IMG/VR virus record: IMGVR_UViG_3300032224_001591
Span: 32,001-96,000 of that record
Length of the DNA: 64,000 nt
From: a virus
Direction: 5' to 3' (one strand)
Shown here: in pieces, positions 1-64,000 of the stretch
Layout of the letters: each line of letters opens with the position of its first letter
How positions within the stretch are numbered: position 1 is the first letter of the stretch
Made by a program: the position numbers and the translations under genes
Notes under the pieces: model-generated
Told to the model about the DNA's origin: nothing
Database searches by the model: none
What the model saw: the letters and a program-made list of their open reading frames with translations, nothing else

Positions 1-336
1 AAGGAAGCTGAAGAATTAATGAATTCTAAATTAAATGAAGCTAAAAAAGATAAAGACGAAGAAATAGACGATAGTGAAACTATAGACACACCCAAAGGTG
101 ATGAAGAAATAACAGCAGACGTTACAACAACAGATGTTGATCCTGATGTAAAAGCAGTACAAGATGCTTTAACTCAAGCTCAAGCAGCAGCCGAAAAATT
201 AGGCGACGAAAAATTAACAGATCAAATTGGTAATACAATTACATTCTTTACACGTTCTCATATTGTTGAAAAACCAGGTGTAACTGCAGAATCAAACATC
301 AAAGAACGTATAAATAAATTAGTAAAATCTTTATAA
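1..336 (+). CDS. 5'-truncated acidic head-associated protein
   Basis: Frame is open from base 1, upstream of the ATG at 19. Acidic, has an LNE/A site and ends with the amphipathic helix IKERINKLVKSL. Confidence 0.6.
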   Translation, partial: KEAEELMNSKLNEAKKDKDEEIDDSETIDTPKGDEEITADVTTTDVDPDVKAVQDALTQAQAAAEKLGDEKLTDQIGNTITFFTRSHIVEKPGVTAESNIKERINKLVKSL

Positions 337-356
337 ACAAAACAAAATAAAAGTAT

Positions 357-530
357 ATGAACACACAAGAATTATTTGCAAAATTTGAAACTTTATATGA
401 AGCTTTCAAAGCAGAACACGAAGGAAAATCTAAAGCAGCACAAGCACGTGCTAGAAAAATTGCAGGCGAAATTAAAAAATTAGCAGCAGAATACCGCAAA
501 GCATCTGTTGCAGAAAGTAAAGCAAAATAA
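357..530 (+). CDS. Histone H1-like (Hc1 family) small DNA-binding protein, 57 aa; missing from ORF track
   Basis: Hand translation [57 protein letters not shown]. The KAAxxRARK...KKL..E(Y/F)RKAS pattern matches the Hc1-like family, and the ORF fills the intergenic gap exactly. Confidence 0.75.
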
Positions 531-531
531 A

Positions 532-2067
532 ATGAAAAAAAATCTTACCGAACGCGAGCTTACAAAGCATGAATTGGAAAAACGTGAAGACGTTATCAAC
601 GCATTAAAAACAAACCGAAAAAGTTTTGTAAGCCGCTACGGAAAAGATGCGGAAAAGGTTATGTACGCAATAGCAACTAAACGAGCTAAAAACGAAACCG
701 AAAATATGCATAAAGATAAAATTAAAGAAATGGTTAAATCCGCTCTTATGAAACCTATGGAAGGTAAAAAATCCGATATGAACGGAGACGGTAAAATCGA
801 TTCTAAAGATTATTTATTAAAACGTGATGCTGCTATTAAAAAATCAATGGCTAGCAAAATAAATGAAGATGACTGGATGCAAGCGGATGATGAATCTGAT
901 ATGGCTAAGTCACAATTAAAATCAATTCAATCAAATGCTTCTAAATTAATGAGTATGATTGGAGATGAAGAACAATTAGACGCTTGGGTACAAGCTAAAT
1001 TAACTAAAGCTGAAGACTATTTAAACTCAGTTCAAGGATATTTGGCGGGTGAAGATGCTCAAGAACGTGGTTTAGATGAAAATATTGAAGAATTAGACAC
1101 AACCGGGTATTCTATGGACTATAAACAAGGATATAGAGATGGATTAGAAGATGGAAAAAAAGGTAAATTTGGTAAACAATTTGCTGTAAAAGAAGGTATA
1201 AATCGTTCTATTCCTTTTAAAGATTTATTAAAAAAAGTAGAAAAAGTAATAGAAGCAATTTCTATTTTAAAAAGTAATACAGCTACCAACTCAGAAATAC
1301 CAACAACTTCTAAAGAAGGCTTAATACGTGCTCTTGAAGCAGTAGAAGAAATGTTAGATACTATAGCTTTTAATATTGAAGTTGAAGCTGATGAAGAAGA
1401 TGTAAATCGATTCAATAAAGAATTAGATGAAAATATGTTAGATGAAGCTTATGTTCCTGACAATATTAAAAAATTCGCTAAACAAAGAGGTGTATCTTCT
1501 TTAGTAAATAAAGTAGCAGGTTGGGCTGAAAAAGTAGGTAAAAGAATTACTGGTGGTACAGCTATTGGTAAATACTACAGCACATTAGTATTAGATATGG
1601 GTTATCAAACATCCGACATTTATATTAATACCGATGATGAAACTATTAAATTATATGGAGAAGAAGTTAACAGCTTCCCTGAATTTAAAAAAGTATACGA
1701 TGATTACCATAAAGAAGATTTAGACGAAAACACAAAAGGATGGGATTCATTTAAAGACACCCCAGAAATTAAAGCGTTAATGGCTATAGCTGATGATACA
1801 TCTAATTCATATACTGAAAGAGATGAAGCAAGACAAAAAGCATACGATTTACGTGCTGCTATGTCAAAACAAGACGAAGGTTTATCTAAAGGATATTGGG
1901 CTAAAAAAATACCTGGAGGTAAAATGGAAGAATCATATGCTACCTTAGTTAACAAACTTAAAAAACAAGGTAAATCTGAAAAAGCATCTAAAGCAATAGC
2001 AGGTGCGGTTGCAGCATATAAAGCAAAAGGTGGTGGTTCTGGACCAACAGCAAAACAAGCTAAATAA
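532..2067 (+). CDS. Modular putative internal head polyprotein
   Basis: ATG at 532 directly follows the stop at 530. Short modules (EF-hand-like [12 protein letters not shown]; helical MAKSQL...[13 protein letters not shown]) are separated by L/I/M-x-E linkers. Confidence 0.6.
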
Positions 2068-2069
2068 AA

Positions 2070-2543
2070 ATGACTAGAGACGAACTTAAAGAAAAGATAA
2101 AATCACTAGTAAAACAGGTATATAAACCTGAAGACAGTAAGATTGACTTGGATTCTACCGAGTCAATCTCACTTGATTCGGCTAAATTCCCTATTTTACT
2201 TCAATATCCTTCACTTAAAGACGCTATTGAACAACTATTATCCCACCAGTATGAACCATTTTTAATGGATATTCAGTGGGTTGCTCCTAAACCTATAACG
2301 TTTAGAATAATATTAACTAATGGTGAAATATTTTATTTAATATCTACACCAAAAAGTTGGATAGCTCAAGTTGAAGGAAAAAAATATTATTTATTAAACC
2401 TTGGTGAAGAAGAGGCAGCGTGTCAATCAATATCTAGAATGTTGTATTACGGTAATCAAGCGGCGGAAACAGCGCCGGCTGAGGAAGAGACGACATCTAC
2501 GGAAGAAACATCAACTGAAGAAAAACCAGCAGAAGAAGCATAA
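2070..2543 (+). CDS. Hypothetical protein with basic amphipathic leader and acidic tail
   Basis: 157-aa ORF starting MTRDELKEKIKSLVKQVY. Confidence 0.7.
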   Translation: MTRDELKEKIKSLVKQVYKPEDSKIDLDSTESISLDSAKFPILLQYPSLKDAIEQLLSHQYEPFLMDIQWVAPKPITFRIILTNGEIFYLISTPKSWIAQVEGKKYYLLNLGEEEAACQSISRMLYYGNQAAETAPAEEETTSTEETSTEEKPAEEA

Positions 2544-2548
2544 TAACT

Positions 2549-3619
2549 ATGAACTTATTCGATAAATTTTTTGTAAAATATGGGTATAAATTCCCAAAAG
2601 GATATCCTGACATGAATAATGAGCAGGATGTTTTATTGCTCGAATCAATTTTATTAAATGAATTAGGTATTGACCTTGATGAAGGTTATAATCCCTTAAA
2701 ATTTTATGATCTTCAAAAATATGGAGGTCCTAGATTAGAAACATTAGCATCTAAGATTCAAAAAGGTGAACCTTTTGATATGGTAGGAGGTGAACAAGTA
2801 GTATTATTATTTAATAAACCAAAATATAAATCCTTATTTGTTAATAAAGATATTGAAGGTTTAAAAGCTTTAACTAAATCAAATATTAATTCATTTCCAT
2901 TCTTTGTAGATAAAAATGGAAAAAATTATTCTATAGGTGATTTACTTAAAACATCTGATTTTGGTGGTAAAGGAGGTGGATCTGGAACTCGAGTAGAAGA
3001 TATAGCATTATCTAATGTTGATGCTAAACTTCGTGAGTTAGGAACAATTGATGTTAAATTAAGTGAAAACGGCAAAGTATATAAAAACATAGTAGGAGCA
3101 ACCACAGTAAATGGTACTCCAAAAGCAGATTTTACATTTAATACAGAATCAGGTCCTGTAATTTTTATCTCTCATAAAGACGGATCAAAACCAAAAGATT
3201 TCCAACAATACTCAGGATTTCAAGGTTTATCAGATTATCCTGAAGTTAAATCATTTGTAGATGCTGTTAGACAAGCTACTGGAGGGGAATTAAAATCAGG
3301 TGATTCTTTTAGAAGAAAAATTAAAGATAATTCTATTAAATTAAAAGCAGTATATGGTCTAGATCAATCTGTAGGTAATTACGGTGTTAATAATTGTCAA
3401 GTAATACTTCAAGGTCCTATTAATTTGAAATTAGATAATGCTGATGATGCTTATTTAATAGATGCTAATCATAAAGTAATTAATCCTAATTTACCTGTTG
3501 GAGATTACGAACCTTATATGTATGTTACTTTTAGAAGTGATAGAAATAATGAAGGTATAAAAAATGCACGATTTGGAACATATCCTGAAGCATATAAACG
3601 AAATGCTACCGAAATTTAA
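2549..3619 (+). CDS. Putative PD-(D/E)xK restriction-like nuclease with N-terminal leader
   Basis: Motifs GTRVED, TPKADF, IFISHKDG and FQQYSG; the leader ends LLNE...LDE/G. Confidence 0.55.
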   Translation: MNLFDKFFVKYGYKFPKGYPDMNNEQDVLLLESILLNELGIDLDEGYNPLKFYDLQKYGGPRLETLASKIQKGEPFDMVGGEQVVLLFNKPKYKSLFVNKDIEGLKALTKSNINSFPFFVDKNGKNYSIGDLLKTSDFGGKGGGSGTRVEDIALSNVDAKLRELGTIDVKLSENGKVYKNIVGATTVNGTPKADFTFNTESGPVIFISHKDGSKPKDFQQYSGFQGLSDYPEVKSFVDAVRQATGGELKSGDSFRRKIKDNSIKLKAVYGLDQSVGNYGVNNCQVILQGPINLKLDNADDAYLIDANHKVINPNLPVGDYEPYMYVTFRSDRNNEGIKNARFGTYPEAYKRNATEI

Positions 3620-3630
3620 TATTTATCAAT

Positions 3631-4635
3631 ATGGACAAAATTAAAAAATTAATCAAAGAAGCATTACTTAACCATAAACACGATTGTGGTTGTGGTTGTC
3701 ACGGTAAATGTGCTAAAGCACCTATGTTAAACGAAAACTTAGGCGCTAAAGTAATCATGACCGAAAACATGCAATACCATATTAATAATAAAAAAGCATT
3801 AACTGAAAACACATTCCGCTACGGTTCAAAAGCATTTTTAGATTTATGGGCTGAAGCTAGATATTTATATTCTCGCGACGTTATTAATTTATCAGGTGAA
3901 GATAAAATCATAGTAGAAACAACACATTTAGGTGAATATGGTTTATTTGAAGGTGAAATGGTACCTTTAGATTTACCTATCATGGAAGAAATGGATGAAG
4001 CTATAAGTGATGAAATTAAAGTAGGAGATATTGTAGGTAATACTGTTCAAGGATTTAATTTTAAAGTATTAAATATTAAAGGTGATAAATTAGAAGTTGA
4101 AAATATAAAAACAGGTAAAAAATTTGAAACATACATTGATAACATGTATTTACCTGTTATGGAAGAAGTTGATGAAGCTATAAGTGGTGCTGATAAAGAT
4201 GAAATTTTTGCTCTAATATCAAAAGTAAAACAACAAGGCAAATTATCCGATGATACTCAACGTATGTTGATGCAATGGATAAGTCATCCGGATGCTTCAA
4301 AAGAAGCAATCGTTCAAGTATTAAAACAATTAACTGGTATTGTGGGTGAAGCTAAAGATAATAAACACGTTTTAAATAAACCACATCGTGGTGGATCTAA
4401 AAAATTCTATGTTTACGTTCGTAATCCTAAAACTAAAAAAATTAAAAAAGTATCATTCGGTGATACATCAGGATTATCAGCTAAAATTAATAATCCTACA
4501 GCACGTAAAGCATTTTCTGCACGTCACGATTGTCCAAATAAAAAAGATAAAACTAAAGCTTCATATTGGTCATGTCATTTGCCTAGATATGCTAAAGCAC
4601 TAGGACTTAAATCTAACTTTTCAGGATTCTGGTAG
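3631..4635 (+). CDS. Modular head-associated protein with Cys/His-rich N-terminus and basic C-terminal domain
   Basis: Leader MDKIKKLIKEALL; HKHDCGCGCHGKC; C-terminal KKVSFGD...ARKAFSARHDC...YWSC module. Confidence 0.6.
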   Translation: MDKIKKLIKEALLNHKHDCGCGCHGKCAKAPMLNENLGAKVIMTENMQYHINNKKALTENTFRYGSKAFLDLWAEARYLYSRDVINLSGEDKIIVETTHLGEYGLFEGEMVPLDLPIMEEMDEAISDEIKVGDIVGNTVQGFNFKVLNIKGDKLEVENIKTGKKFETYIDNMYLPVMEEVDEAISGADKDEIFALISKVKQQGKLSDDTQRMLMQWISHPDASKEAIVQVLKQLTGIVGEAKDNKHVLNKPHRGGSKKFYVYVRNPKTKKIKKVSFGDTSGLSAKINNPTARKAFSARHDCPNKKDKTKASYWSCHLPRYAKALGLKSNFSGFW

Positions 4636-4636
4636 T

Positions 4637-5533
4637 ATGAAAGATATAAAGAAAATAATACGAGAGGTTTTAAACCAAATCAACGAAAAAGAAGATCGTT
4701 GTAAACGTATTGCTGATCGCAAATACGATAAGCCATCAGCTTATAAATCGGGAGCTATCGTTCGTTGCCGTAAAGGTGATATTTGGAAAGATATAAAAGA
4801 AGACCAAATAAATGAATTAGATATATCTAAATATATTAGTTCTTGGATAGATACTAAAACATTAAAAAAAGCAAAAGATTTTCCTGAGTCTATATTTCTA
4901 TATCTTAAAAAAGAAGGATATCTTAATAAAGGAGAAATATATAGAATCTTAACTTTAGATCCCTTAGTTATCATACTAAAACAAAATACAGAATATATTG
5001 ATTTAGATAAATTTTTAGAAGATAATCAAGATATAGAACCATACGATGATTTATATAGTACATATCAAGATGAAAAAGAAGTTGTAGCTCGTTTAGATTC
5101 TAATTTTTCTTTTGAAGATATACATTATGCTAGTTCAACAGGTATGAATATGAATATGTTTTTAAAAAATTTAGATAAGAATAAATTAAAAAACGATATT
5201 TTAAAAAAAGATCAAGGTAAATTATTATCATTTACTAAAGATAAAGAAGCAGCTAATGATATTTTTTATACAGCTATTAATCATTTAGAAGATGAAGAAG
5301 AAGATGATGAGTTTTTAACAGAAGATGAATCTCTTCATAAATGGTTTCAACGTTCAGGTCCTAAAGGTAAAGAAAAAGGATGGGTAGATTGTAATGCACC
5401 TGATGGAAAAGGAGGATATAAATCGTGTGGTAGAAAAGAAGGCGAAAAACGCGCTAAATATCCTTCATGTCGTCCTACACCCGCACAATGTAAATCGCCT
5501 GGTAAAGGTAAAAAATGGGGTAAAACAAAATAA
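4637..5533 (+). CDS. Modular protein with possible ADP-ribosyltransferase-like insert
   Basis: Leader MKDIKKIIREVLNQINE; PSAY module; central IYR...LSFT; C-terminal SLHKWF...CGRK...YPSCRP module. Confidence 0.5.
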   Translation: MKDIKKIIREVLNQINEKEDRCKRIADRKYDKPSAYKSGAIVRCRKGDIWKDIKEDQINELDISKYISSWIDTKTLKKAKDFPESIFLYLKKEGYLNKGEIYRILTLDPLVIILKQNTEYIDLDKFLEDNQDIEPYDDLYSTYQDEKEVVARLDSNFSFEDIHYASSTGMNMNMFLKNLDKNKLKNDILKKDQGKLLSFTKDKEAANDIFYTAINHLEDEEEDDEFLTEDESLHKWFQRSGPKGKEKGWVDCNAPDGKGGYKSCGRKEGEKRAKYPSCRPTPAQCKSPGKGKKWGKTK

Positions 5534-5559
5534 TTAAATTAACTATTAAACTAAATAAA

Positions 5560-5931
5560 ATGAATCCAGAATTTTTAAAACTAGTATCGTATTTATTTCA
5601 TTCAGCAACACAAGTTCATATATTTCATCTTCAAACAAATTCATATGCTGAACATAAAGCATTGAATAAATATTATGATAAAATCGTTGATTTGACAGAT
5701 GGTTTAATTGAGTCTTTTCAAGGTAAATATGATATCTTAAGAGATTATGAAAACTATGCTTTAGACAACTATAAAGATAATACTCAAGTCATAACATACT
5801 TTAAAGCATTATTAAAAACAGTAGAAACTTTAAGAATGTCTGTAGCAAATGATTCTTATTTACAAAACCAAATTGATACTATAGTTGAATTAATTACATC
5901 TACTTTATATAAATTAAGATTTTTACACTAA
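5560..5931 (+). CDS. Ferritin/Dps-like four-helix protein
   Basis: HIFHLQT-SYAEHKAL-YYD...DGLIE pattern and C-terminal TLYKL. Confidence 0.65.
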   Translation: MNPEFLKLVSYLFHSATQVHIFHLQTNSYAEHKALNKYYDKIVDLTDGLIESFQGKYDILRDYENYALDNYKDNTQVITYFKALLKTVETLRMSVANDSYLQNQIDTIVELITSTLYKLRFLH

Positions 5932-6431
5932 TGATCAAATTATTAGATTTATTAAGAGAAAATGATCCTAAAAAAGGTACAGGTAAAAAACCCGAAGGAT
6001 CAGGTCGTAGACTTTACACTGATGAAAATCCGAAAGATACAGTACATGTAAAATTTAAAACCGCTCAAGATATAAAAGATACTTTATCTAAAACAACGTT
6101 TAAATCAAAACCACACGCTCGTCAATCTCAAATAATTAATTTAATACATCAACGAGTAAGAGCAGCGTATAATAAAGCAAAAGATCCTGAAGTAAAATCA
6201 AGATTAAAACGTGCTTTAGATTATATTGAAAAACGTAAAGAAGCATCTAAAAAGAAAACCCAACAATTACAAAAAGAAGCTTCATCTTTAGCACAACAAG
6301 CAGCTATTGCTATCGCTAAAAAGAAAAGTGGTAAATATGATAAAGAAGGTAAACGTATAAAAGAAACAGCAAATCCACAATCAGGTAAATCATCACCTTA
6401 TGGTTCAGGATATGCTCCCGTAAAAAAATAA
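5931..6431 (+). CDS. Basic modular protein with MIKLLDLLRE leader
   Basis: 166-aa ORF with modules RRLYTDENP, AQQAAIAIAKKK and SSPYGSGY, separated by xKE linkers. Confidence 0.65.
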   Translation: MIKLLDLLRENDPKKGTGKKPEGSGRRLYTDENPKDTVHVKFKTAQDIKDTLSKTTFKSKPHARQSQIINLIHQRVRAAYNKAKDPEVKSRLKRALDYIEKRKEASKKKTQQLQKEASSLAQQAAIAIAKKKSGKYDKEGKRIKETANPQSGKSSPYGSGYAPVKK

Positions 6432-6449
6432 TATATTTATAAATAAATT

Positions 6450-6767
6450 ATGGTTAAACTTATTCACTTATTAACTGAAGCTAAAGAAAGCTTTGAAACA
6501 TTTGCTAAAAATCGTTTAGCTGGTGCCGAAAAAATTATAGCTAATGCTAAAGAAAAGGGTGGTGATGCTTTATTAACGTATAATCACTTTAAAGTAAAAC
6601 CATCTTATTACAAGAAAGCAATAGATGGTAAATTTGATAAAGAAGCTGCTCAAAAAGAATTCGAAGAAACATATAAAAAAATCTCATTAGATATGACCCA
6701 AACCGAATTTCAAAAAGAAGTTGGTCGTTTAGAGGTATTAGGTGAATTATTAATAAGAGAAAAATGA
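6450..6767 (+). CDS. Hypothetical protein with MVKLIHLLTE leader
   Basis: 105-aa ORF preceded by the TATATTTATA motif. Confidence 0.65.
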   Translation: MVKLIHLLTEAKESFETFAKNRLAGAEKIIANAKEKGGDALLTYNHFKVKPSYYKKAIDGKFDKEAAQKEFEETYKKISLDMTQTEFQKEVGRLEVLGELLIREK

Positions 6768-7177
6768 TTAAATTATCAAAAATATTAAACGAGGCAGAAT
6801 TAGATAAATGTCCTGCTCCAACTCAAAATATTGAGTTAAATTTAAAAAATAGACAAATAGCTATTGAAAAATATGGCTATGGTCCTCTTAATCCTAATGA
6901 ACCAAATATAAAGTTTTGGGAAAAAAAGGTTGAAATGTGGAATCTTGATTCTATAGAAGAAGCTAAAAAATCACGTTGTGGTAATTGTGCGGCTTTTGAT
7001 ATCACTGAAAAAACATTAGATTGTATAGCTAAAGGAATAGGTAATGATGAAGGATCAGAAGATCCATTTGATGTAATTAAAGTTGGACAATTAGGATATT
7101 GTAGATTTTTAAAATTTAAATGTGCTGCTACTCGTACCTGTGATGCTTGGGTTGTTGGAGGTCCTTTAACTGATTAA
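6764..7177 (+). CDS. Cys-rich putative metal-binding (HiPIP-like) protein with MIKLSKILNE leader
   Basis: CGNC...GYC...C...TCDAW. Confidence 0.55.
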   Translation: MIKLSKILNEAELDKCPAPTQNIELNLKNRQIAIEKYGYGPLNPNEPNIKFWEKKVEMWNLDSIEEAKKSRCGNCAAFDITEKTLDCIAKGIGNDEGSEDPFDVIKVGQLGYCRFLKFKCAATRTCDAWVVGGPLTD

Positions 7178-7181
7178 AATA

Positions 7182-7442
7182 ATGAGACCATATAAAGATA
7201 TAGAAATAACAGATAAATACATTATTCGTGAGTTTAATGAAACTATAGATCCTATAGAATTAATGTGGCATCGCGATGATGAAGATAGAATAGTAGAGAT
7301 AGTAGGTAAAACAGATTGGAAATTACAATTAGATAATCAATTACCAACTTCAATAAACGATCCTATATTTATCCCAAGACATGAATGGCATCGTATATTA
7401 AAAGGAACAGGAAAATTAAGATTAAAAATACATAAAATTTAA
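7182..7442 (+). CDS. Small cupin-like protein
   Basis: WHRD...IFIPRHEWHRILKG two-His cupin pattern. Confidence 0.55.
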   Translation: MRPYKDIEITDKYIIREFNETIDPIELMWHRDDEDRIVEIVGKTDWKLQLDNQLPTSINDPIFIPRHEWHRILKGTGKLRLKIHKI

Positions 7443-7443
7443 A

Positions 7444-7530
7444 GGTTAGATTCATTGCCTAGCCGCCTCAGTTGAGGATTTATATATAAGAGGAGTAGTG
7501 GCCCGACCTGTAAAGGTTGGGCTTTCTCTA
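7444..7530 (+). ncRNA. Putative structured RNA or terminator with three hairpins
   Basis: GGTTAG/CTAGCC (7444-7464), CCTC/GAGG (7466-7477) and GCCCGACCT-GTAA-AGGTTGGGC (7501-7522, GNRA loop), GC-rich within an AT-rich background. Confidence 0.35.
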
Positions 7531-7562
7531 TTTGGAAAACTAAAAAAAATTTATTATATTAA
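7531..7562 (+). promoter_or_regulatory. Bacteroidota sigma-type promoter (-33/-7)
   Basis: TTTG at 7531, 20-nt spacer, TATATTAA at 7555. Confidence 0.55.
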
Positions 7563-7590
7563 GGGGTTGGTCTGATGGAATTTTACAAGT

Positions 7591-7731
7591 ATGGAAGAAA
7601 ATATAATATATAAAATAGAATTACTTCAACTTATTGAATCTAAATATAATATTGAAATAAAAGATGAAGAAGTTGAAAATATAATTACATTTGAAGATTT
7701 AATTAATTTAATAAAAAACAAATTAAATTAA
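7591..7731 (+). CDS. 46-aa acyl-carrier-protein-like fragment lacking the DSL serine; missing from ORF track
   Basis: MEENIIYKIELLQLIESKYNIEIKDEEVENIITFEDLINLIKNKLN resembles ACP helices II-IV. There is an in-frame stop upstream at 7573. Confidence 0.55.
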   Translation: MEENIIYKIELLQLIESKYNIEIKDEEVENIITFEDLINLIKNKLN

Positions 7732-7733
7732 AT

Positions 7734-8381
7734 ATGACTCGAATTTATCTTGTTGAAAAATGTTATGGTGATCCTAATAAAGTTTATATTGGAAAAACTA
7801 AAAATAGTAGAATCCAACCTCATAAAGCTAAATATGGAAAAAATATAATATATACTATTATTGATCAAATTAATAGTTTAAACCATAAAGAATGGAAACC
7901 ATTAGAATCATATTGGATAGAACAGTTTAGACAATGGGGGTTTGAATTAATGAATATTAATAAAAATGGGGGACAAGGGCCTGGGGTTTATTCTGAAGAG
8001 TCTAAAAATAAAATGAGAAAAAAACGAAAACTTGGAACTGGTAAAAAAATAAGTAAAAAATTAAAAGAAAATAATCATTCCCAATATTACACAGATGAAG
8101 TTAGATTAAAAATAAGTAAAGGTAATAAAGGTTTATCTAAACCATTTACTAAAGAACATCAACAAAATATATTATTAGCTAAACGTAAACAAGCAAAACC
8201 GGTATTGATGTTTGATTTAGAAGATAATTTAATTAAAGAATGGGAAAGTAAAGGACAAGCAGCGGAGTGGGTAAAAGAACAAACAGGTAAAACAAGCAAT
8301 TTGGTTTCTCAAATAAAAGATTGTATATTGGGAAGACAAAAAACAGCTTTTGGATATAAATGGAAATATAAAATAATATGA
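7734..8381 (+). CDS. Free-standing GIY-YIG homing endonuclease with NUMOD-type DNA-binding tail
   Basis: RIY...VYIGKT...R...LESYWI...N; basic SEESKNKM-type repeats; C-terminal KPVLMFDLEDNLIKEWES...TAFGYKWKY (NUMOD1-like). Confidence 0.8.
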   Translation: MTRIYLVEKCYGDPNKVYIGKTKNSRIQPHKAKYGKNIIYTIIDQINSLNHKEWKPLESYWIEQFRQWGFELMNINKNGGQGPGVYSEESKNKMRKKRKLGTGKKISKKLKENNHSQYYTDEVRLKISKGNKGLSKPFTKEHQQNILLAKRKQAKPVLMFDLEDNLIKEWESKGQAAEWVKEQTGKTSNLVSQIKDCILGRQKTAFGYKWKYKII

Positions 8382-9676
8382 AACATACTAAAAAAATTGT
8401 AATCGTAGGAAGTGGTGTAGCAGGTATCAATGCTGCAACTAAATTAGTGGATAATGGATATCCGGGTGAACTAATAACAATAATTGATAAAGGAAGTGAT
8501 CCTCACAATCGCTTACCTAGTGAAGTAATGTGTGGTTTTGCAGGAGCAGGAGCATGGAGTGATGGTAAATTAACTTATCACACATCAATTGGTGGTCAAT
8601 TATCAAAATATTGTGGTGAAGAAAAAGCAATGGAATTAATGAAACAAGTAGTAGATAACTTTACTCGTTTCCATCCAAAACCAGAAGAAATCTTTATGTC
8701 TGATCCACAGGAAGAACCTGAATTTATTAAACCATACTTTGGTTTGAGAATGTTTCCAGTATGGCATATTGGATCTAATTTCCTTCACGAGATTGCTAAA
8801 ACATGGTATCAATATTTGTTAGATAAAGGAGTTAAATTTATATGGAATACTGAAGTAACACATATTGATTTTGAATCTCAGAGTATTTTTACACATCATA
8901 AATTTCCCACATTTGATTATGATCAACTTATATTTGGTGTAGGTAAATCAGGTATTGACTTTGCTCAAAAACTATCTGATGACTATGAATTACCAACTGA
9001 ACCTAAATCAGTACAAATTGGAGTTCGATTTGAAGCACCACAAAAATATTTCCAAAAATTAATTGATATATCTTATGATTTTAAATTGTATCAAAAATTT
9101 GATAATGTTAGTTTACGTTCATTTTGTACTAACAATAACGCTGCATATGTTGCTGTTGAAGAAACTTATGGTGATGTTACATACAATGGTCACGCGAAAA
9201 AAGGTGAAGAATTTAGAAACAATATGACCAACTTTGGTATATTAATGGAAATTAAAGGTATCGAAGATCCATTTAAATGGAGTAGAGATGTAGTACAAAA
9301 ATTACAATTAAATAATACTGGATTATATTATTCACCTAATAATACTCGTACACCAGCATTAACATCTGAAGGTACTACAGTATCATCAGTTCAAATTTCA
9401 AATTTAGATACATTTAAAGAATCAATAGGTGTGTATGCTGATTATATTATTAACTTTATTGATGATATGAATAAAATATTTGATTTTGGTGATGATTGGG
9501 GTATGTATATTCCTGAAGTAAAATATCTTTCACCTGAACCATTAGTTAATTACGATAATTTATCTTTAACTGAATATCCAAATGTTCACTTTGTAGGTGA
9601 TGCTTTAAGTGCTAGAGGAATTACAGTATCAGGAGCGCACGGAATTTACGTTGCCGAATATTTATCGCAAAAATAG
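8378..9676 (+). CDS. FAD-dependent oxidoreductase
   Basis: Rossmann motif IVIVGSGVAG, GFAGAGAWSDGKL, and C-terminal HFVGD...RGI. Confidence 0.8.
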   Translation: MKHTKKIVIVGSGVAGINAATKLVDNGYPGELITIIDKGSDPHNRLPSEVMCGFAGAGAWSDGKLTYHTSIGGQLSKYCGEEKAMELMKQVVDNFTRFHPKPEEIFMSDPQEEPEFIKPYFGLRMFPVWHIGSNFLHEIAKTWYQYLLDKGVKFIWNTEVTHIDFESQSIFTHHKFPTFDYDQLIFGVGKSGIDFAQKLSDDYELPTEPKSVQIGVRFEAPQKYFQKLIDISYDFKLYQKFDNVSLRSFCTNNNAAYVAVEETYGDVTYNGHAKKGEEFRNNMTNFGILMEIKGIEDPFKWSRDVVQKLQLNNTGLYYSPNNTRTPALTSEGTTVSSVQISNLDTFKESIGVYADYIINFIDDMNKIFDFGDDWGMYIPEVKYLSPEPLVNYDNLSLTEYPNVHFVGDALSARGITVSGAHGIYVAEYLSQK

Positions 9677-9733
9677 CTATGACTTTTGACCCAAACGAAG
9701 AATATCCAGAATTCATCGAAAATTTTTAAAATT

Positions 9734-9982
9734 ATGAAAAAAGAAACATTAGAAACAAAATGTCTGAAACAAGCAGACGGAACTATCGTCTACTACTTCC
9801 AAAATAAAATGCACAATTGGGATGGACCAGCTTATATTCCCCAAGGTGATAAACGTAGAGCTGAATATTACTTATTCGGTGTAAAACAAACTAAAGGTCA
9901 ATGGTTAGAAGCTAAAAAAGATGTTAACGGCGTTCCGTTTCATAAAACAGCTGCGGGAAAACAAGCAGGAGTTCGTGCTTAA
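9734..9982 (+). CDS. Hypothetical protein with HxxDGPA motif
   Basis: In-frame ATG at 9734 is preferred over TTG at 9686; MHNWDGPAYI...EYYLFG. Confidence 0.6.
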   Translation: MKKETLETKCLKQADGTIVYYFQNKMHNWDGPAYIPQGDKRRAEYYLFGVKQTKGQWLEAKKDVNGVPFHKTAAGKQAGVRA

Positions 9983-10014
9983 TTTGGAGAAGCAAAATAA
10001 AAGTCGTATATTTA
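9983..10014 (+). promoter_or_regulatory. Bacteroidota sigma-type promoter, probably giving a leaderless transcript
   Basis: TTTG at 9983, 20-nt spacer, TATATTTA at 10007-10014; ATG at 10019. Confidence 0.55.
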
Positions 10015-10018
10015 CGTT

Positions 10019-10543
10019 ATGAAAATTGGTTTATGTGGTACAGTGTCTGTTGGGAAGACAACACTTGTCAATGCTCTTAAAGAAGTAGAGCAATTTAAAG
10101 ATTATGAATTTGCTACTGAGCGTAGTAAATATTTAAGGGATCAAGGTATTGCTTTAAATACTGATTCAACGTTAAAAGGACAAATTGTATTTGCTGCTGA
10201 ACGTGCTCTTGAATTAATGAAAGAAAATATCATTACTGATAGAACAATTTATGATGTTATAGCATTTACATTTAGTGCTGAATCAATATTAGATTTTGAA
10301 AAACGTGATTTTGCAGATTTAATGTTTCGTTTAGCAAAAGAATATGATGTTGTTATTTACGTATCACCAGAAGGCGTTGAAATTGAAGATAATGGTGTTC
10401 GTACAATAGATGCGAAATATCGTGATTCAATTGATAATGCTATTAAATTAATGTTAAATGAATGGCCTCCAGTTAAATTAATTGAAATTAAGGGTACAAC
10501 TGAGGAAAGAATTGAAACAATTAAAGGAGCACTATTTTCGTAA
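10019..10543 (+). CDS. P-loop nucleotide kinase (AAA_28/NadR-like)
   Basis: GTVSVGKTT Walker A, ITDRT, YD-VIY, EDNGVR. Confidence 0.75.
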   Translation: MKIGLCGTVSVGKTTLVNALKEVEQFKDYEFATERSKYLRDQGIALNTDSTLKGQIVFAAERALELMKENIITDRTIYDVIAFTFSAESILDFEKRDFADLMFRLAKEYDVVIYVSPEGVEIEDNGVRTIDAKYRDSIDNAIKLMLNEWPPVKLIEIKGTTEERIETIKGALFS

Positions 10544-10568
10544 TATTTATATATAAACACTAACGCAA

Positions 10569-11042
10569 ATGAAAAAATCTGAATTAAAAAAATATATTAA
10601 AGAAACAATTATTGCTGAGTTAATGGAAGAAACTACAATTGTAGGTCCTAAAACAGACCCAGCAAAAGCAACAGATATAGCTAAAAATGAAAAAACAGAT
10701 GTAAATACTGTAAAATCAGCAATATCACAAGCAAGAAAAACAAATACATCTATAAATGTAGCTGAAGCTAAAAAAGACGAAGAAGATACTGAAGATGATG
10801 AAGAAAAATTAGATAAAAAAGCACAAGCCGCAGCTAAAAAAGGTGGTGGTAAAGTAGGTAAATTACAACGCGTTACTGCTCAATTAAAAGAGTTAGAAAA
10901 AGAAATGAAAGAACTAGTAGGCAAATGGAAAAAAGCTGAAGGTAAAGAAAAAGAAACGTTACTAAGCAAATTAAAAGAAAAAACTAAAGCTAAAAAAGAA
11001 TTAGAAGCTTTAGAAGATAAATTAGCAGATGCTATTGTTTAG
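10569..11042 (+). CDS. Charged coiled-coil head-associated protein with MKKSELKKYIKE leader
   Basis: 157-aa ORF preceded by AATATTTATA. Confidence 0.65.
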   Translation: MKKSELKKYIKETIIAELMEETTIVGPKTDPAKATDIAKNEKTDVNTVKSAISQARKTNTSINVAEAKKDEEDTEDDEEKLDKKAQAAAKKGGGKVGKLQRVTAQLKELEKEMKELVGKWKKAEGKEKETLLSKLKEKTKAKKELEALEDKLADAIV

Positions 11043-11061
11043 TATCTAAAAAAACTTAGAT

Positions 11062-11097
11062 AGCCTATAGCATCTCAACCATGTTATAGGCTTTTTT
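11062..11097 (+). terminator. Intrinsic terminator upstream of terminase
   Basis: AGCCTATAGCAT/ATGTTATAGGCT stem plus T-run. Confidence 0.6.
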
Positions 11098-11105
11098 AAA
11101 CATTT

Positions 11106-12677
11106 ATGAGTCAAGATTTAAAACAAATTATCCGACAGGAATATCTTTTATGTGCCCAAGACCCGGCGCACTTTATGAAGAAATACTGTAATATACAACA
11201 CCCACAACGTGGTCGTGTTATATTTAACTTATACCCATTTCAAGGTAAAGTATTAAATTTATGGAAGGATAATCCATATTCAATTATCCTAAAATCAAGA
11301 CAATTAGGTATATCAACATTAGCCGCAGGTTATTCTTTATGGTTAATGTTATTTCAAAAGGATAAAAACGTACTTTGTTTAGCAACAAAACAAGAAACAG
11401 CTAAAAACATGGTTACGAAGGTAAAATTCATGTATGAAAATCTACCTTCATGGCTTAAAGTACCAGCCGAAGAAAATAATAAACTAACACTCAGATTAAA
11501 TAATGGTTCTCAGATTAAAGCAGTATCAGCAGCAGGTGATGCTGGTCGATCTGAAGCCGTATCTTTGTTAATTGTCGATGAGGCCGCTTTTATTGAAAAT
11601 ATTGGTGAGATATGGGCTTCAGCACAACAAACCCTAGCAACGGGTGGTGGTGCTATTGTATTATCTACACCTTACGGTACTGGTAACTGGTTCCATCAAA
11701 CATGGGTTAAAGCAGAAAATGCTGAAAATGACTTTTTACCAATTAAATTACCTTGGTATGTTCACCCTGAACGAAATGAGGCTTGGAGAAAACGACAAGA
11801 TGAATTACTAGGTGATCCTAGATTAGCAGCACAAGAGTGTGATTGCGACTTTAGCACCTCAGGTGACGTTGTGTTTTACCCTGAATGGATTGATTTTATA
11901 AAAGAAACTACTGTACAAGATCCAATGGAAAGAAGAGGTGCAGATCAAAATCTTTGGATTTGGGAACAAGCCGATTATTCTAGAGACTATATGGTTTTAG
12001 CCGATGTAGCCAGAGGTGATGGTAAAGACTTTTCCGCATTTCACGTTATTGACATTGCTACAAACACACAAGTAGCAGAATATAAAGGCCAAATGCCTCC
12101 AAAAGAATTTGGATATTTTGTAACCGCTATTGCTACCGAATACAACCAAGCATTATTAGTATGTGAAAATGCCTCTATTGGTTGGGCTGCTATAGATGCA
12201 ATATTGGAAAGAGGATACAGAAATGTATATTATTCTCCAAAAACAGAAGCACTAACTGTAGATTCATTCTTTAACAAGTATGAAAATAGTGATAGTGTAA
12301 CTCCTGGTTTTACAATGTCACTTAAAACACGTCCTTTAGTAATAAATAAATTTAAAGAATATATTGGGGATAGATCAGTTACAATTCGTTCTAAACGTTT
12401 ACTTGAAGAAATGAAAGTATTTGTTTGGAAAAATGGTAGAGCTGAAGCACAAACCGGTTACAATGACGATTTAGTAATGTCATTCGGTATTGGAATGTAT
12501 TTAAGAGATACATCATTAAAATTTCAATCACAAAGCCAAGATCTTACCCGCGCAGCATTAGGTAATATGGGAAAATCAAATCCTACACAAGGTGCTTATT
12601 TTGCATCAGGACGCGATAATCCATACCATATTGATAATGGAGCTAAAGGAAAGGAAGATATTAGTTGGCTTTTTTAA
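11106..12677 (+). CDS. terL: Terminase large subunit (T4 gp17-like)
   Basis: LYPFQ, KSRQLGIST Walker A, LIVDEAAF Walker B, STPYG, ADVARGDGKD and NDDLVM nuclease motifs. Confidence 0.95.
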   Translation: MSQDLKQIIRQEYLLCAQDPAHFMKKYCNIQHPQRGRVIFNLYPFQGKVLNLWKDNPYSIILKSRQLGISTLAAGYSLWLMLFQKDKNVLCLATKQETAKNMVTKVKFMYENLPSWLKVPAEENNKLTLRLNNGSQIKAVSAAGDAGRSEAVSLLIVDEAAFIENIGEIWASAQQTLATGGGAIVLSTPYGTGNWFHQTWVKAENAENDFLPIKLPWYVHPERNEAWRKRQDELLGDPRLAAQECDCDFSTSGDVVFYPEWIDFIKETTVQDPMERRGADQNLWIWEQADYSRDYMVLADVARGDGKDFSAFHVIDIATNTQVAEYKGQMPPKEFGYFVTAIATEYNQALLVCENASIGWAAIDAILERGYRNVYYSPKTEALTVDSFFNKYENSDSVTPGFTMSLKTRPLVINKFKEYIGDRSVTIRSKRLLEEMKVFVWKNGRAEAQTGYNDDLVMSFGIGMYLRDTSLKFQSQSQDLTRAALGNMGKSNPTQGAYFASGRDNPYHIDNGAKGKEDISWLF

Positions 12678-12701
12678 TATTTATTCGTATATTATAATCA
12701 T

Positions 12702-14597
12702 ATGGCTGATACAAGTATTTTTACCAGATTGCAGAGACTGTTTTCAACAGATGTAATCATTCGTAATGATGGCGGAGATCAACTGAAAGTAATGGATACT
12801 AACACTATTCAACAATCAGGAGAATTTGCTACAAACGCACTAGTAGATAGATTTAACCGAATTTATTCGATTAATGCTACCTCAATGTATGGTGCTCAAT
12901 TTAACTTAAATTATCGTTATTTAAGAACCCAAATCTACTCAGACTACGATATCATGGATACAGATGCTATTATTGCTTCTGCCTTGGATATTCTGTCCGA
13001 AGAATCGACTCTTAAAAATGACATGGGTGAAGTACTTCAAATTAGAAGTAATAACGAAGATATTCAAAAATCATTATATAATTTATTCTATGATGTAATT
13101 AATATTGAATTTAATTTAAGTTGGTGGATTAGACAACTATGCAAATATGGTGATTTTTTCTTAAAATTAGATATTTCTGAAAAATTTGGTGTTTATAATG
13201 TTATTCCAATAACACCATATCATATTGAAAGAGAAGAAGGATATGATAAAGACAATCCATTCTCAGTTAAATTTAAATATTCCCCTCAAGGATTTTATTC
13301 TGGCACTTCAGGTTATTATAGTGTAGCAGGAACGGATCCTAAAGATACACCAGGTATCTATTTTGATAATTATGAAATGGCACATTTCCGTTTATTATCA
13401 GATTTTAACTATTTACCTTATGGTAGATCTTATATTGAACCAGCTCGCCGTTTGTATAAACAATATGCGTTGATGGAAGATGCAATGTTGATCCATCGTA
13501 TTGTTCGTTCCCCAGACAAACGTATTTTCTATTTAAATGTTGGTTCTATACCTCCCAATGAAGTAGAAAACTTCATGCAAAAAACTATTTCTACAATGAA
13601 ACGTACTCCGTTCATTGATCAAGAAACGGGACAATATAATTTAAAATATAACGTACAAAATCTATTAGAGGATTATTTTATACCTGTTCGTAATGGTGAC
13701 CAAGTAACTAAAATTGATACTTTACCTGGTTTACAATATACAGCTATTGAGGATGTTACTTACTTAAGAGATAAACTATTTGCTGCTTTAAAAGTACCTA
13801 AAGCATTTATGGGTTATGAAAAAGACTTAACTGGTAAAGCAACACTAGCAGCTGAAGACATCAGATTTGCTCGTACAATTGATAAAATTCAACGTATTGT
13901 ATTATCCGAATTATATAAAATAGCATTAGTACATTTATATACCCAAGGTTATACCTCAGAACAATTAACTAATTTTGAATTAAACTTAACTACACCTTCA
14001 ATCATATACGATCAAGAAAAGATTGCATTATTGACACAAAAAGTAGAATTAGCTCAAAAGATAATGGAATCTAAATTATTACCTACAGATTGGATTTACG
14101 ATAACATATTCCATTTATCACAAGACCAATACGATGAATATCGTGATATGACTGTTGAGGATGCTAAACGTGATTTCCGTATAAAACAAATTACTGATGA
14201 AGGTAATGATCCTAAAGTAACAGGTAAATCTTATGGTACACCTCATGATTTAGCTTTAGCATATGGTAAAGGCAGAATGGGAAGTAATCCTGAAAACGTA
14301 CCTGATGGATACGATAGTGATTTAAAATTAGGTCGTCCTGAAGAAACAGGAACTGATCGTAACCATCAAGATAATGCGTTTGGTAAAGATAGATTAGGCA
14401 CAGTAGCTATGAAAAAAGATGACCAAGAAAAATACGGTAATCCAAATTATAAAGGTGGTTCACCACTAGCTCTTGAAACAGCTCAAGCCGTTTACGCAAA
14501 AAATAAAACATTAATTGAGAGTTTAGGTAAAGCTCCGTTGTTTACCAAAGAAATAGACAATACTACGCTTCTAAACGAAGATCAATTAAAGGGGTAA
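12702..14597 (+). CDS. Portal protein (T4 gp20-like)
   Basis: YGRSYIE...MEDAMLIHRIVRSPDKRIFY...EDYFIP...IDTLPG...LFAALKVP. Confidence 0.93.
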   Translation: MADTSIFTRLQRLFSTDVIIRNDGGDQLKVMDTNTIQQSGEFATNALVDRFNRIYSINATSMYGAQFNLNYRYLRTQIYSDYDIMDTDAIIASALDILSEESTLKNDMGEVLQIRSNNEDIQKSLYNLFYDVINIEFNLSWWIRQLCKYGDFFLKLDISEKFGVYNVIPITPYHIEREEGYDKDNPFSVKFKYSPQGFYSGTSGYYSVAGTDPKDTPGIYFDNYEMAHFRLLSDFNYLPYGRSYIEPARRLYKQYALMEDAMLIHRIVRSPDKRIFYLNVGSIPPNEVENFMQKTISTMKRTPFIDQETGQYNLKYNVQNLLEDYFIPVRNGDQVTKIDTLPGLQYTAIEDVTYLRDKLFAALKVPKAFMGYEKDLTGKATLAAEDIRFARTIDKIQRIVLSELYKIALVHLYTQGYTSEQLTNFELNLTTPSIIYDQEKIALLTQKVELAQKIMESKLLPTDWIYDNIFHLSQDQYDEYRDMTVEDAKRDFRIKQITDEGNDPKVTGKSYGTPHDLALAYGKGRMGSNPENVPDGYDSDLKLGRPEETGTDRNHQDNAFGKDRLGTVAMKKDDQEKYGNPNYKGGSPLALETAQAVYAKNKTLIESLGKAPLFTKEIDNTTLLNEDQLKG

Positions 14598-14630
14598 TAA
14601 TTTTTATATATTTATAACAAAAACTAGAGA

Positions 14631-15491
14631 ATGAATATTAAACATTCTAAATATAAGAATACGGGTATACTTTTTGAATTATTAGTTAGACAGATCACAG
14701 CGGATACTTTATCCGGTAAAGAATCAAAAGCTACCCCTATTCTTAAAAAATTCTTTGTTAAAACGGAGTTAGGCAAAGAATATAAACTATATGAAACTAT
14801 TTTAAGTAAAAAGCATTTATCGGAAGGTAAAGCTGAGATAGTTATCAACACTATAATCGAATCATCTAAGTCATTAAATAAAGGATCTTTAAAAAGACAA
14901 AAATACAATCTTATTAAAGAAATATCTAAACATTACAATGTTGATGAATTCTTTAAAACTAAATTACCTAACTATAAGGCACAAGCAGCTTTATATACAT
15001 TGTTAGAAATTTATAATAGTGATAATTTATCTAACCCAGACCAAATAATTGCAAATAAAATATCTTTACTTGAAACATTAACCAATAAACAAGTTGATGA
15101 AAAACAAGTTAAAGATCAATTATTAGAAGAATTTAAAACATACGATCAAGATTTACGTATTTTAACTTACCGTGTATTATTAGAAAAATTTAATGGTAAA
15201 TACTCTAGTTTAAACAAAAATCAAAAAATGGTTCTTAAAGAGTTTATCAATTCAATTGATTCTACTCCTAAATTAAGATCATTTTACAATACTAAAATTA
15301 ACGAAATTAAATCATCATTACTTAGTCTAAACAATAAAGTAGCTGATAAAGCAGTTAAAATCAAAATCAACGAAGTATCGAATTTCTTAGTTGAATTAGG
15401 AAAAACAGCAAATGTGGGTAATGATGATTTAGTTAATTTGTTACAATATTATGAATTATTAGAAGAACTTACTAATATACATGGCAAGTAA
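14631..15491 (+). CDS. Helical head morphogenesis protein, function unknown
   Basis: 286-aa ORF between portal and protease, with the late motif upstream. Confidence 0.65.
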   Translation: MNIKHSKYKNTGILFELLVRQITADTLSGKESKATPILKKFFVKTELGKEYKLYETILSKKHLSEGKAEIVINTIIESSKSLNKGSLKRQKYNLIKEISKHYNVDEFFKTKLPNYKAQAALYTLLEIYNSDNLSNPDQIIANKISLLETLTNKQVDEKQVKDQLLEEFKTYDQDLRILTYRVLLEKFNGKYSSLNKNQKMVLKEFINSIDSTPKLRSFYNTKINEIKSSLLSLNNKVADKAVKIKINEVSNFLVELGKTANVGNDDLVNLLQYYELLEELTNIHGK

Positions 15492-16113
15492 TAAACAATT
15501 AGCAGATAAATTAGCTAAAAAACTTAAAGAAGTAAGTGCAACGGGTACAGGCGCAAGTTTTACTCCGGGTAGTGGCGAACAAGTTGCTACTCCTTTTGCC
15601 TTTAACTCAAATAAAAAAGCTAATGGATCTCAAGGCGCTAAATATTCATACAAATTAGGATATAAATTAGCACCTAAACAACCTATGGAAGAAACTAATC
15701 CAGGAGCATCACTAGGTAAAGGACCATCAGCTGGAAAAACAGGTGTAAAAAATAGCTATTACACTAAATTAGGATTTAAAAATGTTAATCCAAAAGAATT
15801 AGCTAAAAATGCTAAATGGGTTGATACAAAATATTTATGGAAGGAAGATCAAACATTATCTGAAGATACTAATGTTGAAGAATATATTAATACATTAGGT
15901 ATTGATAGTCCTGAATTAAAAAAATTTATCTCTAGTCGTATTTTAGGATTCGATAAAGTAGAAGATAAATTAAACGAATTACTTCCATTGTTACAAAAAG
16001 CAAAGCAAAAAACAATGGATGAATATAAACAAAATCCAAGTTTTAATGTGTTGTATGGTACAGACCTAGCAGCGGATTATTTGGATGATTTAATTGAAAT
16101 GTTTAAAAACTAA
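15481..16113 (+). CDS. Head protein carrying a copy of the capsid N-arm motif
   Basis: EVSATGTGASFTPGSGEQ matches major capsid residues 59-76 at 15 of 18 positions. Confidence 0.65.
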   Translation: MASNKQLADKLAKKLKEVSATGTGASFTPGSGEQVATPFAFNSNKKANGSQGAKYSYKLGYKLAPKQPMEETNPGASLGKGPSAGKTGVKNSYYTKLGFKNVNPKELAKNAKWVDTKYLWKEDQTLSEDTNVEEYINTLGIDSPELKKFISSRILGFDKVEDKLNELLPLLQKAKQKTMDEYKQNPSFNVLYGTDLAADYLDDLIEMFKN

Positions 16114-16118
16114 ATAAA

Positions 16119-16385
16119 ATGGCAAACATACCAGTAAATGCAACCGCAATAACAAAATTCCAAGGACAATCTGTAACAGGATCTTTTGCAGGATTTGTTG
16201 TGTGCCCTAACACATCAACTTCTCCTCAAGGAACAGTAGCTCATTTCCATGGTTTAAAAGATGGAAATGGAAACGAATTAGTAGTATCCGCTTCTTCTTT
16301 ATATTTTTTACCAGGATATTATCCAATATTTGTAACTAGTGCTTCTTTAGATGCTACAAGTAACAATGTAATATTTTTTACTTAA
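16119..16385 (+). CDS. Small beta-rich putative virion surface protein
   Basis: 88-aa ORF with TGS/SAS motifs. Confidence 0.55.
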   Translation: MANIPVNATAITKFQGQSVTGSFAGFVVCPNTSTSPQGTVAHFHGLKDGNGNELVVSASSLYFLPGYYPIFVTSASLDATSNNVIFFT

Positions 16386-16399
16386 AAAAACAATATACA

Positions 16400-16987
16400 A
16401 TGGCAACATTACAAGACCAATATAATCAAATTCAAGAAGGTAAAGGTGATAAAAACCACTTCTTAAAACAAGCACGTCATTTATTTCCTGATTACGTTAA
16501 TCACTATAATAATTTTGACGAAACTGTTAAAATTTTAAAAGGTAAAAGTATTTTATCTGAACATAGAGGTGGTTTAGGTATGGTATCTACAAACGGTAAA
16601 CGTGTTGAAGATTGGATTACTATATTTCAAGAAGCAGTTAAAGCAACAGAAACAAAAGTATCTAAAGAAGTATTAGATACTCAAGCTCATAATTGGGATA
16701 CTAAAGATATGAAAGAAATTGACAATTTATATGGTCAAGCTTTTTTAAATGGATTTTATGATGAGATGAAAGATCCTAAAAATCAAGATAAAACAGTAGA
16801 TCAAGTAAAACAACTTGTAGCTAAAAATTTAGGTAAAGATATATTATATTATACTACTAAAGCTCAATTCGGTGTTAAAGGTATTGGATATCAAACAGAA
16901 GCACCAGGTTTAGGTACTCCTAAAGAACCAAAAGGAAAATATAAAGCAAGTGGATACGGTGATTTACCTAAAAATAAAAAAGACTAA
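16400..16987 (+). CDS. Hypothetical head-module protein
   Basis: 195-aa ORF coupled to the protease gene by a TAATG overlap. Confidence 0.6.
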   Translation: MATLQDQYNQIQEGKGDKNHFLKQARHLFPDYVNHYNNFDETVKILKGKSILSEHRGGLGMVSTNGKRVEDWITIFQEAVKATETKVSKEVLDTQAHNWDTKDMKEIDNLYGQAFLNGFYDEMKDPKNQDKTVDQVKQLVAKNLGKDILYYTTKAQFGVKGIGYQTEAPGLGTPKEPKGKYKASGYGDLPKNKKD

Positions 16988-17589
16988 TGAAACAAGTATT
17001 AATCGAAACCATACCATTTAGCGTTTCACCAATACAATTACATGAAGGTGTTAAAGCACCATCAGGTAATCCTTTGGTTGAAGGTATTTTAGCTACAGCT
17101 GAAGTAAAAAACGGTAATGGTAGATATTATTCTAAAGATTTATGGGAACGCGAAATAGACAAATATATGTCTAGCGTTAAAGAAAACAGAGCAACAGGCG
17201 AATTAGACCACCCAGATTCAACTATTATTTCCCTTAAAAATGTATCTCATATTATTAGAGATATTTGGTGGAATGGAGATAAAGTAATGGGTAAAATAGA
17301 AATCTTACCAACTGTATCAGGTAATATCTTAAAAGCACTTATTGACAATAATGTAATGGTAGGTGTATCATCTCGTGGTATGGGTAGTTTAAAACAAATA
17401 GGCGAAACCATGGAAGTACAAGATGATTTTGAATTACTATGTTGGGATTTCGTTTCAACACCTTCTAATCCAGGTTCATATATGAATGTTATTAAAGAAG
17501 GAAAAGAATTTAAACCATACCCATACAATAAAGTAAATAGTTTATTAACAGAAATTTTATGTGCTAATGGCACTTGTCCAATAATATAG
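16987..17589 (+). CDS. Prohead core protease (T4 gp21-like)
   Basis: NGNGRYY, GELDHP, VSH, GVSSRGMGS, DFVSTPS. Confidence 0.93.
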   Translation: MKQVLIETIPFSVSPIQLHEGVKAPSGNPLVEGILATAEVKNGNGRYYSKDLWEREIDKYMSSVKENRATGELDHPDSTIISLKNVSHIIRDIWWNGDKVMGKIEILPTVSGNILKALIDNNVMVGVSSRGMGSLKQIGETMEVQDDFELLCWDFVSTPSNPGSYMNVIKEGKEFKPYPYNKVNSLLTEILCANGTCPII

Positions 17590-17623
17590 GCAATACCCCC
17601 TCCTTCGATAGTATCGTAGGACC

Positions 17624-17657
17624 AATCCTAGCCCCGTAAGGCTAGGATTTTTTTTTT
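17624..17657 (+). terminator. Intrinsic terminator
   Basis: AATCCTAGCC-CCGTAA-GGCTAGGATT plus T-run. Confidence 0.75.
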
Positions 17658-17794
17658 AATCCTGTTGCGTTTTGAAGAATCCTAATATATGTATATTGGA
17701 ATATGCGATTATCTATATCGCATTTATTTAATCAATTCTATTACGCTTCCACATCTAATAAGCGTACTTCCAAAACAAAAATTTGAGGAAAATT

Positions 17795-18925
17795 ATGGCA
17801 AACAGAGACATTCTGAAAGAAGCTATTGCTGACGCTAAATCAATTAAAGAAGCAGCAATCGCAAACGCAAAAGTCGCTCTAGAAGAAGCCTTTACTCCGT
17901 ATCTAAAAGAAAAATTATCAGCTAAATTAGCTGAAATTGACGCTATGGACGAAGAAATGGATGAATCAAAAGAGATGGACGAAGCTGAAATTGACGAGTA
18001 TGGTGATGAACACCCAATGTCGACAAAAGACGCTTTAAAAGAAAAATCTATGGACGAAGAAATGGATGAAACCATGGACGAAGAAATGGACGAAATGAAA
18101 AAATCTATGGACGAAATGGACTTAGATGAGTTATTAAGAGAATTAGAAGACATGGAAGAAAACATGGACGAAGTAATCAACGATCCTAAAGGTCCAGGTG
18201 CTCACGGTAACGTTGCTCCTCCAGGACAATCTGACACTGACTTAAACGAAGCTAAAGAAGGCGACGAAGAAGAAGACGTTGAAATCGACATCGAAAACAT
18301 GTCTGAAGAAGATCTTAAATCATTTATTGAAGGCGTTATCGCTGACATGGTTGCGGCTGGCGAATTAGAAGCTGGTCACGAAGGTATGGAAGACGAAGAA
18401 GGCGCTGAAGATGAAGAAAGTGAAGAAGAAGTTTCATTAGACGAACTTATGGACGAAATGGAAGAAGGCTCAGGCTACGATGAAATGGCTAAAAATCAAG
18501 CAATGAAAAACTCTCATTACGAAAAAATGAAAGAAGAAATGGACGAAATGAAGAAAGAACTTGAAGAAGCTTATGAGGCTTTAAATAAAGTTAAATCTGA
18601 AATTAACGAAGTTAATCTTTTAAATTCTAAACTTCTTTACTTAAACAAAGTGTTTAAAGCTAAAAACTTAACTGAATCACAAAAAGTTAAAGTATTAGCT
18701 GCTTTTGACAAAGCAACAAGTAAAAAAGAAGCAAAATTAGTTTACGAAACAGTAATGGAAAGTTTAAACAACACAAACACTACAAAACGTCCAGTAACTG
18801 AATCCGTAAGAGGTATGGCTTCTAAAGTTATAAGCGGTACTACTAATAATAGTACAAAACAACCAATTATTGAAGTTAATGCTGCTTTCGAAAGAATGCA
18901 AAAATTAGCTGGAATTAAAAAGTAA
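17795..18925 (+). CDS. Prohead scaffold/core protein (T4 gp22-like position)
   Basis: Lies between protease and capsid; very acidic with MDE repeats and coiled coil; ends FERMQKLAGIKK. ATG at 17795 is preferred to TTG at 17783. Confidence 0.8.
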   Translation: MANRDILKEAIADAKSIKEAAIANAKVALEEAFTPYLKEKLSAKLAEIDAMDEEMDESKEMDEAEIDEYGDEHPMSTKDALKEKSMDEEMDETMDEEMDEMKKSMDEMDLDELLRELEDMEENMDEVINDPKGPGAHGNVAPPGQSDTDLNEAKEGDEEEDVEIDIENMSEEDLKSFIEGVIADMVAAGELEAGHEGMEDEEGAEDEESEEEVSLDELMDEMEEGSGYDEMAKNQAMKNSHYEKMKEEMDEMKKELEEAYEALNKVKSEINEVNLLNSKLLYLNKVFKAKNLTESQKVKVLAAFDKATSKKEAKLVYETVMESLNNTNTTKRPVTESVRGMASKVISGTTNNSTKQPIIEVNAAFERMQKLAGIKK

Positions 18926-18961
18926 ATTTAAACAATTAAAAAACAACTAAAAACTAAAACG

Positions 18962-20689
18962 ATGAGTCAAATTCAATCATTATTAGAATCTGCTAACCCA
19001 TACAAATCGTTACAAAGCGATGCAGCTAAATTAGCTAGCAAATGGGCAAAAACAGGCCTTTTAGAAGGCTTAGACGAGACAAACAGAAATAACATGTCTC
19101 TTATGCTTGAAAATCAAGCAAAACAATTAGTAAGCGAGGTATCATCTACTGGTACAGGTGCTTTCTTTACTCCAGGACAAGGTGAACAATGGGCTGGTAT
19201 CGCTTTACCGTTAGTACGTAAAGTGTTCGGTCAAATCGCATCTAAAGAATTCGTAAGCGTTCAACCGATGAACTTACCTTCTGGTCTTGTGTTCTTCTTA
19301 GATTTCCAATATGGAACTGGAAAGAATCCATTCGCAGTTAACAGTTCAGTTTATGGTACTACTGGTTCTCAGTATCCATTTGCTACTCCATCTGCATCTG
19401 GTGGTCTTTATGGCGCTGGTCGTTTCACGTATTCTACCAACCAATTTAGTGCTTCTGTTAATTTAACAGGTTCGGTTTCAGGTTCAGCATTACCTGCTAA
19501 CGTTGCAGCTAGTACAGCTACAGTAGTTACAGCTTCTTGGTCTAACTTGAACTTTGATTCTGATTACTCTGCTTCAGTTGCAGCAAATCAAATCTATGCA
19601 GTTACTGTTCCAACAGCTTCTACTGCTTTATCTGCATTTGACCAAGACGCAGTTCGTGGTTTTACTACTTACTACTCTGTAGGTACAGGCGTTACTGGTG
19701 CTACATTTGGTACAGGTTCAATTTTACCTGCATTTACCACTTATAACTACACTGCTAACACAATCACTTTCTACTACACTGCTTCTACAGCAATTACTGC
19801 AGCTAACCTTTCTGGTTCAATGACTATCTTCTATAATAAACAAACTGACGATAACCGTCGTGGTGATTTTGAAGATTCTACAGCAACTACGTTCTCTATT
19901 CCGAATGCGCAAAGTACTAGTACTATCGTAATTCCTGAGATCAACATCAGTATGCAATCACAAGAAATTACAGCTAAAACTAAAAAATTAAAAGCTGTAT
20001 GGACTCCTGAGTTTGCACAAGATTTGAATGCTTACCAAAATATCGATGCTGAAGCTGAATTAACTAACATGTTAAGCGAGTATATCTCTATGGAGATTGA
20101 TCTTGAAATCTTAGATATGTTGATTGAAGACGCTGCAGCTGGTACTGAATACTGGTCAGCAATCAATAACAACGTTTATAACGGTTCAACAGGTGCTTTC
20201 TCAACTGGTGGTTCTGCTTTCTATAACACTCAAGGACAATGGTTCCAAACTTTAGGAACAAAAATCCAAAAATTAAGCAATAAAATTCACCAATTAACTT
20301 TAAGAGGTGGTGCTAATTTCATGGTAATTTCTCCTACAGTAGCAACTATCATCGAATCTATCCCTGGATTTGCTTCTAACAACAATGGCGAAGCTGATCA
20401 AATGGAATACGCTTTCGGTGTACAAAAAGTTGGTTCATTCAATGGTCGTTACAAAGTTTACAAAAACCCTTACATGACTGAAAACACTATCTTATTAGGA
20501 TACCGTGGTACTCAGTTCTTGGAAGCAGGTGCTGTATTCGCTCCGTACATTCCGTTGATCATGACTCCATTAGTGTACGATCCAAATACCTTCACTCCAC
20601 GTAAAGGTCTATTAACTCGTTACGCTAAGAAAATGTTACGTCCTGAATTCTACGCTAAGATCTATGTTAATGGTTTAAATACCCTTTAA
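18962..20689 (+). CDS. Major capsid protein (T4 gp23-like) with Ser/Thr-rich insertion
   Basis: LPLVRKVF, VQPMNLPSGLVF, AKTKKLKAVWTPEFAQDL, DAEAEL, APYIPL, TRYA. Confidence 0.95.
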   Translation: MSQIQSLLESANPYKSLQSDAAKLASKWAKTGLLEGLDETNRNNMSLMLENQAKQLVSEVSSTGTGAFFTPGQGEQWAGIALPLVRKVFGQIASKEFVSVQPMNLPSGLVFFLDFQYGTGKNPFAVNSSVYGTTGSQYPFATPSASGGLYGAGRFTYSTNQFSASVNLTGSVSGSALPANVAASTATVVTASWSNLNFDSDYSASVAANQIYAVTVPTASTALSAFDQDAVRGFTTYYSVGTGVTGATFGTGSILPAFTTYNYTANTITFYYTASTAITAANLSGSMTIFYNKQTDDNRRGDFEDSTATTFSIPNAQSTSTIVIPEINISMQSQEITAKTKKLKAVWTPEFAQDLNAYQNIDAEAELTNMLSEYISMEIDLEILDMLIEDAAAGTEYWSAINNNVYNGSTGAFSTGGSAFYNTQGQWFQTLGTKIQKLSNKIHQLTLRGGANFMVISPTVATIIESIPGFASNNNGEADQMEYAFGVQKVGSFNGRYKVYKNPYMTENTILLGYRGTQFLEAGAVFAPYIPLIMTPLVYDPNTFTPRKGLLTRYAKKMLRPEFYAKIYVNGLNTL

Positions 20690-20710
20690 TCTAGAATAGA
20701 ATAGATAAAT

Positions 20711-20740
20711 AAAGACCCGGGCTTTTGCCCGGGTTTTTTA
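20711..20740 (+). terminator. Intrinsic terminator after capsid gene
   Basis: AAAGACCCGGGC-TTTT-GCCCGGGTTTTT. Confidence 0.8.
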
Positions 20741-20782
20741 TTTTTATTTTTAATATTTATACGAAACAAACGTTATAACAAT

Positions 20783-21442
20783 ATGCAAAAACCAAATAGG
20801 GAACGCAAAGGTGAAATAAAGGCAATTAGTAATGTTCAATTAAATGAAGAACAAAAAGAGGCAAAACGATTAATAATAGAAAATCAAATTGTTATAATAA
20901 CAGGTAGAGCAGGTTCAGGTAAATCATTAGTAGGAGCACAAGCCGGTCTAGAATTTTTATTAAAAAAACAAATTTCCCATTTATTCGTAACACGTGCAAC
21001 AATTGAAGTAGGCAAAACATTAGGATATTTGCCAGGCGATTTAGGCGATAAATTCAATCCGTACATTGAAGCGTTACAGGAAAATTTAGCTAAATGTTAT
21101 GATCCCGTTAAAGTAGATGAACTTATAACTAACGGTAAAATTAAAGCATTACCAATTCAGTTTATTAGAGGTAAAACAGTAGATGATGTTTTGATTGTAG
21201 AAGAAGCACAAAACATAACTAAACATGAAATGTTAGCTATTCTTACACGTTTAGGTAAAACCGGTAAAATTATAATAAACGGCGATTTAGAACAAAGCGA
21301 TATTAAAACCGGTGAAGCTAATGGGTTAGCATACGCTATTGAATTATCTAAAAAAATAGAAGATATTAAGTGGATTAAACTTAAAGAAAATCACCGTTCA
21401 GATCTAGTAGGAAAAATATTAGACTACGAATACAACAAATAA
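20783..21442 (+). CDS. phoH: PhoH-family ATPase
   Basis: GRAGSGKS, LGYLPGD, FIRGKT, EEAQN, TRLG, GDLEQSD, HRS. Confidence 0.92.
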   Translation: MQKPNRERKGEIKAISNVQLNEEQKEAKRLIIENQIVIITGRAGSGKSLVGAQAGLEFLLKKQISHLFVTRATIEVGKTLGYLPGDLGDKFNPYIEALQENLAKCYDPVKVDELITNGKIKALPIQFIRGKTVDDVLIVEEAQNITKHEMLAILTRLGKTGKIIINGDLEQSDIKTGEANGLAYAIELSKKIEDIKWIKLKENHRSDLVGKILDYEYNK

Positions 21443-21460
21443 TTTACATATTTATTTTAC

Positions 21461-21488
21461 AGGGACTCTGAATTAGGGTCCCTTTTTT
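21461..21488 (+). terminator. Intrinsic terminator
   Basis: AGGGACTCT/AGGGTCCCT stem plus T-run. Confidence 0.65.
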
Positions 21489-21508
21489 AATATTTATGAA
21501 TAAAACCA

Positions 21509-21934
21509 ATGGCGGATTTTAATTTACAAATATTAGAAAAAATAACAATAAACAATGTTGTTAGGGATGTATATACAACTCAAACAATCACTGGTATAAA
21601 TTTTATTGATAATAGAATATTAACTACCCCAACCGGATCTACTACTACAATATTCTCATTTGGTTCAGCTAATAATGCAGGAACTTTTATTACAAGTAGC
21701 TTTCAATATGGTAGAATAACTAATCAATCAGATACTATTCCTCTTAAACTTATTGTTTCATCATCAAATGAAGCTATGAGTTATTTAGTAAATCCTTCTA
21801 GTACATTTATGTTAACTACTACTAAAATGACAGGAAGTACTAATCTAGGAACATTTAATGATATAGTATCCGTAAAAGTAATCCCATCAGGAAGTGCAAG
21901 TGTTAATGTAGAATATTTTATAGCAACAACTTAA
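21509..21934 (+). CDS. Putative virion structural protein
   Basis: 141-aa Thr/Ser-rich, beta-type ORF with the late motif upstream. Confidence 0.55.
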   Translation: MADFNLQILEKITINNVVRDVYTTQTITGINFIDNRILTTPTGSTTTIFSFGSANNAGTFITSSFQYGRITNQSDTIPLKLIVSSSNEAMSYLVNPSSTFMLTTTKMTGSTNLGTFNDIVSVKVIPSGSASVNVEYFIATT

Positions 21935-21940
21935 TAAAAT

Positions 21941-23086
21941 ATGAATATACCTATTTATAATGGCGTGTCTAATTTCCAACCAGGAGATACTCCGTTTGGA
22001 TTTTACGACAATGATCCTCAATTTCAGACAGATGCTAATAAAGTAACTAAATTTTGTGCTCAACGTTTAGGTTATCCTATTATGGATGTTGAGTTACAAA
22101 ACATAAACTTTTATACAGCTTTTGAAGAAGCAGTTACAACTTATGGTAATGAACTTTATGCGTTTAAGGTTAGAGATAACATGCTTACTTTTGAAGGACT
22201 ACCTACATCGTCTAATTTGAATCAAGCGCTTATTACGCCTTCATTCTCGACTATTGTACGTATGTCTCAACAATATGCTGAAGAAGCAGGTACTGGGGGT
22301 AATGTAACTTGGTATAGTGGTTCTATTCAATTACAACCTGGAGTTCAAGATTATGATTTAACAGATTGGGCAATTTCTCAAAGTATAACAGGTGGTATTG
22401 AAATTAAAAGAGTATTTTATTATCCACCACCAGCAATTAATCAAATGTATAGTCCTCTTACTTATGGAGGTTTAGGTGGTGTTCCGGCAGTTGGTACTTA
22501 TGGTTTAGGTTTTGGTCCTACAGGTTATCTTATGGTACCTACAAGTTTAACAATTCAAACAGCTCAGGCTATTGAAATGCAAAACCAAGTTACATTATCA
22601 AATTATACTTTTGAATTAATTAATAATATGTTAAGAATATTCCCAATGCCTGGCTTTGGAAATGTTTATGGTTATATGTCTATTGAATATATTACTTTAG
22701 ATGATAGAACAAATAGTGCGGTACAACAGACACCTGATAAAGTTACAAATGAATCAAATGTAAATTTTCAAAATCCAACATATTCATATATTAACTCTAT
22801 TGGTCGACAATGGATATTTGAATATACTTTAGCTTTATCTAAAGAAATGTTAGGATACGTTAGGGGAAAATATGGTTCAAATATTCCTATACCAGGAGAA
22901 GAAGTAACATTAAACCAGGATGCTTTGATAAATGCAGCAACTGCAGAAAAAGAAGCATTAGTTACAAGATTAAGAGAATATTTTGATCAAACATCAAAAC
23001 AATCTTTACTTGAAAGAAGAGTAGCAGAATCAGATGCTAGAGTAAAAGAAATTAATTATTCACCAATGACAATTTTTATAGGATAA
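21941..23086 (+). CDS. Neck/head-tail adaptor protein (T4 gp13-like)
   Basis: RLGYPIMDVEL, WIFEYTLALSKEMLGYVRGKY, IPG-EVTLN; position after capsid. Confidence 0.8.
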   Translation: MNIPIYNGVSNFQPGDTPFGFYDNDPQFQTDANKVTKFCAQRLGYPIMDVELQNINFYTAFEEAVTTYGNELYAFKVRDNMLTFEGLPTSSNLNQALITPSFSTIVRMSQQYAEEAGTGGNVTWYSGSIQLQPGVQDYDLTDWAISQSITGGIEIKRVFYYPPPAINQMYSPLTYGGLGGVPAVGTYGLGFGPTGYLMVPTSLTIQTAQAIEMQNQVTLSNYTFELINNMLRIFPMPGFGNVYGYMSIEYITLDDRTNSAVQQTPDKVTNESNVNFQNPTYSYINSIGRQWIFEYTLALSKEMLGYVRGKYGSNIPIPGEEVTLNQDALINAATAEKEALVTRLREYFDQTSKQSLLERRVAESDARVKEINYSPMTIFIG

Positions 23087-23087
23087 T

Positions 23088-23597
23088 ATGGCTATATTTG
23101 GCTCAGCTCGTGATGTAAGTATGTTCCGAAAGGTAAATAGAGAATTAATGGGTAACGTTATTTCTCAAGAGTGTGTTTATTATAAAGTAAATGAAGCTCA
23201 AACCCAAGTTAACATGTACGGCGAGCAACAAGGTGGAAGATATTTTTCTCCTCCTATCATATTTAACTGTTTAATTGAAGTAGGAGATCAAACCGCTCCG
23301 ACTAATGATGGATTAGTAGGATTTGATTGGCCTCTTACTTTTAGATTTTTAAGAGATGATCTAGTAGATGCTAATTTAGTCCCAGCTATTGGAGACTTTA
23401 TTATGTACCAAAATGCATATTGGGAAGTAGATAATGAAAATATGACCCACTTCTTCGTAGGTAAAGATCCAGATTATCCTTATAATGTTAACCCATTAAA
23501 TCCAGGATTAGAATTCTTTGGTTACAATGTTGATGTTATTTGTCAATGTCACTATGTACCACAAGATCGTATTAACATTGTAAACGCTAGATACTAA
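23088..23597 (+). CDS. Head closure/neck protein (T4 gp14-like)
   Basis: NMYGE, PAIGDFI...YWEV; synteny. Confidence 0.65.
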   Translation: MAIFGSARDVSMFRKVNRELMGNVISQECVYYKVNEAQTQVNMYGEQQGGRYFSPPIIFNCLIEVGDQTAPTNDGLVGFDWPLTFRFLRDDLVDANLVPAIGDFIMYQNAYWEVDNENMTHFFVGKDPDYPYNVNPLNPGLEFFGYNVDVICQCHYVPQDRINIVNARY

Positions 23598-24538
23598 TGG
23601 CTACTAAAGGAAGAACCCCCATACCTAAAACCCAAAGAGAAATAAGTGTAGGTTTACATACCTCTACAGATCCTCAAGCAGGTAATCCTAACTATTTTTA
23701 TGAATCTCCTAAAAATAATAGGGCGTTACAAACATCATTTAAAGGTGATACTGTAAAACCTTTTAGTATTGGTATTCAAGATATTGATGAGGCAATATTA
23801 TATTATTTTACAGAAGTAATCCAACCATTTGTAATTCAAAATGGACAAAGAATATCAGTACCTATATTATATGCGTCTCCTGAAAAATGGAAATCAATGC
23901 AAAAAGATGGATATTATAGAGATGCTAAAGGTGCTCCTATGTATCCTTTAATTGTATTTAAAAGAGATACTATTACTAAAAATAGAGCAATTGCTAATAA
24001 ATTAGATGCTAATAACCCAAACAATTTTGGTGTATTTACTAAAAAATATTCCATAAAAGACGCTTACTCTAATTTTCATGTACTAAATAATAGAACCCCA
24101 GAAAAAACGTATTATGCAACTATTATGCCTGATTACGTTACTATAGAATATAGTTGTACTATATTTACTTATTATATAGAACAACTAAATAAAATTGTAG
24201 AAGCAATCAACTATGCTTCTGATGCATATTGGGGAGATCCTCAACGTTTTAAATTCCAAGCTCGTATTGATTCATTTAATACAATTAGCGAATTATCAGA
24301 TAATGCTGAAAGAGCAGTAAAAAGCACGTTTAATATAAAATTATATGGTCATTTAATTCCTAGTATTTTACAAAAAGATATTAATTCTATTAAGAAATTT
24401 ACAGATAAAACTAAAGTAATATTCTCTTTAGAAGCTACAGCTAATGCCGCTATTCTTTCAGGTGAAATTAATTCAGATGGTACAGCAATGACAGCAACGC
24501 AAAAAGCAGCTCAAAGAAAAGCAACAGGATTATCATAG
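23597..24538 (+). CDS. Tail terminator/sheath stabiliser (T4 gp15-like)
   Basis: VPILYASPEKW, PLI, PDYVTIEY, EQLNKIVE; synteny. Confidence 0.65.
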   Translation: MATKGRTPIPKTQREISVGLHTSTDPQAGNPNYFYESPKNNRALQTSFKGDTVKPFSIGIQDIDEAILYYFTEVIQPFVIQNGQRISVPILYASPEKWKSMQKDGYYRDAKGAPMYPLIVFKRDTITKNRAIANKLDANNPNNFGVFTKKYSIKDAYSNFHVLNNRTPEKTYYATIMPDYVTIEYSCTIFTYYIEQLNKIVEAINYASDAYWGDPQRFKFQARIDSFNTISELSDNAERAVKSTFNIKLYGHLIPSILQKDINSIKKFTDKTKVIFSLEATANAAILSGEINSDGTAMTATQKAAQRKATGLS

Positions 24539-24587
24539 CAAATTAGGTTTCAATATTTATAATAGAATAAAAATTTTTAAATAAGTA

Positions 24588-27329
24588 ATGGCTAGAGTTA
24601 GATTTTTAGACCAAGTCCCTGTTGGAGTATATGCGGTTGATGGAGCAACAGGTAGCGGTTCTGCCGGATTACCAGGTTCTTCAGGAACATCAGGCTCAAG
24701 TGGTTTAGCAGGAACTAGTGGTAGTTCAGGTCTTTCAGGTACTTCTGGTTCTTCAGGTTTATCAGGTACAGCAGGAACAACAGGAACATCAGGTTCAACT
24801 GGTACTTCAGGAAGTAGCGGAATAAACGGAACATCAGGCTCTTCAGGATTAAGTGGAACATCAGGTAGTTCAGGTTTAAGTGGTACAAGTGGTACTTCAG
24901 GATCTTCAGGTTCAACTGGTACTTCAGGTTCATCAGGAACTAGTGGTTCTTCAGGATTAAGCGGAACATCAGGTTCAAGCGGTTTAGCAGGAACTAGTGG
25001 TAGTTCAGGAATAACTCAAAATACAGGTTCATTATTAGTTACCGCATCTGCTGCAGGTAACGTAATTACTTTTACTAAAGGAGATACTTCAACATTTAAT
25101 GTTACTGTAGATACAGGTTCTACAGGTATTTTTGTCCAATCAGGATCTTCAAATGTATATTTTACTACTTCTTCTTTAAAAATTACAGGAAGTACACTAC
25201 AAACAGCTGGAGCTCCTCCTATAACAACTGTTGCTACTCAATCAGCAGGTAATAATTATGCTCTTGTAGTAAGTCAATCAGGATGGTTTTATAATGTTAA
25301 TGCCGGAGTACCAACATCAAATGCTTGGGGTACAAATTTATCTGGTTCTTATTTTAATAACTTTACAAGTAATACGGATGTTTCTGAAATTTTAAGATTT
25401 GTAGCGGGATTATTAAGTGCTTCAGCACCCGATGCTTCTCCAAATACAAGAACTTATAGTACTACTCTTACTGAGAATCAATTAAATAATGGAACAACTG
25501 CTTCCCCTTCTGGTTTTGTACCTCAATCAGCTACAAACTCAGATGTTACTTATTTAACAGTTAAAGGATTTGCACCTACCGGTTCAGCTTTATTTTCAGG
25601 TAAAACTATATATAGTAACTCAGCATTTTCAGCAAATTATTCAAGTATAGCTGCTGGTTCTACTCTAGTATCATCATCAGCAAACGCTCAATTATTTGGG
25701 TTAGGCCCTTTAACAAGTGGAGGTCCAACACAATTTAACGTTTCAGGAACAATTAACTGGTTCTATTCAGATAACAATAATGAAACTAGTACAGCTACTT
25801 CACAGTCTGAAAATATATTATCTCAATCATCTTTTGCAACAACAAATGGTTTAACATTAGCTAAAATTAATACAGCTAACCCATCTGTAATACCTGCAGC
25901 TTATCAAGATGGTTTATTTACTAACATTTATACTTCAAGTTTATATAATGGTGGCAGATCATTTACTAGTGTAAGTTCTTCAGGCTGGTATCATATTAGT
26001 TCTTCTATAAAGATATCTTCAGGAAGTTCAGCATACAGTACTCCTGCTACGGATAAATTAAGAATATTCTTTTCTCCAATAGGTAGTTTAACAATTCCAA
26101 ATAATACTTTAGCTTTAGGATATGCGGGTAATGCTCCAACAACAGCTACTTCACGTTCATTATCCGGAGCTCCTTATTTATTAACAGCTACTTGGGATAT
26201 TTCATCTTCAGTAACAGGATTATTTAGTCCTTTATATTATACTTCATCAACAATAGCCGATTTTAATAAATCAGATACTTTAATAACATTAGCAGGAACA
26301 ACAGCGGCTTCAACAGCTACGGGTACTGTTCAAACATCAAATGCTATTTATGATTCAACAGGTACAACTGCTAGAACAATTGGTACTATACCGTTTGAAA
26401 CAGATATAGTAAAACTTACCGGTTCATCAACATTTAATGCTGGTGCGGCTGGAGCTACTAATATTACTGTTAACTCAATATCACCAACAACATATTCTTT
26501 ATTAACAAGAGGTATAAATAAAAATGGTACTCAATCTACTGTAACTACTCAAACAATATCTTATTTTACCTCTGGTACTTTTTCACAACCTGTAGGTTCG
26601 GGTTCAATGGCTTATTATGGTAGAGCTCAAGGATATGATGGTGGTTCATTAACAGGTACTACAGAACAATTTAGTGGAGAAACATACAGACTTCAAATAA
26701 CAGGTTCTTTATTATCAGGATCATATGCTAATGGTACTAAATTTGTTACTGGCTCATATTCAGTTTATACTTTAGGTGCTTTAGACTTACAAGTAAAACC
26801 AGGATATTTAGTAAAACCATCAGGTTCTACAGCTAATGGATATTGGTTAGCAAACCCAAGTGAAGCTCAAACATACAAATATTATGCTAGAGCATTCCAA
26901 ACTAATGGAACTGTTTACAGTGCAATGACTATAAATGTAGGACAAACATTAACTCCATGGACTGGTTCAGCTAATAATGCTGTTTCTGTTTTAGTTATGT
27001 TTTCTTCTTCTGTAGCGGGTACTGCTATTCCTAGTGGTGGTGGTGCTACATTACCTAGAGCGGTTTTATTTGATCCAAGTGCATTGTCTAATTTATCAAT
27101 AGCAACCAATCAAGCACAAGATAATTTTTTAAATCCTTTTTCTTCATCAATTGATATAAAAGGAAATAACCAAGGAGGTTCAGGTCTTGTGGGAACTACA
27201 TATACTATTCCTCTTACTGATACTCTTAATCAATTATTAACATCTGTTTATAAAGATTTAATAGTTATGGTACGATATAATGGCCAACCAGCCACTCCAG
27301 TTTCAACAATAACCGTAGGATTTAGTTAA
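24588..27329 (+). CDS. Ser/Thr/Gly-rich virion fibre-associated protein with short Gly-X-Y tract
   Basis: 913 aa; about 110 aa of GSS/GTS repeats near the N-terminus. Confidence 0.7.
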   Translation: MARVRFLDQVPVGVYAVDGATGSGSAGLPGSSGTSGSSGLAGTSGSSGLSGTSGSSGLSGTAGTTGTSGSTGTSGSSGINGTSGSSGLSGTSGSSGLSGTSGTSGSSGSTGTSGSSGTSGSSGLSGTSGSSGLAGTSGSSGITQNTGSLLVTASAAGNVITFTKGDTSTFNVTVDTGSTGIFVQSGSSNVYFTTSSLKITGSTLQTAGAPPITTVATQSAGNNYALVVSQSGWFYNVNAGVPTSNAWGTNLSGSYFNNFTSNTDVSEILRFVAGLLSASAPDASPNTRTYSTTLTENQLNNGTTASPSGFVPQSATNSDVTYLTVKGFAPTGSALFSGKTIYSNSAFSANYSSIAAGSTLVSSSANAQLFGLGPLTSGGPTQFNVSGTINWFYSDNNNETSTATSQSENILSQSSFATTNGLTLAKINTANPSVIPAAYQDGLFTNIYTSSLYNGGRSFTSVSSSGWYHISSSIKISSGSSAYSTPATDKLRIFFSPIGSLTIPNNTLALGYAGNAPTTATSRSLSGAPYLLTATWDISSSVTGLFSPLYYTSSTIADFNKSDTLITLAGTTAASTATGTVQTSNAIYDSTGTTARTIGTIPFETDIVKLTGSSTFNAGAAGATNITVNSISPTTYSLLTRGINKNGTQSTVTTQTISYFTSGTFSQPVGSGSMAYYGRAQGYDGGSLTGTTEQFSGETYRLQITGSLLSGSYANGTKFVTGSYSVYTLGALDLQVKPGYLVKPSGSTANGYWLANPSEAQTYKYYARAFQTNGTVYSAMTINVGQTLTPWTGSANNAVSVLVMFSSSVAGTAIPSGGGATLPRAVLFDPSALSNLSIATNQAQDNFLNPFSSSIDIKGNNQGGSGLVGTTYTIPLTDTLNQLLTSVYKDLIVMVRYNGQPATPVSTITVGFS
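24673..25010 (+). repeat. Gly-X-Y (GSS/GTS/GLS) coding repeat
   Basis: Degenerate 9-bp period. Confidence 0.85.
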
Positions 27330-27340
27330 AGATAACATAA

Positions 27341-30300
27341 ATGGCATTTGATAAAAATATAAAATCGAGTAGATTACTCCAAAGTAAAAGATATACTGAA
27401 GCAACCTTTGACAGTCAGGAAGCTTATACATCGGTATTGGATATAAATGCTACGGAAATTTACACCCAACAAAATTTAATCCCATCATCAAGTATTCCAT
27501 ATTCAGGTTCTAGTCAAAATAATCTTTATATTACGATTTCGGGTTCAAATATTTTACAATACTTATACAGATTACCATTAACACCTGGTCCCGCTTCAGG
27601 AAGTGTGTACCCAGTTTGGTTTGCTATTAGTTCTTCTAATACAGCATCTGTATCTAATCAAGTAATACAAGCAAATCAATTAACAAGTTTCATATCTAAC
27701 AAATATGCTGTACCAACATTAGGTCCATATGATGCTGAATCCGCATCTCCTAATACAGCATATAACGTCGTTCTTACAACAGGTGCTACTTCAGGCTCAG
27801 CTACAGTAGTATCAGTTAATGACTATACTTTTGATTATAAGCAAGGTGTTTTAGAGTTTATACAAAATGAACCTTCAACATCTTCTAAATTATATCTTAC
27901 TGCTTATCGATATGTAGGACAAACTTTAGATCAATCCCTAACATCAGGCAGTGGTGGTAGTGGATTTCCTTTTACAGGTTCTGCACAAATTACAGGTTCA
28001 TTAGGTGTTACAGGTAGTGTAAATTTTAAAACATTACCGGCTCAAGATATAGTTACTATTGTAACATACAATACAGCATCCGGACAATTAGGATATGTAA
28101 ACGTTACCTCAGGTACAAGTGGATTTGCCGGTTCTTCAGGAACCGCAGGGATATCAGGTACAAGTGGAACTACAGGTTCTTCAGGTAGTTCAGGATCTAA
28201 CGGTGCAAGTGGATCAAGCGGCGTAGCAGGTACTTCAGGTACAACTGGTTCAAGTGGATCTTCAGGAGTAGCAGGACAAAGTGGATTATCGGCAACTAGT
28301 GGAACAGCAGGTTCTACTGGTTCTAATGGTTCAAGTGGTGCTGCTGGTTCAAGTGGTTTAAGTGCATTAAGTGGAACTTCAGGTTCAACAGGTTCAAATG
28401 GATCTTCAGGAGCAGCAGGACAAAGTGGCTTAAGCGCTACATCCGGTTCTTCTGGTTCTACGGGTTCTAACGGTTCTAGTGGAGTTGCAGGTTCAAGTGG
28501 TCTTTCGGCTTTAAGCGGAACTTCAGGTTCAACGGGTTCAAATGGTTCAAGCGGTGCTGCTGGAGCTTCAGGTTTAAGTGCAACTAGTGGAACTTCAGGT
28601 TCTACTGGTTCTACGGGTTCAAATGGTGCCGCGGGTCAAAGTGGCTTAAGCGCTACTTCAGGCTCATCAGGTTCGACAGGTTCAAATGGTTCTACTGGTG
28701 TCGCAGGCACTAGTGGAAATAGTAATACAGCTGGTACTTCGGGTTCAACCGGTTCAACCGGTTCTTCAGGAAATGCTGGTCAAAGTGGTTTAAGTGCAAC
28801 TTCAGGAACAAGTGGTTCTACAGGTTCTAATGGATCTGCAGGAGTTGCAGGATTAAGTTCAACTTCAGGCTCTTCAGGCTCTTCAGGATCATCAGGTTCT
28901 TCAGGTGTAGCAGGTCAAAGTGGCTTAAGCGCTACTTCAGGTTCATCAGGTTCTACAGGATCTAGTGGTTCTTCAGGTGCGGCAGGATCGAGTGGTTTAA
29001 GTGTACTTAGTGGAACTTCAGGATCTACAGGTTCAAATGGTTCAAGCGGTGCGGATGGACAAAGTGGTTTAAGCGCTACCTCAGGCACAGCTGGATCTTC
29101 AGGCTCAACTGGTTCAAATGGTGCAGCGGGTCAAAGTGGATTATCTGCTACTTCAGGTTCATCAGGTTCATCAGGTTCAAGTGGTAGTTCAGGTGTTGCT
29201 GGTTCAAGCGGAGCTTCTGCTTTATCAGGTACATCCGGTTCTACAGGATCTAATGGTTCTTCAGGAACTGATGGAGCTAGTGGTTTATCTGCAACTAGTG
29301 GAACTTCAGGTTCTACTGGTTCTAATGGTTCGGCTGGTGTAGCAGGCCAAAGTGCAACTTCAGGTTCATCGGGTTCATCAGGTTCATCAGGATCTTCAGG
29401 TGTAGCTGGTCAAAGTGGTTTATCTGCAACTTCAGGATCTTCCGGTTCAACAGGATCAAGTGGCTCTTCAGGTGTAGCAGGTTCAAGTGGTTTAAGTGCA
29501 ACTAGTGGAACAAGTGGTTCTACAGGTTCAAATGGTAGCTCAGGTTTAGCAGGAAATAGTGGTGCTAGTGCAACATCGGGAACTTCAGGATCTACAGGAT
29601 CTACTGGTTCTAATGGTGCCGCTGGTCAAAGCGGTTTATCAGCAACTTCAGGAACTTCAGGTTCATCCGGTTCAAATGGTTCAACAGGCGTTGCTGGAAC
29701 TTCAGGTAATAGCCAAACTTCAGGTTCATCCGGTTCTTCAGGATCAAATGGATCTTCAGGTAATGCTGGAGCTTCAGGTTTAAGTAATACATCTGGATCT
29801 TCAGGTTCTTCAGGTTCAAATGGATCTTCAGGTGTAGCGGGTTCAAGCGGTTTATCTGCTTTAAGTGGAACAAGTGGTTCTACAGGTACGAACGGATCTA
29901 GCGGAGATGCAGGTTCAAATGGTTTATCTGCTTTATCAGGAACTTCAGGTTCAACTGGTTCCAATGGATCTAGTGGAGCAGCAGGTTCAAATGGCTTATC
30001 TACTTTAAGTGGAACTTCAGGTTCAACAGGATCTAATGGTTCTTCAGGAGCTGCAGGTCAAAGTGGTTTAAGCGCAACTAGCGGAACAGCAGGTTCTGCT
30101 GGTTCTACAGGTTCAAATGGTGCCGCCGGTCAAAGCGGTTTAAGTTCAACATCAGGTTCTTCAGGTACTTCAGGTTCAAACGGATCTACAGGTAATGCTG
30201 GAACTTCAGGAAATAGTAATACAGCCGGAACATCCGGTTCAACAGGTTCTACAGGTTCATCAGGTATTGCTGGACAAAGCGGTTTATCAGCAACTAGTGG

Positions 30301-33300
30301 AACTTCAGGTTCTGCTGGTACAACAGGTTCTTCGGGTGATGCTGGAAATAGTGGAATTAGCGGCACAAATGGTACATCAGGTTCATCAGGAACTTCAGGT
30401 TCAACTGGAGCTAGTGGTAATGCGGGTGCTTCAGGAGCTAGTGCATCTTCAGGATCAACCGGTTCAAATGGTAGCTCAGGAGCTGCTGGTTCAAGTGGTT
30501 TATCCTCTTTATCCGGTACTTCAGGTTCAACTGGTACTAATGGTTCTTCAGGTATTGCTGGTTTAAGTGGTGCAAGTGAAACTAGTGGTACTGCTGGTAC
30601 TTCAGGTTCAACGGGTTCAAATGGTATAGCTGGACAAAGTGGTTTAAGCGCTACTTCAGGAACATCCGGTTCAACAGGTACAAATGGTTCTACAGGTAAT
30701 GCTGGAACTTCAGGAAATAGCAATACAGCAGGTAGTTCAGGAACTTCAGGTTCTTCAGGTTCTACAGGTTCAGCAGGTGTTGCTGGACAAAGCGGTTTAA
30801 GTGCAACTTCAGGATCTTCAGGTTCAACAGGTACAAGTGGTTCTACAGGTAATGCTGGTAGTGGTGGATTTAGCAATACATCAGGTTCATCAGGTTCATC
30901 AGGTACAAGTGGTGAAACCGGTACAAGTGGTACTTCAACATATGCAGCTTCTGGAACTTCAGGTTCTGGAGGTTCATCAGGTACAAGTGGTGAATTAGGT
31001 TCAAATGGAACTTCAAATATATCAAGTACTTCAGGATCTTCAGGATCAAGCGGTACAACAGGTTCAGCAGGTGCAAATGGTCAAAGTGGTGCGAGTGCAT
31101 CTTCAGGCTCTTCAGGTTCAACTGGTTCAAATGGTAGTTCAGGAAACGCAGGTACATCAGGAAATAGCTTTACAAGTGGAACTTCAGGTTCTACAGGATC
31201 TAATGGTTCGGCAGGTATAGCAGGTTTAAGTGCTAATTCTTCAACAAGTGGAACTTCAGGTTCTAGTGGTACAAGCGGTTCAGCCGGAAATGCGGGTCAA
31301 AGTAATTCATCTTCAACTTCAGGTTCTTCTGGTTCTTCTGGTTCTTCAGGATCTGCAGGTTTAGCAGGTGCAAGTGCTGCTTCCGCAACTAGCGGAACTT
31401 CAGGTTCTAGTGGTTCTACAGGTTCAAATGGAGCTAGTGGTCAAAGTGGTTTATCAGGTACTTCAGGTTCATCAGGTTCAACTGGATCAAATGGTTCAAC
31501 TGGTGTGGCTGGTACTAGTGGTAATAGTGAAACTTCAGGAACTTCAGGTTCATCAGGTTCTACCGGTTCAGCAGGTGCGGCAGGTATAAGTGGTTTAAGC
31601 TCAACAGCCGGAACATCAGGTTCATCAGGTTCAAATGGTTCTACTGGTGTCTCAGGCACTAGTGGAAATAGTAATACAGCAGGTACTTCTGGCTCTGCTG
31701 GTACAAATGGTTCTACAGGAGATGCAGGATTAAGTGGCGCTTCCGCTACTAGTGGTACATCAGGTACAACGGGGTCTACTGGTTCAAACGGAGTAGCAGG
31801 TCAAAGTGGTTTATCATTTACTGCAGGTTCATCAGGCTCAGGAGGTTCAAACGGATCTTCAGGTGTTGCTGGTACCTCAGGTACATCTTCAGCAACTAAT
31901 TCAGGAACTTCAGGTTCAAGTGGTTCAAATGGCTCTTCAGGAAACACAGGTTCAAATGGTTTAAGTGCATTAAGCGGAACTTCAGGATCAACAGGTTCAA
32001 ATGGCTCTTCAGGTTTATCAGGTAATAGTGGGTTAAGTGGAACTTCAGGTTCAACGGGTTCATCAGGTTCAAATGGTAACGATGGAGCTAATGGTTTATC
32101 AGCATTAAGTGGTACTTCAGGTACTTCAGGATCAAATGGTTCAAGTGGTAATGCTGGTTCATCAGGTTTAAGTGCATCATCAGGTTCATCAGGTTCAAAT
32201 GGTTCTTCAGGAAATACAGGTTCAAATGGTTTAAGTGCATTAAGTGGTACTTCCGGATCTACTGGTACTAATGGTTCTAGCGGAAATGCAGGTTCAAACG
32301 GTCTATCTGCTTTATCAGGTACTTCAGGTTCAACTGGTTCAAATGGTTCTTCAGGAGCAGCAGGTCAAAGTGGTTTAAGCGCAACTTCAGGAACTTCAGG
32401 TTCTTCAGGTTCAACAGGAGTAGCAGGATCAAGTGGTTTAAGTGCAACCTCAGGTACAACTGGATCAAATGGTTCAAGTGGTGTAGCTGGTTCAAATGGT
32501 TTATCTGCTTTATCAGGTACAGCAGGTTCATCAGGTACAACCGGATCAAGCGGTGTTGCTGGTGCATCAGGGACTAGTTCAACGTCGGGAACTTCAGGTT
32601 CGACTGGTACCACAGGTTCAAATGGAAACGCAGGAGCTAGTGGTTTAAGCGCAACTTCAGGTTCATCAGGTTCAACAGGTTCAAATGGTACAAGCGGTAA
32701 TGCTGGTTCAGCAGGTGCAAGTGCTTTATCTAATACAAGTGGTAGTTCAGGTTCTTCAGGAACATCAGGTTCTACAGGTGCCGCCGGTGCTAGTGGAGCA
32801 AGTGCAACTTCAGGAACATCAGGATCTACAGGATCTAATGGTTCAAATGGAGTAGCAGCTTTAAGTGGTACAGCAGGATCTTCGGGTTCTAATGGTAGTT
32901 CAGGAGAAGCAGGTACATCAGGTACATCTTCAGGCTCTGTTTCAGGTACTTCAGGTTCAGGTGGTTCAAGTGGTACTTCAGGTAATGCTGGTTCTACAGG
33001 TGCTTCTGCTTTATCAGCAACTTCAGGTTCATCTGGCTCTAGTGGTACAACTGGTTCTTCAGGTATAGCTGGAGGTAGCGGAGCAAGCGCAACTTCAGGT
33101 ACATCAGGAACTACAGGTTCAAATGGTACCTCAGGAAATGCAGGTTCTTCAGGATTATCTGCTTTATCAGGTACATCCGGTTCAACAGGATCAAATGGTT
33201 CAAGTGGTGCAGCAGGCGCAAACGGATCTTCAAATATAAGTGGAACTTCAGGATCTTCAGGTTCTGCCGGTTCAAATGGTAATGCAGGTAATAATGGAGC

Positions 33301-36300
33301 TAGTGCAGTAAGCGGAACTTCAGGTTCAACTGGATCTAATGGTTCTAGTGGTATAGCAGGTTCAAATGGTTTATCAGCATTTGCTGGAACTTCAGGTTCA
33401 ACAGGTTCAAACGGATCTACAGGTGTAGCTGGAACTTCAGGAAATAGTAATACAGCCGGAACTTCAGGTTCATCAGGTTCAAATGGTACAAGCGGTAATG
33501 CTGGTTCAGCAGGTGCAAGTGCTTTATCTAATACAAGTGGTAGTTCAGGTTCTTCAGGAACATCAGGTTCTACAGGGGCTGCTGGAGCAAGTGCTGCTTC
33601 TGCTTCTTCAGGAACTTCAGGTTCAAGTGGAACAAGTGGAAATGTAGGTTCAAATGGTTTATCAGCTTTAAGTGGAACTTCAGGCTCAACTGGATCTAAT
33701 GGTTCTAGTGGTGCTGCTGGAGCTTCAGGTTTAAGTGCAACTTCAGGAAGCTCAGGAACTTCAGGTTCAAGTGGTACCACAGGTTCTACCGGAGCTTCAG
33801 GTTCAGGAGCAGCTAGTGGTACATCAGGTACTTCTGGTTCTACTGGTTCTAGTGGTACAGGAGCAAGTGGTACTTCAGGATTAGCAGGTACTTCAGGTAC
33901 ATCAGGCTCAACTGGTTCTTCAGGTGTAGCAGGAGCAAGTGGTTTAAGTCGTTCATCAGGTACTTCAGGATCAACAGGTTCTGCAGGTTCAAATGGTGTT
34001 GATGGAGCTATAGGTTTAAGTGGATTAAGCGGTTCAGCAGGTTCATCAGGTTCTAGTGGTACAACAGGTAACGCTGGTTCTGTAGGAGCAAGTGCAGCAA
34101 GTGCAACTTCAGGTTCTTCAGGTTCTTCAGGATCAACTGGTACTTCAGGTTCAAATGGTAATGCTGGAGCTAGTGGAAATAGTAATACATCAGGAACTTC
34201 AGGTTCTACAGGTACTGTAGGTTCTTCAGGTGCTGCTGGTACTTCAGGCAACGCAGGTTCTTCAGGAGCAAGCTCAACTTCAGGTTCAACTGGTACTTCA
34301 GGTTCTAATGGTGCAAGCGGTAATGCTGCTACAAGTGGTTTAAGTTCAACTTCAGGAAGCTCAGGTACTTCAGGTTCAACTGGTACAACGGGTTCTGCGG
34401 GTGCAGCAGGCGCTTCAGGTGCTAGTGCACTTTCAGGAACTTCAGGTTCATCAGGTTCAAATGGTACAAGTGGTAATGGTGGTTCAAATGGTAATGCTGG
34501 TACTTCAGGTATTTCAAATACTTCAGGATCTTCAGGAACTTCAGGTTCTAGTGGTCTTAATGGTGGAGCAGGAGCTTCAGGTTTAAGTGCAACTTCAGGG
34601 ACATCCGGTTCTTCAGGTTCATCAGGTTCGAATGGTAATGCAGGTGCAAGCGGAACTTCAAATATAAGTGGTACTTCAGGTTCTACAGGTTCAAATGGTA
34701 CATCAGGTAATGCCGGTGCAAATGGAGCTTCTGCAGTTAGTGGAACTTCAGGATCTACAGGTTCTACAGGTTCAAATGGTGCAGCAGGTGGAAATGGAGC
34801 TTCTGCAGTAAGCGGAACTTCAGGTTCAAGTGGTACAACAGGTTCTTCAGGAGCTAATGGCGGTGCTGGTACAAGTGGAATAAGTAATACTGCTGGTACT
34901 TCAGGATCAACTGGTACAAACGGCTCTTCAGGAGCAGCAGGTGCTAGTGGTGTAAGTGGTTTAAGCGGTACTTCAGGTACAACTGGTACTACAGGTTCAA
35001 ATGGTGCGGCTGGTGGAAATGGTATTTCAAATGTAAGCGGAACTTCTGGTTCTTCAGGTTCTACAGGTTCATCAGGTAATGCTGGGGGAAATGGAGCTTC
35101 AGCAGTAAGCGGAACTTCAGGTACATCCGGTTCTAACGGTACCTCAGGTAACGCTGGAGCTAATGGTGTTTCAAACGTATCCGGTACTTCAGGATCTTCA
35201 GGTTCAGCAGGTTCAAATGGCGCTGCTGGTGGAAACGGAGTTTCAAATGTAAGTGGTACTTCAGGTACAACAGGTTCAAACGGTACAAATGGTAATGCAG
35301 GTGCAAATGGAACTTCAAACATATCTGGAACTTCAGGTTCATCAGGTTCTACAGGTTCATCAGGAGCAGCAGGAGGTAATGGAGCTTCAAATATAAGTGG
35401 TACTTCAGGTACAACAGGTTCAACAGGTTCATCTGGTAATGCTGGAGGAAGCGGTACTTCAAATGTATCAGGAACTTCTGGTTCTACGGGTTCAACAGGT
35501 TCCTCAGGTAATGCTGGTGGAAATGGAGCTTCAGCCGTGAGCGGAACTTCAGGTACAACAGGATCTTCAGGATCTTCAGGTGTAAGTGGTGCTAATGGGG
35601 GAAGCGGAACTTCAGGTGTAAGCGGAACTAATGGTTCTAGCGGATCAGCAGGTATAAGCGGTGCAAATGGAGGAAATGGAACTTCAGGTGTAAGTGGTAC
35701 AAACGGAACAAATGGTTCTAATGGTACAAGCGGTGTAAACGGAGTTTCAGGCGCTAGTGGTTCTTCAGGAACTTCAGGTGGAAGTGGTACTTCAGGTACA
35801 ACTGGTTCAAACGGATCTTCAGGTGGAAATGGTGTAGCCGGAGCAAGTGGTGCCAGCGCAACTTCAGGTTCAACTGGTACAAACGGTTCATCAGGTGGAA
35901 ATGGTGTTGCTGGAGGAAGTGGTGTAAGTGCAACTTCAGGTACAACTGGTTCAAACGGATCTTCAGGAAATAATGGTGCTAATGGTGCTAGTGGAGTTTC
36001 AGGTGTAAGTGGAACTAACGGTACAACAGGTTCAAATGGAGCTAATGGTGGTAACGGCGTAAACGGAGCTTCAGGTACTTCAGGTGTAAATGGTACAACA
36101 GGTTCAAACGGAGCTGCAGGTGGTAACGGTGTAAATGGTGCCAATGGTACAAGTGGTGTTAATGGTACAACAGGTTCTAATGGTGCTGCAGGTGGAAATG
36201 GAGCTAATGGTGCTGGAGGTACTTCAGGTGTAAACGGATCTACAGGTTCTAATGGAGCGGCAGGTGCTAGTGGTGTTAATGGTGCTGGAGGTACTTCAGG

Positions 36301-36913
36301 TGTAAATGGTACAACAGGTTCAAGTGGTGCTGCTGGTGGTAATGGAGCTAATGGTGCTAATGGTACAAGTGGAGTTAATGGTACAAATGGTACTTCAGGT
36401 GCGGCTGGTACAAGTGGACAATCAATTAATGGTACTTCAGGTATTAGTGGTGGTTCATTTACAAATCAACCAGATTATTTAGTTAGAACAACAAGTGCAA
36501 CACAAGTACAAAGTGTAAGTTTCTTAAAAGCGGATACAACAAACACTAGATTAGGTATTAATAATGCTTCACCGTCATATACATTAGATGTTGGAGGTGA
36601 TATATATGCATCTAATAATGTTATAGCTTATTCTGATGAAAGAGTTAAAGAAAATATTGTAACAATTAGCAATGCTTTAGATAAAGTTAAAAATCTTAGA
36701 GGTGTTAATTATACAAGAAAAGATATTAAAGACAAATCATTACAAATGGGTGTTATTGCACAAGAAGTTCAAAAAGTAATCCCAGAAGTAATATCTGTTA
36801 GAGAATCGGATGGTCATTTAGCTGTAGCCTATGCAAATATAGTTGGTTTATTAATTGAAGCAATAAAAGAACAACAAAAACAAATTGACGAGTTAAAAGT
36901 AAAATTAAAATAA
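27341..36913 (+). CDS. Giant (3190 aa) Gly-X-Y fibre protein with C-terminal peptidase-S74 intramolecular chaperone
   Basis: About 2780 aa of G-(S/T/A/N) triplets. C-terminal YSDERVKENI...GVIAQEV...VAYANIVGLLIEAIKEQQKQI is the S74 chaperone of trimeric fibres. Confidence 0.85.
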   Translation: MAFDKNIKSSRLLQSKRYTEATFDSQEAYTSVLDINATEIYTQQNLIPSSSIPYSGSSQNNLYITISGSNILQYLYRLPLTPGPASGSVYPVWFAISSSNTASVSNQVIQANQLTSFISNKYAVPTLGPYDAESASPNTAYNVVLTTGATSGSATVVSVNDYTFDYKQGVLEFIQNEPSTSSKLYLTAYRYVGQTLDQSLTSGSGGSGFPFTGSAQITGSLGVTGSVNFKTLPAQDIVTIVTYNTASGQLGYVNVTSGTSGFAGSSGTAGISGTSGTTGSSGSSGSNGASGSSGVAGTSGTTGSSGSSGVAGQSGLSATSGTAGSTGSNGSSGAAGSSGLSALSGTSGSTGSNGSSGAAGQSGLSATSGSSGSTGSNGSSGVAGSSGLSALSGTSGSTGSNGSSGAAGASGLSATSGTSGSTGSTGSNGAAGQSGLSATSGSSGSTGSNGSTGVAGTSGNSNTAGTSGSTGSTGSSGNAGQSGLSATSGTSGSTGSNGSAGVAGLSSTSGSSGSSGSSGSSGVAGQSGLSATSGSSGSTGSSGSSGAAGSSGLSVLSGTSGSTGSNGSSGADGQSGLSATSGTAGSSGSTGSNGAAGQSGLSATSGSSGSSGSSGSSGVAGSSGASALSGTSGSTGSNGSSGTDGASGLSATSGTSGSTGSNGSAGVAGQSATSGSSGSSGSSGSSGVAGQSGLSATSGSSGSTGSSGSSGVAGSSGLSATSGTSGSTGSNGSSGLAGNSGASATSGTSGSTGSTGSNGAAGQSGLSATSGTSGSSGSNGSTGVAGTSGNSQTSGSSGSSGSNGSSGNAGASGLSNTSGSSGSSGSNGSSGVAGSSGLSALSGTSGSTGTNGSSGDAGSNGLSALSGTSGSTGSNGSSGAAGSNGLSTLSGTSGSTGSNGSSGAAGQSGLSATSGTAGSAGSTGSNGAAGQSGLSSTSGSSGTSGSNGSTGNAGTSGNSNTAGTSGSTGSTGSSGIAGQSGLSATSGTSGSAGTTGSSGDAGNSGISGTNGTSGSSGTSGSTGASGNAGASGASASSGSTGSNGSSGAAGSSGLSSLSGTSGSTGTNGSSGIAGLSGASETSGTAGTSGSTGSNGIAGQSGLSATSGTSGSTGTNGSTGNAGTSGNSNTAGSSGTSGSSGSTGSAGVAGQSGLSATSGSSGSTGTSGSTGNAGSGGFSNTSGSSGSSGTSGETGTSGTSTYAASGTSGSGGSSGTSGELGSNGTSNISSTSGSSGSSGTTGSAGANGQSGASASSGSSGSTGSNGSSGNAGTSGNSFTSGTSGSTGSNGSAGIAGLSANSSTSGTSGSSGTSGSAGNAGQSNSSSTSGSSGSSGSSGSAGLAGASAASATSGTSGSSGSTGSNGASGQSGLSGTSGSSGSTGSNGSTGVAGTSGNSETSGTSGSSGSTGSAGAAGISGLSSTAGTSGSSGSNGSTGVSGTSGNSNTAGTSGSAGTNGSTGDAGLSGASATSGTSGTTGSTGSNGVAGQSGLSFTAGSSGSGGSNGSSGVAGTSGTSSATNSGTSGSSGSNGSSGNTGSNGLSALSGTSGSTGSNGSSGLSGNSGLSGTSGSTGSSGSNGNDGANGLSALSGTSGTSGSNGSSGNAGSSGLSASSGSSGSNGSSGNTGSNGLSALSGTSGSTGTNGSSGNAGSNGLSALSGTSGSTGSNGSSGAAGQSGLSATSGTSGSSGSTGVAGSSGLSATSGTTGSNGSSGVAGSNGLSALSGTAGSSGTTGSSGVAGASGTSSTSGTSGSTGTTGSNGNAGASGLSATSGSSGSTGSNGTSGNAGSAGASALSNTSGSSGSSGTSGSTGAAGASGASATSGTSGSTGSNGSNGVAALSGTAGSSGSNGSSGEAGTSGTSSGSVSGTSGSGGSSGTSGNAGSTGASALSATSGSSGSSGTTGSSGIAGGSGASATSGTSGTTGSNGTSGNAGSSGLSALSGTSGSTGSNGSSGAAGANGSSNISGTSGSSGSAGSNGNAGNNGASAVSGTSGSTGSNGSSGIAGSNGLSAFAGTSGSTGSNGSTGVAGTSGNSNTAGTSGSSGSNGTSGNAGSAGASALSNTSGSSGSSGTSGSTGAAGASAASASSGTSGSSGTSGNVGSNGLSALSGTSGSTGSNGSSGAAGASGLSATSGSSGTSGSSGTTGSTGASGSGAASGTSGTSGSTGSSGTGASGTSGLAGTSGTSGSTGSSGVAGASGLSRSSGTSGSTGSAGSNGVDGAIGLSGLSGSAGSSGSSGTTGNAGSVGASAASATSGSSGSSGSTGTSGSNGNAGASGNSNTSGTSGSTGTVGSSGAAGTSGNAGSSGASSTSGSTGTSGSNGASGNAATSGLSSTSGSSGTSGSTGTTGSAGAAGASGASALSGTSGSSGSNGTSGNGGSNGNAGTSGISNTSGSSGTSGSSGLNGGAGASGLSATSGTSGSSGSSGSNGNAGASGTSNISGTSGSTGSNGTSGNAGANGASAVSGTSGSTGSTGSNGAAGGNGASAVSGTSGSSGTTGSSGANGGAGTSGISNTAGTSGSTGTNGSSGAAGASGVSGLSGTSGTTGTTGSNGAAGGNGISNVSGTSGSSGSTGSSGNAGGNGASAVSGTSGTSGSNGTSGNAGANGVSNVSGTSGSSGSAGSNGAAGGNGVSNVSGTSGTTGSNGTNGNAGANGTSNISGTSGSSGSTGSSGAAGGNGASNISGTSGTTGSTGSSGNAGGSGTSNVSGTSGSTGSTGSSGNAGGNGASAVSGTSGTTGSSGSSGVSGANGGSGTSGVSGTNGSSGSAGISGANGGNGTSGVSGTNGTNGSNGTSGVNGVSGASGSSGTSGGSGTSGTTGSNGSSGGNGVAGASGASATSGSTGTNGSSGGNGVAGGSGVSATSGTTGSNGSSGNNGANGASGVSGVSGTNGTTGSNGANGGNGVNGASGTSGVNGTTGSNGAAGGNGVNGANGTSGVNGTTGSNGAAGGNGANGAGGTSGVNGSTGSNGAAGASGVNGAGGTSGVNGTTGSSGAAGGNGANGANGTSGVNGTNGTSGAAGTSGQSINGTSGISGGSFTNQPDYLVRTTSATQVQSVSFLKADTTNTRLGINNASPSYTLDVGGDIYASNNVIAYSDERVKENIVTISNALDKVKNLRGVNYTRKDIKDKSLQMGVIAQEVQKVIPEVISVRESDGHLAVAYANIVGLLIEAIKEQQKQIDELKVKLK
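28109..36453 (+). repeat. About 8.3-kb Gly-X-Y coding repeat with 24-aa (72-bp) super-period
   Basis: For example GLSATS-GTA-GST-GSN-GSS-GAA-GSS-GLSALS. Confidence 0.9.
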
Positions 36914-37542
36914 TGGCTGGTTTTAGTATATTAAATACAGGAAGAATAGCAGCATATACTGGTAGTGTATCTCACTCTATTAGTAATGCTTTCTTTCAAG
37001 ATACTAATGTACGTACTCAAAGTTTAGCTATATATAATGCTTATTATGGAAATTGGATATACAATAATGCAACTAATTTTTATATAAATAGAAATGATCC
37101 TAGTGGAAGAAATATGTATACTAATAATGTTATGACACAATATGGAGGATTTAGAACATATTCATATCAACATTGGGCGGATACAGTATACTATGAATTA
37201 AATATAAGTAATAATACTCCTGACGATATACAATTTACATGTAATGTAAAAGATGATCTTACTTCATATACAAATGTTTTTGATTATACACAATATGGAC
37301 CCGGTAATTACAATAGTGGATTAACATATAATGGTTTTACACCCGGAGCAGCTAATACAAAATTTACTTATCAACTTTTTGTAAGTAATTTAACTAATCC
37401 TAATACGTTTAATGTTGTATCAAACGTTTATGATTATGATTTTAATACTAACTATTATAATAATAATGATCCTTTAGATTTTAATGTTCAAATTTTAGCA
37501 GATTATTATGTTCCTCTTAGCTGGAATTTTGATATAAGTTAA
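36913..37542 (+). CDS. Asn/Tyr-rich fibre-associated protein
   Basis: 209-aa ORF coupled to the fibre gene by a TAATG overlap. Confidence 0.55.
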   Translation: MAGFSILNTGRIAAYTGSVSHSISNAFFQDTNVRTQSLAIYNAYYGNWIYNNATNFYINRNDPSGRNMYTNNVMTQYGGFRTYSYQHWADTVYYELNISNNTPDDIQFTCNVKDDLTSYTNVFDYTQYGPGNYNSGLTYNGFTPGAANTKFTYQLFVSNLTNPNTFNVVSNVYDYDFNTNYYNNNDPLDFNVQILADYYVPLSWNFDIS

Positions 37543-37543
37543 A

Positions 37544-37575
37544 TTTGGATTTTCAAAATAAATTTCATATATTTA
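37544..37575 (+). promoter_or_regulatory. Bacteroidota sigma-type promoter for the glycosyltransferase operon
   Basis: TTTG at 37544, 20-nt spacer, TATATTTA at 37568. Confidence 0.55.
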
Positions 37576-37594
37576 TTGGAAATACAATATTGTT

Positions 37595-40261
37595 ATGCAA
37601 AAACTGTTATACATTGCTCCGCACCTATCCACAGGCGGTTTACCGCAATACTTAACTAAAAAAATAGAATTACTTAAAGACGAATTTGATATTTACCTAG
37701 TTGAATGGGTAGATTGTACCGGGGGTAAGTTAGTTGTACAACGCAACAAAATTAAAAACTTACTTCCGGAGTCAAAATTCTATACATTATATGAAGATAA
37801 AACCGAATTATTTTCTATAATTAATAAAATACAACCTGACATCATACATTTAGAGGAAATCCCTGAAATGTTTATGGATACTAAGGTTGCTGAATTCATT
37901 TATGATCCAAGACGTAAATATAAAATTGTAGAAACGTCTCACGATTCGTCTTACGATACAACCCAAAAAACATTCTACCCTGACAAATTTATGTTTGTAT
38001 CTGATTGGCAAATAAACCAATATAAAGATATAAACATTCCTTCTGTCTTGGTTGAATATCCCATTGAATATATTAATCGTCCTGATAGAACAGAGGCGTT
38101 AAATAAATTAGGATTAGATCCTGAATATAAACATGTTTTACACATTGGTTTATTTACACCACGAAAGAATCAAAAAGAATTCTTTGAATATGCTCGTGCT
38201 TTAAAAGATGAAAAAATCATATTTCACTGTGTAGGTAATCAAGCAGATAACTTTAAATGGTATTGGGAACCACTAATGCAAGACAAACCAGAAAATGTTG
38301 TTTGGTGGAACGAAAGAACAGATGTTGAAAATTTCTATCAAGCAATGGATTTATTTTTGTTTACATCTCGTGGTACAGATCGAGATAAGGAAACAATGCC
38401 TTTAGTTATACGTGAAGCTATCTCAAATCAAATCCCTATTTTAATTTACAACTTACCAGTTTATTTAAATTACTTTAATAAATTTGATAAAATAAACTAT
38501 CTTAATTTTGATAATTTTAAATCTAACTGTAATAAAATATTATCAATGTTAGGTATAGGTAAAACTATTACAAATAAAGAAGAAGAAGTATTTGTTATTT
38601 CAACGTATCCAAAATCAGTAACTGTAATTAACTCAACTAAACAATGTATTGAAGCGGTTAAAAAAACAGGACGTAAAGTAATATTAACTTCTCACATTCC
38701 TATTCCTAAAGAATTAAGCGATATAGCAGATTATGTTATTTCGGACAATAATAATATCTTAACTAAACATTCATACTATTGTAATTATTGGTCTGATTAC
38801 CCTGAAGTTAAAATATACGTTAATTTAAGAGGTAATGACAATGATGTTTATCATGGTCCTACAGTTTATTCAAATTATAGTAACGGAGCAGCATTAGCGT
38901 TTGGTTTAGGATTTAAAAAAGCATTTTTCTTAAATTACGATTATATCCTTAAAAACGAGGAATTTGTAAATGAAGTATCTAAAGAATTAGAAACATCAGA
39001 TTTATATTTCGGAAAATATCAAGCACATGAAGGACCATGTTTATATACATTCTTCTATGCTGCAACTCCCGGACCATTTATAAGTGTAATTCCAAACATT
39101 TACAATGCTGATGATTACAATAAGTTACAATCAAGTTGGGGTAGTGAAAGTAATGGTTTAGAAAATATGTTCTACCATGCTTTTAAAAATACAGAAGACA
39201 TTTATTATGAAGATGGAGATGAATTTAATCGTAAGATAGAAAAAACATTTTATCATACCGATTTTTCACGAGTAGAATATTTTACAATACTACCAACAAA
39301 TATCCCAGATACCTTTGCTCCATTTATTAGAATATCTAATAGTAAAGAAGATAAAGAAATAAGATTATCAATATACAATAAAGAAGGTAAAGAAATTAAT
39401 TACGAATGGATTAGTGTAAATGGTAAAGTAGATTTTTATAAAATTTATCCATACGAAGAAGGACTAACAGTAGTATTTACTGTTTATGACAACGGAGATT
39501 TATCTGAGAAAAAAACATTTAAAGTAGAAAATTTACAAAATAATGGTTTATTAGAAATTAAAAACCTAAAACCAAAAATTAAGTTAATGCATTTAACTAC
39601 TGAACCGGAAACTAATCCAAAAGAAATCCGTTCTGTAGAAAATATAAAAGCGTTTTGTAATGAAATGGGTATTGGTTACGATTTAAGAATCAATAAAATA
39701 TGGACAGAAATGCCTCCAAAAGATACATGTAATCGCCCAGATGTAGTTCAAGAAAAACCAGGATATTATAAGTTAGCTGCCGGACATTATGGTTGTTACT
39801 TAGCACATAAAAACGCAATATGCGATGAAGACAACATTAACTATGATTACGTATTAATAGTAGAGGGCGACGTTGTTATCGATAGTGATTGGAATGAACT
39901 ATACGAATCTTTAAAACGATTTGCAATCATTTCAGCTGAAAAAGATATGGATGTTATGGGATTTGGAAATCCGTGGCAAGATAGAAATTTAAATGGTGGT
40001 AAATATAAAGATGTATTTTTAGATGTTACCCCATTTATACCGGCTCAATCATATTTAATTACAAAAGATAAAGTAGCAAAAATAAAACAACTATTAGAAA
40101 CAACACCTTGGGATGCTATTGACTTATGGATGTGCAACGTAGCAAGATTACGAATTGGTACAGCTGATAAAATATACACTAAACATCTTCCAGGTTTTAG
40201 TATAATAGAACAAACAATAAAAGACGCAAACACAGATAATCCATTAATATTTTTACAATAA
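37595..40261 (+). CDS. Multidomain glycosyltransferase (N-terminal GT-B/GT4-like, C-terminal GT25-like)
   Basis: HLSTGG, RKNQ, ETMPLVIREA; C-terminal GHYGCYLAH...VLIVEGDV. Confidence 0.8.
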   Translation: MQKLLYIAPHLSTGGLPQYLTKKIELLKDEFDIYLVEWVDCTGGKLVVQRNKIKNLLPESKFYTLYEDKTELFSIINKIQPDIIHLEEIPEMFMDTKVAEFIYDPRRKYKIVETSHDSSYDTTQKTFYPDKFMFVSDWQINQYKDINIPSVLVEYPIEYINRPDRTEALNKLGLDPEYKHVLHIGLFTPRKNQKEFFEYARALKDEKIIFHCVGNQADNFKWYWEPLMQDKPENVVWWNERTDVENFYQAMDLFLFTSRGTDRDKETMPLVIREAISNQIPILIYNLPVYLNYFNKFDKINYLNFDNFKSNCNKILSMLGIGKTITNKEEEVFVISTYPKSVTVINSTKQCIEAVKKTGRKVILTSHIPIPKELSDIADYVISDNNNILTKHSYYCNYWSDYPEVKIYVNLRGNDNDVYHGPTVYSNYSNGAALAFGLGFKKAFFLNYDYILKNEEFVNEVSKELETSDLYFGKYQAHEGPCLYTFFYAATPGPFISVIPNIYNADDYNKLQSSWGSESNGLENMFYHAFKNTEDIYYEDGDEFNRKIEKTFYHTDFSRVEYFTILPTNIPDTFAPFIRISNSKEDKEIRLSIYNKEGKEINYEWISVNGKVDFYKIYPYEEGLTVVFTVYDNGDLSEKKTFKVENLQNNGLLEIKNLKPKIKLMHLTTEPETNPKEIRSVENIKAFCNEMGIGYDLRINKIWTEMPPKDTCNRPDVVQEKPGYYKLAAGHYGCYLAHKNAICDEDNINYDYVLIVEGDVVIDSDWNELYESLKRFAIISAEKDMDVMGFGNPWQDRNLNGGKYKDVFLDVTPFIPAQSYLITKDKVAKIKQLLETTPWDAIDLWMCNVARLRIGTADKIYTKHLPGFSIIEQTIKDANTDNPLIFLQ

Positions 40262-41209
40262 ATGAAAATTTGCCAAGTACATCCAGGATGTGGTATTCCT
40301 GTCCCCCCAACAACGTGGGGCGCTATAGAAAAAATAGTATGGGAGTTTACTCAAAACTTAATTAAATTAGGACATGAAGTAGATATAAAATTTGTAAACG
40401 AAATTAATCCAGGTGATTATGATATAATACATTGTCACGTTGCTAATTTAGCAATCCAATTAGCTGAAAAAGGTATTCCTTATGTTTACCAATTACACGA
40501 TCATCATGCTTATCATTATGGTAAAGAATCTTATGTTTATAAAGAAAATTTAAAAGCAATAGATGGTTCAATTGTTGCTTTGATGCCTGCTAGATTTTTA
40601 GTAGATTATTTTGGACATTCAAAATGCGAATATTTTTCTCATGGTGTGAATACAGATGAATTTTATCCATTAGATTATAATATGATAAATCATAAATTAC
40701 TTTGCATTGCAAATAATGGTATGGCTGGACATTCAGGTAGAGATAGAAAAGGATTTTCTTATGCTATTGCGGCCGCTATACAAATGGATTTACCTATTAC
40801 AATAGCAGGACCAAGTAATAATAAATATTTCTTTAATGAAAATTTATGGACATTAGCTTATCCAAAATTAGAAATATTATTTGATGTTCAACAAAAAGAT
40901 TTAAATAAATTATATCAAGAACATACTATATTTTTACACCCAAGCGAATTAGAAGCAGGTCATCCAAATTTAACTATACTTGAAGCTGCAGCGTGTGGTT
41001 TACCGATTAATGGTTGGATTGAACATGCTACTGATTTTTATGGAATGTGGAGAGCACCTAGAGATGTTTTTGAAATAGTTCGTGGTCTTAAAGATATTAT
41101 TAATAATTATAAAACATACAAACAAAATGCACTTAACCATGCTCGATCATTATCATGGTTTAATCGTTCACAAGATTTAATAAAAGTATATGAAAGAAGT
41201 TTTAATTAA
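40262..41209 (+). CDS. GT4-family glycosyltransferase
   Basis: WGAIEK, GHEV, HGVN, RKG, EAGHPNLTILEAAACGLP. Confidence 0.85.
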   Translation: MKICQVHPGCGIPVPPTTWGAIEKIVWEFTQNLIKLGHEVDIKFVNEINPGDYDIIHCHVANLAIQLAEKGIPYVYQLHDHHAYHYGKESYVYKENLKAIDGSIVALMPARFLVDYFGHSKCEYFSHGVNTDEFYPLDYNMINHKLLCIANNGMAGHSGRDRKGFSYAIAAAIQMDLPITIAGPSNNKYFFNENLWTLAYPKLEILFDVQQKDLNKLYQEHTIFLHPSELEAGHPNLTILEAAACGLPINGWIEHATDFYGMWRAPRDVFEIVRGLKDIINNYKTYKQNALNHARSLSWFNRSQDLIKVYERSFN

Positions 41210-42395
41210 AGAATACAACAATACTCAACAGTTAAATATTCCTTCTAAAGAAGGATTAAACGGTGTTAGTTTTCATTTTATAGATGGAGCTTTTGTTGAA
41301 ATTATGGGACCTGAACATAAAATCTATGATATTACTTTTATTAATAGAAAAACAAATGAAGTAATTCATAAAACCACAATTAACAACAATATGTGGACTA
41401 AAACAAGTATAAAATATTTTGTCAATTGGCGTGTTGAAGTACGTGATGGTGATGATTTAGTATTTTTACATGAATACAATGCTAAAGGTAGAAAAGTTTA
41501 CATTCATTTAGATTCAAGTGCTATTGGTGATACTTTAGCTTGGTTTCCTTATCTTGAAGAATTTAAAAAAAAACATGATTGTCAATTAGTATGTTCTACA
41601 TTCCATAATGAATGGTTTGAATCACAATACCCCGAAATTGAATTTGTAAAACCAGGAACTGAAGTAGATGGTTTATATGCAATGTATACTATTGGGTGGT
41701 TTTATAATGAAGATCATACTGTAGATAAATTTAAAATTCCAATTGATTTTAAACAATATCCTTTAGGACAAACGTCTACAGAAATATTAGGATTAAATTA
41801 TACTGAGATTAAACCTAAATTATTAATACCTAATAAATCAAAACAAATTGATGGTAAATATGTTGTTATAGCTCCTCATGCTTCGGCACACGCTAAGTAT
41901 TGGAATCATCCTGGAGGATGGCAAGCTGTGATTAATTATCTGAATGATAAAGGTTATAAAGTAGTAATGATAACTTCTGAAAAATTATATAATCCGTGGC
42001 ATGATTCAAAATTAGGAGGAACATTAAAAAAAGTTATAGATAAAACAGGTAACTACCCACTTGAAGATAGAATGGTAGATTTAAAATACGCTGATTTATA
42101 TATTGGTTTAGGTAGTGGTTTAAGCTGGTTAAGTTGGAGTATAGGTACACCAACAATACTAATTTCAGGATTTAGTCAACCTTATAGCGAATTTTTAGAT
42201 TGTGAACGTATTTTTAATTATGATACTAATGTTTGTACGGGTTGTTTTAATACACATCGATTAGATGCGGGTGATTGGGAATGGTGTCCTGAACATAAAG
42301 ATACCGATAGAATGTTTGAATGTACTAAAACTATTACACCTTTTAAAGTAATAGGTGCAATTGATAAGCTTTTAAATATTTATGACAAAAATTAA
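41190..42395 (+). CDS. TibC/Aah-like autotransporter O-heptosyltransferase-family protein
   Basis: AIGDTLAWFPY..EF.KKH.C, KYWNHPGGW, IGLGSGLSWL, ILISGFS, and four-Cys CTGC...WCP.H...FEC iron-finger pattern. Confidence 0.85.
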   Translation: MKEVLIKEYNNTQQLNIPSKEGLNGVSFHFIDGAFVEIMGPEHKIYDITFINRKTNEVIHKTTINNNMWTKTSIKYFVNWRVEVRDGDDLVFLHEYNAKGRKVYIHLDSSAIGDTLAWFPYLEEFKKKHDCQLVCSTFHNEWFESQYPEIEFVKPGTEVDGLYAMYTIGWFYNEDHTVDKFKIPIDFKQYPLGQTSTEILGLNYTEIKPKLLIPNKSKQIDGKYVVIAPHASAHAKYWNHPGGWQAVINYLNDKGYKVVMITSEKLYNPWHDSKLGGTLKKVIDKTGNYPLEDRMVDLKYADLYIGLGSGLSWLSWSIGTPTILISGFSQPYSEFLDCERIFNYDTNVCTGCFNTHRLDAGDWEWCPEHKDTDRMFECTKTITPFKVIGAIDKLLNIYDKN

Positions 42396-43033
42396 TGGTA
42401 TATCCTTTATTAAGTAAAACCAATATTGTTAATTCAAACACTATTCAAGCCGCTGATGTTTCACAAAGTATTGATGCTTTTACCGGTACTACTGAATATC
42501 GAATTATAGTATCGGGTTCATTAAACATTAATGGAAGTGTTACATGTCTAGGACCTAATAGCAATGCTCAAGGTGGATTTACAGGCTCTCTTTATGGAAC
42601 TGCTTCCTATGCTGATGCTACAAGTTATGGATATGCTTATACTGGTTCTAACATTACTTCAGCTTCCTTTTCTTATAATTCGTCCTATACATCAGGAAGT
42701 TTACATGGATTTCTTGTTAGATCAGGTAGTGATAACCCTACAGCCTCTTTATATTCTATAGGAATACTTTCAGGTGTATCTTATATTCGTTCAGGAAATA
42801 TTTTACAAACTGTAAATTTTACTTCAACTCCCTTTCCTGCAGGAGCAATATTAGGAACAAATGTTTGGATTACTGTAGGTCAATTTAATACTCGACAAGT
42901 TTCTACAAATTGGAATAGTTATGTTTCCGTTCGTAGTATTACTACAAGTAGTATAACTTTTCAAACACGTACAAATAACGCAGCACCTTCAGATTTACCT
43001 TTTAATTTTATATGTGTTTATCAAACTTCTTAA
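42395..43033 (+). CDS. Short fibre/virion protein, paralog 1
   Basis: LSKTNIV...VSQSIDAFTG...GSLYGTASYA...VWITV...FNFI. Confidence 0.65.
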   Translation: MVYPLLSKTNIVNSNTIQAADVSQSIDAFTGTTEYRIIVSGSLNINGSVTCLGPNSNAQGGFTGSLYGTASYADATSYGYAYTGSNITSASFSYNSSYTSGSLHGFLVRSGSDNPTASLYSIGILSGVSYIRSGNILQTVNFTSTPFPAGAILGTNVWITVGQFNTRQVSTNWNSYVSVRSITTSSITFQTRTNNAAPSDLPFNFICVYQTS

Positions 43034-43039
43034 TAAATA

Positions 43040-43648
43040 ATGGCTAATATATTATCAAAAACAGGTATAGTCCCAGGAGGTATAGTTCAAGCATCTTATG
43101 TTTCACAAAGTATTGATGCTTTTACAGGTATAGTTCCTTATAATCTTTCATTAAATGGGAATTTTTACATTAATGGAATTACAAGTACAGTAAGTACAGT
43201 AGGAGGAAAGGGTAGTCTTACAGGTTCATTATATGGAACTGCTTCTTATGCCTTTACATCTTCTCATACTAATACTATAACAAATCCTATTAGTTGGTCA
43301 TTATATGCTTTATCCGCATCTTACTCTGAAGGAGTACTAAGTAGTAATGTTCCTACATCTTCGGTACCTGCTTATAAACCAAGTGTTATAATTGCTGGTA
43401 GAGGAACTATTTTAAACGGTAATACTACTTTTGAAGTATATAATTCATTTTTTGGTGGAAAAACATTAAATAATAATGTTTGGGTAACTTTATTACAAGT
43501 ACCTCCGTATCCACTTGCTAATCCTGATTTTGGAAGTACATGCGTTGTTCCTACAATTATAACAGGAAATACATTAATATTTTCGGTATCATCTGGAAAT
43601 GCTAGTGCAGATTTAATTTTTGATTTTATAATAACAGTACAACAATAA
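43040..43648 (+). CDS. Short fibre/virion protein, paralog 2
   Basis: LSKTGIV...VSQSIDAFTG...GSLYGTASYA...VWVTL...FDFI. Confidence 0.65.
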   Translation: MANILSKTGIVPGGIVQASYVSQSIDAFTGIVPYNLSLNGNFYINGITSTVSTVGGKGSLTGSLYGTASYAFTSSHTNTITNPISWSLYALSASYSEGVLSSNVPTSSVPAYKPSVIIAGRGTILNGNTTFEVYNSFFGGKTLNNNVWVTLLQVPPYPLANPDFGSTCVVPTIITGNTLIFSVSSGNASADLIFDFIITVQQ

Positions 43649-43651
43649 ACA

Positions 43652-44263
43652 ATGGCAAACATATTAAGTAAATCAGGCATAGTTAATGGTCAACAAATTA
43701 CAGTTAAAGAAATAACTCAAATTATAGACGTTTTTACAGCTACTAGTGCTAGTGATGTTACACTTAATGGAGAATTATTTACAACAGGTAGTACAACTAG
43801 TATAATAGCTTCTAATGGTTTTACAGGAGACAAATTAATTGGAACTGCCTCATTTGCTATTTCTTCCTCTAACTCATTAAACGGCCCTTTAATTTATAAT
43901 TCAGCATCATATGCTGTGACTTCATCTATCTTTACACCTTTAAAAACAAATATTTTAGTTGGAACCTCTTCATTATATCCAACTGGATTAATTTCAGGAT
44001 ATGGTGTGATATCACCAGGTTATAGTTCATCAACTATTACCGGTTTAACTCAATTAATAGGAAAAGAAATGGATATTACGGGACGCAGTGGTTCAGTTTT
44101 TGTATCAATGTTTACTTATCCGGCAGCGGGACAAGATTTTAATTCTAATAATTTTGTTATACCTTATTCTTTATCAAGTTCAAATTTAACATTTCAAACA
44201 TTAAGTGGTAATGCGGTTTCGGATCCTGTATCATTTAATTATATTATTACATACTACGCTTAA
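43652..44263 (+). CDS. Short fibre/virion protein, paralog 3
   Basis: LSKSGIV...ITQIIDVFT...LIGTASFA...FNYI. Confidence 0.65.
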   Translation: MANILSKSGIVNGQQITVKEITQIIDVFTATSASDVTLNGELFTTGSTTSIIASNGFTGDKLIGTASFAISSSNSLNGPLIYNSASYAVTSSIFTPLKTNILVGTSSLYPTGLISGYGVISPGYSSSTITGLTQLIGKEMDITGRSGSVFVSMFTYPAAGQDFNSNNFVIPYSLSSSNLTFQTLSGNAVSDPVSFNYIITYYA

Positions 44264-44284
44264 TATTTATAACAAAACAAATTT

Positions 44285-44536
44285 ATGACAACACACGTTT
44301 TAACACAAGAAGAGTTACAAGAAATTAAAGATTTTCAAAGAAAACAACAAATATTATTACAACAATTTGGTTCTATTGAAATTGATATTCAAAATTTAAA
44401 ATTACAAAAACAACAACTAATCGTTGAATTAAGTAATTTAAAACAATTAGAAACTCAAGTAGGTTCCAAACTACAAGACAAATATGGTGAGGGAACTATT
44501 AATGTAGAAAAGGGAGAATTCACAAGTAATTCCTAG
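44285..44536 (+). CDS. Small coiled-coil protein, possibly an assembly chaperone
   Basis: 83 aa, Gln/Leu heptads, ends KYGEGTINVEKGEF. Confidence 0.6.
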   Translation: MTTHVLTQEELQEIKDFQRKQQILLQQFGSIEIDIQNLKLQKQQLIVELSNLKQLETQVGSKLQDKYGEGTINVEKGEFTSNS

Positions 44537-44554
44537 TTTTTTGAATAGTTCTGC

Positions 44555-44564
44555 AATATTTATA
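44555..44564 (+). promoter_or_regulatory. Representative copy of putative late promoter WATATTTAT (about 20 copies)
   Basis: Also at about 3618, 6432, 10542, 12676, 14607, 20752, 21489, 24552, 42375, 44262, 46755, 47335, 47854, 48910, 51298, 59580 and 61932, each just upstream of a start codon. Confidence 0.65.
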
Positions 44565-44595
44565 ACAAAACTACAAAACTAAATTCATTTAAAAC

Positions 44596-46725
44596 ATGGC
44601 AGAAACATTAATTTCCCCTGGTGTACTAGCAAGAGAAAATGACCAGTCATTTATCACCCAGAATCCGGTAACCGTTGGTGCCGCTCTTATAGGTCCTACA
44701 GTGAAAGGACAACCAGAAATACCAACACTCGTTACTTCATATAGTGATTACCTACAAAAGTTTGGTTCTACATTCACTAGTGCAAGTTTAGTCTACACTT
44801 ATTTTACGTCAATTGCAGCATTTAACTACTTTAACAACGGTGGTAATACTTTATTAGTATCAAGAGTTGTAAGTGGTACTTTTAATCCTGCAACCACTAC
44901 AGACGTTCCTGCTTCAGCAAGTACAGCAACAGTTGCTAATTTAGCAATTATTAGTAGTGTAGTAAATACTACAGCATCTGCTACTTTGAACATGACCAAT
45001 TTGTATAACTCAGTAGTATCAGTAGGCTCAGCATCATTTAATTTAAATGGTATTAATATTACTTTAACAGGTAGTGCACCTCCATATACAAATACTACTT
45101 CTACAATTTTCATTTCAGGATCTAATTCAGCTGCTTCTGCATCTTTATCAGCTTCAATTGCTATTAATGCAAGTAGTTCAGCAACAAGTTATAGTTCTTC
45201 TTTACAATATATTACAGCAAGTTCTACAACTTCAACTTTAAATTTAAATTCTACAACTGGAACTACAGGTGTAATAGGTAATTCTTATTATTACATTTCT
45301 GGAAGTACAACAGTTAATTTTACTGGTGGTACTAATAAAATTCCATTTGTTTTAGAAACTTTATCTGAAGGTACTATTATGAATAGTAGCTCAAGTTTAG
45401 ATTCAGCTGGAGCTTTAGCTAGTGGTTCATCAAATAATATTAGATGGCAGATTGTAAACCAAAATACAGGTTCAGGTACCTTTGATTTATTAGTTCGTCG
45501 TGGTAACGATAATACTTTAAATCCAAATGTATTAGAAACATGGACTAACTTATCATTAGACCCATATGCTCCAAATTATGTAGCAAAAGTATTAGGTGAT
45601 TATACTCAAAACTATAATCCAAGCACAAACCAAGTTGAAATATCTGGTTCTTATCCAAATAGAAGTGCTTATGTAAGAGTTAAATCTGTATTATTACCAA
45701 CTCCAAATTACTTTAGCAATGCCGGAGTTGCTCAAACATTCTATACTGCTTCTTTACCTCTTCCTTATAGTGGTTCATTTGGTTATGCAACTGGAGATTT
45801 ATTTACAAATGGCCAAACAGCATTTTACAATCAAATCACTTCAGCAACACCTGCAAACAATGTTCAAGGTATTCCAAGTGCAAGCTATAATAACATGATT
45901 GCTTTAATGTCTAACCAAGACGATTATAAATTCAATGTATTATTAGCACCAGGTTTATTTAATAACTTACAAACATCTCAATGTACTACAATTATCAATA
46001 ATACTCAAAACAGAGGAGATAATATATTTGTATTGGATTTAGTAGCATATGATGGTTTAATAGCAGACGCAGTATCACAAGCACAATCAAGAAATACTTC
46101 ATACGCTACATCATATTGGCCTTGGGTTCAAACAAAAGATCCAGATTCAGGACAAAATGTTTGGGTACCAGCTTCAACAATGATTGGTGGTGTTTACGCT
46201 TATAATGATACAGTTGCAGAACCTTGGTTCGCACCAGCAGGTATTAATAGAGGTGGTTTAAGCACAGTAATTAGAGCAGCACAAAAATTATCACAATCAA
46301 ATAGAGATACATTATACACAGGTAAAGTTAACCCAATCGCTACTTTCCCAGGAACTGGAGTTGTAGTATACGGTCAGAAAACATTACAAACAGCAGCTTC
46401 TGCTTTAGATCGTGTTAATGTTCGTCGTTTGTTAATTGCTCTTAAATCTTATATTTCTCAAGTTGCTCAAAACTTGGTATTTGAACAAAATTCAATCGCT
46501 ACAAGAAATCAATTCTTAAGCCAAGTAAACCCATACTTAGAAAGTGTTCAACAACGTCAAGGTTTATACGCATTTAGAGTAATTATGGATGATTCAAATA
46601 ATACTCCTGATGTAATTGATAGAAACGAGTTAATTGGTCAAATTTATATTCAACCAACTAAAACTGCAGAATTCATTTACTTAGATTTTAACATTTTACC
46701 AACTGGCGCTACTTTCCCTGGATAA
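44596..46725 (+). CDS. Tail sheath protein (T4 gp18-like)
   Basis: SPGVLAREND, YWPW, PWFAPAG-NRG, VNPI, GQKT, DRVNVRRLL, FEQN, PTKTAEFI. Confidence 0.95.
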   Translation: MAETLISPGVLARENDQSFITQNPVTVGAALIGPTVKGQPEIPTLVTSYSDYLQKFGSTFTSASLVYTYFTSIAAFNYFNNGGNTLLVSRVVSGTFNPATTTDVPASASTATVANLAIISSVVNTTASATLNMTNLYNSVVSVGSASFNLNGINITLTGSAPPYTNTTSTIFISGSNSAASASLSASIAINASSSATSYSSSLQYITASSTTSTLNLNSTTGTTGVIGNSYYYISGSTTVNFTGGTNKIPFVLETLSEGTIMNSSSSLDSAGALASGSSNNIRWQIVNQNTGSGTFDLLVRRGNDNTLNPNVLETWTNLSLDPYAPNYVAKVLGDYTQNYNPSTNQVEISGSYPNRSAYVRVKSVLLPTPNYFSNAGVAQTFYTASLPLPYSGSFGYATGDLFTNGQTAFYNQITSATPANNVQGIPSASYNNMIALMSNQDDYKFNVLLAPGLFNNLQTSQCTTIINNTQNRGDNIFVLDLVAYDGLIADAVSQAQSRNTSYATSYWPWVQTKDPDSGQNVWVPASTMIGGVYAYNDTVAEPWFAPAGINRGGLSTVIRAAQKLSQSNRDTLYTGKVNPIATFPGTGVVVYGQKTLQTAASALDRVNVRRLLIALKSYISQVAQNLVFEQNSIATRNQFLSQVNPYLESVQQRQGLYAFRVIMDDSNNTPDVIDRNELIGQIYIQPTKTAEFIYLDFNILPTGATFPG

Positions 46726-46787
46726 GGGAAGGTAGTTACCTTTTATAACTTACTAATATTTATAACAAGAAATAAATAAAACAAAAC

Positions 46788-47276
46788 ATGGCAGTATTAG
46801 ATCCAAACGAAATATTTTTCACCGCCTTTGAACCGAAGCAACAGAATAGATTTATTATGTATGTGGATGGTATTCCAGCATACCTTATCAAAGGGGTGTC
46901 AGCTGTAACCTTAACTCAAGAAGAAGTAGTATTAAATCATATCAACGTATTACGTAAAGTTAAAGGTAAATCAAAATGGAGTAACATCACAATGACTCTA
47001 TTTGACCCGGTAACACCATCAGGCGCTCAAGCTGTAATGGAATGGGTACGTTTACACCATGAATCAGTAACTGGTCGCGATGGTTATTCTGACTTTTATA
47101 AAAAAGATTTAACAATCGATGTATTGGGTCCTGTAGGTGATATTGTATCAGAATGGATTATCAAAGGTGCACTTATTGTAAATGCAAACTTTGGTGAATA
47201 CAACTGGGATACAGATGCAGCAGCACAAAACATTACTCTTGAAGTAGCAATGGATTATTGTATCTTGAACTTCTAA
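46788..47276 (+). CDS. Tail tube protein (T4 gp19-like)
   Basis: Follows the sheath gene; NRF, W-NITMT, YKKD, W-IKGA. Confidence 0.88.
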   Translation: MAVLDPNEIFFTAFEPKQQNRFIMYVDGIPAYLIKGVSAVTLTQEEVVLNHINVLRKVKGKSKWSNITMTLFDPVTPSGAQAVMEWVRLHHESVTGRDGYSDFYKKDLTIDVLGPVGDIVSEWIIKGALIVNANFGEYNWDTDAAAQNITLEVAMDYCILNF

Positions 47277-47300
47277 GAATTAAGTTTAAATTATATTTTA

Positions 47301-47328
47301 AAGAGCTCGCTTTACGCGAGCTTTTTTT
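47301..47328 (+). terminator. Intrinsic terminator
   Basis: AAGAGCTCGC-TTTAC-GCGAGCTTTT plus T-run. Confidence 0.75.
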
Positions 47329-47356
47329 ATTTTAAATATTTATAATAAACATTAAT

Positions 47357-47845
47357 ATGGCTAAAGGTTTAAAAAATTCATTTGATAAAACTAATTTAGA
47401 TCTACAAGATCCTTCACCATTAGGTGGACCGGTTAGTGCTCCTGTACCATCTTATGTTTCACCTAATGCAACTGGTACTCCTACTAGAACTGCAAATCCG
47501 GGTCCATTTAAGGGCTTTTATCAACCTTATACTCCGCAAAATCCATATTTAAATAGCGTAAGCAACAAGGCAGTTAAAACAAGCATGTTATCCGCTGAAA
47601 CAGATAATCCTGCGGTTTTATCGATCACTAATTTAGATAATAGCCAACCAGGAGTTAACGGTGGTGTACCTTATAAAACGGCTAATGATCCAACATTATA
47701 TCCTGAATCAACTAAAGCATCTACACCAATACGTGGTTATTTTTCTGAACCCGGGGTTGCTGCTCAAAAATATGGTTCAAATACACGAGTATATTCATCT
47801 ACAAATACTTATATGGAATTTATTGAACCTTATACGAGGAAATAA
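47357..47845 (+). CDS. Pro-rich tail-module protein with two TNLD repeats
   Basis: KTNLDLQDP...YTPQNPY and ITNLDNSQP...YSSTNTY. Confidence 0.55.
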   Translation: MAKGLKNSFDKTNLDLQDPSPLGGPVSAPVPSYVSPNATGTPTRTANPGPFKGFYQPYTPQNPYLNSVSNKAVKTSMLSAETDNPAVLSITNLDNSQPGVNGGVPYKTANDPTLYPESTKASTPIRGYFSEPGVAAQKYGSNTRVYSSTNTYMEFIEPYTRK

Positions 47846-47895
47846 TATTTTCATATATTTATATACGACAACAAATTGTTATTAAAAATTAATTT

Positions 47896-48633
47896 ATGAG
47901 CGAAAACAAATTTAATTTCCCCACAGAAATTGTAGAATTACCATCAAAAGGATTAGTATATCCTGAAGATCACATTTTAAGAAGCGGTAAAGTCGAAATG
48001 AAGTACATGACCGCTAAAGAAGAAGACATCCTAACTAACCAAAATTACATTCAAAAAGGTGTTGTACTAGATAAACTAGTAGAAGCATTAGTAATGAATA
48101 AATTTAAAGTTGGTGAATTAATATCTGGTGATAAAAATGCATTACTTATTGCATCCCGTATTTTAGGTTATGGTAAAGATTATACATTTGACTATAAAAA
48201 TGAAGAATTTACAATTGACCTATCAACAATATCAGAAAAACCGTTTGATACAACATTAATTACTTCAAGAGGTACATTTAAATTTACTTTACCTATATCC
48301 GGTATAGAAGTAGAATTTAAATTATTAAATGATAAAGATAATGAATTAGTTAGTCAAGAACTTGAAGGACTTAAAAAAATAAATAAAGATTCATCTCCCG
48401 AAATTACAACACGTTTAAGACATCAAATTGTAGCAGTTAATGGAAATATTGATAAAAATGCAATACGTGAATTTGTTGAATATAATTTATTAGCTGCGGA
48501 TTCAAGAGCACTACGTAAATATATAAAAGATATTGCTCCTGATGTAAATTTAACAACTAAAATAGTTATTAACGGTGTTGAGGAGGACATCGATATTCCA
48601 ATTAATTTAAACTTTTTTTGGCCTGACCTCTAG
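47896..48633 (+). CDS. Tail/baseplate assembly chaperone (T4 gp26-like; gpG analogue)
   Basis: ELPSKG, MTAKEEDIL; ends NFFWPDL; lies between tube and tape measure genes. Confidence 0.7.
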   Translation: MSENKFNFPTEIVELPSKGLVYPEDHILRSGKVEMKYMTAKEEDILTNQNYIQKGVVLDKLVEALVMNKFKVGELISGDKNALLIASRILGYGKDYTFDYKNEEFTIDLSTISEKPFDTTLITSRGTFKFTLPISGIEVEFKLLNDKDNELVSQELEGLKKINKDSSPEITTRLRHQIVAVNGNIDKNAIREFVEYNLLAADSRALRKYIKDIAPDVNLTTKIVINGVEEDIDIPINLNFFWPDL

Positions 48634-48901
48634 TAATGCTCCGGAGTATAGAATGATTTTATTTTCCACAATACATGAAATAGTATTTCACGGTAAAGGT
48701 GGTTATAGTTATGATGATATATACAATATGCCTATTTGGCTTCGAAAATTTACATTTAATAAAATAAAAGAATTTTATGAAAGTCAAAAACCAACAAAAA
48801 ATGAAGATAGTTGGGTAAATAATAGCGAAGCTAAACAAGAAGCATCAAAAAATAAAAATATTAAAGTACCTACATATGTTACTAAGGCATCAAAAAAATG
48901 A
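48611..48901 (+). CDS. Frameshift extension (gpT analogue) of the tail chaperone
   Basis: The +1 frame is open from 48611 through the T7 run (48613-48619) into IHEIVFHGKGGY...YNMPIWLRKF. Confidence 0.6.
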   Translation, partial: TFFGLTSSNAPEYRMILFSTIHEIVFHGKGGYSYDDIYNMPIWLRKFTFNKIKEFYESQKPTKNEDSWVNNSEAKQEASKNKNIKVPTYVTKASKK

Positions 48902-48909
48902 TGCCTTTT
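48884..48909 (+). terminator. Hairpin or weak terminator before tape measure gene
   Basis: AAGGCATCA/TGATGCCTT plus short T-run. Confidence 0.45.
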
Positions 48910-48935
48910 AATATTTATAATAAATCTTATAGTTA

Positions 48936-51293
48936 ATGGCTAAAAAAAACGATGCTAAACAAGACATTAAAGATCTTAATAAAGAATTAGGTTATATTGA
49001 AGATCAAATTATTAACATAGCGGATAGTTTATCTAGAACCGTTAAAGATGCTATATCTGATATTAAGGATGAAGCAGCCAGTGTTGGTGATATTTTTGAA
49101 AAAAAATTAAGTAAAAGCATTAAATCTTTAGCTAGTGATTCAGAAACAATATTAGCTAATACTTTAAAGTTGTATGAAGGATCCGTTAAATTATCAAATA
49201 TTCAAAAATCTCAAGAGCGTTTAAAACTTAAAGAATTAAGTCTTACTCGTAATTTAGATATTTTACAAAATAATAATTTATTAACCGCTAAACAAAGAAA
49301 ACAAAAAGAAGCTGAGATTAAGGATGCTATAAATAGACAAAATGTTTTATTAAAAGGCCAAGCAGAATTAGCTAAACAAATTCAATCTAAAATGGGAGTT
49401 ACTGGAAAGGTTATTACATCCTTTACTAAGATACCCCTTTTAGGAAATCTTATAGACTCAGAAAGAGTATTAGCTAAAGTTCAAGCAGAAGCAGCTAGCA
49501 AAGATGCTACAAAAACATCAGTATTTAAAGCCGGACTTAAAGAAACCGGTAAAGTTATGAAAGAAAATTTACTTGATCCTGCAGTATTGCTAGGAGGAGC
49601 CTTTGGTATTCTTGTTAAATTAGCTAAATTTTTCTTTGATGCTTTATTAGGAGCATCTGTACAAACTGCTAAATTTAGACGAGATTTTGGTTTAACTAAT
49701 AAAGAAGCAGAGCAACTCAGACAACGTACATTTGATATTGCTTTTTATTCTAAACAATATGCGGATACTCAAGGTAGAATATTAATTACACAACCTCAAA
49801 TTGTAAAATCTTTAGAAGAAATTAATAAGGCTTTAGGAACACAAATAGATTTTACTAAAGACTTAGGTACTTTTGGAAAACAATTATTAGTTCAAGATGC
49901 TATATTAAGAGATAATCTTCAATTAGATGAAGAAACTAGAGCAGCTATAAATAAAGAATCAATAAGAACAGGTAAATTAACTGAGCAAATTACTAAAAAT
50001 GCTTTAGGTAATGTAGCCGCTGTAGGTCTTCAAAGAAAAATATTATTAGATAATAATAAAATATTAACAGCTGCTAGTAAAATAACAGGTGAATTAAGAT
50101 CATCATTTAAAGGTAATGTAGAAGAGATAGCTAAAGGTATAGCTAAACTTGAATTAATGGGTTTAACTTTAGAACAATCTAAAAAAATAGCAGGAGGTTT
50201 ACTTAATTTTGAACAATCCATATCAGCAGAAATAGAAGCTGAATTGCTTACAGGTAAAGATTTAAACTTAGAAAAAGCAAGACTTTTAGCAATAAATAGA
50301 AAATATGTTGAATTAGGTCAAGAAATAGTTAACCAAGGATTAACTACAAATGAACTTAATAACATGAATCAATTACAATTGGATGCTCAAGCTGCAGCTT
50401 ATAATCTAACTAGTGATGAATTAACTGATATAGTACAAAAAACAGAGGAATATAATGCTTTAACTGCTAGAGCAGCTAAAGAAGGTAAAAAAGTTCTTAT
50501 TGGTGAAAAAACAAGTTTAAAAGATATATATGAACAACTTCAAAAACAAGGAGTAGGTGAAAAAGAAATAGTTAAAATATTAGGAGATAAATTATATGCT
50601 GAAAAACAAGCAGAAGATGCTCAAATGAAATTTAATAAAGCTTTAGATCAAGCAAAAGGATCTTTTGAAAGATTAGTAAGTAGTGGAGCTTTAGACAAAT
50701 TAGTAGATGCAATAACCAAATTTGCAAATCTTATAAGTGGAGGCCAGGCTGCGGCTGATCAAGCCTATGATTTAAAACAACAAAGAAAAGAAGCACAACA
50801 ATCCGGAAATACAACACGTGTAAAAGAATTAAATAAATTAATAACAGAACAAAAACAAATAGCTGAATCATCTGCAAAAACCAAAGGAGCTGTAGAAGGA
50901 GCAGGAACGGGTCTTGCAGTTGCTATAGGAGGTTTAGTATTAGGAACAATTTTAGATGCTATTCCCTTTGGAGCAGCGGCTGGTATTCCTATACAAGCAG
51001 CTTCTTTAAGTACGATAGCAGCAGCTTTAGGAACATCAGCAACTTTAGGAGCAGCTTACGGATATGCAACTTCATCTGCTCCTAAACCAACACCAACAAG
51101 TATGAAAACCGATGATTTTACTATCCGAACAAATCCAGCAGATACAATAGTAGCAGCCGGGGGTACAAATTTAGGCAGAACAGATGAAATGGTTAGTTTA
51201 TTAAGTCAAATTTTACATAAAGAAGGATATGTATCTATTAATTCTACTAAATTTGGTACTGGATATGCTTTAGGCAATTTTAAAGTTCAATAA
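48936..51293 (+). CDS. Tape measure protein
   Basis: 785-aa helical Ala/Leu/Lys-rich protein; LLNFEQSISAEIEAELLTGK; hydrophobic Gly/Ala segment near the C-terminus; synteny. Confidence 0.8.
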   Translation: MAKKNDAKQDIKDLNKELGYIEDQIINIADSLSRTVKDAISDIKDEAASVGDIFEKKLSKSIKSLASDSETILANTLKLYEGSVKLSNIQKSQERLKLKELSLTRNLDILQNNNLLTAKQRKQKEAEIKDAINRQNVLLKGQAELAKQIQSKMGVTGKVITSFTKIPLLGNLIDSERVLAKVQAEAASKDATKTSVFKAGLKETGKVMKENLLDPAVLLGGAFGILVKLAKFFFDALLGASVQTAKFRRDFGLTNKEAEQLRQRTFDIAFYSKQYADTQGRILITQPQIVKSLEEINKALGTQIDFTKDLGTFGKQLLVQDAILRDNLQLDEETRAAINKESIRTGKLTEQITKNALGNVAAVGLQRKILLDNNKILTAASKITGELRSSFKGNVEEIAKGIAKLELMGLTLEQSKKIAGGLLNFEQSISAEIEAELLTGKDLNLEKARLLAINRKYVELGQEIVNQGLTTNELNNMNQLQLDAQAAAYNLTSDELTDIVQKTEEYNALTARAAKEGKKVLIGEKTSLKDIYEQLQKQGVGEKEIVKILGDKLYAEKQAEDAQMKFNKALDQAKGSFERLVSSGALDKLVDAITKFANLISGGQAAADQAYDLKQQRKEAQQSGNTTRVKELNKLITEQKQIAESSAKTKGAVEGAGTGLAVAIGGLVLGTILDAIPFGAAAGIPIQAASLSTIAAALGTSATLGAAYGYATSSAPKPTPTSMKTDDFTIRTNPADTIVAAGGTNLGRTDEMVSLLSQILHKEGYVSINSTKFGTGYALGNFKVQ

Positions 51294-51320
51294 ATAAAAT
51301 ATTTATAATAAAATAATACT

Positions 51321-51788
51321 ATGGGATTACTAAGTAAATTACAACAAGGATCAAATTTAACATCATATGATGGTAATACTCCAACATCTTATAATGGAGT
51401 ATCGCAATATCCGTTAGATTTAAAGGTATCACAATTAGATTTAAACGGACAAACACCACCATCATATAATGGTGTATCTCAATATCAATTAGATTTAAAA
51501 ACATCACAATTAGACTTAGGCGGTTTACAACCACCGGTTTATAATCAACAAAGCCAATACCAAAAAGATTTAGCAGTATCACAATTAGATCTAGATGGTA
51601 AACAACCACTTGTTTATGATCGTAAAACTAAATATCCTGATGATTTAAAAGTATCGCAATTAGATTTAGATGGTAAAACACCTCAATCTTATAATCAAGT
51701 AAGTCAATATCCTACTGATTTAAAAATATCAAGATTAGATTTAGACGGTAATACTCCGGATCAATATTTAAACAATTTACCTCAATAA
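51321..51788 (+). CDS. Tail-module protein built of 25-aa repeats
   Basis: Five S(Q/R)LDLxG units spaced 25 aa apart. Confidence 0.7.
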   Translation: MGLLSKLQQGSNLTSYDGNTPTSYNGVSQYPLDLKVSQLDLNGQTPPSYNGVSQYQLDLKTSQLDLGGLQPPVYNQQSQYQKDLAVSQLDLDGKQPLVYDRKTKYPDDLKVSQLDLDGKTPQSYNQVSQYPTDLKISRLDLDGNTPDQYLNNLPQ

Positions 51789-51789
51789 C

Positions 51790-53640
51790 ATGCCTTTAGT
51801 TACCTTAAAGACAAATTTAAAGTCCCTTACATATGGGCATGATCGAATTTACGGGGCTAGTAGTAAACAACCTTATATTGTTGATGCTATTCCTGAAAAG
51901 GAGACTAATCCTGACTTTACGGCCTATAATAATGATTATATTTTAAGAGGAGGAACATTTGCGGCTCGAAATTCAGCTATAGATGTTTTACGTTTAGGTA
52001 AAATGTTTAAAGATGCAACTTCTCCAAGTGGTATATTTTTTACATCAAAACAACAGTTATTATCTCGTACATCCGTTCGTACTCAAACAAGCGGATTATT
52101 AAATCAAGGAAATTATACTCCATTAAATACTTTAGCCGAAGCAGGATTAGTTGCTTTTGGAGGACATGTTTTGAAAAATGGTTTAGGAAATAGTTTAAAT
52201 CCATTTGGGGGAACAGGCGCTTATTCTACTAATGAAAACTTATACGGGGTTAGGATTACAAACCAAAGAATTAATGAAACTGATTCTGAATTAAACAGAC
52301 TTTTATTAATATATAATGGTTTAATGCTCCAACAATCTATAACATCGCCTATACCTGATGGTTTTACATATAATAAAGGCATAAACCTTTTATCATACTC
52401 TGGAGGCCCCGGATCTATATTAGGAATAGGTAAAACTAATATTAGATATGGTAGCAATACAACCTTTAGCCCCTCAGTAGGTGTAGCTGAAAAACCAAAT
52501 ATTAGAAAATTTTTAAACGATACTTTAGTAAATAGTGCTTTAGATAATATTGATGATTCTAATATTAATAATGGTAGAAGTACATATGTTTATACTCCTA
52601 AATCTTTTGATTTTAGAGCTAAATTAAGAAAAGGATTAACTAAATCCACAGTTATGTCTGATGCTCCCTCATATATTTTAGGTGAAGGAAAAACAATTGA
52701 AAATAGAGTTAATTTAGGAAATCCAGGAAATAGAACAAATAAAAATTTAATATCTTATACTAATGGTTCAGGAACAGGTCCTGTAGATAAAATTACAGCT
52801 TTACCTATTTATAGAAGTGAGAATGCTTCAGATAAACATATAGTAAATGATTTAGTTAAATTTAGAATTGCTGCTATTGATAATAATGACCCAACTCAAA
52901 AAACATTTATACATTTTAGAGCATTTTTAGATAATATGTCTGATGCTTATAATGCTACTTGGAGTCCATTTACATATCTAGGACGTGGAGAAAATTTTTA
53001 TACATATAGTAATTTTACAAGAACTATTAATTTAGGATGGACTGTAGCGGCTCAATCTAAAGAAGAACTTATCCCAATGTATAAAAAATTAAATTATTTA
53101 GCATCTCTTGTAACTCCCGACTATACTCCTAAAGGATACATGGCTGGTAATTTAGTTCAATTAACAGTAGGAGGATACTTATACGAACAGGTTGGCTTTA
53201 TAACTTCTCTTACGTATGATGTACCCGCGGAATCACCTTGGGAAATTGGTATAACTGATAAAGCTGAAAAAAATACAGATGGTACTGTTAAAGAATTACC
53301 TCATATTATTAAAGTAACAGGATTTCAATTTACACCAATTCACGATTTTATTCCTAAAAAACAAACTATTAGTGATTTTAATGAAGCTAATCAACTTGAA
53401 ACACTTGGAAGAGATGATAATAATGTGTATGGCCCTCAAAGATATATAGCTTTATCTAATGGAACAGGTAATACAGATAGTAATTATGATTATTGGGATA
53501 CAGCAAATAATATAAAAAAGCCACCTAAAAATACTCCTCCTTCACCTAATAATACTCCTCCTCCCCCACCTAATAATACTCCTCTTAAGGGACGATCGAA
53601 TACATATGGTGCTGAATCTTTATTAAATAGTAGAGCTTAA
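51790..53640 (+). CDS. Baseplate/tail-tube initiator-like protein
   Basis: C-terminal FRAFLD-SD-YNATW...YLGRGENFYTY...RTINL...GFITSL tube-like domain; synteny. Confidence 0.55.
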   Translation: MPLVTLKTNLKSLTYGHDRIYGASSKQPYIVDAIPEKETNPDFTAYNNDYILRGGTFAARNSAIDVLRLGKMFKDATSPSGIFFTSKQQLLSRTSVRTQTSGLLNQGNYTPLNTLAEAGLVAFGGHVLKNGLGNSLNPFGGTGAYSTNENLYGVRITNQRINETDSELNRLLLIYNGLMLQQSITSPIPDGFTYNKGINLLSYSGGPGSILGIGKTNIRYGSNTTFSPSVGVAEKPNIRKFLNDTLVNSALDNIDDSNINNGRSTYVYTPKSFDFRAKLRKGLTKSTVMSDAPSYILGEGKTIENRVNLGNPGNRTNKNLISYTNGSGTGPVDKITALPIYRSENASDKHIVNDLVKFRIAAIDNNDPTQKTFIHFRAFLDNMSDAYNATWSPFTYLGRGENFYTYSNFTRTINLGWTVAAQSKEELIPMYKKLNYLASLVTPDYTPKGYMAGNLVQLTVGGYLYEQVGFITSLTYDVPAESPWEIGITDKAEKNTDGTVKELPHIIKVTGFQFTPIHDFIPKKQTISDFNEANQLETLGRDDNNVYGPQRYIALSNGTGNTDSNYDYWDTANNIKKPPKNTPPSPNNTPPPPPNNTPLKGRSNTYGAESLLNSRA

Positions 53641-53663
53641 ATAAGTAATAAAATATAAAATAA

Positions 53664-53987
53664 ATGAATAGATATCAACAAATACCTCAAACAAAAATAA
53701 ACGGACGATTAGTCTACAGAACATCTCGTTACCCACAAGTACCGTTAACTGCAGACGATATTTATGTTTATACTGTTCAAGGAGATAGATTTGATACACT
53801 AGCAAATCAATATTATAGAGATAGTTCATTATGGTGGATTATTTCAATTGCTAATACAGCAACCGCAGGTACTTCTAGCCCTTCAGATTTACCACAAAAT
53901 TCATTATTAATACCTGAAGGATTACAAATTAGAATACCAGCAAACCCACAATCAATAATAAGTGCTTTTAAATTAATAAACCAATAA
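53664..53987 (+). CDS. LysM-like baseplate protein (gpX/gp53-like)
   Basis: TVQGDRFDTLANQYYRDSSLWWIISIAN...GLQIRIP. Confidence 0.8.
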   Translation: MNRYQQIPQTKINGRLVYRTSRYPQVPLTADDIYVYTVQGDRFDTLANQYYRDSSLWWIISIANTATAGTSSPSDLPQNSLLIPEGLQIRIPANPQSIISAFKLINQ

Positions 53988-53991
53988 AGTT

Positions 53992-56900
53992 ATGAATATA
54001 GTAGGAGAAGGATTTGCCAAAGAAATTATTGATCAAATAGACACTCGCCAAAAATTAAAAGGTAAACGTGATCGAAATCTTGGAGGAAATCCAGAATGGT
54101 TAGTTTGGCAAAATGGAAATACAGGATGGGTTAAAATGATATCATCAATAGATGTTGATCCTGAAAAAAAATATTTTAATACTGGATCCGTTGTAACAAA
54201 CCCCGGTGTAGCACCTGGACCCGATAACTATATTAAACTTGAAAATAGTAATACCCCTATTTATTACTCAGGCAGAGGATCAGCATCTACTAATCCTAAT
54301 CAAAATCTTACTAGAGGAGATGCTAATAATTTATTAGCTAGATCAAACATATTAATGGGGGGAATTTATACTCCATATAATTTAATCCGATCAGAGGAAA
54401 ATAATAATCTTCAAGCAGGTATATCTCGTAATGGTTCTTTTCAAAATCCAAACGCTTATGGGTTTGGTGGTTTAGAATTTGGTTTACAACCAATTCCAGG
54501 TATTACTTCATTTAATATTAGAAGTGAAAATAGAGGTTCAATAAGAACGGCAACTATTGGTATTCGTGCTTATAATAAAGTACAATTTGATATTATTAAT
54601 ACACTGTATATGAGTTTAGGTTACACTATGCTTATTGAATGGGGAAATACTATGTATTATGATAATAATAAACAATTTCAATCTAATAATCAATACAGTT
54701 TACAAGATGAATTTTTATTAGGACAACCAAAATGGACTGGGCTTTTAAAATTAATGAAAGAAAAAAGAGCAGCATCAAATGGAAATTATGATGCTGCTTT
54801 AGGTAGAGTAGTAAATTTTAATTGGAAATTAAATAAAGATATGAGTTATGATATTACTGTAACTTTATTAACAGTAGGTGATATAATTGAATCTTTAAAA
54901 ATAAATACTTTATCTAATAATTTCTCATTAAATATTAAAAATCCAACAGCACCCCAACCAAATACACCTATAACTCAATCCGTAGATAAATTCGCAGGGT
55001 TAGGATTAACAGAGCAACAAAAAGAAATATTTAATTCTATTAATGCTTCTATAAATAAAAATGTTCCTTTAGGTCAAGTAGCAGATATTTCAAATTATGC
55101 TAATTCTCACGATATTGGAGCTTTATTATATCAACATAAACAAAATTTAGATGCTAACGGAATAGAATCAACTATTAATAAAACAACAAGATTTTTAAAA
55201 GATAAAGATATTGTTACTGATATATCTCAAACTTTTAATAATATTTCTAATCCAAAAGATATTCAAAGTCAAACAGTTTATTACATGCATTTAGGATATT
55301 TTTTGTTTTTATTAGAAAAATATATTATACCTAATATTAATGGTGATGATACATTAAAATCAATTAAAATAGATTATGCTATAAATTCTAATATTATTTC
55401 TATAGATCCTCTTTTAGTAAGTGCTGATCCTACAGTTTGTTTACTTAGTCGAAATATAACTTTAAAACCAAGTAATACAACTATATCTTTTATACCTGAA
55501 GGAAATAAATTTCCATTTCAATTAAAAAATAAAGATGGTAGTAAAAGTAAAGAATTTTATGGATATTTAATGAATATTTATATTAATTATAATTGGATAC
55601 TTAATAATTTAAATACTTTAGTTGACAATGAGGGAAATGTTGTTTTAATTGATTTTTTACAAAGATTATGTATTGATATTTGTCGTGCTACGGGTAATTA
55701 TAATAAAATTCAACCTGTAGTAAATAATGAAGATTTAACTATACGTTTTATAGATGAAGTAGCTCTTCCTAATAGAGATTATTTTTTAAAAAAATTCGAC
55801 CTTCCAACTAATCCCGCACATTTTAGAATGTACGGATATTATCCTACAGATACCACTTCAGATAGTGTATTAGAAGCAGGAATAGTTAGAGATTTAAATT
55901 TAGTAACTACTGTATCTCCTAGATTAGCTAATATGCTTACTATATCTGCTCAAGCTCATTCATATGTGGTAGGTGAAGATGCAACGGCATTATCAACGTT
56001 AACTAGAGGATTAACTGATCGGATAAAAGAAAAAGTTTATTATCCGGGACAAAAAACAGATATAGCAACTGAAAAAAATTTATATGAACAATATACTAAA
56101 GTTATTGAAAACTTTAATAATTTTTTGAAAAAAATAGGATCGGAACCTGGTACTCCACCTTCTTGGAATCTTAATGAAATTGAAATATATTTAAATACTA
56201 ATAAAGCTTTTATTGAGTATAACCAAGCAAAAGCCACATTAGAAAAACAAAAAACAGATCCTAGTGCTGGGTCAGCTAAAACAGGATTTTTACCTTTTAA
56301 TTTAAATTTTACAATAGATGGAATTTCAGGTATAAACATATATCAACGATTTATAGTTGATACAGAATATTTACCCCCTAATTATCCGGCAAATATAGAA
56401 TTTTTAGTAATGGGGGTAACACATGAAATAAAAGAAAATCAATGGCTTACTCATATAGACTCTGTAGGTATTCCTAAAAATCCTCTTAATGGTAATTTTG
56501 AAGATACAACAACAGAAGATAGACAACCTACTATGGAAAAAATTCCTGGTAAACAACCTACTCCTGTTAAATCATCTACTAATCCAGTACCAACACTTAA
56601 ACAAGCTGTTAAAGATCAAGCAGAATATTATTTCGGAAAATATGGAGAGGGTCTTAAATGTGCTCGTTGGACTTATAATATAGCTTATAAGTTAAAAGAA
56701 TACATAGATACTAATAGTACAAAAGCTATTCCTTTTAATTTACAATTCTCCGATAATGCTGACTCAAACGCATGGAGAGATTATGTAAATAAATTAGGTT
56801 TTTATGATAAAGTTTTTGTAGGTGACATGAATCTTGATCAATTAAAAGCATGGATAAATAACAGTACATTTAATTATGGAGATATTTTAAATTATTATGC

Positions 56901-57126
56901 CCCAGGACACACTGCTAGAACTAACATGCATACCCAAATATATACAGGAAATATTTTCTCTACTGGAGGCTCAGCTGGTAAAAATAAAAATATAATACCT
57001 AACTCCGCAGGAAACTCAGGGTGGTCAACATCTACAAAAACAAACTATGGAACAAAAGTAGTTTATAATAATAATTATACTTATAAAGTGTACTATTTTA
57101 AAGTTAAATCACAATATATAAAATAA
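53992..57126 (+). CDS. Baseplate hub-like protein with C-terminal CHAP/NlpC-P60-like domain
   Basis: Hub-like PGITS...EWG...FLVMGVTHEI..NQWLT region; C-terminal KCARW...GDI...HTQIY. Confidence 0.55.
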   Translation: MNIVGEGFAKEIIDQIDTRQKLKGKRDRNLGGNPEWLVWQNGNTGWVKMISSIDVDPEKKYFNTGSVVTNPGVAPGPDNYIKLENSNTPIYYSGRGSASTNPNQNLTRGDANNLLARSNILMGGIYTPYNLIRSEENNNLQAGISRNGSFQNPNAYGFGGLEFGLQPIPGITSFNIRSENRGSIRTATIGIRAYNKVQFDIINTLYMSLGYTMLIEWGNTMYYDNNKQFQSNNQYSLQDEFLLGQPKWTGLLKLMKEKRAASNGNYDAALGRVVNFNWKLNKDMSYDITVTLLTVGDIIESLKINTLSNNFSLNIKNPTAPQPNTPITQSVDKFAGLGLTEQQKEIFNSINASINKNVPLGQVADISNYANSHDIGALLYQHKQNLDANGIESTINKTTRFLKDKDIVTDISQTFNNISNPKDIQSQTVYYMHLGYFLFLLEKYIIPNINGDDTLKSIKIDYAINSNIISIDPLLVSADPTVCLLSRNITLKPSNTTISFIPEGNKFPFQLKNKDGSKSKEFYGYLMNIYINYNWILNNLNTLVDNEGNVVLIDFLQRLCIDICRATGNYNKIQPVVNNEDLTIRFIDEVALPNRDYFLKKFDLPTNPAHFRMYGYYPTDTTSDSVLEAGIVRDLNLVTTVSPRLANMLTISAQAHSYVVGEDATALSTLTRGLTDRIKEKVYYPGQKTDIATEKNLYEQYTKVIENFNNFLKKIGSEPGTPPSWNLNEIEIYLNTNKAFIEYNQAKATLEKQKTDPSAGSAKTGFLPFNLNFTIDGISGINIYQRFIVDTEYLPPNYPANIEFLVMGVTHEIKENQWLTHIDSVGIPKNPLNGNFEDTTTEDRQPTMEKIPGKQPTPVKSSTNPVPTLKQAVKDQAEYYFGKYGEGLKCARWTYNIAYKLKEYIDTNSTKAIPFNLQFSDNADSNAWRDYVNKLGFYDKVFVGDMNLDQLKAWINNSTFNYGDILNYYAPGHTARTNMHTQIYTGNIFSTGGSAGKNKNIIPNSAGNSGWSTSTKTNYGTKVVYNNNYTYKVYYFKVKSQYIK

Positions 57127-57127
57127 T

Positions 57128-57760
57128 ATGCCTTACTATCCACTGTCACAAATAACATCTAATTTACATACTAATGGACTTGAATACGCTGTTAATTTAA
57201 AAAACCCAAGTAATTCATACTCCGGTTATTACTGGAAAACATCTGATGGAAAATACTTTACAGGTAAAACTCCACAAGATACTCCTTGTGTTGAATTATT
57301 TGTTATTCCTAATTTAGAAGGAGGCGAAAACGGTGATTCTACATTTAGTCAAGTTACTATTAATAATGTAACCGTATTTGAAGGTGATCCTTTAATAGAT
57401 AACTATTTACGTCTTAAAAATATATCACCAACAACAGTTACATCTATACCTCCATATTATTCACCCCAACCAACTCAATCAGATTATCAAACAGGTGAAT
57501 TTAGACGTTATTTTTGTAAAAAAACAAACGAAATACAATATACGGAAATTAGTGAAGCAACATATGCTTTATTATTAAATAAAGACCCACAAATATTATG
57601 GCAGTTATATTTTCCATTTTATATTCCGTGGAGTTTAACGGGGACTAAGGAACAGGTCGCAAATACTAATAGAAATATTGTAGCTTTAAATATAAAAAAT
57701 TTAAAATTACCGCGTTTTAATGATTATCTCAAAAACGATTACACAAAATATTATAAATAG
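57128..57760 (+). CDS. Baseplate-module protein, function unknown
   Basis: 210-aa ORF; YSGYY...YFTG...PTQSDYQTGEFRRYF. Confidence 0.55.
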   Translation: MPYYPLSQITSNLHTNGLEYAVNLKNPSNSYSGYYWKTSDGKYFTGKTPQDTPCVELFVIPNLEGGENGDSTFSQVTINNVTVFEGDPLIDNYLRLKNISPTTVTSIPPYYSPQPTQSDYQTGEFRRYFCKKTNEIQYTEISEATYALLLNKDPQILWQLYFPFYIPWSLTGTKEQVANTNRNIVALNIKNLKLPRFNDYLKNDYTKYYK

Positions 57761-57794
57761 TTTGGAGATTTAAAAAACAGGTCGTATATTTATA
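57761..57794 (+). promoter_or_regulatory. Promoter (-33 TTTG plus TATATTTATA)
   Basis: TTTG at 57761, 20-nt spacer, TATATTTA at 57785. Confidence 0.55.
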
Positions 57795-57812
57795 ACAATA
57801 AAAACATAAAAC

Positions 57813-58478
57813 ATGAAAAAACAAATTAACGAAATTAAAAGAATGCAGCATATTGCTGGATTAATCACTGAAAGCGAATACCGTCAATCATTAAATGAAG
57901 AAACTAATGAAGAAACACTTGATGATGTTACTTTTACTTTAGATATGGCATTAAATAATATGTTTCCAATGTATGGATTTAAAGCAGGAGACACAGTTAC
58001 AGGTATTTTACCAGCTGAAGAATTTGCTGATGAAACTAAACGCAATAGTGCTGAGGATTTTCAAGCAGCACAAGCTTACATTAAGAATAAGGGAGGAGAA
58101 ATAAAAATTAATTCAAGTGATCCTTATCTTATGTTTAGAAATATAAACATAACATATAAATTGAAAGATAATGGAGATATTGAATACGCAGTAGAAGTTC
58201 CAGCTAAAAAAATGGACGAAGCTGAAATAAAAGAAGAAGAAAAAGGTCTTCCTTTTTTACTAGCTAAAACATGGTTAAACGAATATAATGGTAATATTCA
58301 ATTTGCGGTCCGTACAGAAGAGATTATAGGTTTTTTATACAATTTAAGAGATAAAGAATTTAAACAATATAAAGGAGAAATTGAACGTATGTACTTACCA
58401 TATAAAAAAGCTAAAGACGCTTTTGAAAAGTTATGGGATGAAGCATCTGTTTTTTCAGATAAAGATCTTAAAGACTAA
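57813..58478 (+). CDS. Putative capsid cargo protein (RMQ-x-x-AG leader)
   Basis: MKKQINEIKRMQHIAGLITESE. Confidence 0.7.
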   Translation: MKKQINEIKRMQHIAGLITESEYRQSLNEETNEETLDDVTFTLDMALNNMFPMYGFKAGDTVTGILPAEEFADETKRNSAEDFQAAQAYIKNKGGEIKINSSDPYLMFRNINITYKLKDNGDIEYAVEVPAKKMDEAEIKEEEKGLPFLLAKTWLNEYNGNIQFAVRTEEIIGFLYNLRDKEFKQYKGEIERMYLPYKKAKDAFEKLWDEASVFSDKDLKD

Positions 58479-58479
58479 A

Positions 58480-59111
58480 TAAATAATAAAAACATAAAAC
58501 ATGGCAAACGATTTTAAAAGAATGCAAAAATTAGCAGGTTTAATTACCGAAGCAAAGGCTGAAGTATATTCTTATGAGGCAACTCCGGAAAAACAAGCTT
58601 TATACGATAAAATTGCTACAGAATTAGAAAAACTTATTAAGGATATAGCTTCAAAACTAAAAATTAAACCATCTAACATTAGAATATCATGTGATGGGTT
58701 ATGGGATGATGGAGGTTATAAAAACAGAGGATTAGTAGTTCAAATTAAAGCTAATGATAATACATGGGAAAAACCATGGAAAGGAAATAATAGAATTATC
58801 CAAACCCCAAATAGTGAAGGTATATTAATACACCCCGGAATATCAGGTAATGGAATAGTTGGTCTAAAGTTAGATATGGATAACACGTATAATAAAGAAT
58901 TAGAAACTATTTACAAAAAAGCACGAGAACAAAATTTAGGTAAGTATGTATCCGATTTTAATGTTCAATTAGCAAACTCTCTTACACCACAAGAAATAAA
59001 ATTAATAGCACCAAACACTCCAATAATAGTAACCGGTAAATAATAAAAACATAAAACATGGCAAACGATTTTAAAAGAATGCAAAAATTGGCAGGTTTAA
59101 TTACCGAAGCA
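58480..59111 (+). repeat. 75-bp direct repeat (58480-58554 and 59037-59111) covering the initiation region and leader
   Basis: Identical except TTA versus TTG. Confidence 0.9.
58501..59043 (+). CDS. Putative capsid cargo protein (RMQKLAG leader)
   Basis: MANDFKRMQKLAGLITEA. Confidence 0.7.
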   Translation: MANDFKRMQKLAGLITEAKAEVYSYEATPEKQALYDKIATELEKLIKDIASKLKIKPSNIRISCDGLWDDGGYKNRGLVVQIKANDNTWEKPWKGNNRIIQTPNSEGILIHPGISGNGIVGLKLDMDNTYNKELETIYKKAREQNLGKYVSDFNVQLANSLTPQEIKLIAPNTPIIVTGK

Positions 59112-59567
59112 CAATCACAAAAATCAAAATATATCCTTACAGATGAAGAGGGTGATGTTTATTTAAACGACGATGCTATCAAATCATATCTTAAATCAGT
59201 AATCAATTCAGAAGAAATTGAATCTGTAAACGATTTTATGAACGATGAAGAAGGATTTGGAGAATCAGCAATGCATTTCTTTAAAGATGGTAGTGAAGAT
59301 ATATCGGATAAAGATGTTGAAGATTGGGCTAAACAAGAAATGAGCTACTATTTATATTCTGAACCTGATGAATTTCCAGGCAAAGAATTAAATGAAAATA
59401 TATCTGATGAAGCTATTGACCGTATGGAAGGTTTAGCTAACACACATCATTTATCAACTTTAAAATTCAGTTTAGAAAACCTAGTTCCAGAATGGATACA
59501 AGATGGAGGATTTGATGAAGATGATGTAATTGATTATTTAACACATTTAGTAAGAAACTCATACTAG
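59058..59567 (+). CDS. Putative capsid cargo protein (RMQKLAG leader), acidic
   Basis: MANDFKRMQKLAGLITEA. Confidence 0.7.
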   Translation: MANDFKRMQKLAGLITEAQSQKSKYILTDEEGDVYLNDDAIKSYLKSVINSEEIESVNDFMNDEEGFGESAMHFFKDGSEDISDKDVEDWAKQEMSYYLYSEPDEFPGKELNENISDEAIDRMEGLANTHHLSTLKFSLENLVPEWIQDGGFDEDDVIDYLTHLVRNSY

Positions 59568-59611
59568 TAAAAAAAATCATATATTTATTATAAACATATA
59601 ACTGATAAAAC

Positions 59612-60121
59612 ATGAAAAAACAAATTAACGAAATCAAAAGAATGCAACTTATCGCTGGTTTAATTACTGAAAGTGAATATCAAGAGTCAATGACTAAAAT
59701 AGACGAATCTAAAGATATTAACCAAACCCTAACATCAGGAGGTTTTGATCCTATCGATGATGAAAAATTATTGATGAAAGCATCAAAAATTCTATCTTTA
59801 ATAGGTGGTAATCCAAGTGCAGAAGCAGTTAATGCTCTTGTTATGGTTATTGAAGATGCTGAAGGTGGAAATATATCTTGGAATGAATCAATGAACGAAG
59901 CTGAAGATACTTTATCATCATTTAAATCATTAGATCAAATGAATGATTATCTTGAAAAAGGTGGTTGGGATCCATATGAAGTAGCAGATGAAAAAGCAGA
60001 AAAAAAAGGTTTAATGTTAATCAACAAATATATTAAATCTAATATTTTAGATAAAGGAAAAACTTTATCCCCAAATAAATTAAATGCTTTGTTAATAAAA
60101 ATCGAAGATTTACTTCCTTAA
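59612..60121 (+). CDS. Putative capsid cargo protein with two related internal modules
   Basis: MKKQINEIKRMQLIAGLITESE; GGFDP...AVNALV and GGWDP...KLNALL. Confidence 0.7.
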   Translation: MKKQINEIKRMQLIAGLITESEYQESMTKIDESKDINQTLTSGGFDPIDDEKLLMKASKILSLIGGNPSAEAVNALVMVIEDAEGGNISWNESMNEAEDTLSSFKSLDQMNDYLEKGGWDPYEVADEKAEKKGLMLINKYIKSNILDKGKTLSPNKLNALLIKIEDLLP

Positions 60122-60151
60122 TAAAACATAATTAAAATAAAAATTTAAATT

Positions 60152-60176
60152 AAGCTTGGGAAACCAAGCTTTTTTT
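60152..60176 (+). terminator. Intrinsic terminator
   Basis: AAGCTTGG-GAAA-CCAAGCTT plus T-run. Confidence 0.75.
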
Positions 60177-60204
60177 ATTATCGTTATCGGAGACAATAGA
60201 GGTT

Positions 60205-61485
60205 ATGGCATTTTACTTAATAGAAAATACGGAACAATTATCAACGTTTTATTACCAAGAGTTCAAACGAGCTTTTGTAGAAGTAATTCCGTTTAATGAT
60301 TTAGTACACCCAACCTTAAATAAAGTATCATTAGTGTATATTAAACCCTTAACGGATGATAACGAAAAAGGTTACATGATATGCATTGACCATAGTGAAG
60401 CATTAAACGTGCAAATAAAACACGTAAATCAAGTACTTAAAAGCTTTGACGAAATATATGTTAGAGACAAGAAAACGTTTTTATACTACTTTCAACTTAA
60501 AAGCAGCTTAGACATTACCCACACCACTCCTACGTATATACACCCCACAACGCAAGTCCACACACATTTTTATAATACGTATTCTTCGCGACTTGATATA
60601 AACCGCATTATACCGCTAGTTAAACACTACCAACGTTGTGAAGCCATATTTGAACAAGTAAAAGATCATTGTGTAACCTTAACTAGTAAAACAAATGATG
60701 TCTTAGCATATTCATTTCTATTTATTGAAAAAAACGGCATCAAAATAGATGAAACATTATTTAAACAATACTTTAAACCTACAAATGAGTCATTTAGCAT
60801 TAAAGACGGTAAGATTTATACACAATATAACTTACATACTACAACCGGACGCCCCTCAAATAGTTTTAACGGCGTTAATTTCGCGGCTCTAAACAAAGAC
60901 AACGGCTGCCGACAAGCATTCATACCGGAACATGATCGATTTATGGAAATCGATATTTCCGCCTATCACCCAAATATAGTAGCGCAACTTGTTGATTATC
61001 GGTTTGATAAACCGATTTACGAGGCATTTGCCGAATATGCTGGTGTTGAAATAAAGCAAGCGAAGGAATTGATGTTTAAACAACTATACGGAGGAATATA
61101 TACGGAATATAAACAATGGGAGTTTTTCATTAAAGTACAGGAATATATAGATAAAATCTGGGAACATTTTGAAACGCTTAATTGGGTTATGGTTCCGAAT
61201 TCGGGTAAGTATTTTTATAAGGATAGATTGGGTGAAATGAATCCGCAAAAGTTGTTTAATTATTTTTTACAAAATTTGGAGACCGTAAATAACAGTCGTA
61301 TCATTCAGGATATAATTAAGGTTTTAAGAGGTAAAAATACAAAGTTGGTTCTTTATACTTACGATGCGTTCCTGTTTGACTTAGATGATACGGAAAAAGA
61401 TATTATTGACGAATTAAAAGAGATATTCAGTTCCAGGGAACTGCAAATAAAATATAAATATGGAACAGATTACGACTTTGAATAA
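60205..61485 (+). CDS. Compact, atypical family-A DNA polymerase-like protein
   Basis: TTGRPS, EIDISAYHP (motif A), AKELMFKQLYGG (motif B), YTYDAFLFD (motif C). Confidence 0.75.
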   Translation: MAFYLIENTEQLSTFYYQEFKRAFVEVIPFNDLVHPTLNKVSLVYIKPLTDDNEKGYMICIDHSEALNVQIKHVNQVLKSFDEIYVRDKKTFLYYFQLKSSLDITHTTPTYIHPTTQVHTHFYNTYSSRLDINRIIPLVKHYQRCEAIFEQVKDHCVTLTSKTNDVLAYSFLFIEKNGIKIDETLFKQYFKPTNESFSIKDGKIYTQYNLHTTTGRPSNSFNGVNFAALNKDNGCRQAFIPEHDRFMEIDISAYHPNIVAQLVDYRFDKPIYEAFAEYAGVEIKQAKELMFKQLYGGIYTEYKQWEFFIKVQEYIDKIWEHFETLNWVMVPNSGKYFYKDRLGEMNPQKLFNYFLQNLETVNNSRIIQDIIKVLRGKNTKLVLYTYDAFLFDLDDTEKDIIDELKEIFSSRELQIKYKYGTDYDFE

Positions 61486-61933
61486 GCAGCGTAATATTTA
61501 TTGGGAGAATCTAAACGAAAGTTTTAACCTATTAAATATTACAGAATTGAATAATAGATTATTTTGTAGCTTTACTACCTTAGATGGCATCGATCCATTA
61601 GTAGAGAGTATAACAAATTCATATACGATAATGTACAACAAAATGTTTGTACTTTATATTAAGAGTACTGATGAGTACGTAGTTACATATAACGTTGAGC
61701 AAGGCAATGTTAGTGATATTCCTGACAATACTATATTGGTTCACAGGAAAAAGGAAAGCAATACATTATATACAATCAATGCGTTAAACGAGTTGATTAA
61801 AAAATTAAATGGTGGTGTTGTTAATCCTAAATTTATTATTGATTGGCAACATTATAGAAATTGTGTGTTGTTAACCAATCATAACGAGTTGAAACAATTG
61901 AATACTAAGATTTACAAGATAGTAGAGCTATAA
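61460..61933 (+). CDS. Hypothetical protein (start uncertain; may be TTG at 61547)
   Basis: LFCSF...TILVHRKKESNTLYTINALN. Confidence 0.6.
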   Translation: MEQITTLNKQRNIYWENLNESFNLLNITELNNRLFCSFTTLDGIDPLVESITNSYTIMYNKMFVLYIKSTDEYVVTYNVEQGNVSDIPDNTILVHRKKESNTLYTINALNELIKKLNGGVVNPKFIIDWQHYRNCVLLTNHNELKQLNTKIYKIVEL

Positions 61934-61959
61934 TATTTATACCGTACAAATAGAACACG

Positions 61960-62526
61960 ATGAACGAGTTTAAAAAAATGCAAAAATTGGCTGGTATTAT
62001 TACCGAGTCTCAATTAAACGAAGCTGAATTAGAAAATTATATGTTCTTTTCAAATTTAAAACAAATGAAAAGACAAATTGAAATGATGATGGAGATGGAT
62101 CCTGTTATGATTGATAGTATTCTTCAAAATGGCCATGATTGGGCTGACGATCATATTTCTGAAGCAAAAACTAATATGGATCAAGTATTTGATTTTTTAA
62201 AAAATGAAATGGATAAAAGTTATCCATTAAACGAAGAAGTATATGGTGGTCAATCCGTAGATAGAGGTGAAACTGGATCTTCAATTGAATTTGAAGTAAA
62301 AGAAAACACACCAGAATATTATACAATTGATTATACTATTACTCCTAATTCAAAATATTCATCTAGATCTGCTGCTAGAAATTATGTACGTACTAAAAAA
62401 AGCGGAACAGCACGAATTAAAAAAAATTACGATTCATCTCAAAAAGAATGGATAACAGTAGAAGGCGATAGTTTTCTCGTAGGTAAACAGTTCGCAAAAG
62501 AAATATTCGGCGATAAAATGGATTAA
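61960..62526 (+). CDS. Putative capsid cargo protein (KMQKLAG leader)
   Basis: MNEFKKMQKLAGIITESQLNEAE; AATATTTATA upstream. Confidence 0.7.
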   Translation: MNEFKKMQKLAGIITESQLNEAELENYMFFSNLKQMKRQIEMMMEMDPVMIDSILQNGHDWADDHISEAKTNMDQVFDFLKNEMDKSYPLNEEVYGGQSVDRGETGSSIEFEVKENTPEYYTIDYTITPNSKYSSRSAARNYVRTKKSGTARIKKNYDSSQKEWITVEGDSFLVGKQFAKEIFGDKMD

Positions 62527-62532
62527 AATAAA

Positions 62533-62591
62533 GAGCTTTCGAAAGAAAGCTCAAATAAACTTGGCTTAGCCAAAATAGGTTATTATATTAA
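62533..62591 (+). promoter_or_regulatory. Hairpin plus sigma-type promoter for SSB/recombinase operon
   Basis: GAGCTTTC-GAAA-GAAAGCTC; CTTG at 62560, 20-nt spacer, TATATTAA at 62584. Confidence 0.5.
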
Positions 62592-62614
62592 TGTTATAAA
62601 AAAATAGATTAGTT

Positions 62615-63445
62615 ATGGATTTATCAGAAATCAAATCGAGACTGAACGCAATGCAGTCAAACTCCAAAGGAAACGGAGGCGGTGAAAGGAAACAAGTATT
62701 CTTTAAACCAAGTGTCGGTAAACAAGCCGTACGCGTTGTACCAAACAAGTACAATAAGAAAAACCCATTTACCGAAGTATTAATTCACTATACTATCGGA
62801 AACAAAGCAATGATCTCTCCATTGAACTGGGGTGAAAAAGATCCAATTGTAGAATTTGCAAAAGAACTTCGTAAAACAAGTGACAAAGACAACTGGCGTT
62901 TGGCTAAGAAATTAGAACCAAAAATGCGTGTATTTGCTCCTGTAGTAGTACGTGGCCAAGAAAGTGACGGTGTCAAATTATGGCAGTTCGGTAAAGAATT
63001 ATATATGGATTTCTTGAACCTTGCAGACAATGAAGATGTAGGTGATTTTACTGACATCGCTGAAGGTAGAGACATTACTTTAACCACAGTAGGACCTGAA
63101 GTAACTGGTACTGCGTATAATAAAACAACTATTATGCCACGTACAAAACAAACACAGTTATCAGATGACAAAACATTGGTTAAATCATTGTTAGAAAATC
63201 AACCTAACCCAATGGAAATCTTCAAGAAATATTCTTATGATGAGATGAAACAAGCTCTACAAGAATGGTTAAATCCTGAAGATGAAGCACCAGAAGAAGG
63301 TTCAATTATCGATGATGAAAAAGAACCAGAAAGTGACTTACCTTGGGAAGATCCAGCTCCTAAAAAAGCAAATTATAGCTTAAACACAGCTAAAAAACCA
63401 GTGAGCAAAGCAGACAAATTTGATGCTATGTTCGACGACGAATAA
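62615..63445 (+). CDS. Single-stranded DNA-binding protein (T4 gp32-like)
   Basis: VRVVP, DPI, VKLWQFGK, TDIAEGRDI; acidic C-terminus FDAMFDDE. Confidence 0.75.
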   Translation: MDLSEIKSRLNAMQSNSKGNGGGERKQVFFKPSVGKQAVRVVPNKYNKKNPFTEVLIHYTIGNKAMISPLNWGEKDPIVEFAKELRKTSDKDNWRLAKKLEPKMRVFAPVVVRGQESDGVKLWQFGKELYMDFLNLADNEDVGDFTDIAEGRDITLTTVGPEVTGTAYNKTTIMPRTKQTQLSDDKTLVKSLLENQPNPMEIFKKYSYDEMKQALQEWLNPEDEAPEEGSIIDDEKEPESDLPWEDPAPKKANYSLNTAKKPVSKADKFDAMFDDE

Positions 63446-63469
63446 TCACAAAATAAAAATTAGTTATAT

Positions 63470-64000
63470 ATGGCAAAAGGTAAAAATTCAGCATCGCTGA
63501 CAGCGGCAGTGTCTTCTGAACTTAGAAGTAAGTTCGACTTGAATAAATTCAAGGAAAAAAAGATGTTGTCTGCGAACACAAAGTTCAAAGAACAAAAGTG
63601 GATTCCCCTTAGCCCTGCATTTCAAGAAATAACCTCTGTGCCCGGTATTCCTGCCGGTCACATTGTGTTACTTCGAGGTCACAGTGATACAGGTAAAACA
63701 ACCGCAATGATTGAAGCAGCAGTTTCTGCTCAAAAAATGGGTACATTACCTGTATTTATTGTTACTGAGATGAAGTGGAATTGGGAACACGCAGTACAAA
63801 TGGGATTAGAAATTACTCCTGTACCGGATCCAACAACCGGCGAAATTACTAGTTATGAAGGTAATTTCATTTATGTTGACCGTGAATCATTACATACAAT
63901 TGAAGATGTAGCAGCATTTATTTTAGATTTAGTAGACGAACAGAAAAAAGGTAACTTACCATTTGATTTATTATTCTTATGGGATAGTATTGGTTCAGTA
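63470..64000 (+). CDS. RecA/UvsX-like recombinase, 3'-truncated; missing from ORF track
   Basis: Hand translation MAKGKNSASL...PGIPAGHIVLLRGHSDTGKTT (Walker A)...FIVTE...LFLWDSIGSV (Walker B). Confidence 0.8.
   Translation, partial: MAKGKNSASLTAAVSSELRSKFDLNKFKEKKMLSANTKFKEQKWIPLSPAFQEITSVPGIPAGHIVLLRGHSDTGKTTAMIEAAVSAQKMGTLPVFIVTEMKWNWEHAVQMGLEITPVPDPTTGEITSYEGNFIYVDRESLHTIEDVAAFILDLVDEQKKGNLPFDLLFLWDSIGSV

What the first reader, a model, noticed from the sequence alone, without database searches (positions are those of the whole stretch)
15529..15582. A non-capsid protein carries a near-exact copy of the presumed mature capsid N-arm
Seen: ORF 15481 has LKE-VSATGTGASFTPGSGEQ and the major capsid has VSE-VSSTGTGAFFTPGQGEQ (19136-19189). 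That is 15/18 identical with many synonymous codon differences, so conservation is at the protein level. Known: T4 gp23 is matured by cleavage at E65, close to E59 here. Inference: after cleavage both expose the same N-terminal peptide. The smaller protein may occupy N-arm sites in the shell, for example at the portal vertex, which would be a second mimicry-based docking mode.
Basis: partly seen in the sequence, partly recalled or inferred. Interest (0 to 1): 0.75.

Follow-up and report, generated by a model that had tools for sequence, protein, structure and literature searches.

The report
Head protein copies capsid's N-terminal arm
In an uncultured T4-like phage, a small unnamed head-cluster protein carries, just after a predicted protease cut site, a copy of the first 17 residues of the mature capsid protein; across about 90 related phage contigs the two copies change together at the protein level, which points to selected mimicry in capsid assembly, though what it does is untested.

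Summary
ORF 15481-16113 (210 aa) and the gp23-like capsid protein (18962-20689) share 15 of 18 residues starting at a hydrophobic-x-Glu site. These are the only two copies in the 147-kb phage genome. BLASTP gives E 7e-7 and the DNA is only about 65% identical.

The shared segment sits where T4 gp23* has its 'N-fist'. In the capsid protein it is a hypervariable island between invariant flanks.

Across 91 related loci (75 distinct arm pairs), each small protein's arm resembles its own genome's capsid arm more than other genomes' arms. Identity is 0.55 against 0.41, and 0 of 10000 permutations reach the observed value. On path-disjoint pairs the Wilcoxon p is 0.002. Arm lengths also correlate.

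Codon identity at shared residues equals the codon-usage expectation (277 against 276), so there is no recent gene conversion. Within clades both arms are under purifying selection.

My best reading is a protease-processed head protein whose new N-terminus mimics the capsid arm and engages the arm's partner, most likely acceptor sites on the shell. Binding is untested. In a minority of lineages the arm is cut to 5-10 residues.

This scan earlier noted an analogous copy in T4 gene 61.1 on other DNA. I re-tested it (17/37 identity, E 1e-9).

The parts
15481..15531 (+). Leader of the small protein (M1-E17): basic amphipathic helix ending L-K-E, the predicted prohead-protease site
   Evidence: AF2 models a helix at residues 3-19. 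A hydrophobic-x-Glu stands at this alignment position in 60 of the 63 first-set loci that have a separate small-protein hit; in the other three none was found. E17 is invariant in alignment A1. Cleavage itself is inferred.
15532..15582 (+). Arm of the small protein (V18-Q34), the copy of the capsid arm
   Evidence: Predicted disordered, pLDDT about 30. Co-varies with the capsid arm.
15583..15840 (+). Rest of the N-module (V35-W120): an aromatic-Ala-Thr-Pro-x-Ala-Phe motif, Lys-rich stretches, two Tyr-Lys-Leu-Gly-aromatic-Lys repeats and a Gly-rich insert
   Evidence: Conserved columns in A1. This module also occurs as a free-standing protein of about 71-91 aa in other phages.
15868..16113 (+). 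C-terminal helical domain (about residues 130-210) and the stop codon
   Evidence: AF2 on alignment A3 gives mean pLDDT 83 with a long helix and a packing helix. No Foldseek match in PDB or BFVD. It also occurs as a free-standing protein of 83-88 aa.
18962..19138 (+). Capsid-protein propeptide (M1-E59), ending in the invariant block E-N-Q-A-K-Q-L-V-x-E
   Evidence: Pfam Gp23 and PHROG major head protein. Invariant columns E50-V57 and E59 in A2.
19139..19189 (+). Capsid arm (V60-Q76), positional equivalent of the T4 gp23* N-fist; hypervariable between clades
   Evidence: No invariant column lies between 60 and 76, while both flanks are invariant. The same 23-residue spacing to VQPMN is seen in T4. 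N-fist definition from PMC7136217.
19190..20689 (+). Conserved N-arm (from W77) and the HK97-type body of the capsid protein
16987..17589 (+). gp21-like prohead serine protease (Peptidase_S77), the presumed enzyme that cuts both proteins
   Evidence: Pfam E 4.8e-29 and PHROG head maturation protease E 5.4e-57.
17783..18925 (+). Acidic scaffold-like protein, a candidate third partner under the rival reading
   Evidence: Position and composition. Syntenic with the scaffold genes of immuto and Mel-JY01. No family match.
12702..14597 (+). gp20-like portal protein
   Evidence: Pfam Portal_T4 E 3e-68.

Best explanation
ORF 15481 encodes a member of a large, unnamed family of head-module proteins of T4-like phages from environmental metagenomes. 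It is made with a 17-residue basic helical leader ending in L-K-E. The gp21-like prohead protease most likely removes the leader inside the prohead, as it removes the first 59 residues of the capsid protein after V-S-E (inferred). Cleavage exposes a disordered N-terminal arm that selection keeps alike to the capsid protein's own new N-terminus, the segment equivalent to the T4 gp23* N-fist (shown: likeness, co-variation, purifying selection, no recent gene conversion). The arm therefore most likely engages the same partner as the capsid arm. My preferred partner is the N-fist acceptor surface on neighbouring capsid subunits. That would tether the small protein's basic middle part and helical C-domain to the shell wherever a capsid arm is missing, for example around the portal (inferred, untested).
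For: The two copies are real, unique in the genome and beyond chance. The head module is T4-type, with an S77 protease. A hydrophobic-x-Glu precedes the arm in 60 of the 63 first-set loci that have a separate small-protein hit, and E59 with its flanks is invariant in the capsid protein. The capsid arm is a variable island between invariant blocks, yet each small protein's arm tracks its own capsid arm. In the first 60 genomes, identity is 0.56 within a genome and 0.41 between genomes, 0 of 10000 permutations reach the observed sum, and the own capsid ranks a median 6th of 60. Over 75 distinct pairs the figures are 0.546 against 0.405, again with 0 of 10000 permutations. The four-point test on tree-path-disjoint pairs gives 14+/4- (p 0.015). 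On the larger set it gives 15+/8-, Wilcoxon p 0.0024, with gains up to +62 and losses no worse than -9. Arm lengths correlate (Spearman 0.58). Lineage-specific shared oddities occur: an Ile/Ser/Asn-rich arm type in both proteins, the block SLSGGGVAGG in both (L113, L116), and motifs unique to L016 and L030 that appear in both proteins. At 596 positions with the same residue, the same codon is used 277 times against 276.0 expected (z 0.09), so recent gene conversion does not explain the likeness. Within clades, synonymous codon differences equal or exceed non-synonymous ones in five of six arm comparisons, so the arms are under constraint. Other predicted protease substrates in the window (leaders at 5931, 6450, 6764) have unrelated residues after the Glu, so the arm is not needed for cutting. 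[quoted passage not shown] T4 gene 61.1 is an independent analogue that matches T4's own gp23 across E65 into the N-fist (17/37, E 1e-9).
Against: There is no experimental evidence that the protein is in the head, is cleaved, or binds anything. In several lineages, including the cultured relatives, the small protein's arm is only about 5-10 residues and resembles the capsid arm weakly, while the rest of the protein is kept. Full-length mimicry is therefore dispensable for the family's core function. Coupling is seen mainly between clades. Among close relatives the four-point differences are near zero or slightly negative, so the number of independent co-switches is modest, roughly six to ten. 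In T4 the N-fist ends up on the outer surface, which is awkward for a protein presumed to start inside the prohead. One lineage (L113) shows 27 of 30 identical bases in the shared block, so occasional conversion may be how new arm types spread.
Confidence: 0.45

Rival explanations
1. The shared arm is a prohead-stage recognition element. Both proteins present the same segment to a third assembly factor inside the unexpanded prohead, either the scaffold core or an exosite of the protease. This would load them together or cut them at the same time. After maturation the likeness has no role.
For: In T4 the capsid N-terminal region lies inside the prohead and is thought to touch the scaffolding core before expansion, and head-length mutations map there, including A66D (PMC9546572). 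The arm starts exactly at the predicted cut site in both proteins. Earlier scan notes report capsid-arm copies on prohead proteases of other phages, read there as shared cleavage modules (not tested here).
Against: Other predicted substrates in the same genome have unrelated residues after the Glu. The residues before the cut, which should carry core binding, are invariant in the capsid protein but variable and dissimilar in the small protein. The similar part is the part both proteins keep after cleavage.
Confidence: 0.25
2. The likeness comes from concerted evolution by occasional ectopic gene conversion between two short homologous tracts 3.6 kb apart, with no selection for matching. The arms are simply flexible linkers next to cut sites.
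For: T4-like phages recombine readily (general knowledge). The co-switches are few and block-like. L113 has 27 of 30 identical bases in the shared block.
Against: There is no excess of identical codons over 596 shared residues in 57 genomes (z 0.09), which I estimate caps recently converted positions at roughly 8%. Both arms are under purifying selection within clades, so replacing many residues at once should be harmful unless matching itself is what matters. Ser codons differ by family (AGT against TCA) in the window.
Confidence: 0.15
3. Both arms are recognition sites for a common modifying enzyme or for another reader of Ser/Thr/Gly-rich peptides, such as a phage glycosyltransferase, and they follow that reader's specificity.
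For: The arms are rich in Ser, Thr and Gly.
Against: Nothing links those enzymes to head proteins, and arm types differ in ways that are not obviously tied to Ser/Thr content. No test was run.
Confidence: 0.05

Closest known systems
Phage T4 gene 61.1 product (54 aa, annotated hypothetical)
   Same: A short leader ending hydrophobic-x-Glu is followed by a copy of that phage's own capsid protein from the E65 cut site through the N-fist (17/37 identical, E 1e-9). It is a small free-standing protein and is uncharacterised (no functional paper in the held library).
   Different: Apart from each one's likeness to its own capsid arm, there is no detectable sequence relation to the family here (hhalign probability 0.2%). 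It is encoded beside the primase gene rather than in the head cluster. It lacks the basic aromatic middle part and the helical C-domain.
T4 internal proteins IPI, IPII, IPIII and Alt, which carry a capsid targeting sequence
   Same: A short N-terminal leader removed by gp21 after L/I-x-E inside the prohead (PMC9026906). In the long variants here, extra domains lie between a first K-L-K-E site and the arm, like cargo.
   Different: The mature N-termini of the IPs are not known to resemble gp23* (my own knowledge). There is no sequence or family match.
N-terminal arm of the T4 vertex protein gp24* (residues 11-20)
   Same: After a 10-residue leader is removed, a short N-terminal arm docks on the outer periphery of a neighbouring gp23* hexamer (PMC9546572). 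This is a precedent for a second protein's processed N-terminus occupying capsid-arm territory.
   Different: gp24 is a full HK97-fold paralogue of gp23. The protein here shares only about 30 residues with the capsid protein and is half disordered, half helical. This genome has only one gp23-like gene.
T4 prohead core proteins gp67 and gp68
   Same: Same gene position between portal and protease. Small proteins processed by gp21 (PMC9958956).
   Different: No similarity: hhalign probability 0.6% for gp68 and 0.06% for gp67.
Shared processed leaders of capsid and scaffold proteins in staphylococcal phage 80alpha (my own recollection, not checked here)
   Same: Two head proteins of one phage share a short N-terminal sequence around a common cleavage site.
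   Different: There the shared part is the removed leader. Here it is the retained N-terminus, and it co-varies with the capsid across many lineages.

Membership tests
Substrates of T4-type (S77, gp21-like) prohead proteases | Encoded by a phage that has an S77 protease, in or near the head module | tested here: met
   Peptidase_S77 at 16987-17589. The small gene lies between portal and protease.
Substrates of T4-type (S77, gp21-like) prohead proteases | Conserved hydrophobic-x-Glu site | tested here: met
   L-K-E17 in the window. An equivalent site is found in 60 of the 63 first-set loci that have a separate small-protein hit. E17 is invariant in A1.
Substrates of T4-type (S77, gp21-like) prohead proteases | Demonstrated cleavage in proheads | not testable with these tools
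   Needs N-terminal sequencing or mass spectrometry.
CTS-bearing internal head proteins (T4 IPI-III type) | Leader of 10-20 residues removed after L/I-x-E | tested here: met
   A 17-residue leader predicted helical. Removal is inferred.
CTS-bearing internal head proteins (T4 IPI-III type) | Sequence relation to known IPs or a named family | tested here: not met
   No Pfam or PHROG match. No tblastn hit in 50,697 phage records.
CTS-bearing internal head proteins (T4 IPI-III type) | Presence in the mature head and ejection into the host | not testable with these tools
   No proteome found for any relative.
gp23/gp24 capsid-protein paralogues (HK97 fold) | HK97-type body detectable by profile or fold | tested here: not met
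   Pfam Gp23 hits only the capsid gene in the genome. The likeness is limited to 30 residues. AF2 shows a disordered N-half and a helical C-domain.
T4 gp67/gp68 prohead core proteins | Sequence similarity | tested here: not met
   hhalign probabilities 0.06% and 0.6%.
T4 gp67/gp68 prohead core proteins | Gene position between portal and protease | tested here: met
Capsid-arm mimic peptides (T4 gene 61.1 type, known only from this scan's notes) | Leader, cut site, then a copy of the phage's own capsid N-fist | tested here: met
   Window. T4 61.1 against gp23.
Capsid-arm mimic peptides (T4 gene 61.1 type, known only from this scan's notes) | The copy tracks the capsid arm across related phages | tested here: met
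   for this family. The matching claim for 61.1 was not re-tested.
Capsid-arm mimic peptides (T4 gene 61.1 type, known only from this scan's notes) | Common descent with gene 61.1 | tested here: not met
   hhalign probability 0.2%. The two are analogues, not detectable homologues.

The most novel reading that the evidence does not exclude
T4-like phages of at least two distant lineages encode free-standing, protease-released copies of the capsid protein's N-fist: this family here and T4 gene 61.1. These copies co-evolve with the capsid. They would be a general, unrecognised class of arm mimics that fill or regulate capsid-arm acceptor sites during maturation, for example by capping the sites left open at the portal vertex or by timing expansion.
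Probability: 0.3. Interest if true: 0.8.

Novelty: new variant of a known kind. Interest (0 to 1): 0.65.

Why it matters
T4 head assembly is among the best studied assembly pathways, yet no described component works by copying the capsid protein's mature N-terminus. This family is large: 437 cluster representatives at 50% identity. It has no name in Pfam or PHROGs. It also carries a clear evolutionary signal, because a short disordered arm keeps matching a hypervariable capsid segment while the codons drift freely. That is a specific, testable pointer to a peptide-docking interaction in the capsid or prohead. It gives a reason to re-examine T4 gene 61.1, which can be studied genetically. If the arm does dock on the shell, it would also be a natural, portable tag for attaching cargo to T4-type capsids.

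Tried and rejected
- **Complex prediction.** Mature capsid protein (60-575, alignment A2) with the mature small protein (18-210, A1) scored 0.00, 'no answer'. This is neither support nor evidence against. One capsid chain cannot form the multi-subunit site.
- **Whole-protein fold.** AF2 of the whole small protein gave pLDDT 50, so it was not used for fold search.
- **C-domain fold search.** The C-domain model is confident but has no Foldseek match in PDB or BFVD.
- **Family and sequence searches.** Pfam and PHROGs gave no family for the small protein, its neighbours 14631, 16119 and 16400, or the scaffold. There was no Pfam domain in the long N-extensions. tblastn of the small protein against phage records found nothing. 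The ESM Atlas returned only viral hypothetical clusters.
- **T4 core proteins.** hhalign against T4 gp67 and gp68 found nothing.
- **Short-arm variants.** The look-up of encoding contigs for these returned contigs too short to include the capsid gene. I replaced this with the search for related loci.
- **Literature.** Searches for virion proteomes of immuto or Mel-JY01, for earlier descriptions of capsid-arm mimicry, and for gp61.1 function found nothing useful.
- **Rejected readings.** Chance or low-complexity likeness is rejected. A nucleotide-level element is rejected because DNA identity is about 65% with changed Ser codon families. A gp24-like vertex paralogue is rejected.

Full report
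**What is there.**
The window belongs to a 147,248-bp IMG/VR virus record judged 93% complete. Positions 11106-20689 hold a T4-type head module, all on the + strand:
- large terminase
- gp20-like portal (Pfam Portal_T4, E 3e-68)
- three to four unnamed small genes
- a gp21-like S77 prohead protease (E 4.8e-29)
- an acidic scaffold-like protein
- a gp23-like major capsid protein (E 9.6e-74)

The nearest cultured relatives by capsid protein are Flavobacterium phage immuto (55%) and Microcystis phage Mel-JY01 (49%). The genome has a single gp23-like gene, so no gp24-type paralogue is detectable.

**The observation.**
The 210-aa ORF at 15481-16113 reads L-K-E at residues 15-17 and then a 17-residue Gly/Ser/Thr-rich segment. 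The capsid protein reads V-S-E at 57-59 and then an almost identical segment. These are the only two copies in six frames of the window and of the whole genome. BLASTP gives 17/30 identity at E 7e-7, and no other part of the two proteins is alike. By my count the DNA matches at 35 of 54 positions, with one Ser coded AGT in one gene and TCA in the other. The likeness is therefore at the protein level.

**Where the segment sits in capsid terms.**
In T4, gp21 removes 65 residues from gp23. The next 25-26 residues form the N-fist, followed by the conserved N-arm (PMC7136217; PMC9958956). In both T4 and this phage, exactly 23 residues separate the end of this segment from the conserved VQPMN block. 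The 17-residue arm here is therefore the positional equivalent of the N-fist, and E59 is the equivalent of E65. In 33 aligned capsid proteins the blocks on both sides are invariant (E50-V57, E59; W77-P83, V85-F89). No column between 60 and 76 is invariant. The arm is a variable island.

**The family.**
The small protein has no Pfam or PHROG family and no tblastn hit in 50,697 phage records. It does have hundreds of metagenomic relatives: 402 proteins in the word-indexed search and 437 cluster representatives at 50% identity with a profile search. The conserved plan is as follows:
- a basic helical leader
- a hydrophobic-x-Glu site
- the arm
- an aromatic-Ala-Thr-Pro-x-Ala-Phe motif
- Lys- and Tyr-rich stretches
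- a helical C-domain (AF2 pLDDT 83)

The N-half is predicted disordered. Three kinds of variant occur:
- Long forms, up to 590 aa. Most carry extra domains between a first K-L-K-E site and the second site before the arm. One of the long forms read in full (P0214) carries its extra domain after the arm module.
- Split forms with only the N-module (about 71-91 aa).
- Split forms with only the C-domain (83-88 aa in the examples read).

**Co-variation.**
I fetched 80 loci through the capsid protein and 90 more through two divergent small proteins, then extracted both arms wherever both genes were present.
- In the first 60 genomes, mean identity between a small protein's arm and its own capsid arm is 0.56, against 0.41 for other genomes' capsid arms. 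The own capsid ranks a median 6th of 60, and none of 10000 permutations reaches the observed sum.
- With 91 loci and 75 distinct pairs, the figures are 0.546 against 0.405, again with 0 of 10000 permutations. Arm lengths correlate at Spearman 0.58.
- Under plain duplication and independent divergence, a paralogue should be no closer to its own genome's partner than to any other. A four-point comparison on pairs joined by non-overlapping tree paths is therefore a fair test. It gives 14 positive, 4 negative and 2 ties (p 0.015).
- On the larger set it gives 15, 8 and 3, Wilcoxon p 0.0024. Gains reach +62 BLOSUM units and losses are no worse than -9.
- The capsid-body tree shows about six clades, each with its own arm type shared by both proteins.
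- Lineage-specific oddities appear in both proteins: an Ile/Ser/Asn-rich type, the block SLSGGGVAGG in L113 and L116, and motifs unique to L016 and L030. In L149 the capsid's otherwise invariant Trp is replaced by the Tyr that the small proteins carry.
- The coupling is strong between clades and weak among close relatives, so the independent co-switches number perhaps six to ten.

**Selection or conversion.**
At 596 aligned positions where the two arms have the same residue, in 57 distinct genomes, the same codon is used 277 times. Each locus's codon usage predicts 276.0 (z 0.09). Recent gene conversion therefore does not maintain the likeness; I estimate that at most roughly 8% of shared positions could be recently converted. 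Within clades, synonymous codon differences equal or exceed non-synonymous ones in five of the six arm comparisons, which means purifying selection. One lineage (L113) has 27 of 30 identical bases in the shared block, so conversion may sometimes be how a new arm type is copied across. Even so, a wholesale change in a constrained segment is hard to explain unless matching itself is favoured.

**How it probably works.**
Shown: the two proteins share the retained side of a conserved hydrophobic-x-Glu site, and that side is kept matched by selection.
Inferred: the S77 protease cuts both, and both then expose the same N-terminal peptide.

Other predicted substrates in the window carry leaders of the type M-I-K-L-L...L-x-E at 5931, 6450 and 6764. 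Their residues after the Glu are unrelated (lead from earlier notes), so the arm is not needed for cutting. The residues before the cut are invariant in the capsid protein but variable and dissimilar in the small protein. The natural reading is that the small protein's arm engages whatever the capsid arm engages.

In T4 the N-fist is disordered inside the cleaved prohead. On expansion it is externalised and packs against four subunits of two capsomers, and it helps form the Soc site. It stays undocked in the five subunits that face the portal. The processed gp24* N-terminus docks on neighbouring hexamers. A mimic arm could therefore fill arm sites that lack a capsid neighbour and so tether the rest of the small protein to the shell. 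I put this at about 0.45.

The main rival, at 0.25, is that both arms are read by a third factor in the prohead (scaffold or protease) and that the likeness has no role after maturation. Neutral conversion gets 0.15 and a common modifying enzyme 0.05.

**Limits.**
Nothing shows that the protein is in the particle. In several lineages the small protein's arm is only about 5-10 residues while the capsid arm stays at 17-22 (L090-092, L096, L109-111, L137, L141-143, L147). The same holds in the cultured relatives, where the small arm is 8-9 residues. There the likeness shrinks to a generic x-Ser-x-Ser/Thr-Gly start. The family's core function therefore does not need the full copy. The only complex prediction gave no verdict.

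**Comparison with what is known.**
By position and processing the protein resembles T4 prohead core and internal proteins, but it shows no sequence relation to gp67 or gp68. It is not a capsid paralogue.

Earlier notes of this scan pointed to T4 gene 61.1. I fetched it and confirmed the claim. Its 54-aa product has a leader ending I-K-E and then aligns to gp23 residues 57-93, across E65 and through the N-fist: 17/37 identical, E 1e-9. It is not detectably related to the family here, and I found no functional study of it. Two unrelated small proteins in two distant T4-like lineages thus each copy their own capsid's N-fist behind a protease site. That argues for a general function rather than an accident.

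I found no published description of such mimicry in the held library, but the search was narrow.

**Verdict.**
This is a new, unnamed family and a new variant of protease-processed head proteins, with a well-supported evolutionary signal and an unproven mechanism.

Noticed in passing
L179:6967-7131 (-), phage T4 gene 61.1: The 54-aa hypothetical protein has a CTS-like leader ending I-K-E and then aligns to T4 gp23 residues 57-93 across the E65 cut site and the N-fist (17/37 identical, E 1e-9). It is an analogue of the window's finding in the model phage. The lead came from earlier scan notes.
   Followed up: partly
window 5931-7177 (+): Three consecutive ORFs (5931, 6450, 6764) start with near-identical 10-residue leaders of the form M-I/V-K-L-x-x-x-L-x-E, like capsid targeting sequences, followed by unrelated proteins.
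   Followed up: partly
L087:8-2791 (+): In a related phage the portal gene is 927 aa, with Pfam Intein_splicing and HNH_3 hits inside Portal_T4, so it looks like an intein in the portal gene.
   Followed up: no
L002:6188-6415 (+), Microcystis phage Mel-JY01: A ribosomal protein S21 (RpsU) gene is annotated inside the head module, between the protease and the scaffold.
   Followed up: no
L001:7728-8969 (+), Flavobacterium phage immuto: The acidic scaffold-position protein is annotated 'DNA polymerase phi-like protein'. This is probably a low-complexity misannotation.
   Followed up: no
L149:8094-9725 (+): This capsid protein has Tyr in place of the otherwise invariant Trp that follows the arm, so both its capsid protein and its small protein read G-V-G-G-Q-Y-A.
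   Followed up: partly
window 14631-15491, 16119-16385, 16400-16987 (+): Three further head-module ORFs have no family match. The 286-aa ORF next to the portal and the 195-aa ORF before the protease have clear counterparts in immuto, and the 286-aa ORF also has one in Mel-JY01. Their roles are unknown.
   Followed up: no
L109:4811-5621 (+) and similar loci: The small-protein gene is split into two adjacent ORFs, and the second ORF has gained its own K-Y-K-L-K-type leader. Each module therefore seems to need its own leader.
   Followed up: no

What the first reader, a model, noticed from the sequence alone, without database searches (positions are those of the whole stretch)
24588..42395. Candidate phage glyco-fibre system: giant Ser/Thr Gly-X-Y fibre next to three glycosyltransferases
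Seen: a 3190-aa fibre with about 2780 aa of Ser/Thr-dense triplets and an S74 trimerisation chaperone. After one small gene come a GT4+GT25-like fusion, a GT4 and a TibC/Aah-like enzyme, all embedded between neck and sheath genes. Known: bacterial serine-rich repeat adhesins and autotransporters are O-glycosylated by adjacent GTs. Inference: the phage builds a heavily glycosylated, mucin-like filament, up to roughly 0.8 micron if fully extended at about 0.3 nm per residue. It could serve host capture, shielding or protease resistance.
Basis: partly seen in the sequence, partly recalled or inferred. Interest (0 to 1): 0.85.

Follow-up and report, generated by a model that had tools for sequence, protein, structure and literature searches.

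The report
Phage collagen-like fibre with TibC-type glycosyltransferases
An uncultured 147-kb phage, probably of Flavobacteria, encodes a proline-free Gly-Ser/Thr collagen-like fibre that could reach about 0.8 micrometre, next to five sugar-transferase domains including a true relative of the E. coli adhesin-glycosylating enzyme TibC, so it most likely sugar-coats its own fibre, although nothing has been tested at the bench.

Summary
ORF 27341-36913 encodes a 3190-aa protein. It has 2771 aa of in-phase Gly-X-Y with 0 Pro, 0 Lys and 44% Ser+Thr, and ends in a Peptidase_S74 chaperone. A second fibre (913 aa), one small gene, an 888-aa enzyme (GT4 plus two GT-A domains), a GT4 and a 401-aa TibC homologue complete the cassette between neck and sheath genes.

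The TibC homologue passes NCBI's curated cutoff (TIGR04414, 343 vs 200 bits). It keeps the catalytic Asp, three of the four donor-binding residues (the fourth is Thr to Ser) and all four iron-finger Cys.

- 15 of 20 assessable lineages of phage TibC-like genes have a Ser/Thr-rich, Pro-poor Gly-X-Y ORF within 10 kb.
- 12 of 44 viral contigs picked only by a Gly-Ser/Thr triplet DNA pattern carry a TibC-like gene, against 4 of 50,697 cultured phage records.

The related Flavobacterium phage immuto lacks both fibre and enzymes at this site. GT4 and TibC-like domains are fused in many lineages.

Glycosylation, the sugar, the triple helix and the role of the fibre all remain inferences. This scan has already noted the same pairing in at least 62 other genomes. 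I found no paper describing it.

The parts
21941..24538 (+). Conserved left border: head-tail adaptor (381 aa), p169 and p313
   Evidence: phrog_211 adaptor. All three are shared with Flavobacterium phage immuto at 39-49% identity.
24588..27329 (+). Second fibre, 913 aa: 20-aa N-terminus, about 125 aa of Gly-Ser/Thr-Ser triplets, then a 770-aa C-terminal part with 30% Ser+Thr
   Evidence: Pfam Collagen 59.9 bits; PHROG tail-fibre families; no PDB sequence match for the C-terminal part; no homologue in any related locus.
27341..28111 (+). Giant fibre, N-terminal non-repeat domain (aa 1-257), presumed virion anchor
   Evidence: Only 4 relatives among proteins of similar length. No meaningful PDB sequence match: one hit at E 0.41.
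28112..36424 (+). Giant fibre, Gly-X-Y region (aa 258-3028): Pro-free, nearly charge-free, 44% Ser+Thr, 24-aa super-period
   Evidence: There are 514 Ser-Gly/Ala sites.
36425..36631 (+). Giant fibre, short distal tip (aa 3029-3097) before the presumed autocleavage serine
   Evidence: Sequence. The cleavage position is inferred from the S74 family.
36632..36913 (+). Peptidase_S74 intramolecular trimerisation chaperone (aa 3098-3190)
   Evidence: PF13884, 59.2 bits vs cutoff 22.
36913..37542 (+). p209, unknown; not conserved in relatives
   Evidence: No Pfam, PHROG or NCBIfam hit. No tblastn hit in any locus.
37595..38557 (+). GT888 domain 1: GT-B fold, GT4-type glycosyltransferase (aa 1-321)
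   Evidence: Pfam Glycos_transf_1 46.6 bits. AF2 model pLDDT 82.9. VIA Z 25.8 to HepE 4xsu, rmsd 2.9 over 295 residues.
38567..39427 (+). GT888 domain 2: GT-A fold (aa 325-611)
   Evidence: Model pLDDT 84.2. Glycogenin 1zcu Z 14.0, B4GALNT1 Z 13.9, LgtC Z 12.5.
39572..40216 (+). GT888 domain 3: GT-A fold, weakly GT25-like (aa 660-874)
   Evidence: Pfam GT25 16.4 bits, below the 24-bit cutoff. Mimivirus R655 Z 14.8, PBCV-1 A64R Z 13.5, beta-1,4-GalT 8xc8 Z 12.8. Tandem GT-A layout resembles COLGALT1 only loosely, TM 0.25-0.28.
40262..41209 (+). GT315: GT4-type glycosyltransferase
   Evidence: Pfam Glycos_transf_1 31.7 bits. Conserved next to the TibC-like gene in relatives.
41190..42395 (+). 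TibC/Aah-family (BAHT) protein O-glycosyltransferase homologue, 401 aa
   Evidence: PDB 4RAP E 1e-63 over aa 17-394. TIGR04414 342.7 bits vs cutoff 200. D114, K236, R294, W313 and C349/352/366/378 conserved.
42395..44263 (+). Three paralogous Ser/Thr-rich proteins of about 200 aa (p212, p202, p203); variable accessories
   Evidence: 33-35% mutual identity. Present only in L004 among relatives.
44285..46725 (+). Conserved right border: p83 and tail sheath
   Evidence: Pfam sheath domains. Shared with immuto and with all close relatives.

Best explanation
The stretch 24588-44263 is a swappable fibre cassette in the late structural operon of a myovirus that probably infects Flavobacteria. It encodes two collagen-like fibres and a soluble five-domain glycosylation line. 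Proposed mechanism, all inferred: while the 3190-aa chain is still unfolded, the TibC-family enzyme transfers a first sugar onto serines in x-Ser-Gly/Ala contexts of the Gly-X-Y repeats. That sugar is probably a heptose from a host ADP-heptose pool. The GT4 and GT-A domains then extend it. Folding cannot begin until the C-terminal S74 chaperone has been translated. That chaperone then trimerises the three chains, the helix zips towards the N-terminus, and the chaperone cuts itself off. The result would be a thin, flexible, sugar-coated filament of up to about 0.79 micrometre, anchored by its 257-aa N-terminal domain near the neck or tail. The repeat has neither proline nor salt bridges, so the glycans may also supply the helix stability. 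Shown here: the sequences, the family membership of the enzymes, conserved catalytic residues, gene order and co-occurrence. Inferred: the acceptor, the donor, the order of steps, the triple helix and the biological role.
For: 1) BAHT membership. PDB 4RAP E 1e-63 over the full length. TIGR04414 342.7 bits vs cutoff 200. Catalytic Asp110, donor-binding Lys230, Arg286 and Trp305, and all four iron-finger Cys are conserved.
2) Known TibC sites are serines, not threonines, in N-S-G-G and T-S-A-A contexts, and TibC modifies synthetic peptides directly (PMC4358343). The repeat offers 514 Ser-Gly/Ala sites.
3) Forward co-occurrence. Among TibC-like genes clustered at 60% identity, 15 of 20 assessable lineages have a Ser/Thr-rich, Pro-poor Gly-X-Y ORF within 10 kb. 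These sit on either side and either strand, which argues against simple inherited synteny. In jumbo phage G002 (271 kb) every listed collagen match lies 6-19 kb from the TibC-like gene; in G003 (253 kb) all lie within 8 kb of it.
4) Reverse co-occurrence. 12 of 44 contigs chosen only by a Gly-Ser/Thr DNA pattern carry a TibC-like gene, despite a median completeness near 20%. Only 4 of 50,697 cultured phage records do.
5) Natural control. Flavobacterium phage immuto shares both borders of the cassette but has no Gly-X-Y fibre and no GTs.
6) Within the close clade the only conserved partners are fibre, GT888, GT315 and the TibC-like gene.
7) GT4 and TibC-like domains are fused in many lineages, including cultured Microcystis phage Mel-JY01.
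8) All cassette proteins lack membrane segments, and the genes are packed on one strand with gaps of -20 to 59 nt.
9) The repeat has 0 Pro and 0 KGD/KGE. Viral collagen-like proteins normally rely on such salt bridges, and (Gly-Pro-Thr)10 folds only when the threonines are glycosylated (PMC11923368).
Against: No experiment shows glycosylation. The phage lacks GmhA, PfkB-type kinase, cytidylyltransferase-like and NTP_transferase genes, so it cannot make the donor itself. The residue that sets heptose stereochemistry (Pro300 in TibC, Ser294 in Aah) is Gly here, and the thumb tip that builds the TibC dodecamer does not align. TibC's known acceptor is a folded beta-helix, not a collagen-like chain. 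5 of 20 lineages have no Gly-X-Y ORF within 10 kb; one of these clades has a non-collagen S74 fibre next door instead. Short Ser/Thr Gly-X-Y stretches occur in small, near-complete phages that have no TibC-like gene and no GT4. No random-contig background was measured for the forward test. The [ST]-[GA]-S motif is also enriched in the sheath and capsid proteins, so the fibre may not be the only target, or even the main one.
Confidence: 0.65

Rival explanations
1. The enzymes glycosylate other virion proteins (capsid insertion domain, sheath surface domains, the 913-aa fibre, the three small paralogues). The giant fibre is then a minor target or none. This would resemble capsid and tail-tube glycosylation in mycobacteriophages.
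For: [ST]-[GA]-S is enriched over composition shuffles in the capsid protein (11 observed vs 1.9 expected, all within aa 134-284) and the sheath (16 vs 2.9). The GT-less relative immuto shows 3 vs 1.2 and 8 vs 2.7. Median z over 142 ORFs is -0.3. Five TibC-like lineages have no Gly-X-Y ORF nearby.
Against: The immuto sheath is also enriched (z 3.4), so the motif may simply be a strand-turn feature. Across the close clade the conserved neighbour of the enzymes is the S74 fibre, not these proteins. The fibre carries far more candidate serines.
Confidence: 0.12
2. The enzymes remodel the host envelope (LPS, capsule or S-layer) during infection to block superinfection. This is how glycosyltransferases in the host-recognition cluster of pelagimyophages were interpreted.
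For: PMC7029224 reads such phage GTs as O-chain modifiers. GT4 and GT-A folds are common in LPS synthesis, and WaaG and LgtC are among the structural matches. A second sugar island elsewhere in the genome (GT2-like, RmlC-like, two SDR enzymes) would suit polysaccharide work.
Against: The TibC family is a cytoplasmic protein O-glycosyltransferase and this member passes the equivalog cutoff. There are no membrane segments and no flippase or Gtr-type partners. The genes lie inside the late structural operon and are gained and lost together with the fibre. The specific association with Ser/Thr Gly-X-Y ORFs is unexplained on this reading.
Confidence: 0.12
3. The fibre is unmodified, either intrinsically disordered or a marginally stable helix, and the adjacency to the enzymes is a by-product of both sitting in a hypervariable cassette. 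Alternatively the enzymes modify phage DNA.
For: The region is a swap hotspot. T4 alpha-glucosyltransferase appears among the GT-B matches, Z 21.7. Short Ser/Thr Gly-X-Y stretches exist without GTs.
Against: Strict in-phase triplets over 2771 aa plus a trimerisation chaperone argue for a folded trimer. The pairing recurs in different gene orders, strands and phage types, including fusions. No DNA-metabolism genes lie nearby.
Confidence: 0.08

Closest known systems
TibC-TibA and Aah-AIDA-I of E. coli (bacterial autotransporter heptosyltransferases, BAHT; TIGR04414; PDB 4RAP/4RB4; PMC4358343)
   Same: Full-length homology, catalytic Asp, donor-binding Lys/Arg/Trp and four-Cys iron finger. Like those enzymes, it is a soluble cytoplasmic protein encoded beside a repetitive, serine-rich surface protein. 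Known acceptor serines are followed by Gly or Ala, as here.
   Different: The neighbour is a phage collagen-like fibre, not an autotransporter beta-helix. The stereoselectivity residue is Gly. The thumb tip is not alignable. The enzyme is accompanied by, and in other phages fused to, GT4 and GT-A domains, implying oligosaccharides rather than single heptoses. No heptose pathway is encoded in this phage.
BclA of the Bacillus anthracis exosporium (glycosylated collagen-like Gly-Pro-Thr filament) and Riftia cuticle collagen (galactosylated threonine)
   Same: Collagen-like repeats whose hydroxyl residues carry O-glycans. Glycosylated Thr can replace hydroxyproline as a helix stabiliser (PMC11923368). 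The phage also carries RmlC-like and SDR genes, recalling (from my own knowledge) the rhamnose supply for BclA.
   Different: Those repeats contain proline in X and threonine in Y. This one is Pro-free and Ser-dominated, up to ten times longer, trimerised by an S74 chaperone, and paired with a different enzyme family.
Virion glycosylation in mycobacteriophages and in giant viruses (Mimivirus fibrils, PBCV-1 capsid)
   Same: Virus-encoded glycosyltransferases decorate the virus's own structural proteins. The third domain of GT888 resembles Mimivirus R655 and PBCV-1 A64R in fold.
   Different: Different enzyme families and targets. In mycobacteriophages (from my own knowledge; cited in PMC11256854) the targets are the capsid and tail tube. 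No BAHT enzyme and no collagen-like acceptor is known there.
Serine-rich repeat adhesin glycosylation (GtfA/GtfB; SdgA/SdgB of staphylococci)
   Same: A GT4-fold enzyme glycosylates dense Ser repeats in the cytoplasm and further GTs extend the glycan. GtfA and SdgB are among the fold matches, Z 22.5-22.7.
   Different: These matches are no better than generic GT4 matches such as HepE and WaaG. There is no GtfB partner and no accessory Sec system.
Phage fibres and spikes ending in the Peptidase_S74 intramolecular chaperone (K1F endosialidase, T5 L-shaped fibre)
   Same: A C-terminal self-cleaving trimerisation domain.
   Different: Here it caps a 2771-aa collagen-like thread with only about 70 aa of distal tip, not a beta-helical spike or a large receptor-binding domain.

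Membership tests
BAHT (TibC/Aah) family, TIGR04414 | Whole-protein score above NCBI's curated equivalog cutoff | tested here: met
   342.7 bits vs cutoff 200, profile positions 2-373 of 374. PDB 4RAP E 1e-63, aa 17-394 aligned to 15-386.
BAHT (TibC/Aah) family, TIGR04414 | Catalytic base Asp110 and donor-binding Thr226, Lys230, Arg286, Trp305 | tested here: met
   D114, S232 (Thr to Ser), K236, R294 and W313, from the alignment, residues named in PMC4358343, positions checked.
BAHT (TibC/Aah) family, TIGR04414 | Four-cysteine iron finger (Cys339, 342, 358, 370) | tested here: met
   C349, C352, C366 and C378 align.
BAHT (TibC/Aah) family, TIGR04414 | Beta-hairpin thumb (Phe265/Val266) that builds the dodecamer | tested here: inconclusive
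   The tip residues fall in an indel and cannot be aligned. The oligomeric state was not modelled.
BAHT (TibC/Aah) family, TIGR04414 | Acceptor is an adjacent autotransporter passenger beta-helix | tested here: not met
   No autotransporter in the cassette; the neighbours are collagen-like fibres. This concerns the substrate, not enzyme homology.
BAHT (TibC/Aah) family, TIGR04414 | Transfers heptose from ADP-heptose to serine | not testable with these tools
   The stereoselectivity position is Gly308 (Pro in TibC, Ser in Aah). The phage has no heptose pathway. About 34 of 81 Flavobacteriales genomes sampled have a near-full-length rfaE domain I match at 257-334 bits, below the 345-bit cutoff.
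Collagen triple helix (PF01391) | Long uninterrupted Gly-X-Y runs | tested here: met
   831.6 bits; 99 runs; 813 triplets.
Collagen triple helix (PF01391) | Known stabilisers: Pro/Hyp or Lys-Gly-Asp/Glu salt bridges | tested here: not met
   0 Pro, 0 Lys, 0 KGD/KGE in 2771 aa. PMC11923368 gives KGD as 13% of triplets in viral collagen-like proteins.
Collagen triple helix (PF01391) | Actual triple-helix formation | not testable with these tools
   Needs circular dichroism or EM.
Peptidase_S74 intramolecular chaperone | C-terminal domain above the Pfam cutoff | tested here: met
   59.2 bits vs cutoff 22, aa 3098-3150.
GT25 (LPS beta-1,4-GalT / collagen galactosyltransferase COLGALT1) | Pfam PF01755 above the gathering score | tested here: not met
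   16.4 bits vs cutoff 24, E 0.0086.
GT25 (LPS beta-1,4-GalT / collagen galactosyltransferase COLGALT1) | GT-A fold close to GT25 structures | tested here: inconclusive
   GT-A fold is clear (Z 12.8-14.8), but the GT25-type 8xc8 is tied with other GT-A families. COLGALT1 is the top Foldseek hit but with TM 0.25-0.28 and rmsd about 20.
GT4 (GT-B retaining glycosyltransferases) | Pfam Glycos_transf_1 above cutoff and a GT-B fold | tested here: met
   46.6 and 31.7 bits vs cutoff 26.4. Z 25.8, rmsd 2.9 over 295 residues, for GT888 aa 1-321.

The most novel reading that the evidence does not exclude
O-glycosylation, started by a phage branch of the TibC family, is what lets a collagen fold that has no proline, no hydroxyproline and no salt bridges. 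This would be a third way of stabilising the triple helix, used by many aquatic phages to build sugar-coated threads approaching a micrometre that widen their reach for hosts.
Probability: 0.3. Interest if true: 0.85.

Novelty: new variant of a known kind. Interest (0 to 1): 0.7.

Why it matters
If the reading is right, several things follow.

- The TibC/Aah family, known only as a virulence-linked modifier of autotransporter adhesins, would have a large phage branch with a different acceptor class. I counted 795 cluster representatives at E<=1e-30, mostly multi-domain fusions.
- Virion glycosylation would extend from mycobacteriophages and giant viruses to abundant aquatic myoviruses and jumbo phages.
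- Collagen biology would gain a natural Pro-free, charge-free model in which glycans may supply helix stability.
- It also bears on how glycosyltransferases in phage 'host recognition clusters' are annotated; they are currently read as host-LPS modifiers.
- A cultured phage, Microcystis phage Mel-JY01, carries the pairing, so the idea can be tested directly at the bench.

Tried and rejected
- Megablast of the GT region against cultured phages: no match.
- Single-protein scan of 185,579 species genomes: one locus only, a phage-like contig in a Flavobacteriales MAG. TIGR04414 was over the cutoff in 1 of 401 Bacteroidota genomes sampled, that same MAG, so I could not test whether bacterial members of this branch sit beside Gly-X-Y proteins.
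The contexts of the 150 listed representatives could therefore not be read.
- Heptose-pathway genes in the phage: none found for SIS_2, CTP_transf_like, PfkB or NTP_transferase.
- p209, the small paralogues, the fibre N-terminus and the C-terminal part of the 913-aa fibre: no significant family or PDB sequence match.
- Atlas look-up of the GT888 middle domain: only unnamed viral clusters.
- Literature searches for TibC or heptosyltransferase together with phage or collagen-like fibres found no paper on this pairing. Mel-JY01 is not in the held library.
- The specific 'GT25/COLGALT1-like' reading was considered and downgraded to 'tandem GT-A domains'.
- I did not measure a random-contig background for the forward co-occurrence test.

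Full report
WHAT IS THERE

The window is bases 32001-96000 of a 147,248-bp IMG/VR viral contig, 93% complete. All 142 ORFs called lie on one strand. It is a myovirus. In order it carries terminase, portal, major capsid protein (18962-20689), PhoH, head-tail adaptor (21941-23086), sheath (44596-46725), tube and baseplate hub.

The closest cultured phages by capsid protein are Flavobacterium phage vB_FspM_immuto (55% identity) and Microcystis phage Mel-JY01 (49%). GC content near 30% and a 58%-identical copy of the TibC-like gene in a Flavobacteriales MAG contig point to a Flavobacteria host. This is an inference.

ORF 27341-36913 gives 3190 aa. It scores Pfam Collagen 831.6 bits and has a Peptidase_S74 chaperone at aa 3098-3150.

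The repeat, aa 258-3028 (2771 aa), has this composition:
- 880 Ser, 349 Thr and 844 Gly.
- No Pro and no Lys.
- 13 charged residues in all.

The commonest triplets are GSS (18%), GTS (16%), GST (10%) and GSN (9.5%).

Runs of seven triplets are followed by one in-phase triplet in which Gly is replaced by Ala, Asn or Ser. This gives a 24-aa unit (68 of 98 spacings), seen as a diverged 72-nt tandem array in the DNA. 94 of 98 interruptions keep the triplet phase.

At 0.286 nm per residue the repeat would span 0.79 micrometre as a triple helix. Only about 70 aa separate the repeat from the S74 domain, so the mature distal tip is very small.

The stretch begins with a second fibre (24588-27329, 913 aa). 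It has about 125 aa of the same kind of triplets and a 770-aa C-terminal part with 30% Ser+Thr.

THE ENZYMES

The 401-aa protein (41190-42395) is a full-length TibC homologue: PDB 4RAP, E 1e-63, aa 17-394 aligned to 15-386. It passes NCBI's equivalog model TIGR04414 at 342.7 bits against a cutoff of 200.

I mapped the residues named in the TibC structure paper (PMC4358343):
- The catalytic base Asp110 is D114.
- Lys230, Arg286 and Trp305 are K236, R294 and W313.
- Thr226 is Ser.
- The four iron-finger cysteines are C349, C352, C366 and C378.
- The stereoselectivity position (Pro300 in TibC, Ser294 in Aah) is Gly308.
- The thumb tip that builds the dodecamer falls in an indel.

GT888 (37595-40261) folds with mean pLDDT 82.9 (whole protein) and 84.2 (C-terminal half). 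It has three catalytic-type domains:
- A GT-B/GT4 domain, aa 1-321, with Z 25.8 to HepE.
- A GT-A domain, aa 325-611, with glycogenin at Z 14.0.
- A second GT-A domain, aa 660-874, with Mimivirus R655 at Z 14.8, PBCV-1 A64R at 13.5 and a beta-1,4-galactosyltransferase at 12.8.

The Pfam GT25 hit is below threshold. The Foldseek resemblance to human collagen galactosyltransferase COLGALT1 reflects a tandem GT-A layout only, with TM 0.25-0.28. I therefore do not file the domain under GT25.

GT315 is a GT4. That makes five glycosyltransferase domains in the cassette. None of the cassette proteins has a membrane segment, and the genes are packed with gaps of -20 to 59 nt.

THE CASSETTE IS A UNIT

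Phage immuto shares the left border (adaptor, p169, p313) and the right border (p83, sheath). Between them it has other 'tail fiber' genes, no Gly-X-Y and no glycosyltransferase.

In the close clade of environmental relatives (63-89% TibC-like identity) the order is fibre with S74 end, GT888, GT315, TibC-like, p83, sheath. The other cassette genes are not conserved: p209 and the 913-aa fibre are found nowhere else, and the three small paralogues occur only in L004.

The fibre evolves fast while the enzymes do not. L004 has a 97%-identical GT888 but a 1461-aa fibre whose C-terminus is only 56% identical.

CO-OCCURRENCE, FORWARD

Three scans of viral contigs gave 163 loci with TibC-like genes at 34-89% identity to this one. 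I clustered the enzymes at 60% identity. Of 20 assessable lineages, 15 (13 uniformly positive, 2 mixed) have an ORF within 10 kb with at least 90 aa of Gly-X-Y, at least 40% Ser+Thr and at most 5% Pro. These ORFs lie upstream or downstream, on either strand. Some are huge: L103 at least 2854 aa, L115 2569 aa, L110 at least 2479 aa.

Whole-contig searches of five large phages gave:
- G002 (271 kb): every listed collagen match lies at 81-94 kb, including a 3730-aa frame, with the TibC-like gene at about 100 kb.
- G003 (253 kb): collagen matches lie at 59.5-61.8 and 69.7-70.0 kb, around the enzyme at about 62-63 kb.
- G001 (373 kb): most collagen matches are within about 8 kb of the enzyme, with a second site near 343 kb.
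- G004: the two are far apart.
- G005: the collagen-like frame (4590 aa) is 47 kb from the enzyme.

The largest 'negative' clade (for example L144) instead has a non-collagen fibre of at least 2463 aa with an S74 end. It lies directly upstream of a GT4 fusion that also matches the third domain of GT888, then a TibC-like gene. After those come what looks by eye like a PfkB-type sugar kinase and a protein opening with a nucleotidyltransferase motif; I did not run these two against a family library.

In cultured Mel-JY01 a Gly-X-Y ORF of at least 1016 aa (40% Ser+Thr) lies at the start of the record. GenBank annotates it as two minus-strand hypothetical genes. Downstream of it lie a structural protein and a 1234-aa GT4-TibC-like fusion. 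GT4-TibC-like fusions occur in many other lineages.

CO-OCCURRENCE, REVERSE

A DNA pattern for six Gly-Ser/Thr-Ser/Thr triplets picked more than 120 stretches of viral contigs without reference to any enzyme. Of the 44 contigs that could be searched, 12 (27%) carry a TIGR04414-type gene at E<=1e-10, and 10 of these are over the cutoff. The median completeness of these contigs is about 20%. Among stretches with five or more pattern matches the figure is 7 of 18. For scale, only 4 of 50,697 cultured phage records have any match to the enzyme.

There are exceptions. Three near-complete phages or proviruses of 46-58 kb, each with a single pattern match, have neither a TibC-like gene nor a GT4. A 148-kb contig has GT4 genes but no TibC-like gene.

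WHY GLYCOSYLATION OF THE FIBRE IS THE BEST READING

- TibC modifies serines, not threonines, in N-S-G-G and T-S-A-A contexts, and it works on synthetic peptides. The repeat offers 514 Ser-Gly/Ala sites.
- Viral collagen-like proteins normally depend on Lys-Gly-Asp/Glu salt bridges.
- (Gly-Pro-Thr)10 folds only when its threonines are glycosylated (PMC11923368).
- This repeat has neither proline nor lysine, so a glycan contribution to stability is plausible. That is an inference.

Trimerisation starts at the C-terminal chaperone. The chain therefore stays unfolded until translation ends, which would give soluble enzymes access. This too is an inference.

THE DONOR IS OPEN

The phage lacks heptose-pathway genes. 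About 34 of 81 Flavobacteriales genomes sampled, including the MAG above, have a near-full-length match to the heptose kinase domain at 257-334 bits, just under the 345-bit cutoff. Host supply is therefore possible.

Outside the window (L300:2892-7301) the phage carries a GT2-like gene, an RmlC-like epimerase and two SDR dehydratase/reductase-type genes. This suggests it tailors a deoxy sugar of its own.

RIVALS

A host-LPS role, as proposed for pelagimyophage glycosyltransferases (PMC7029224), does not fit three things: the protein-specific enzyme family, the absence of membrane partners, and the specific link to Ser/Thr Gly-X-Y genes.

A wider virion target set cannot be excluded. The GT-less immuto sheath is also enriched (8 vs 2.7), so this remains inconclusive.

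STANDING

This scan has already reported the same pairing in at least 62 other genomes. Those notes are unchecked and I do not count them as evidence; my own tests agree with them. I found no paper describing the pairing.

Virion glycosylation, glycosylated collagen-like filaments and BAHT enzymes are each known. The combination is a new variant of a known kind. What this window adds:
- a clean cassette boundary against a cultured relative;
- a five-domain enzyme set;
- the 24-aa super-period;
- a pointer to a cultured phage in which the idea can be tested.

Noticed in passing
L082:2-3049 (Microcystis phage Mel-JY01, PP395634.1): A plus-strand Gly-X-Y ORF of at least 1016 aa (40% Ser+Thr) is annotated in GenBank as two minus-strand hypothetical CDS (1-651 and 739-2298). 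It runs off the record start, so it may continue at the other end of the genome.
   Followed up: partly
window 42395-44263: Three tandem paralogues of about 200 aa (33-35% identity, 25-29% Ser+Thr) with a shared N-terminal motif. They are present only in the closest relative, L004. Function unknown; possibly small fibres or further glycosylation targets.
   Followed up: partly
L300:2892-7301 (G000:C1:132891-137300, outside the window): A second sugar island: a GT2-like gene, an RmlC-like 3,5-epimerase (126.6 bits, below the 155.75 cutoff) and two SDR epimerase/dehydratase/reductase genes, one resembling GDP-fucose synthase. Together these look like a deoxy-sugar nucleotide pathway.
   Followed up: partly
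window 18962-20689 and 44596-46725: [ST]-[GA]-S tripeptides are enriched over composition shuffles in the capsid protein (11 vs 1.9, all in aa 134-284) and the sheath (16 vs 2.9). The GT-less phage immuto shows 3 vs 1.2 and 8 vs 2.7. This may be a sequon or merely a strand-turn motif.
   Followed up: partly
L144:7779-17084: In a clade without Gly-X-Y nearby, the TibC-like gene is followed by what looks by eye like a PfkB-type sugar kinase (248 aa) and a 1472-aa protein opening with a nucleotidyltransferase HxGH-type motif. Neither was run against a family library. This suggests phage-encoded heptose activation there. The upstream fibre (at least 2463 aa) ends in an S74 domain.
   Followed up: no
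window 32365-36144 (minus strand): A 1259-aa ORF on the opposite strand of the repeat. It is a by-product of the triplet repeat, not a gene. Gene callers can mis-annotate such frames, as happened in Mel-JY01.
   Followed up: yes
L004:1588-9072: A relative with a 97%-identical GT888 has a fibre of only 1461 aa, with a 56%-identical C-terminus and no detectable similarity to this fibre's N-terminal domain. Fibre length and ends turn over much faster than the enzymes.
   Followed up: partly
(protein representatives): The TibC-like family has 795 cluster representatives at E<=1e-30. Most of the top 150 are 600-2000-aa multi-domain fusions, and some contain two to four matched stretches.
   Followed up: no

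Follow-up and report, generated by a model that had tools for sequence, protein, structure and literature searches.

N-terminal leaders resembling the scaffold's C-terminal tail on unrelated small proteins of an aquatic T4-like phage

Introduction

The internal proteins of bacteriophage T4 are diverse, and all that they share is a capsid-targeting sequence (CTS) that is conserved (PMC3012670). As the work of Mullaney and Black 1996 is relayed in later articles (PMC9958956, PMC3012670, PMC5694885), this CTS is found on IPI-III and as the propeptide of Alt, and is removed by the gp21 protease. Knowledge and use of the tag go back thirty years, and the T4 literature locates it in the scaffolding core, a structure that reviews call unresolved (PMC9958956, PMC3012670). 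In phage 80alpha, a helix-and-hook of the scaffold binds the N-arm of the capsid protein, and CpmB of SaPI1 copies this helix-and-hook (PMC5644958).

Here we analyse 64,000 nucleotides (positions 32,001 to 96,000) of the IMG/VR virus record IMGVR_UViG_3300032224_001591, referred to below as the window, together with the whole 147-kb genome. A first-pass annotation of the window had claimed that five unrelated proteins begin with a copy of the scaffold's C-terminal peptide plus a protease site, and had inferred that this peptide would be a portable packaging tag derived from the scaffold. Like the T4 CTS, the peptide is a short, propeptide-like N-terminal extension common to small, fast-evolving proteins that are unrelated in the rest of their sequence. 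It finishes in [LI]-x-E (I-T-E in Alt), in a genome that has a T4-type head module and a protease of the gp21 family. Literature searches with the peptides MQKLAG, LAGIITE, LAGLITE, QKLAGI and MQMLAG found none of them, and topic searches returned no account of a scaffold-tail-like CTS.

Results

The head genes of the window are arranged as follows.

16987..17589, + strand: prohead protease, T4 gp21 family (Pfam Peptidase_S77)
17795..18925, + strand: head scaffolding protein (gp22 analogue), flanked by the protease and the major capsid protein; acidic and helical, with both termini conserved in 74 relatives
18875..18922, + strand: scaffold tail peptide, VNAAFERMQKLAGIKK, immediately 3' of a conserved protease-type site, P-I-I-E
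18962..20689, + strand: major capsid protein (MCP), T4 gp23 type; 55% identity to the MCP of Flavobacterium phage immuto and weaker matches to T4-like gp23

The likelier start of the scaffold is the ATG at 17795 (MANRDILKEAIADAK), which matches its relatives; the automatic list of open reading frames has a TTG at 17783. The protein ends in FERMQKLAGIKK and a stop codon (18887-18925). A tail of the form R-[MWF]-x-x-[LI]-A-[GF] closes the scaffold in 74 of 74 relatives and is also found in Mel-JY01 and RM378. A search of Mel-JY01, RM378 and LR756508 with a leader profile had given no match and had missed the scaffold tail as well; because that search is blind to such short profiles, the whole genomes of Mel-JY01 and RM378 were scanned for the tail and leader motifs by regular expression. 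An [LIVM]xE site lies 6-10 residues ahead of the tail motif in 71 of the 74 scaffolds. In an AF2 model of the last 110 scaffold residues, a low-confidence or disordered linker leads to a helix of 9 residues (97-105) and a non-helical end of 5 residues, so the C-terminus is predicted to be a helix followed by a few terminal residues, resembling a helix-and-hook. A sequence search of the PDB with the scaffold end returned no meaningful match.

Much further along the window lie five ORFs that begin with a similar peptide.

57786..57794, + strand: ATATTTATA, late-promoter-like motif, 27 nt before the start of ORF 1
57813..58478, + strand: leader-bearing cargo ORF 1, 221 aa; leader 57813-57872, MKKQINEIKRMQHIAGLITE, then the predicted cut, then S; no Pfam or PHROG family
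58501..59043, + strand: leader-bearing cargo ORF 2, 180 aa; leader 58501-58551, MANDFKRMQKLAGLITE, then the predicted cut, then A; no family match
59058..59567, + strand: leader-bearing cargo ORF 3, 169 aa; leader 59058-59108, MANDFKRMQKLAGLITE, then the predicted cut, then A
59612..60121, + strand: leader-bearing cargo ORF 4, 169 aa; leader 59612-59671, MKKQINEIKRMQLIAGLITE, then the predicted cut, then S
61933-61941: second copy of the ATATTTATA motif, preceding ORF 5
61960..62526, + strand: leader-bearing cargo ORF 5, 188 aa; leader 61960-62007, MNEFKKMQKLAGIITE, then the predicted cut, then S

On re-checking, the coordinates and peptides previously given for the scaffold end and the five ORFs were all correct. 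Across the genome there are two further leaders outside the window, at genome positions 28192 (MKKQINEFKRMQQLAGIKLNE) and 30861 (MANNFKRMQLIAGLITE), and the motif scan gave one additional, unrelated chance match. The leaders are 16-20 residues long, share the core [FI]-[KR]-[RK]-M-Q-x-[LI]-A-G-[LI]-I, are confidently predicted to be helical, and end in I-T-E (six of seven) or L-N-E (one of seven). Some copies have a short semi-conserved stretch after I-T-E, SEY-x-x-S/L-x-E. Beyond the leader the proteins diverge, as had been claimed: BLASTP among the seven bodies gave no pair with E < 0.1. Six of the seven bodies have an acidic net charge. Synonymous differences among the leader copies show that conservation acts on the peptide and not on the DNA; the upstream DNA is also alike between some copies.

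Searches for a function of the bodies gave nothing usable, with Pfam and PHROGs for the cargo proteins of the window and the ESM Atlas for the ORF at 58501. A DNA search against cultured phages found no match to the array of leader ORFs, and gene 3 of immuto, which is syntenic with the ORF at 61960, is unrelated to it. The late-promoter-like motif has 33 copies on the + strand of the genome versus 2 on the - strand, mostly 12-52 nt ahead of gene starts, including those of sheath, tube and baseplate genes, and we infer that it is a promoter.

The likeness between leader and scaffold tail is specific. In a six-frame translation of the 64-kb window, MQxxAG occurs six times only, once where the scaffold ends and once at the start of each of the five ORFs, a placement far beyond chance. 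Moreover, a similarity profile built solely from 72 foreign scaffold tails put this phage's own scaffold at the top, followed by precisely the seven leaders; all of them align at residues 5-17, with E values of 9e-6 to 0.27. The same profile gave the same outcome in immuto and in three further relatives (G4, G5 and G11). The resemblance on which the first-pass annotation was built therefore stands. A second class of leaders (class A, MIKLLKILKE followed by A) was considered as a copy of the scaffold N-terminus (NRDILKE followed by A), but a profile of that terminus scored only 1-5 bits, and the likeness is unsupported beyond the cut motif.

We found MQx[LI]AG[LI]ITE in at least 120 IMG/VR stretches from related environmental phages, with 126 of 148 matches (85%) lying within 14 residues of the first methionine. 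The tag is portable, as had been proposed: the bodies of 129 tagged proteins form 79 unrelated clusters, among which domains have visibly been shuffled. Such shuffling is seen in homologues of ORF 1, and the C-terminal domain of ORF 3 is fused behind the N-domain of ORF 1 in other phages. Pfam recognized no real family in 86 cargo proteins. In some long helical proteins of relatives the motif is C-terminal or internal, and this independence of position is as would be expected of a docking module. Outside phages the leader motif is rare: 596 Gb of prokaryote genomes gave 13 matches, of which 9 were internal chance matches. Genomes carry 0 to 7 leaders, and only part of the clade has any. The leaders are not essential; Mel-JY01, RM378 and two relatives rated 100% complete (G13 and G14) have the scaffold tail and lack the leader.

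The genome encodes a gp21-like protease, as claimed (Pfam Peptidase_S77, PF03420; 101.7 bits where the cut-off is 27, E 4.8e-29), and cleavage by T4 gp21 at I-T-E is documented in Alt (PMC5694885). In 132 of the 148 matches, I-T-E is followed by S, G, N or A. Indirect support for the earlier reading comes from the cut motif, which the bodies avoid and in which scaffolds are rich: observed over expected [LI]xE stands at 0.78 for 118 cargo bodies (z -3.6), against 1.23 for other ORFs and 1.58 for scaffolds, and the control motif [LI]xD reaches 1.31 in cargo. The body of ORF 2 has no [LI]xE site at all.

Derivation of the tag from the scaffold, another element of the first-pass annotation, agrees with this distribution. 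The tail motif is found universally, as far as Mel-JY01 and RM378, and leaders are confined to part of the clade, so the scaffold tail looks older than the leaders. Co-variation of leader and tail, a check set beforehand, was not found in the genomes that have both. Tails fall into M, W and F classes and into LAG and AFG classes, yet leaders keep the canonical M/L...LAG form beside W scaffolds (immuto, G11), F scaffolds (G2, G6) and an A-F-G scaffold (the contig of L184 and L048). Leaders thus evolve as a family of their own and do not track the resident scaffold. The earlier reading is thus supported in part: for the likeness, the portability, the gp21-family protease and the direction of derivation, but not for co-variation.

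Discussion

Taken together, these comparisons make it moderately probable that the leader is a load-and-clip tag of the T4 CTS kind that reuses the scaffold's docking peptide, and we predict that the tagged proteins are packaged and cleaved. In such a scheme the tagged genes would be expressed late, alongside the head genes, and the leader would dock its protein in the assembling prohead at a site shared with the scaffold tail; this site most probably lies on the gp23-type capsid protein, at its inner face or in its N-terminal region. The gp21-type S77 protease would then cleave behind I-T-E, frequently with a second cut following a neighbouring L-N-E, releasing the body from its docking peptide; in the scaffold, the conserved P-I-I-E on the opposite side of the peptide would have the mirror-image role. 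The mature bodies would remain in the head, possibly to be injected. The acidic charge of six of the seven bodies counts against this reading. The T4 proteins IPII and IPIII are DNA-associated and basic.

As to the docking partner, we suggest tentatively, at somewhat less than an even chance, that leader and scaffold tail contend for a single pocket of the gp23-type capsid protein, on its inner face or N-arm. The MCP is the candidate receptor by analogy, and its N-terminal 60 residues are almost invariant across 73 relatives. Complex prediction with the capsid protein (73-row alignment) and a leader 36-mer (92-row alignment) returned a score of zero, which weighs neither for nor against binding. 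When MCP columns were compared with the M/W/F class of the scaffold, 7 of the 25 most associated columns fell in the first 70 residues, an association to which we give no weight because the classes follow phylogeny. The peptide is a free C-terminus in the scaffold but runs on into the body in the leaders, so the short tail cannot bind identically before cleavage.

The leader could also be a capsid-targeting propeptide whose partner is the scaffolding core, where it would co-assemble like with like with scaffold tails or a different portion of the scaffold, instead of binding the capsid protein. The T4 CTS is described as bringing proteins into the scaffolding core (PMC3012670, PMC5694885), so binding of the tail here to the coat, rather than to another core component, is an analogy with P22 and 80alpha. 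The N-termini of T4 IPII and IPIII (MKTYQEFIAEA) resemble that of gp22 (MLKEQLIAEA), another scaffold end, and a core partner explains the lack of tail co-variation as easily as coat binding does. Nevertheless, scaffold C-terminal tails that have been solved bind the coat N-arm (80alpha, PMC5644958), and the tail modelled here follows a long disordered linker, as coat-reaching tails do, so we regard a core partner as unlikely.

Less probable still is an auxiliary role for the tagged proteins in the core or scaffold, like that of T4 gp67 and gp68, in which they would be assembled and then degraded, and neither retained nor delivered. Their mostly acidic bodies would suit such a role, since the scaffold is acidic too, and in some relatives the motif is terminal or internal in long helical, scaffold-like proteins. 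However, [LI]xE is depleted in the bodies (0.78) and enriched in scaffolds (1.58), and a copy number of 0 to 7 among close relatives, 79 body clusters and shuffled domains fit accessory arms-race genes better than parts of an assembly. Finally, a shared N-terminus without any role in head assembly (a remnant left by recombination with the scaffold gene, an element of translation start or a signal serving another process) would account for the similar upstream DNA of some copies, but it is very improbable given the synonymous differences, which indicate selection on the peptide, its conservation on unrelated bodies in at least 120 environmental stretches, the protease-type site that always follows it, the internal and C-terminal copies, the avoidance of the cut motif in bodies and a leader devoid of hydrophobic signal-peptide character.

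In a large clade of aquatic T4-like phages, then, the tag is visibly the scaffold's own terminal peptide. Such a scaffold-like tag points to one concrete, testable receptor and shows a way in which tags of this kind can come about. Through it, a highly diverse set of small, probably virion-packaged proteins can be recognized, which may have early-acting or anti-defence roles in phages of Bacteroidota. It further provides a natural tag with which to load phages whose hosts are not E. coli. If leader and tail do compete for one pocket, the clade would reveal the binding partner of a CTS, unresolved even in T4; the docking of 80alpha by a helix plus a short tail would be an old, general code of HK97-fold shells; and this code could be copied onto any protein for loading, making the tag transferable to engineered cargo.

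The locus departs from the described systems in several ways. The leader has no sequence likeness to the N-termini of T4 IPII and IPIII (MKTYQEFIAE), with only the x-E cut motif in common; it is longer, at 16-20 residues, and it copies the scaffold's C-terminal tail, a motif absent from the ends of gp22 in T4 (VYAKVASRF) and cyanophage Syn33 (VDAIARWSK). Unlike the T4 internal proteins, the bodies here are mostly acidic, and the system is known from sequence alone. With 80alpha and CpmB the locus shares a short amphipathic helix and a few terminal residues at the scaffold C-terminus (RIIK in 80alpha, AGIIK or AGIKK here) and a second protein carrying the scaffold's peptide, which in CpmB serves for use of the scaffold's site. 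The CpmB copy is C-terminal, on a satellite's competing scaffold, and alters capsid size, whereas the copies described here are N-terminal (126 of 148), are borne by accessory proteins of the phage itself and precede a protease site, with capsid binding suggested by analogy. Because they are N-terminal and not C-terminal, the leader at most works like the 80alpha/CpmB family and is not a member of it.

Herpesvirus UL26/UL26.5, lambda C/Nu3 and the HK97 protease tail provide for entry into the procapsid through the scaffold's docking end or a dedicated tail, in each case for a single essential enzyme with a C-terminal signal and usually from nested genes; here, in contrast, many non-essential proteins carry an N-terminal copy that would be clipped off. 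Encapsulin cargo-loading peptides are short, conserved peptides that dock unrelated cargo to the inner face of an HK97-fold shell. The leader resembles them as a short conserved peptide on unrelated proteins and differs in its context of scaffold, protease and DNA, since encapsulins are cellular compartments that have none of the three and whose peptide is not removed.

Leader genes and the head module

The phage genome is 147,248 bp long, with a G+C content of 32%, and the window covers its bases 32001-96000. The genome encodes a T4 gp23-type major capsid protein, which shares 55% identity with that of Flavobacterium phage immuto, 49% with that of Microcystis phage Mel-JY01, and 34% with that of Rhodothermus phage RM378. 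The gp21-like protease named in the first-pass annotation is indeed encoded in the head module:

16987-17589, prohead protease, first in the module (Pfam Peptidase_S77, gp21 family, E 5e-29)
17795-18925, head scaffolding protein, between protease and capsid protein
18962-20689, capsid protein, after the scaffold

Six-frame translation of the window yielded six occurrences of MQ..AG, one at the end of the scaffold and one at each of the five ORF starts given in that annotation (57813, 58501, 59058, 59612, and 61960), and nowhere else. Two further ORFs with this N-terminal leader lie upstream of the window, at genome positions 28192 (cut site L-N-E) and 30861. Leader copies vary at synonymous positions. 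The bodies that follow them diverge as first described: no pairwise similarity was found among the seven, and none matched a Pfam or PHROG family. The bodies are mostly acidic.

Four leader genes follow one another head to tail, 14-44 nt apart; between this group and the fifth gene lie a fragment of a split family-A DNA polymerase and a small ORF. Window positions 60205-61485, within the array of five, hold a 426-aa ORF with a weak partial family-A DNA polymerase match (E 3e-4, below the Pfam cut-off); split family-A polymerase genes are annotated in immuto.

Across the whole genome, ATATTTATA occurs in 33 copies on the + strand and 2 on the - strand, most of them 12-52 nt ahead of a gene start, and precedes sheath, tube, and baseplate genes as well as three leader genes. 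Example sites are window positions 57786, 61933, 44556, and 46756, and many of the copies lie before virion genes. The element is a candidate for the late promoter in this group of phages, and from its placement we infer that the leader genes would be co-expressed late.

The leader resembles the scaffold tail

We derived a profile of 14 columns from 72 scaffold C-termini of IMG/VR relatives; this phage, its two nearest relatives, and all leaders were excluded. Searched against all ORFs of the genome, this profile of foreign tails retrieved the scaffold on top and then exactly the seven leader proteins, aligned at residues 5-17, which bears out the proposed likeness between leaders and scaffold C-terminus; the next ORF had a lower score and an alignment that was not N-terminal. 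The outcome was the same in four relatives, and in three other genomes the scaffold alone was retrieved. The test for co-variation between tail and leaders that the first-pass annotation had suggested came out negative: scaffolds with W, F, or A-F-G tails coexist with canonical leaders.

In the capsid-protein alignment (A4), residues 3, 12, 13, 63, 64, 67, and 68 of 18962-20689 are among the columns most associated with tail class (M, W, F), and the associated columns cluster in the N-terminal 70 residues. This association is probably driven by phylogeny, and we treat it as a lead only.

The tail is widespread and the leaders are patchy

All 74 scaffolds adjoining related capsid genes end in R-[MWF]-x-x-[LI]-A-[GF] followed by 1-6 residues, and the tail is found in immuto (RWQKLAGIIK), Mel-JY01 (RMKKLAGIVK), and RM378 (RIKRLAGL) as well. 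The gp22 proteins of T4 and of cyanophage Syn33 have different C-terminal ends. Leaders are patchier than the tail, with seven in this genome, four in a 163-kb relative that also has an internal copy, three in a 159-kb relative, two in immuto (genes immuto26A_41 and immuto26A_188), and one in the related genome G11. Two relatives rated 100% complete have none, and neither do Mel-JY01 and RM378. On this distribution, the scaffold tail looks more ancient and more widespread, and the leaders look like an accessory use of the tail that came later.

Scanning IMG/VR with MQx[LI]AG[LI]ITE gave at least 148 matches in at least 120 stretches. Among the matches listed, 126 of 148 are no more than 14 residues from the first Met, 26 stretches carry two or more matches, and the bodies of the 129 proteins tagged at the N-terminus form 79 clusters, in agreement with the earlier idea of a portable tag on unrelated proteins. 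Pfam searches with 86 representative tagged proteins returned nothing real. In 596 Gb of prokaryote genomes there were 13 motif matches, comprising 9 internal chance matches and 4 leader-like ORFs on MAG contigs.

Homologues of ORF 57813 have their domains freely shuffled behind the leader. Mosaics of this cargo (57813-58478) include P0009, P0011, P0015, P0018, P0019, and P0021; its N-domain is also found joined to the C-domain of ORF 59058, and its C-domain turns up after other middle domains and, in one case, after a different leader or short N-terminus, MRKLKE/S (slashes mark putative cut positions).

A dozen motif matches fall within, or at the C-terminal end of, long helical proteins, so the peptide would appear to work regardless of position. 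The motif with I-T-E lies inside or ends such proteins in some relatives (G005:C1 ~19155-20190; G012:C1 ~126300, minus strand; L049, L073, L122). In relative G5, 140 residues precede the motif and 197 follow it, and at locus L122 a protein of >900 residues ends in ...RMQKLAGLITESDIKKK. Such proteins may represent a second scaffold-like protein or a fusion between scaffold and cargo.

Putative cut sites link leaders and scaffold to the protease

T4 gp21 cleaves Alt after I-T-E (PMC5694885). The residue after the leader I-T-E is mostly S, G, N, or A, and in 90 of the 148 matches listed another [LIVM]xE comes 4-12 residues later. Many leaders, in the window and at IMG/VR loci L008-L127, have a semi-conserved [SG]-[EQ]-Y-[KR]-x-x-[LM]-[NS]-E after I-T-E, a possible second cut site 9 residues on. 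In 71 of 74 scaffolds, a conserved site of the P-I-I-E type lies 6-10 residues ahead of the tail. Proteolysis at this site and at the leader I-T-E would thus free closely similar peptides, of 16 residues from the scaffold and of 16-20 residues from each cargo protein.

We also compared [LI]xE counts with composition-preserving shuffles.

Observed/expected [LI]xE by protein set (shuffles keep only composition; sequences are not fully independent)
118 cargo bodies: 0.78 (169 observed, 216.7 expected, z -3.6)
412 other ORFs, 100-300 aa: 1.23
Mature capsid proteins: 1.15
Scaffolds: 1.58

Control motifs were enriched in the same cargo bodies ([LI]xD, 1.31; E-x-[LI], ~1.28). As an indirect test, bodies poor and scaffolds rich in [LI]xE are what would be expected if both are exposed to the protease but the bodies alone have to withstand it.

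A second leader class

Other short N-terminal leaders form a second class, with L-x-E at the end (MIKLLKILKE/A, MVKLIHLLTE/A, MIKLSKILNE/A, MDKIKKLIKE/A). Its sites are window 3631, 5931, 6450, and 6764, genome 9568, 24481, and 25278 (L007:4478, 5278), and, beyond the 64-kb window, 85967 (genome 117967). These leaders sit on unrelated proteins, one of them P-loop kinase-like, and resemble in form the capsid targeting sequence (CTS) of T4 internal proteins. The idea that they copy the scaffold N-terminus (MANRDILKE/A) was not supported, since likeness beyond the cut motif was not significant.

Comparison with known systems

The 80alpha scaffold has a helix-and-hook tail, which attaches to the N-arm of the capsid protein; a satellite protein, CpmB, carries a copy of this tail (PMC5644958). 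In a model of the last 110 residues of the scaffold studied here, a unit of three helices is followed by a linker of low confidence, then by a helix spanning AAFERMQKL, and finally by five non-helical residues; this predicted helix with its short non-helical end matches the helix-and-hook. A leader 36-mer was modeled as a confident helix.

Publications on T4 assign the CTS to the core, whose structure they term unresolved (PMC9958956, PMC3012670). In the T4 record (L171:118-927, L288:1630-2416), IPII and IPIII start with MKTYQEFIAEA and gp22 with MLKEQLIAEA. The T4 CTS, too, is thus similar to a scaffold end, there the N-terminal one. The leader and tail motif is not mentioned in the literature searched, and leaders have no sequence likeness to the CTS. 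Judged from sequence, the leader system has the structural features of the T4 internal-protein system and would work likewise; its new element is the tag, which appears to be the scaffold's terminal, putative docking peptide, transferred to the N-terminal end and combined with a cut site.
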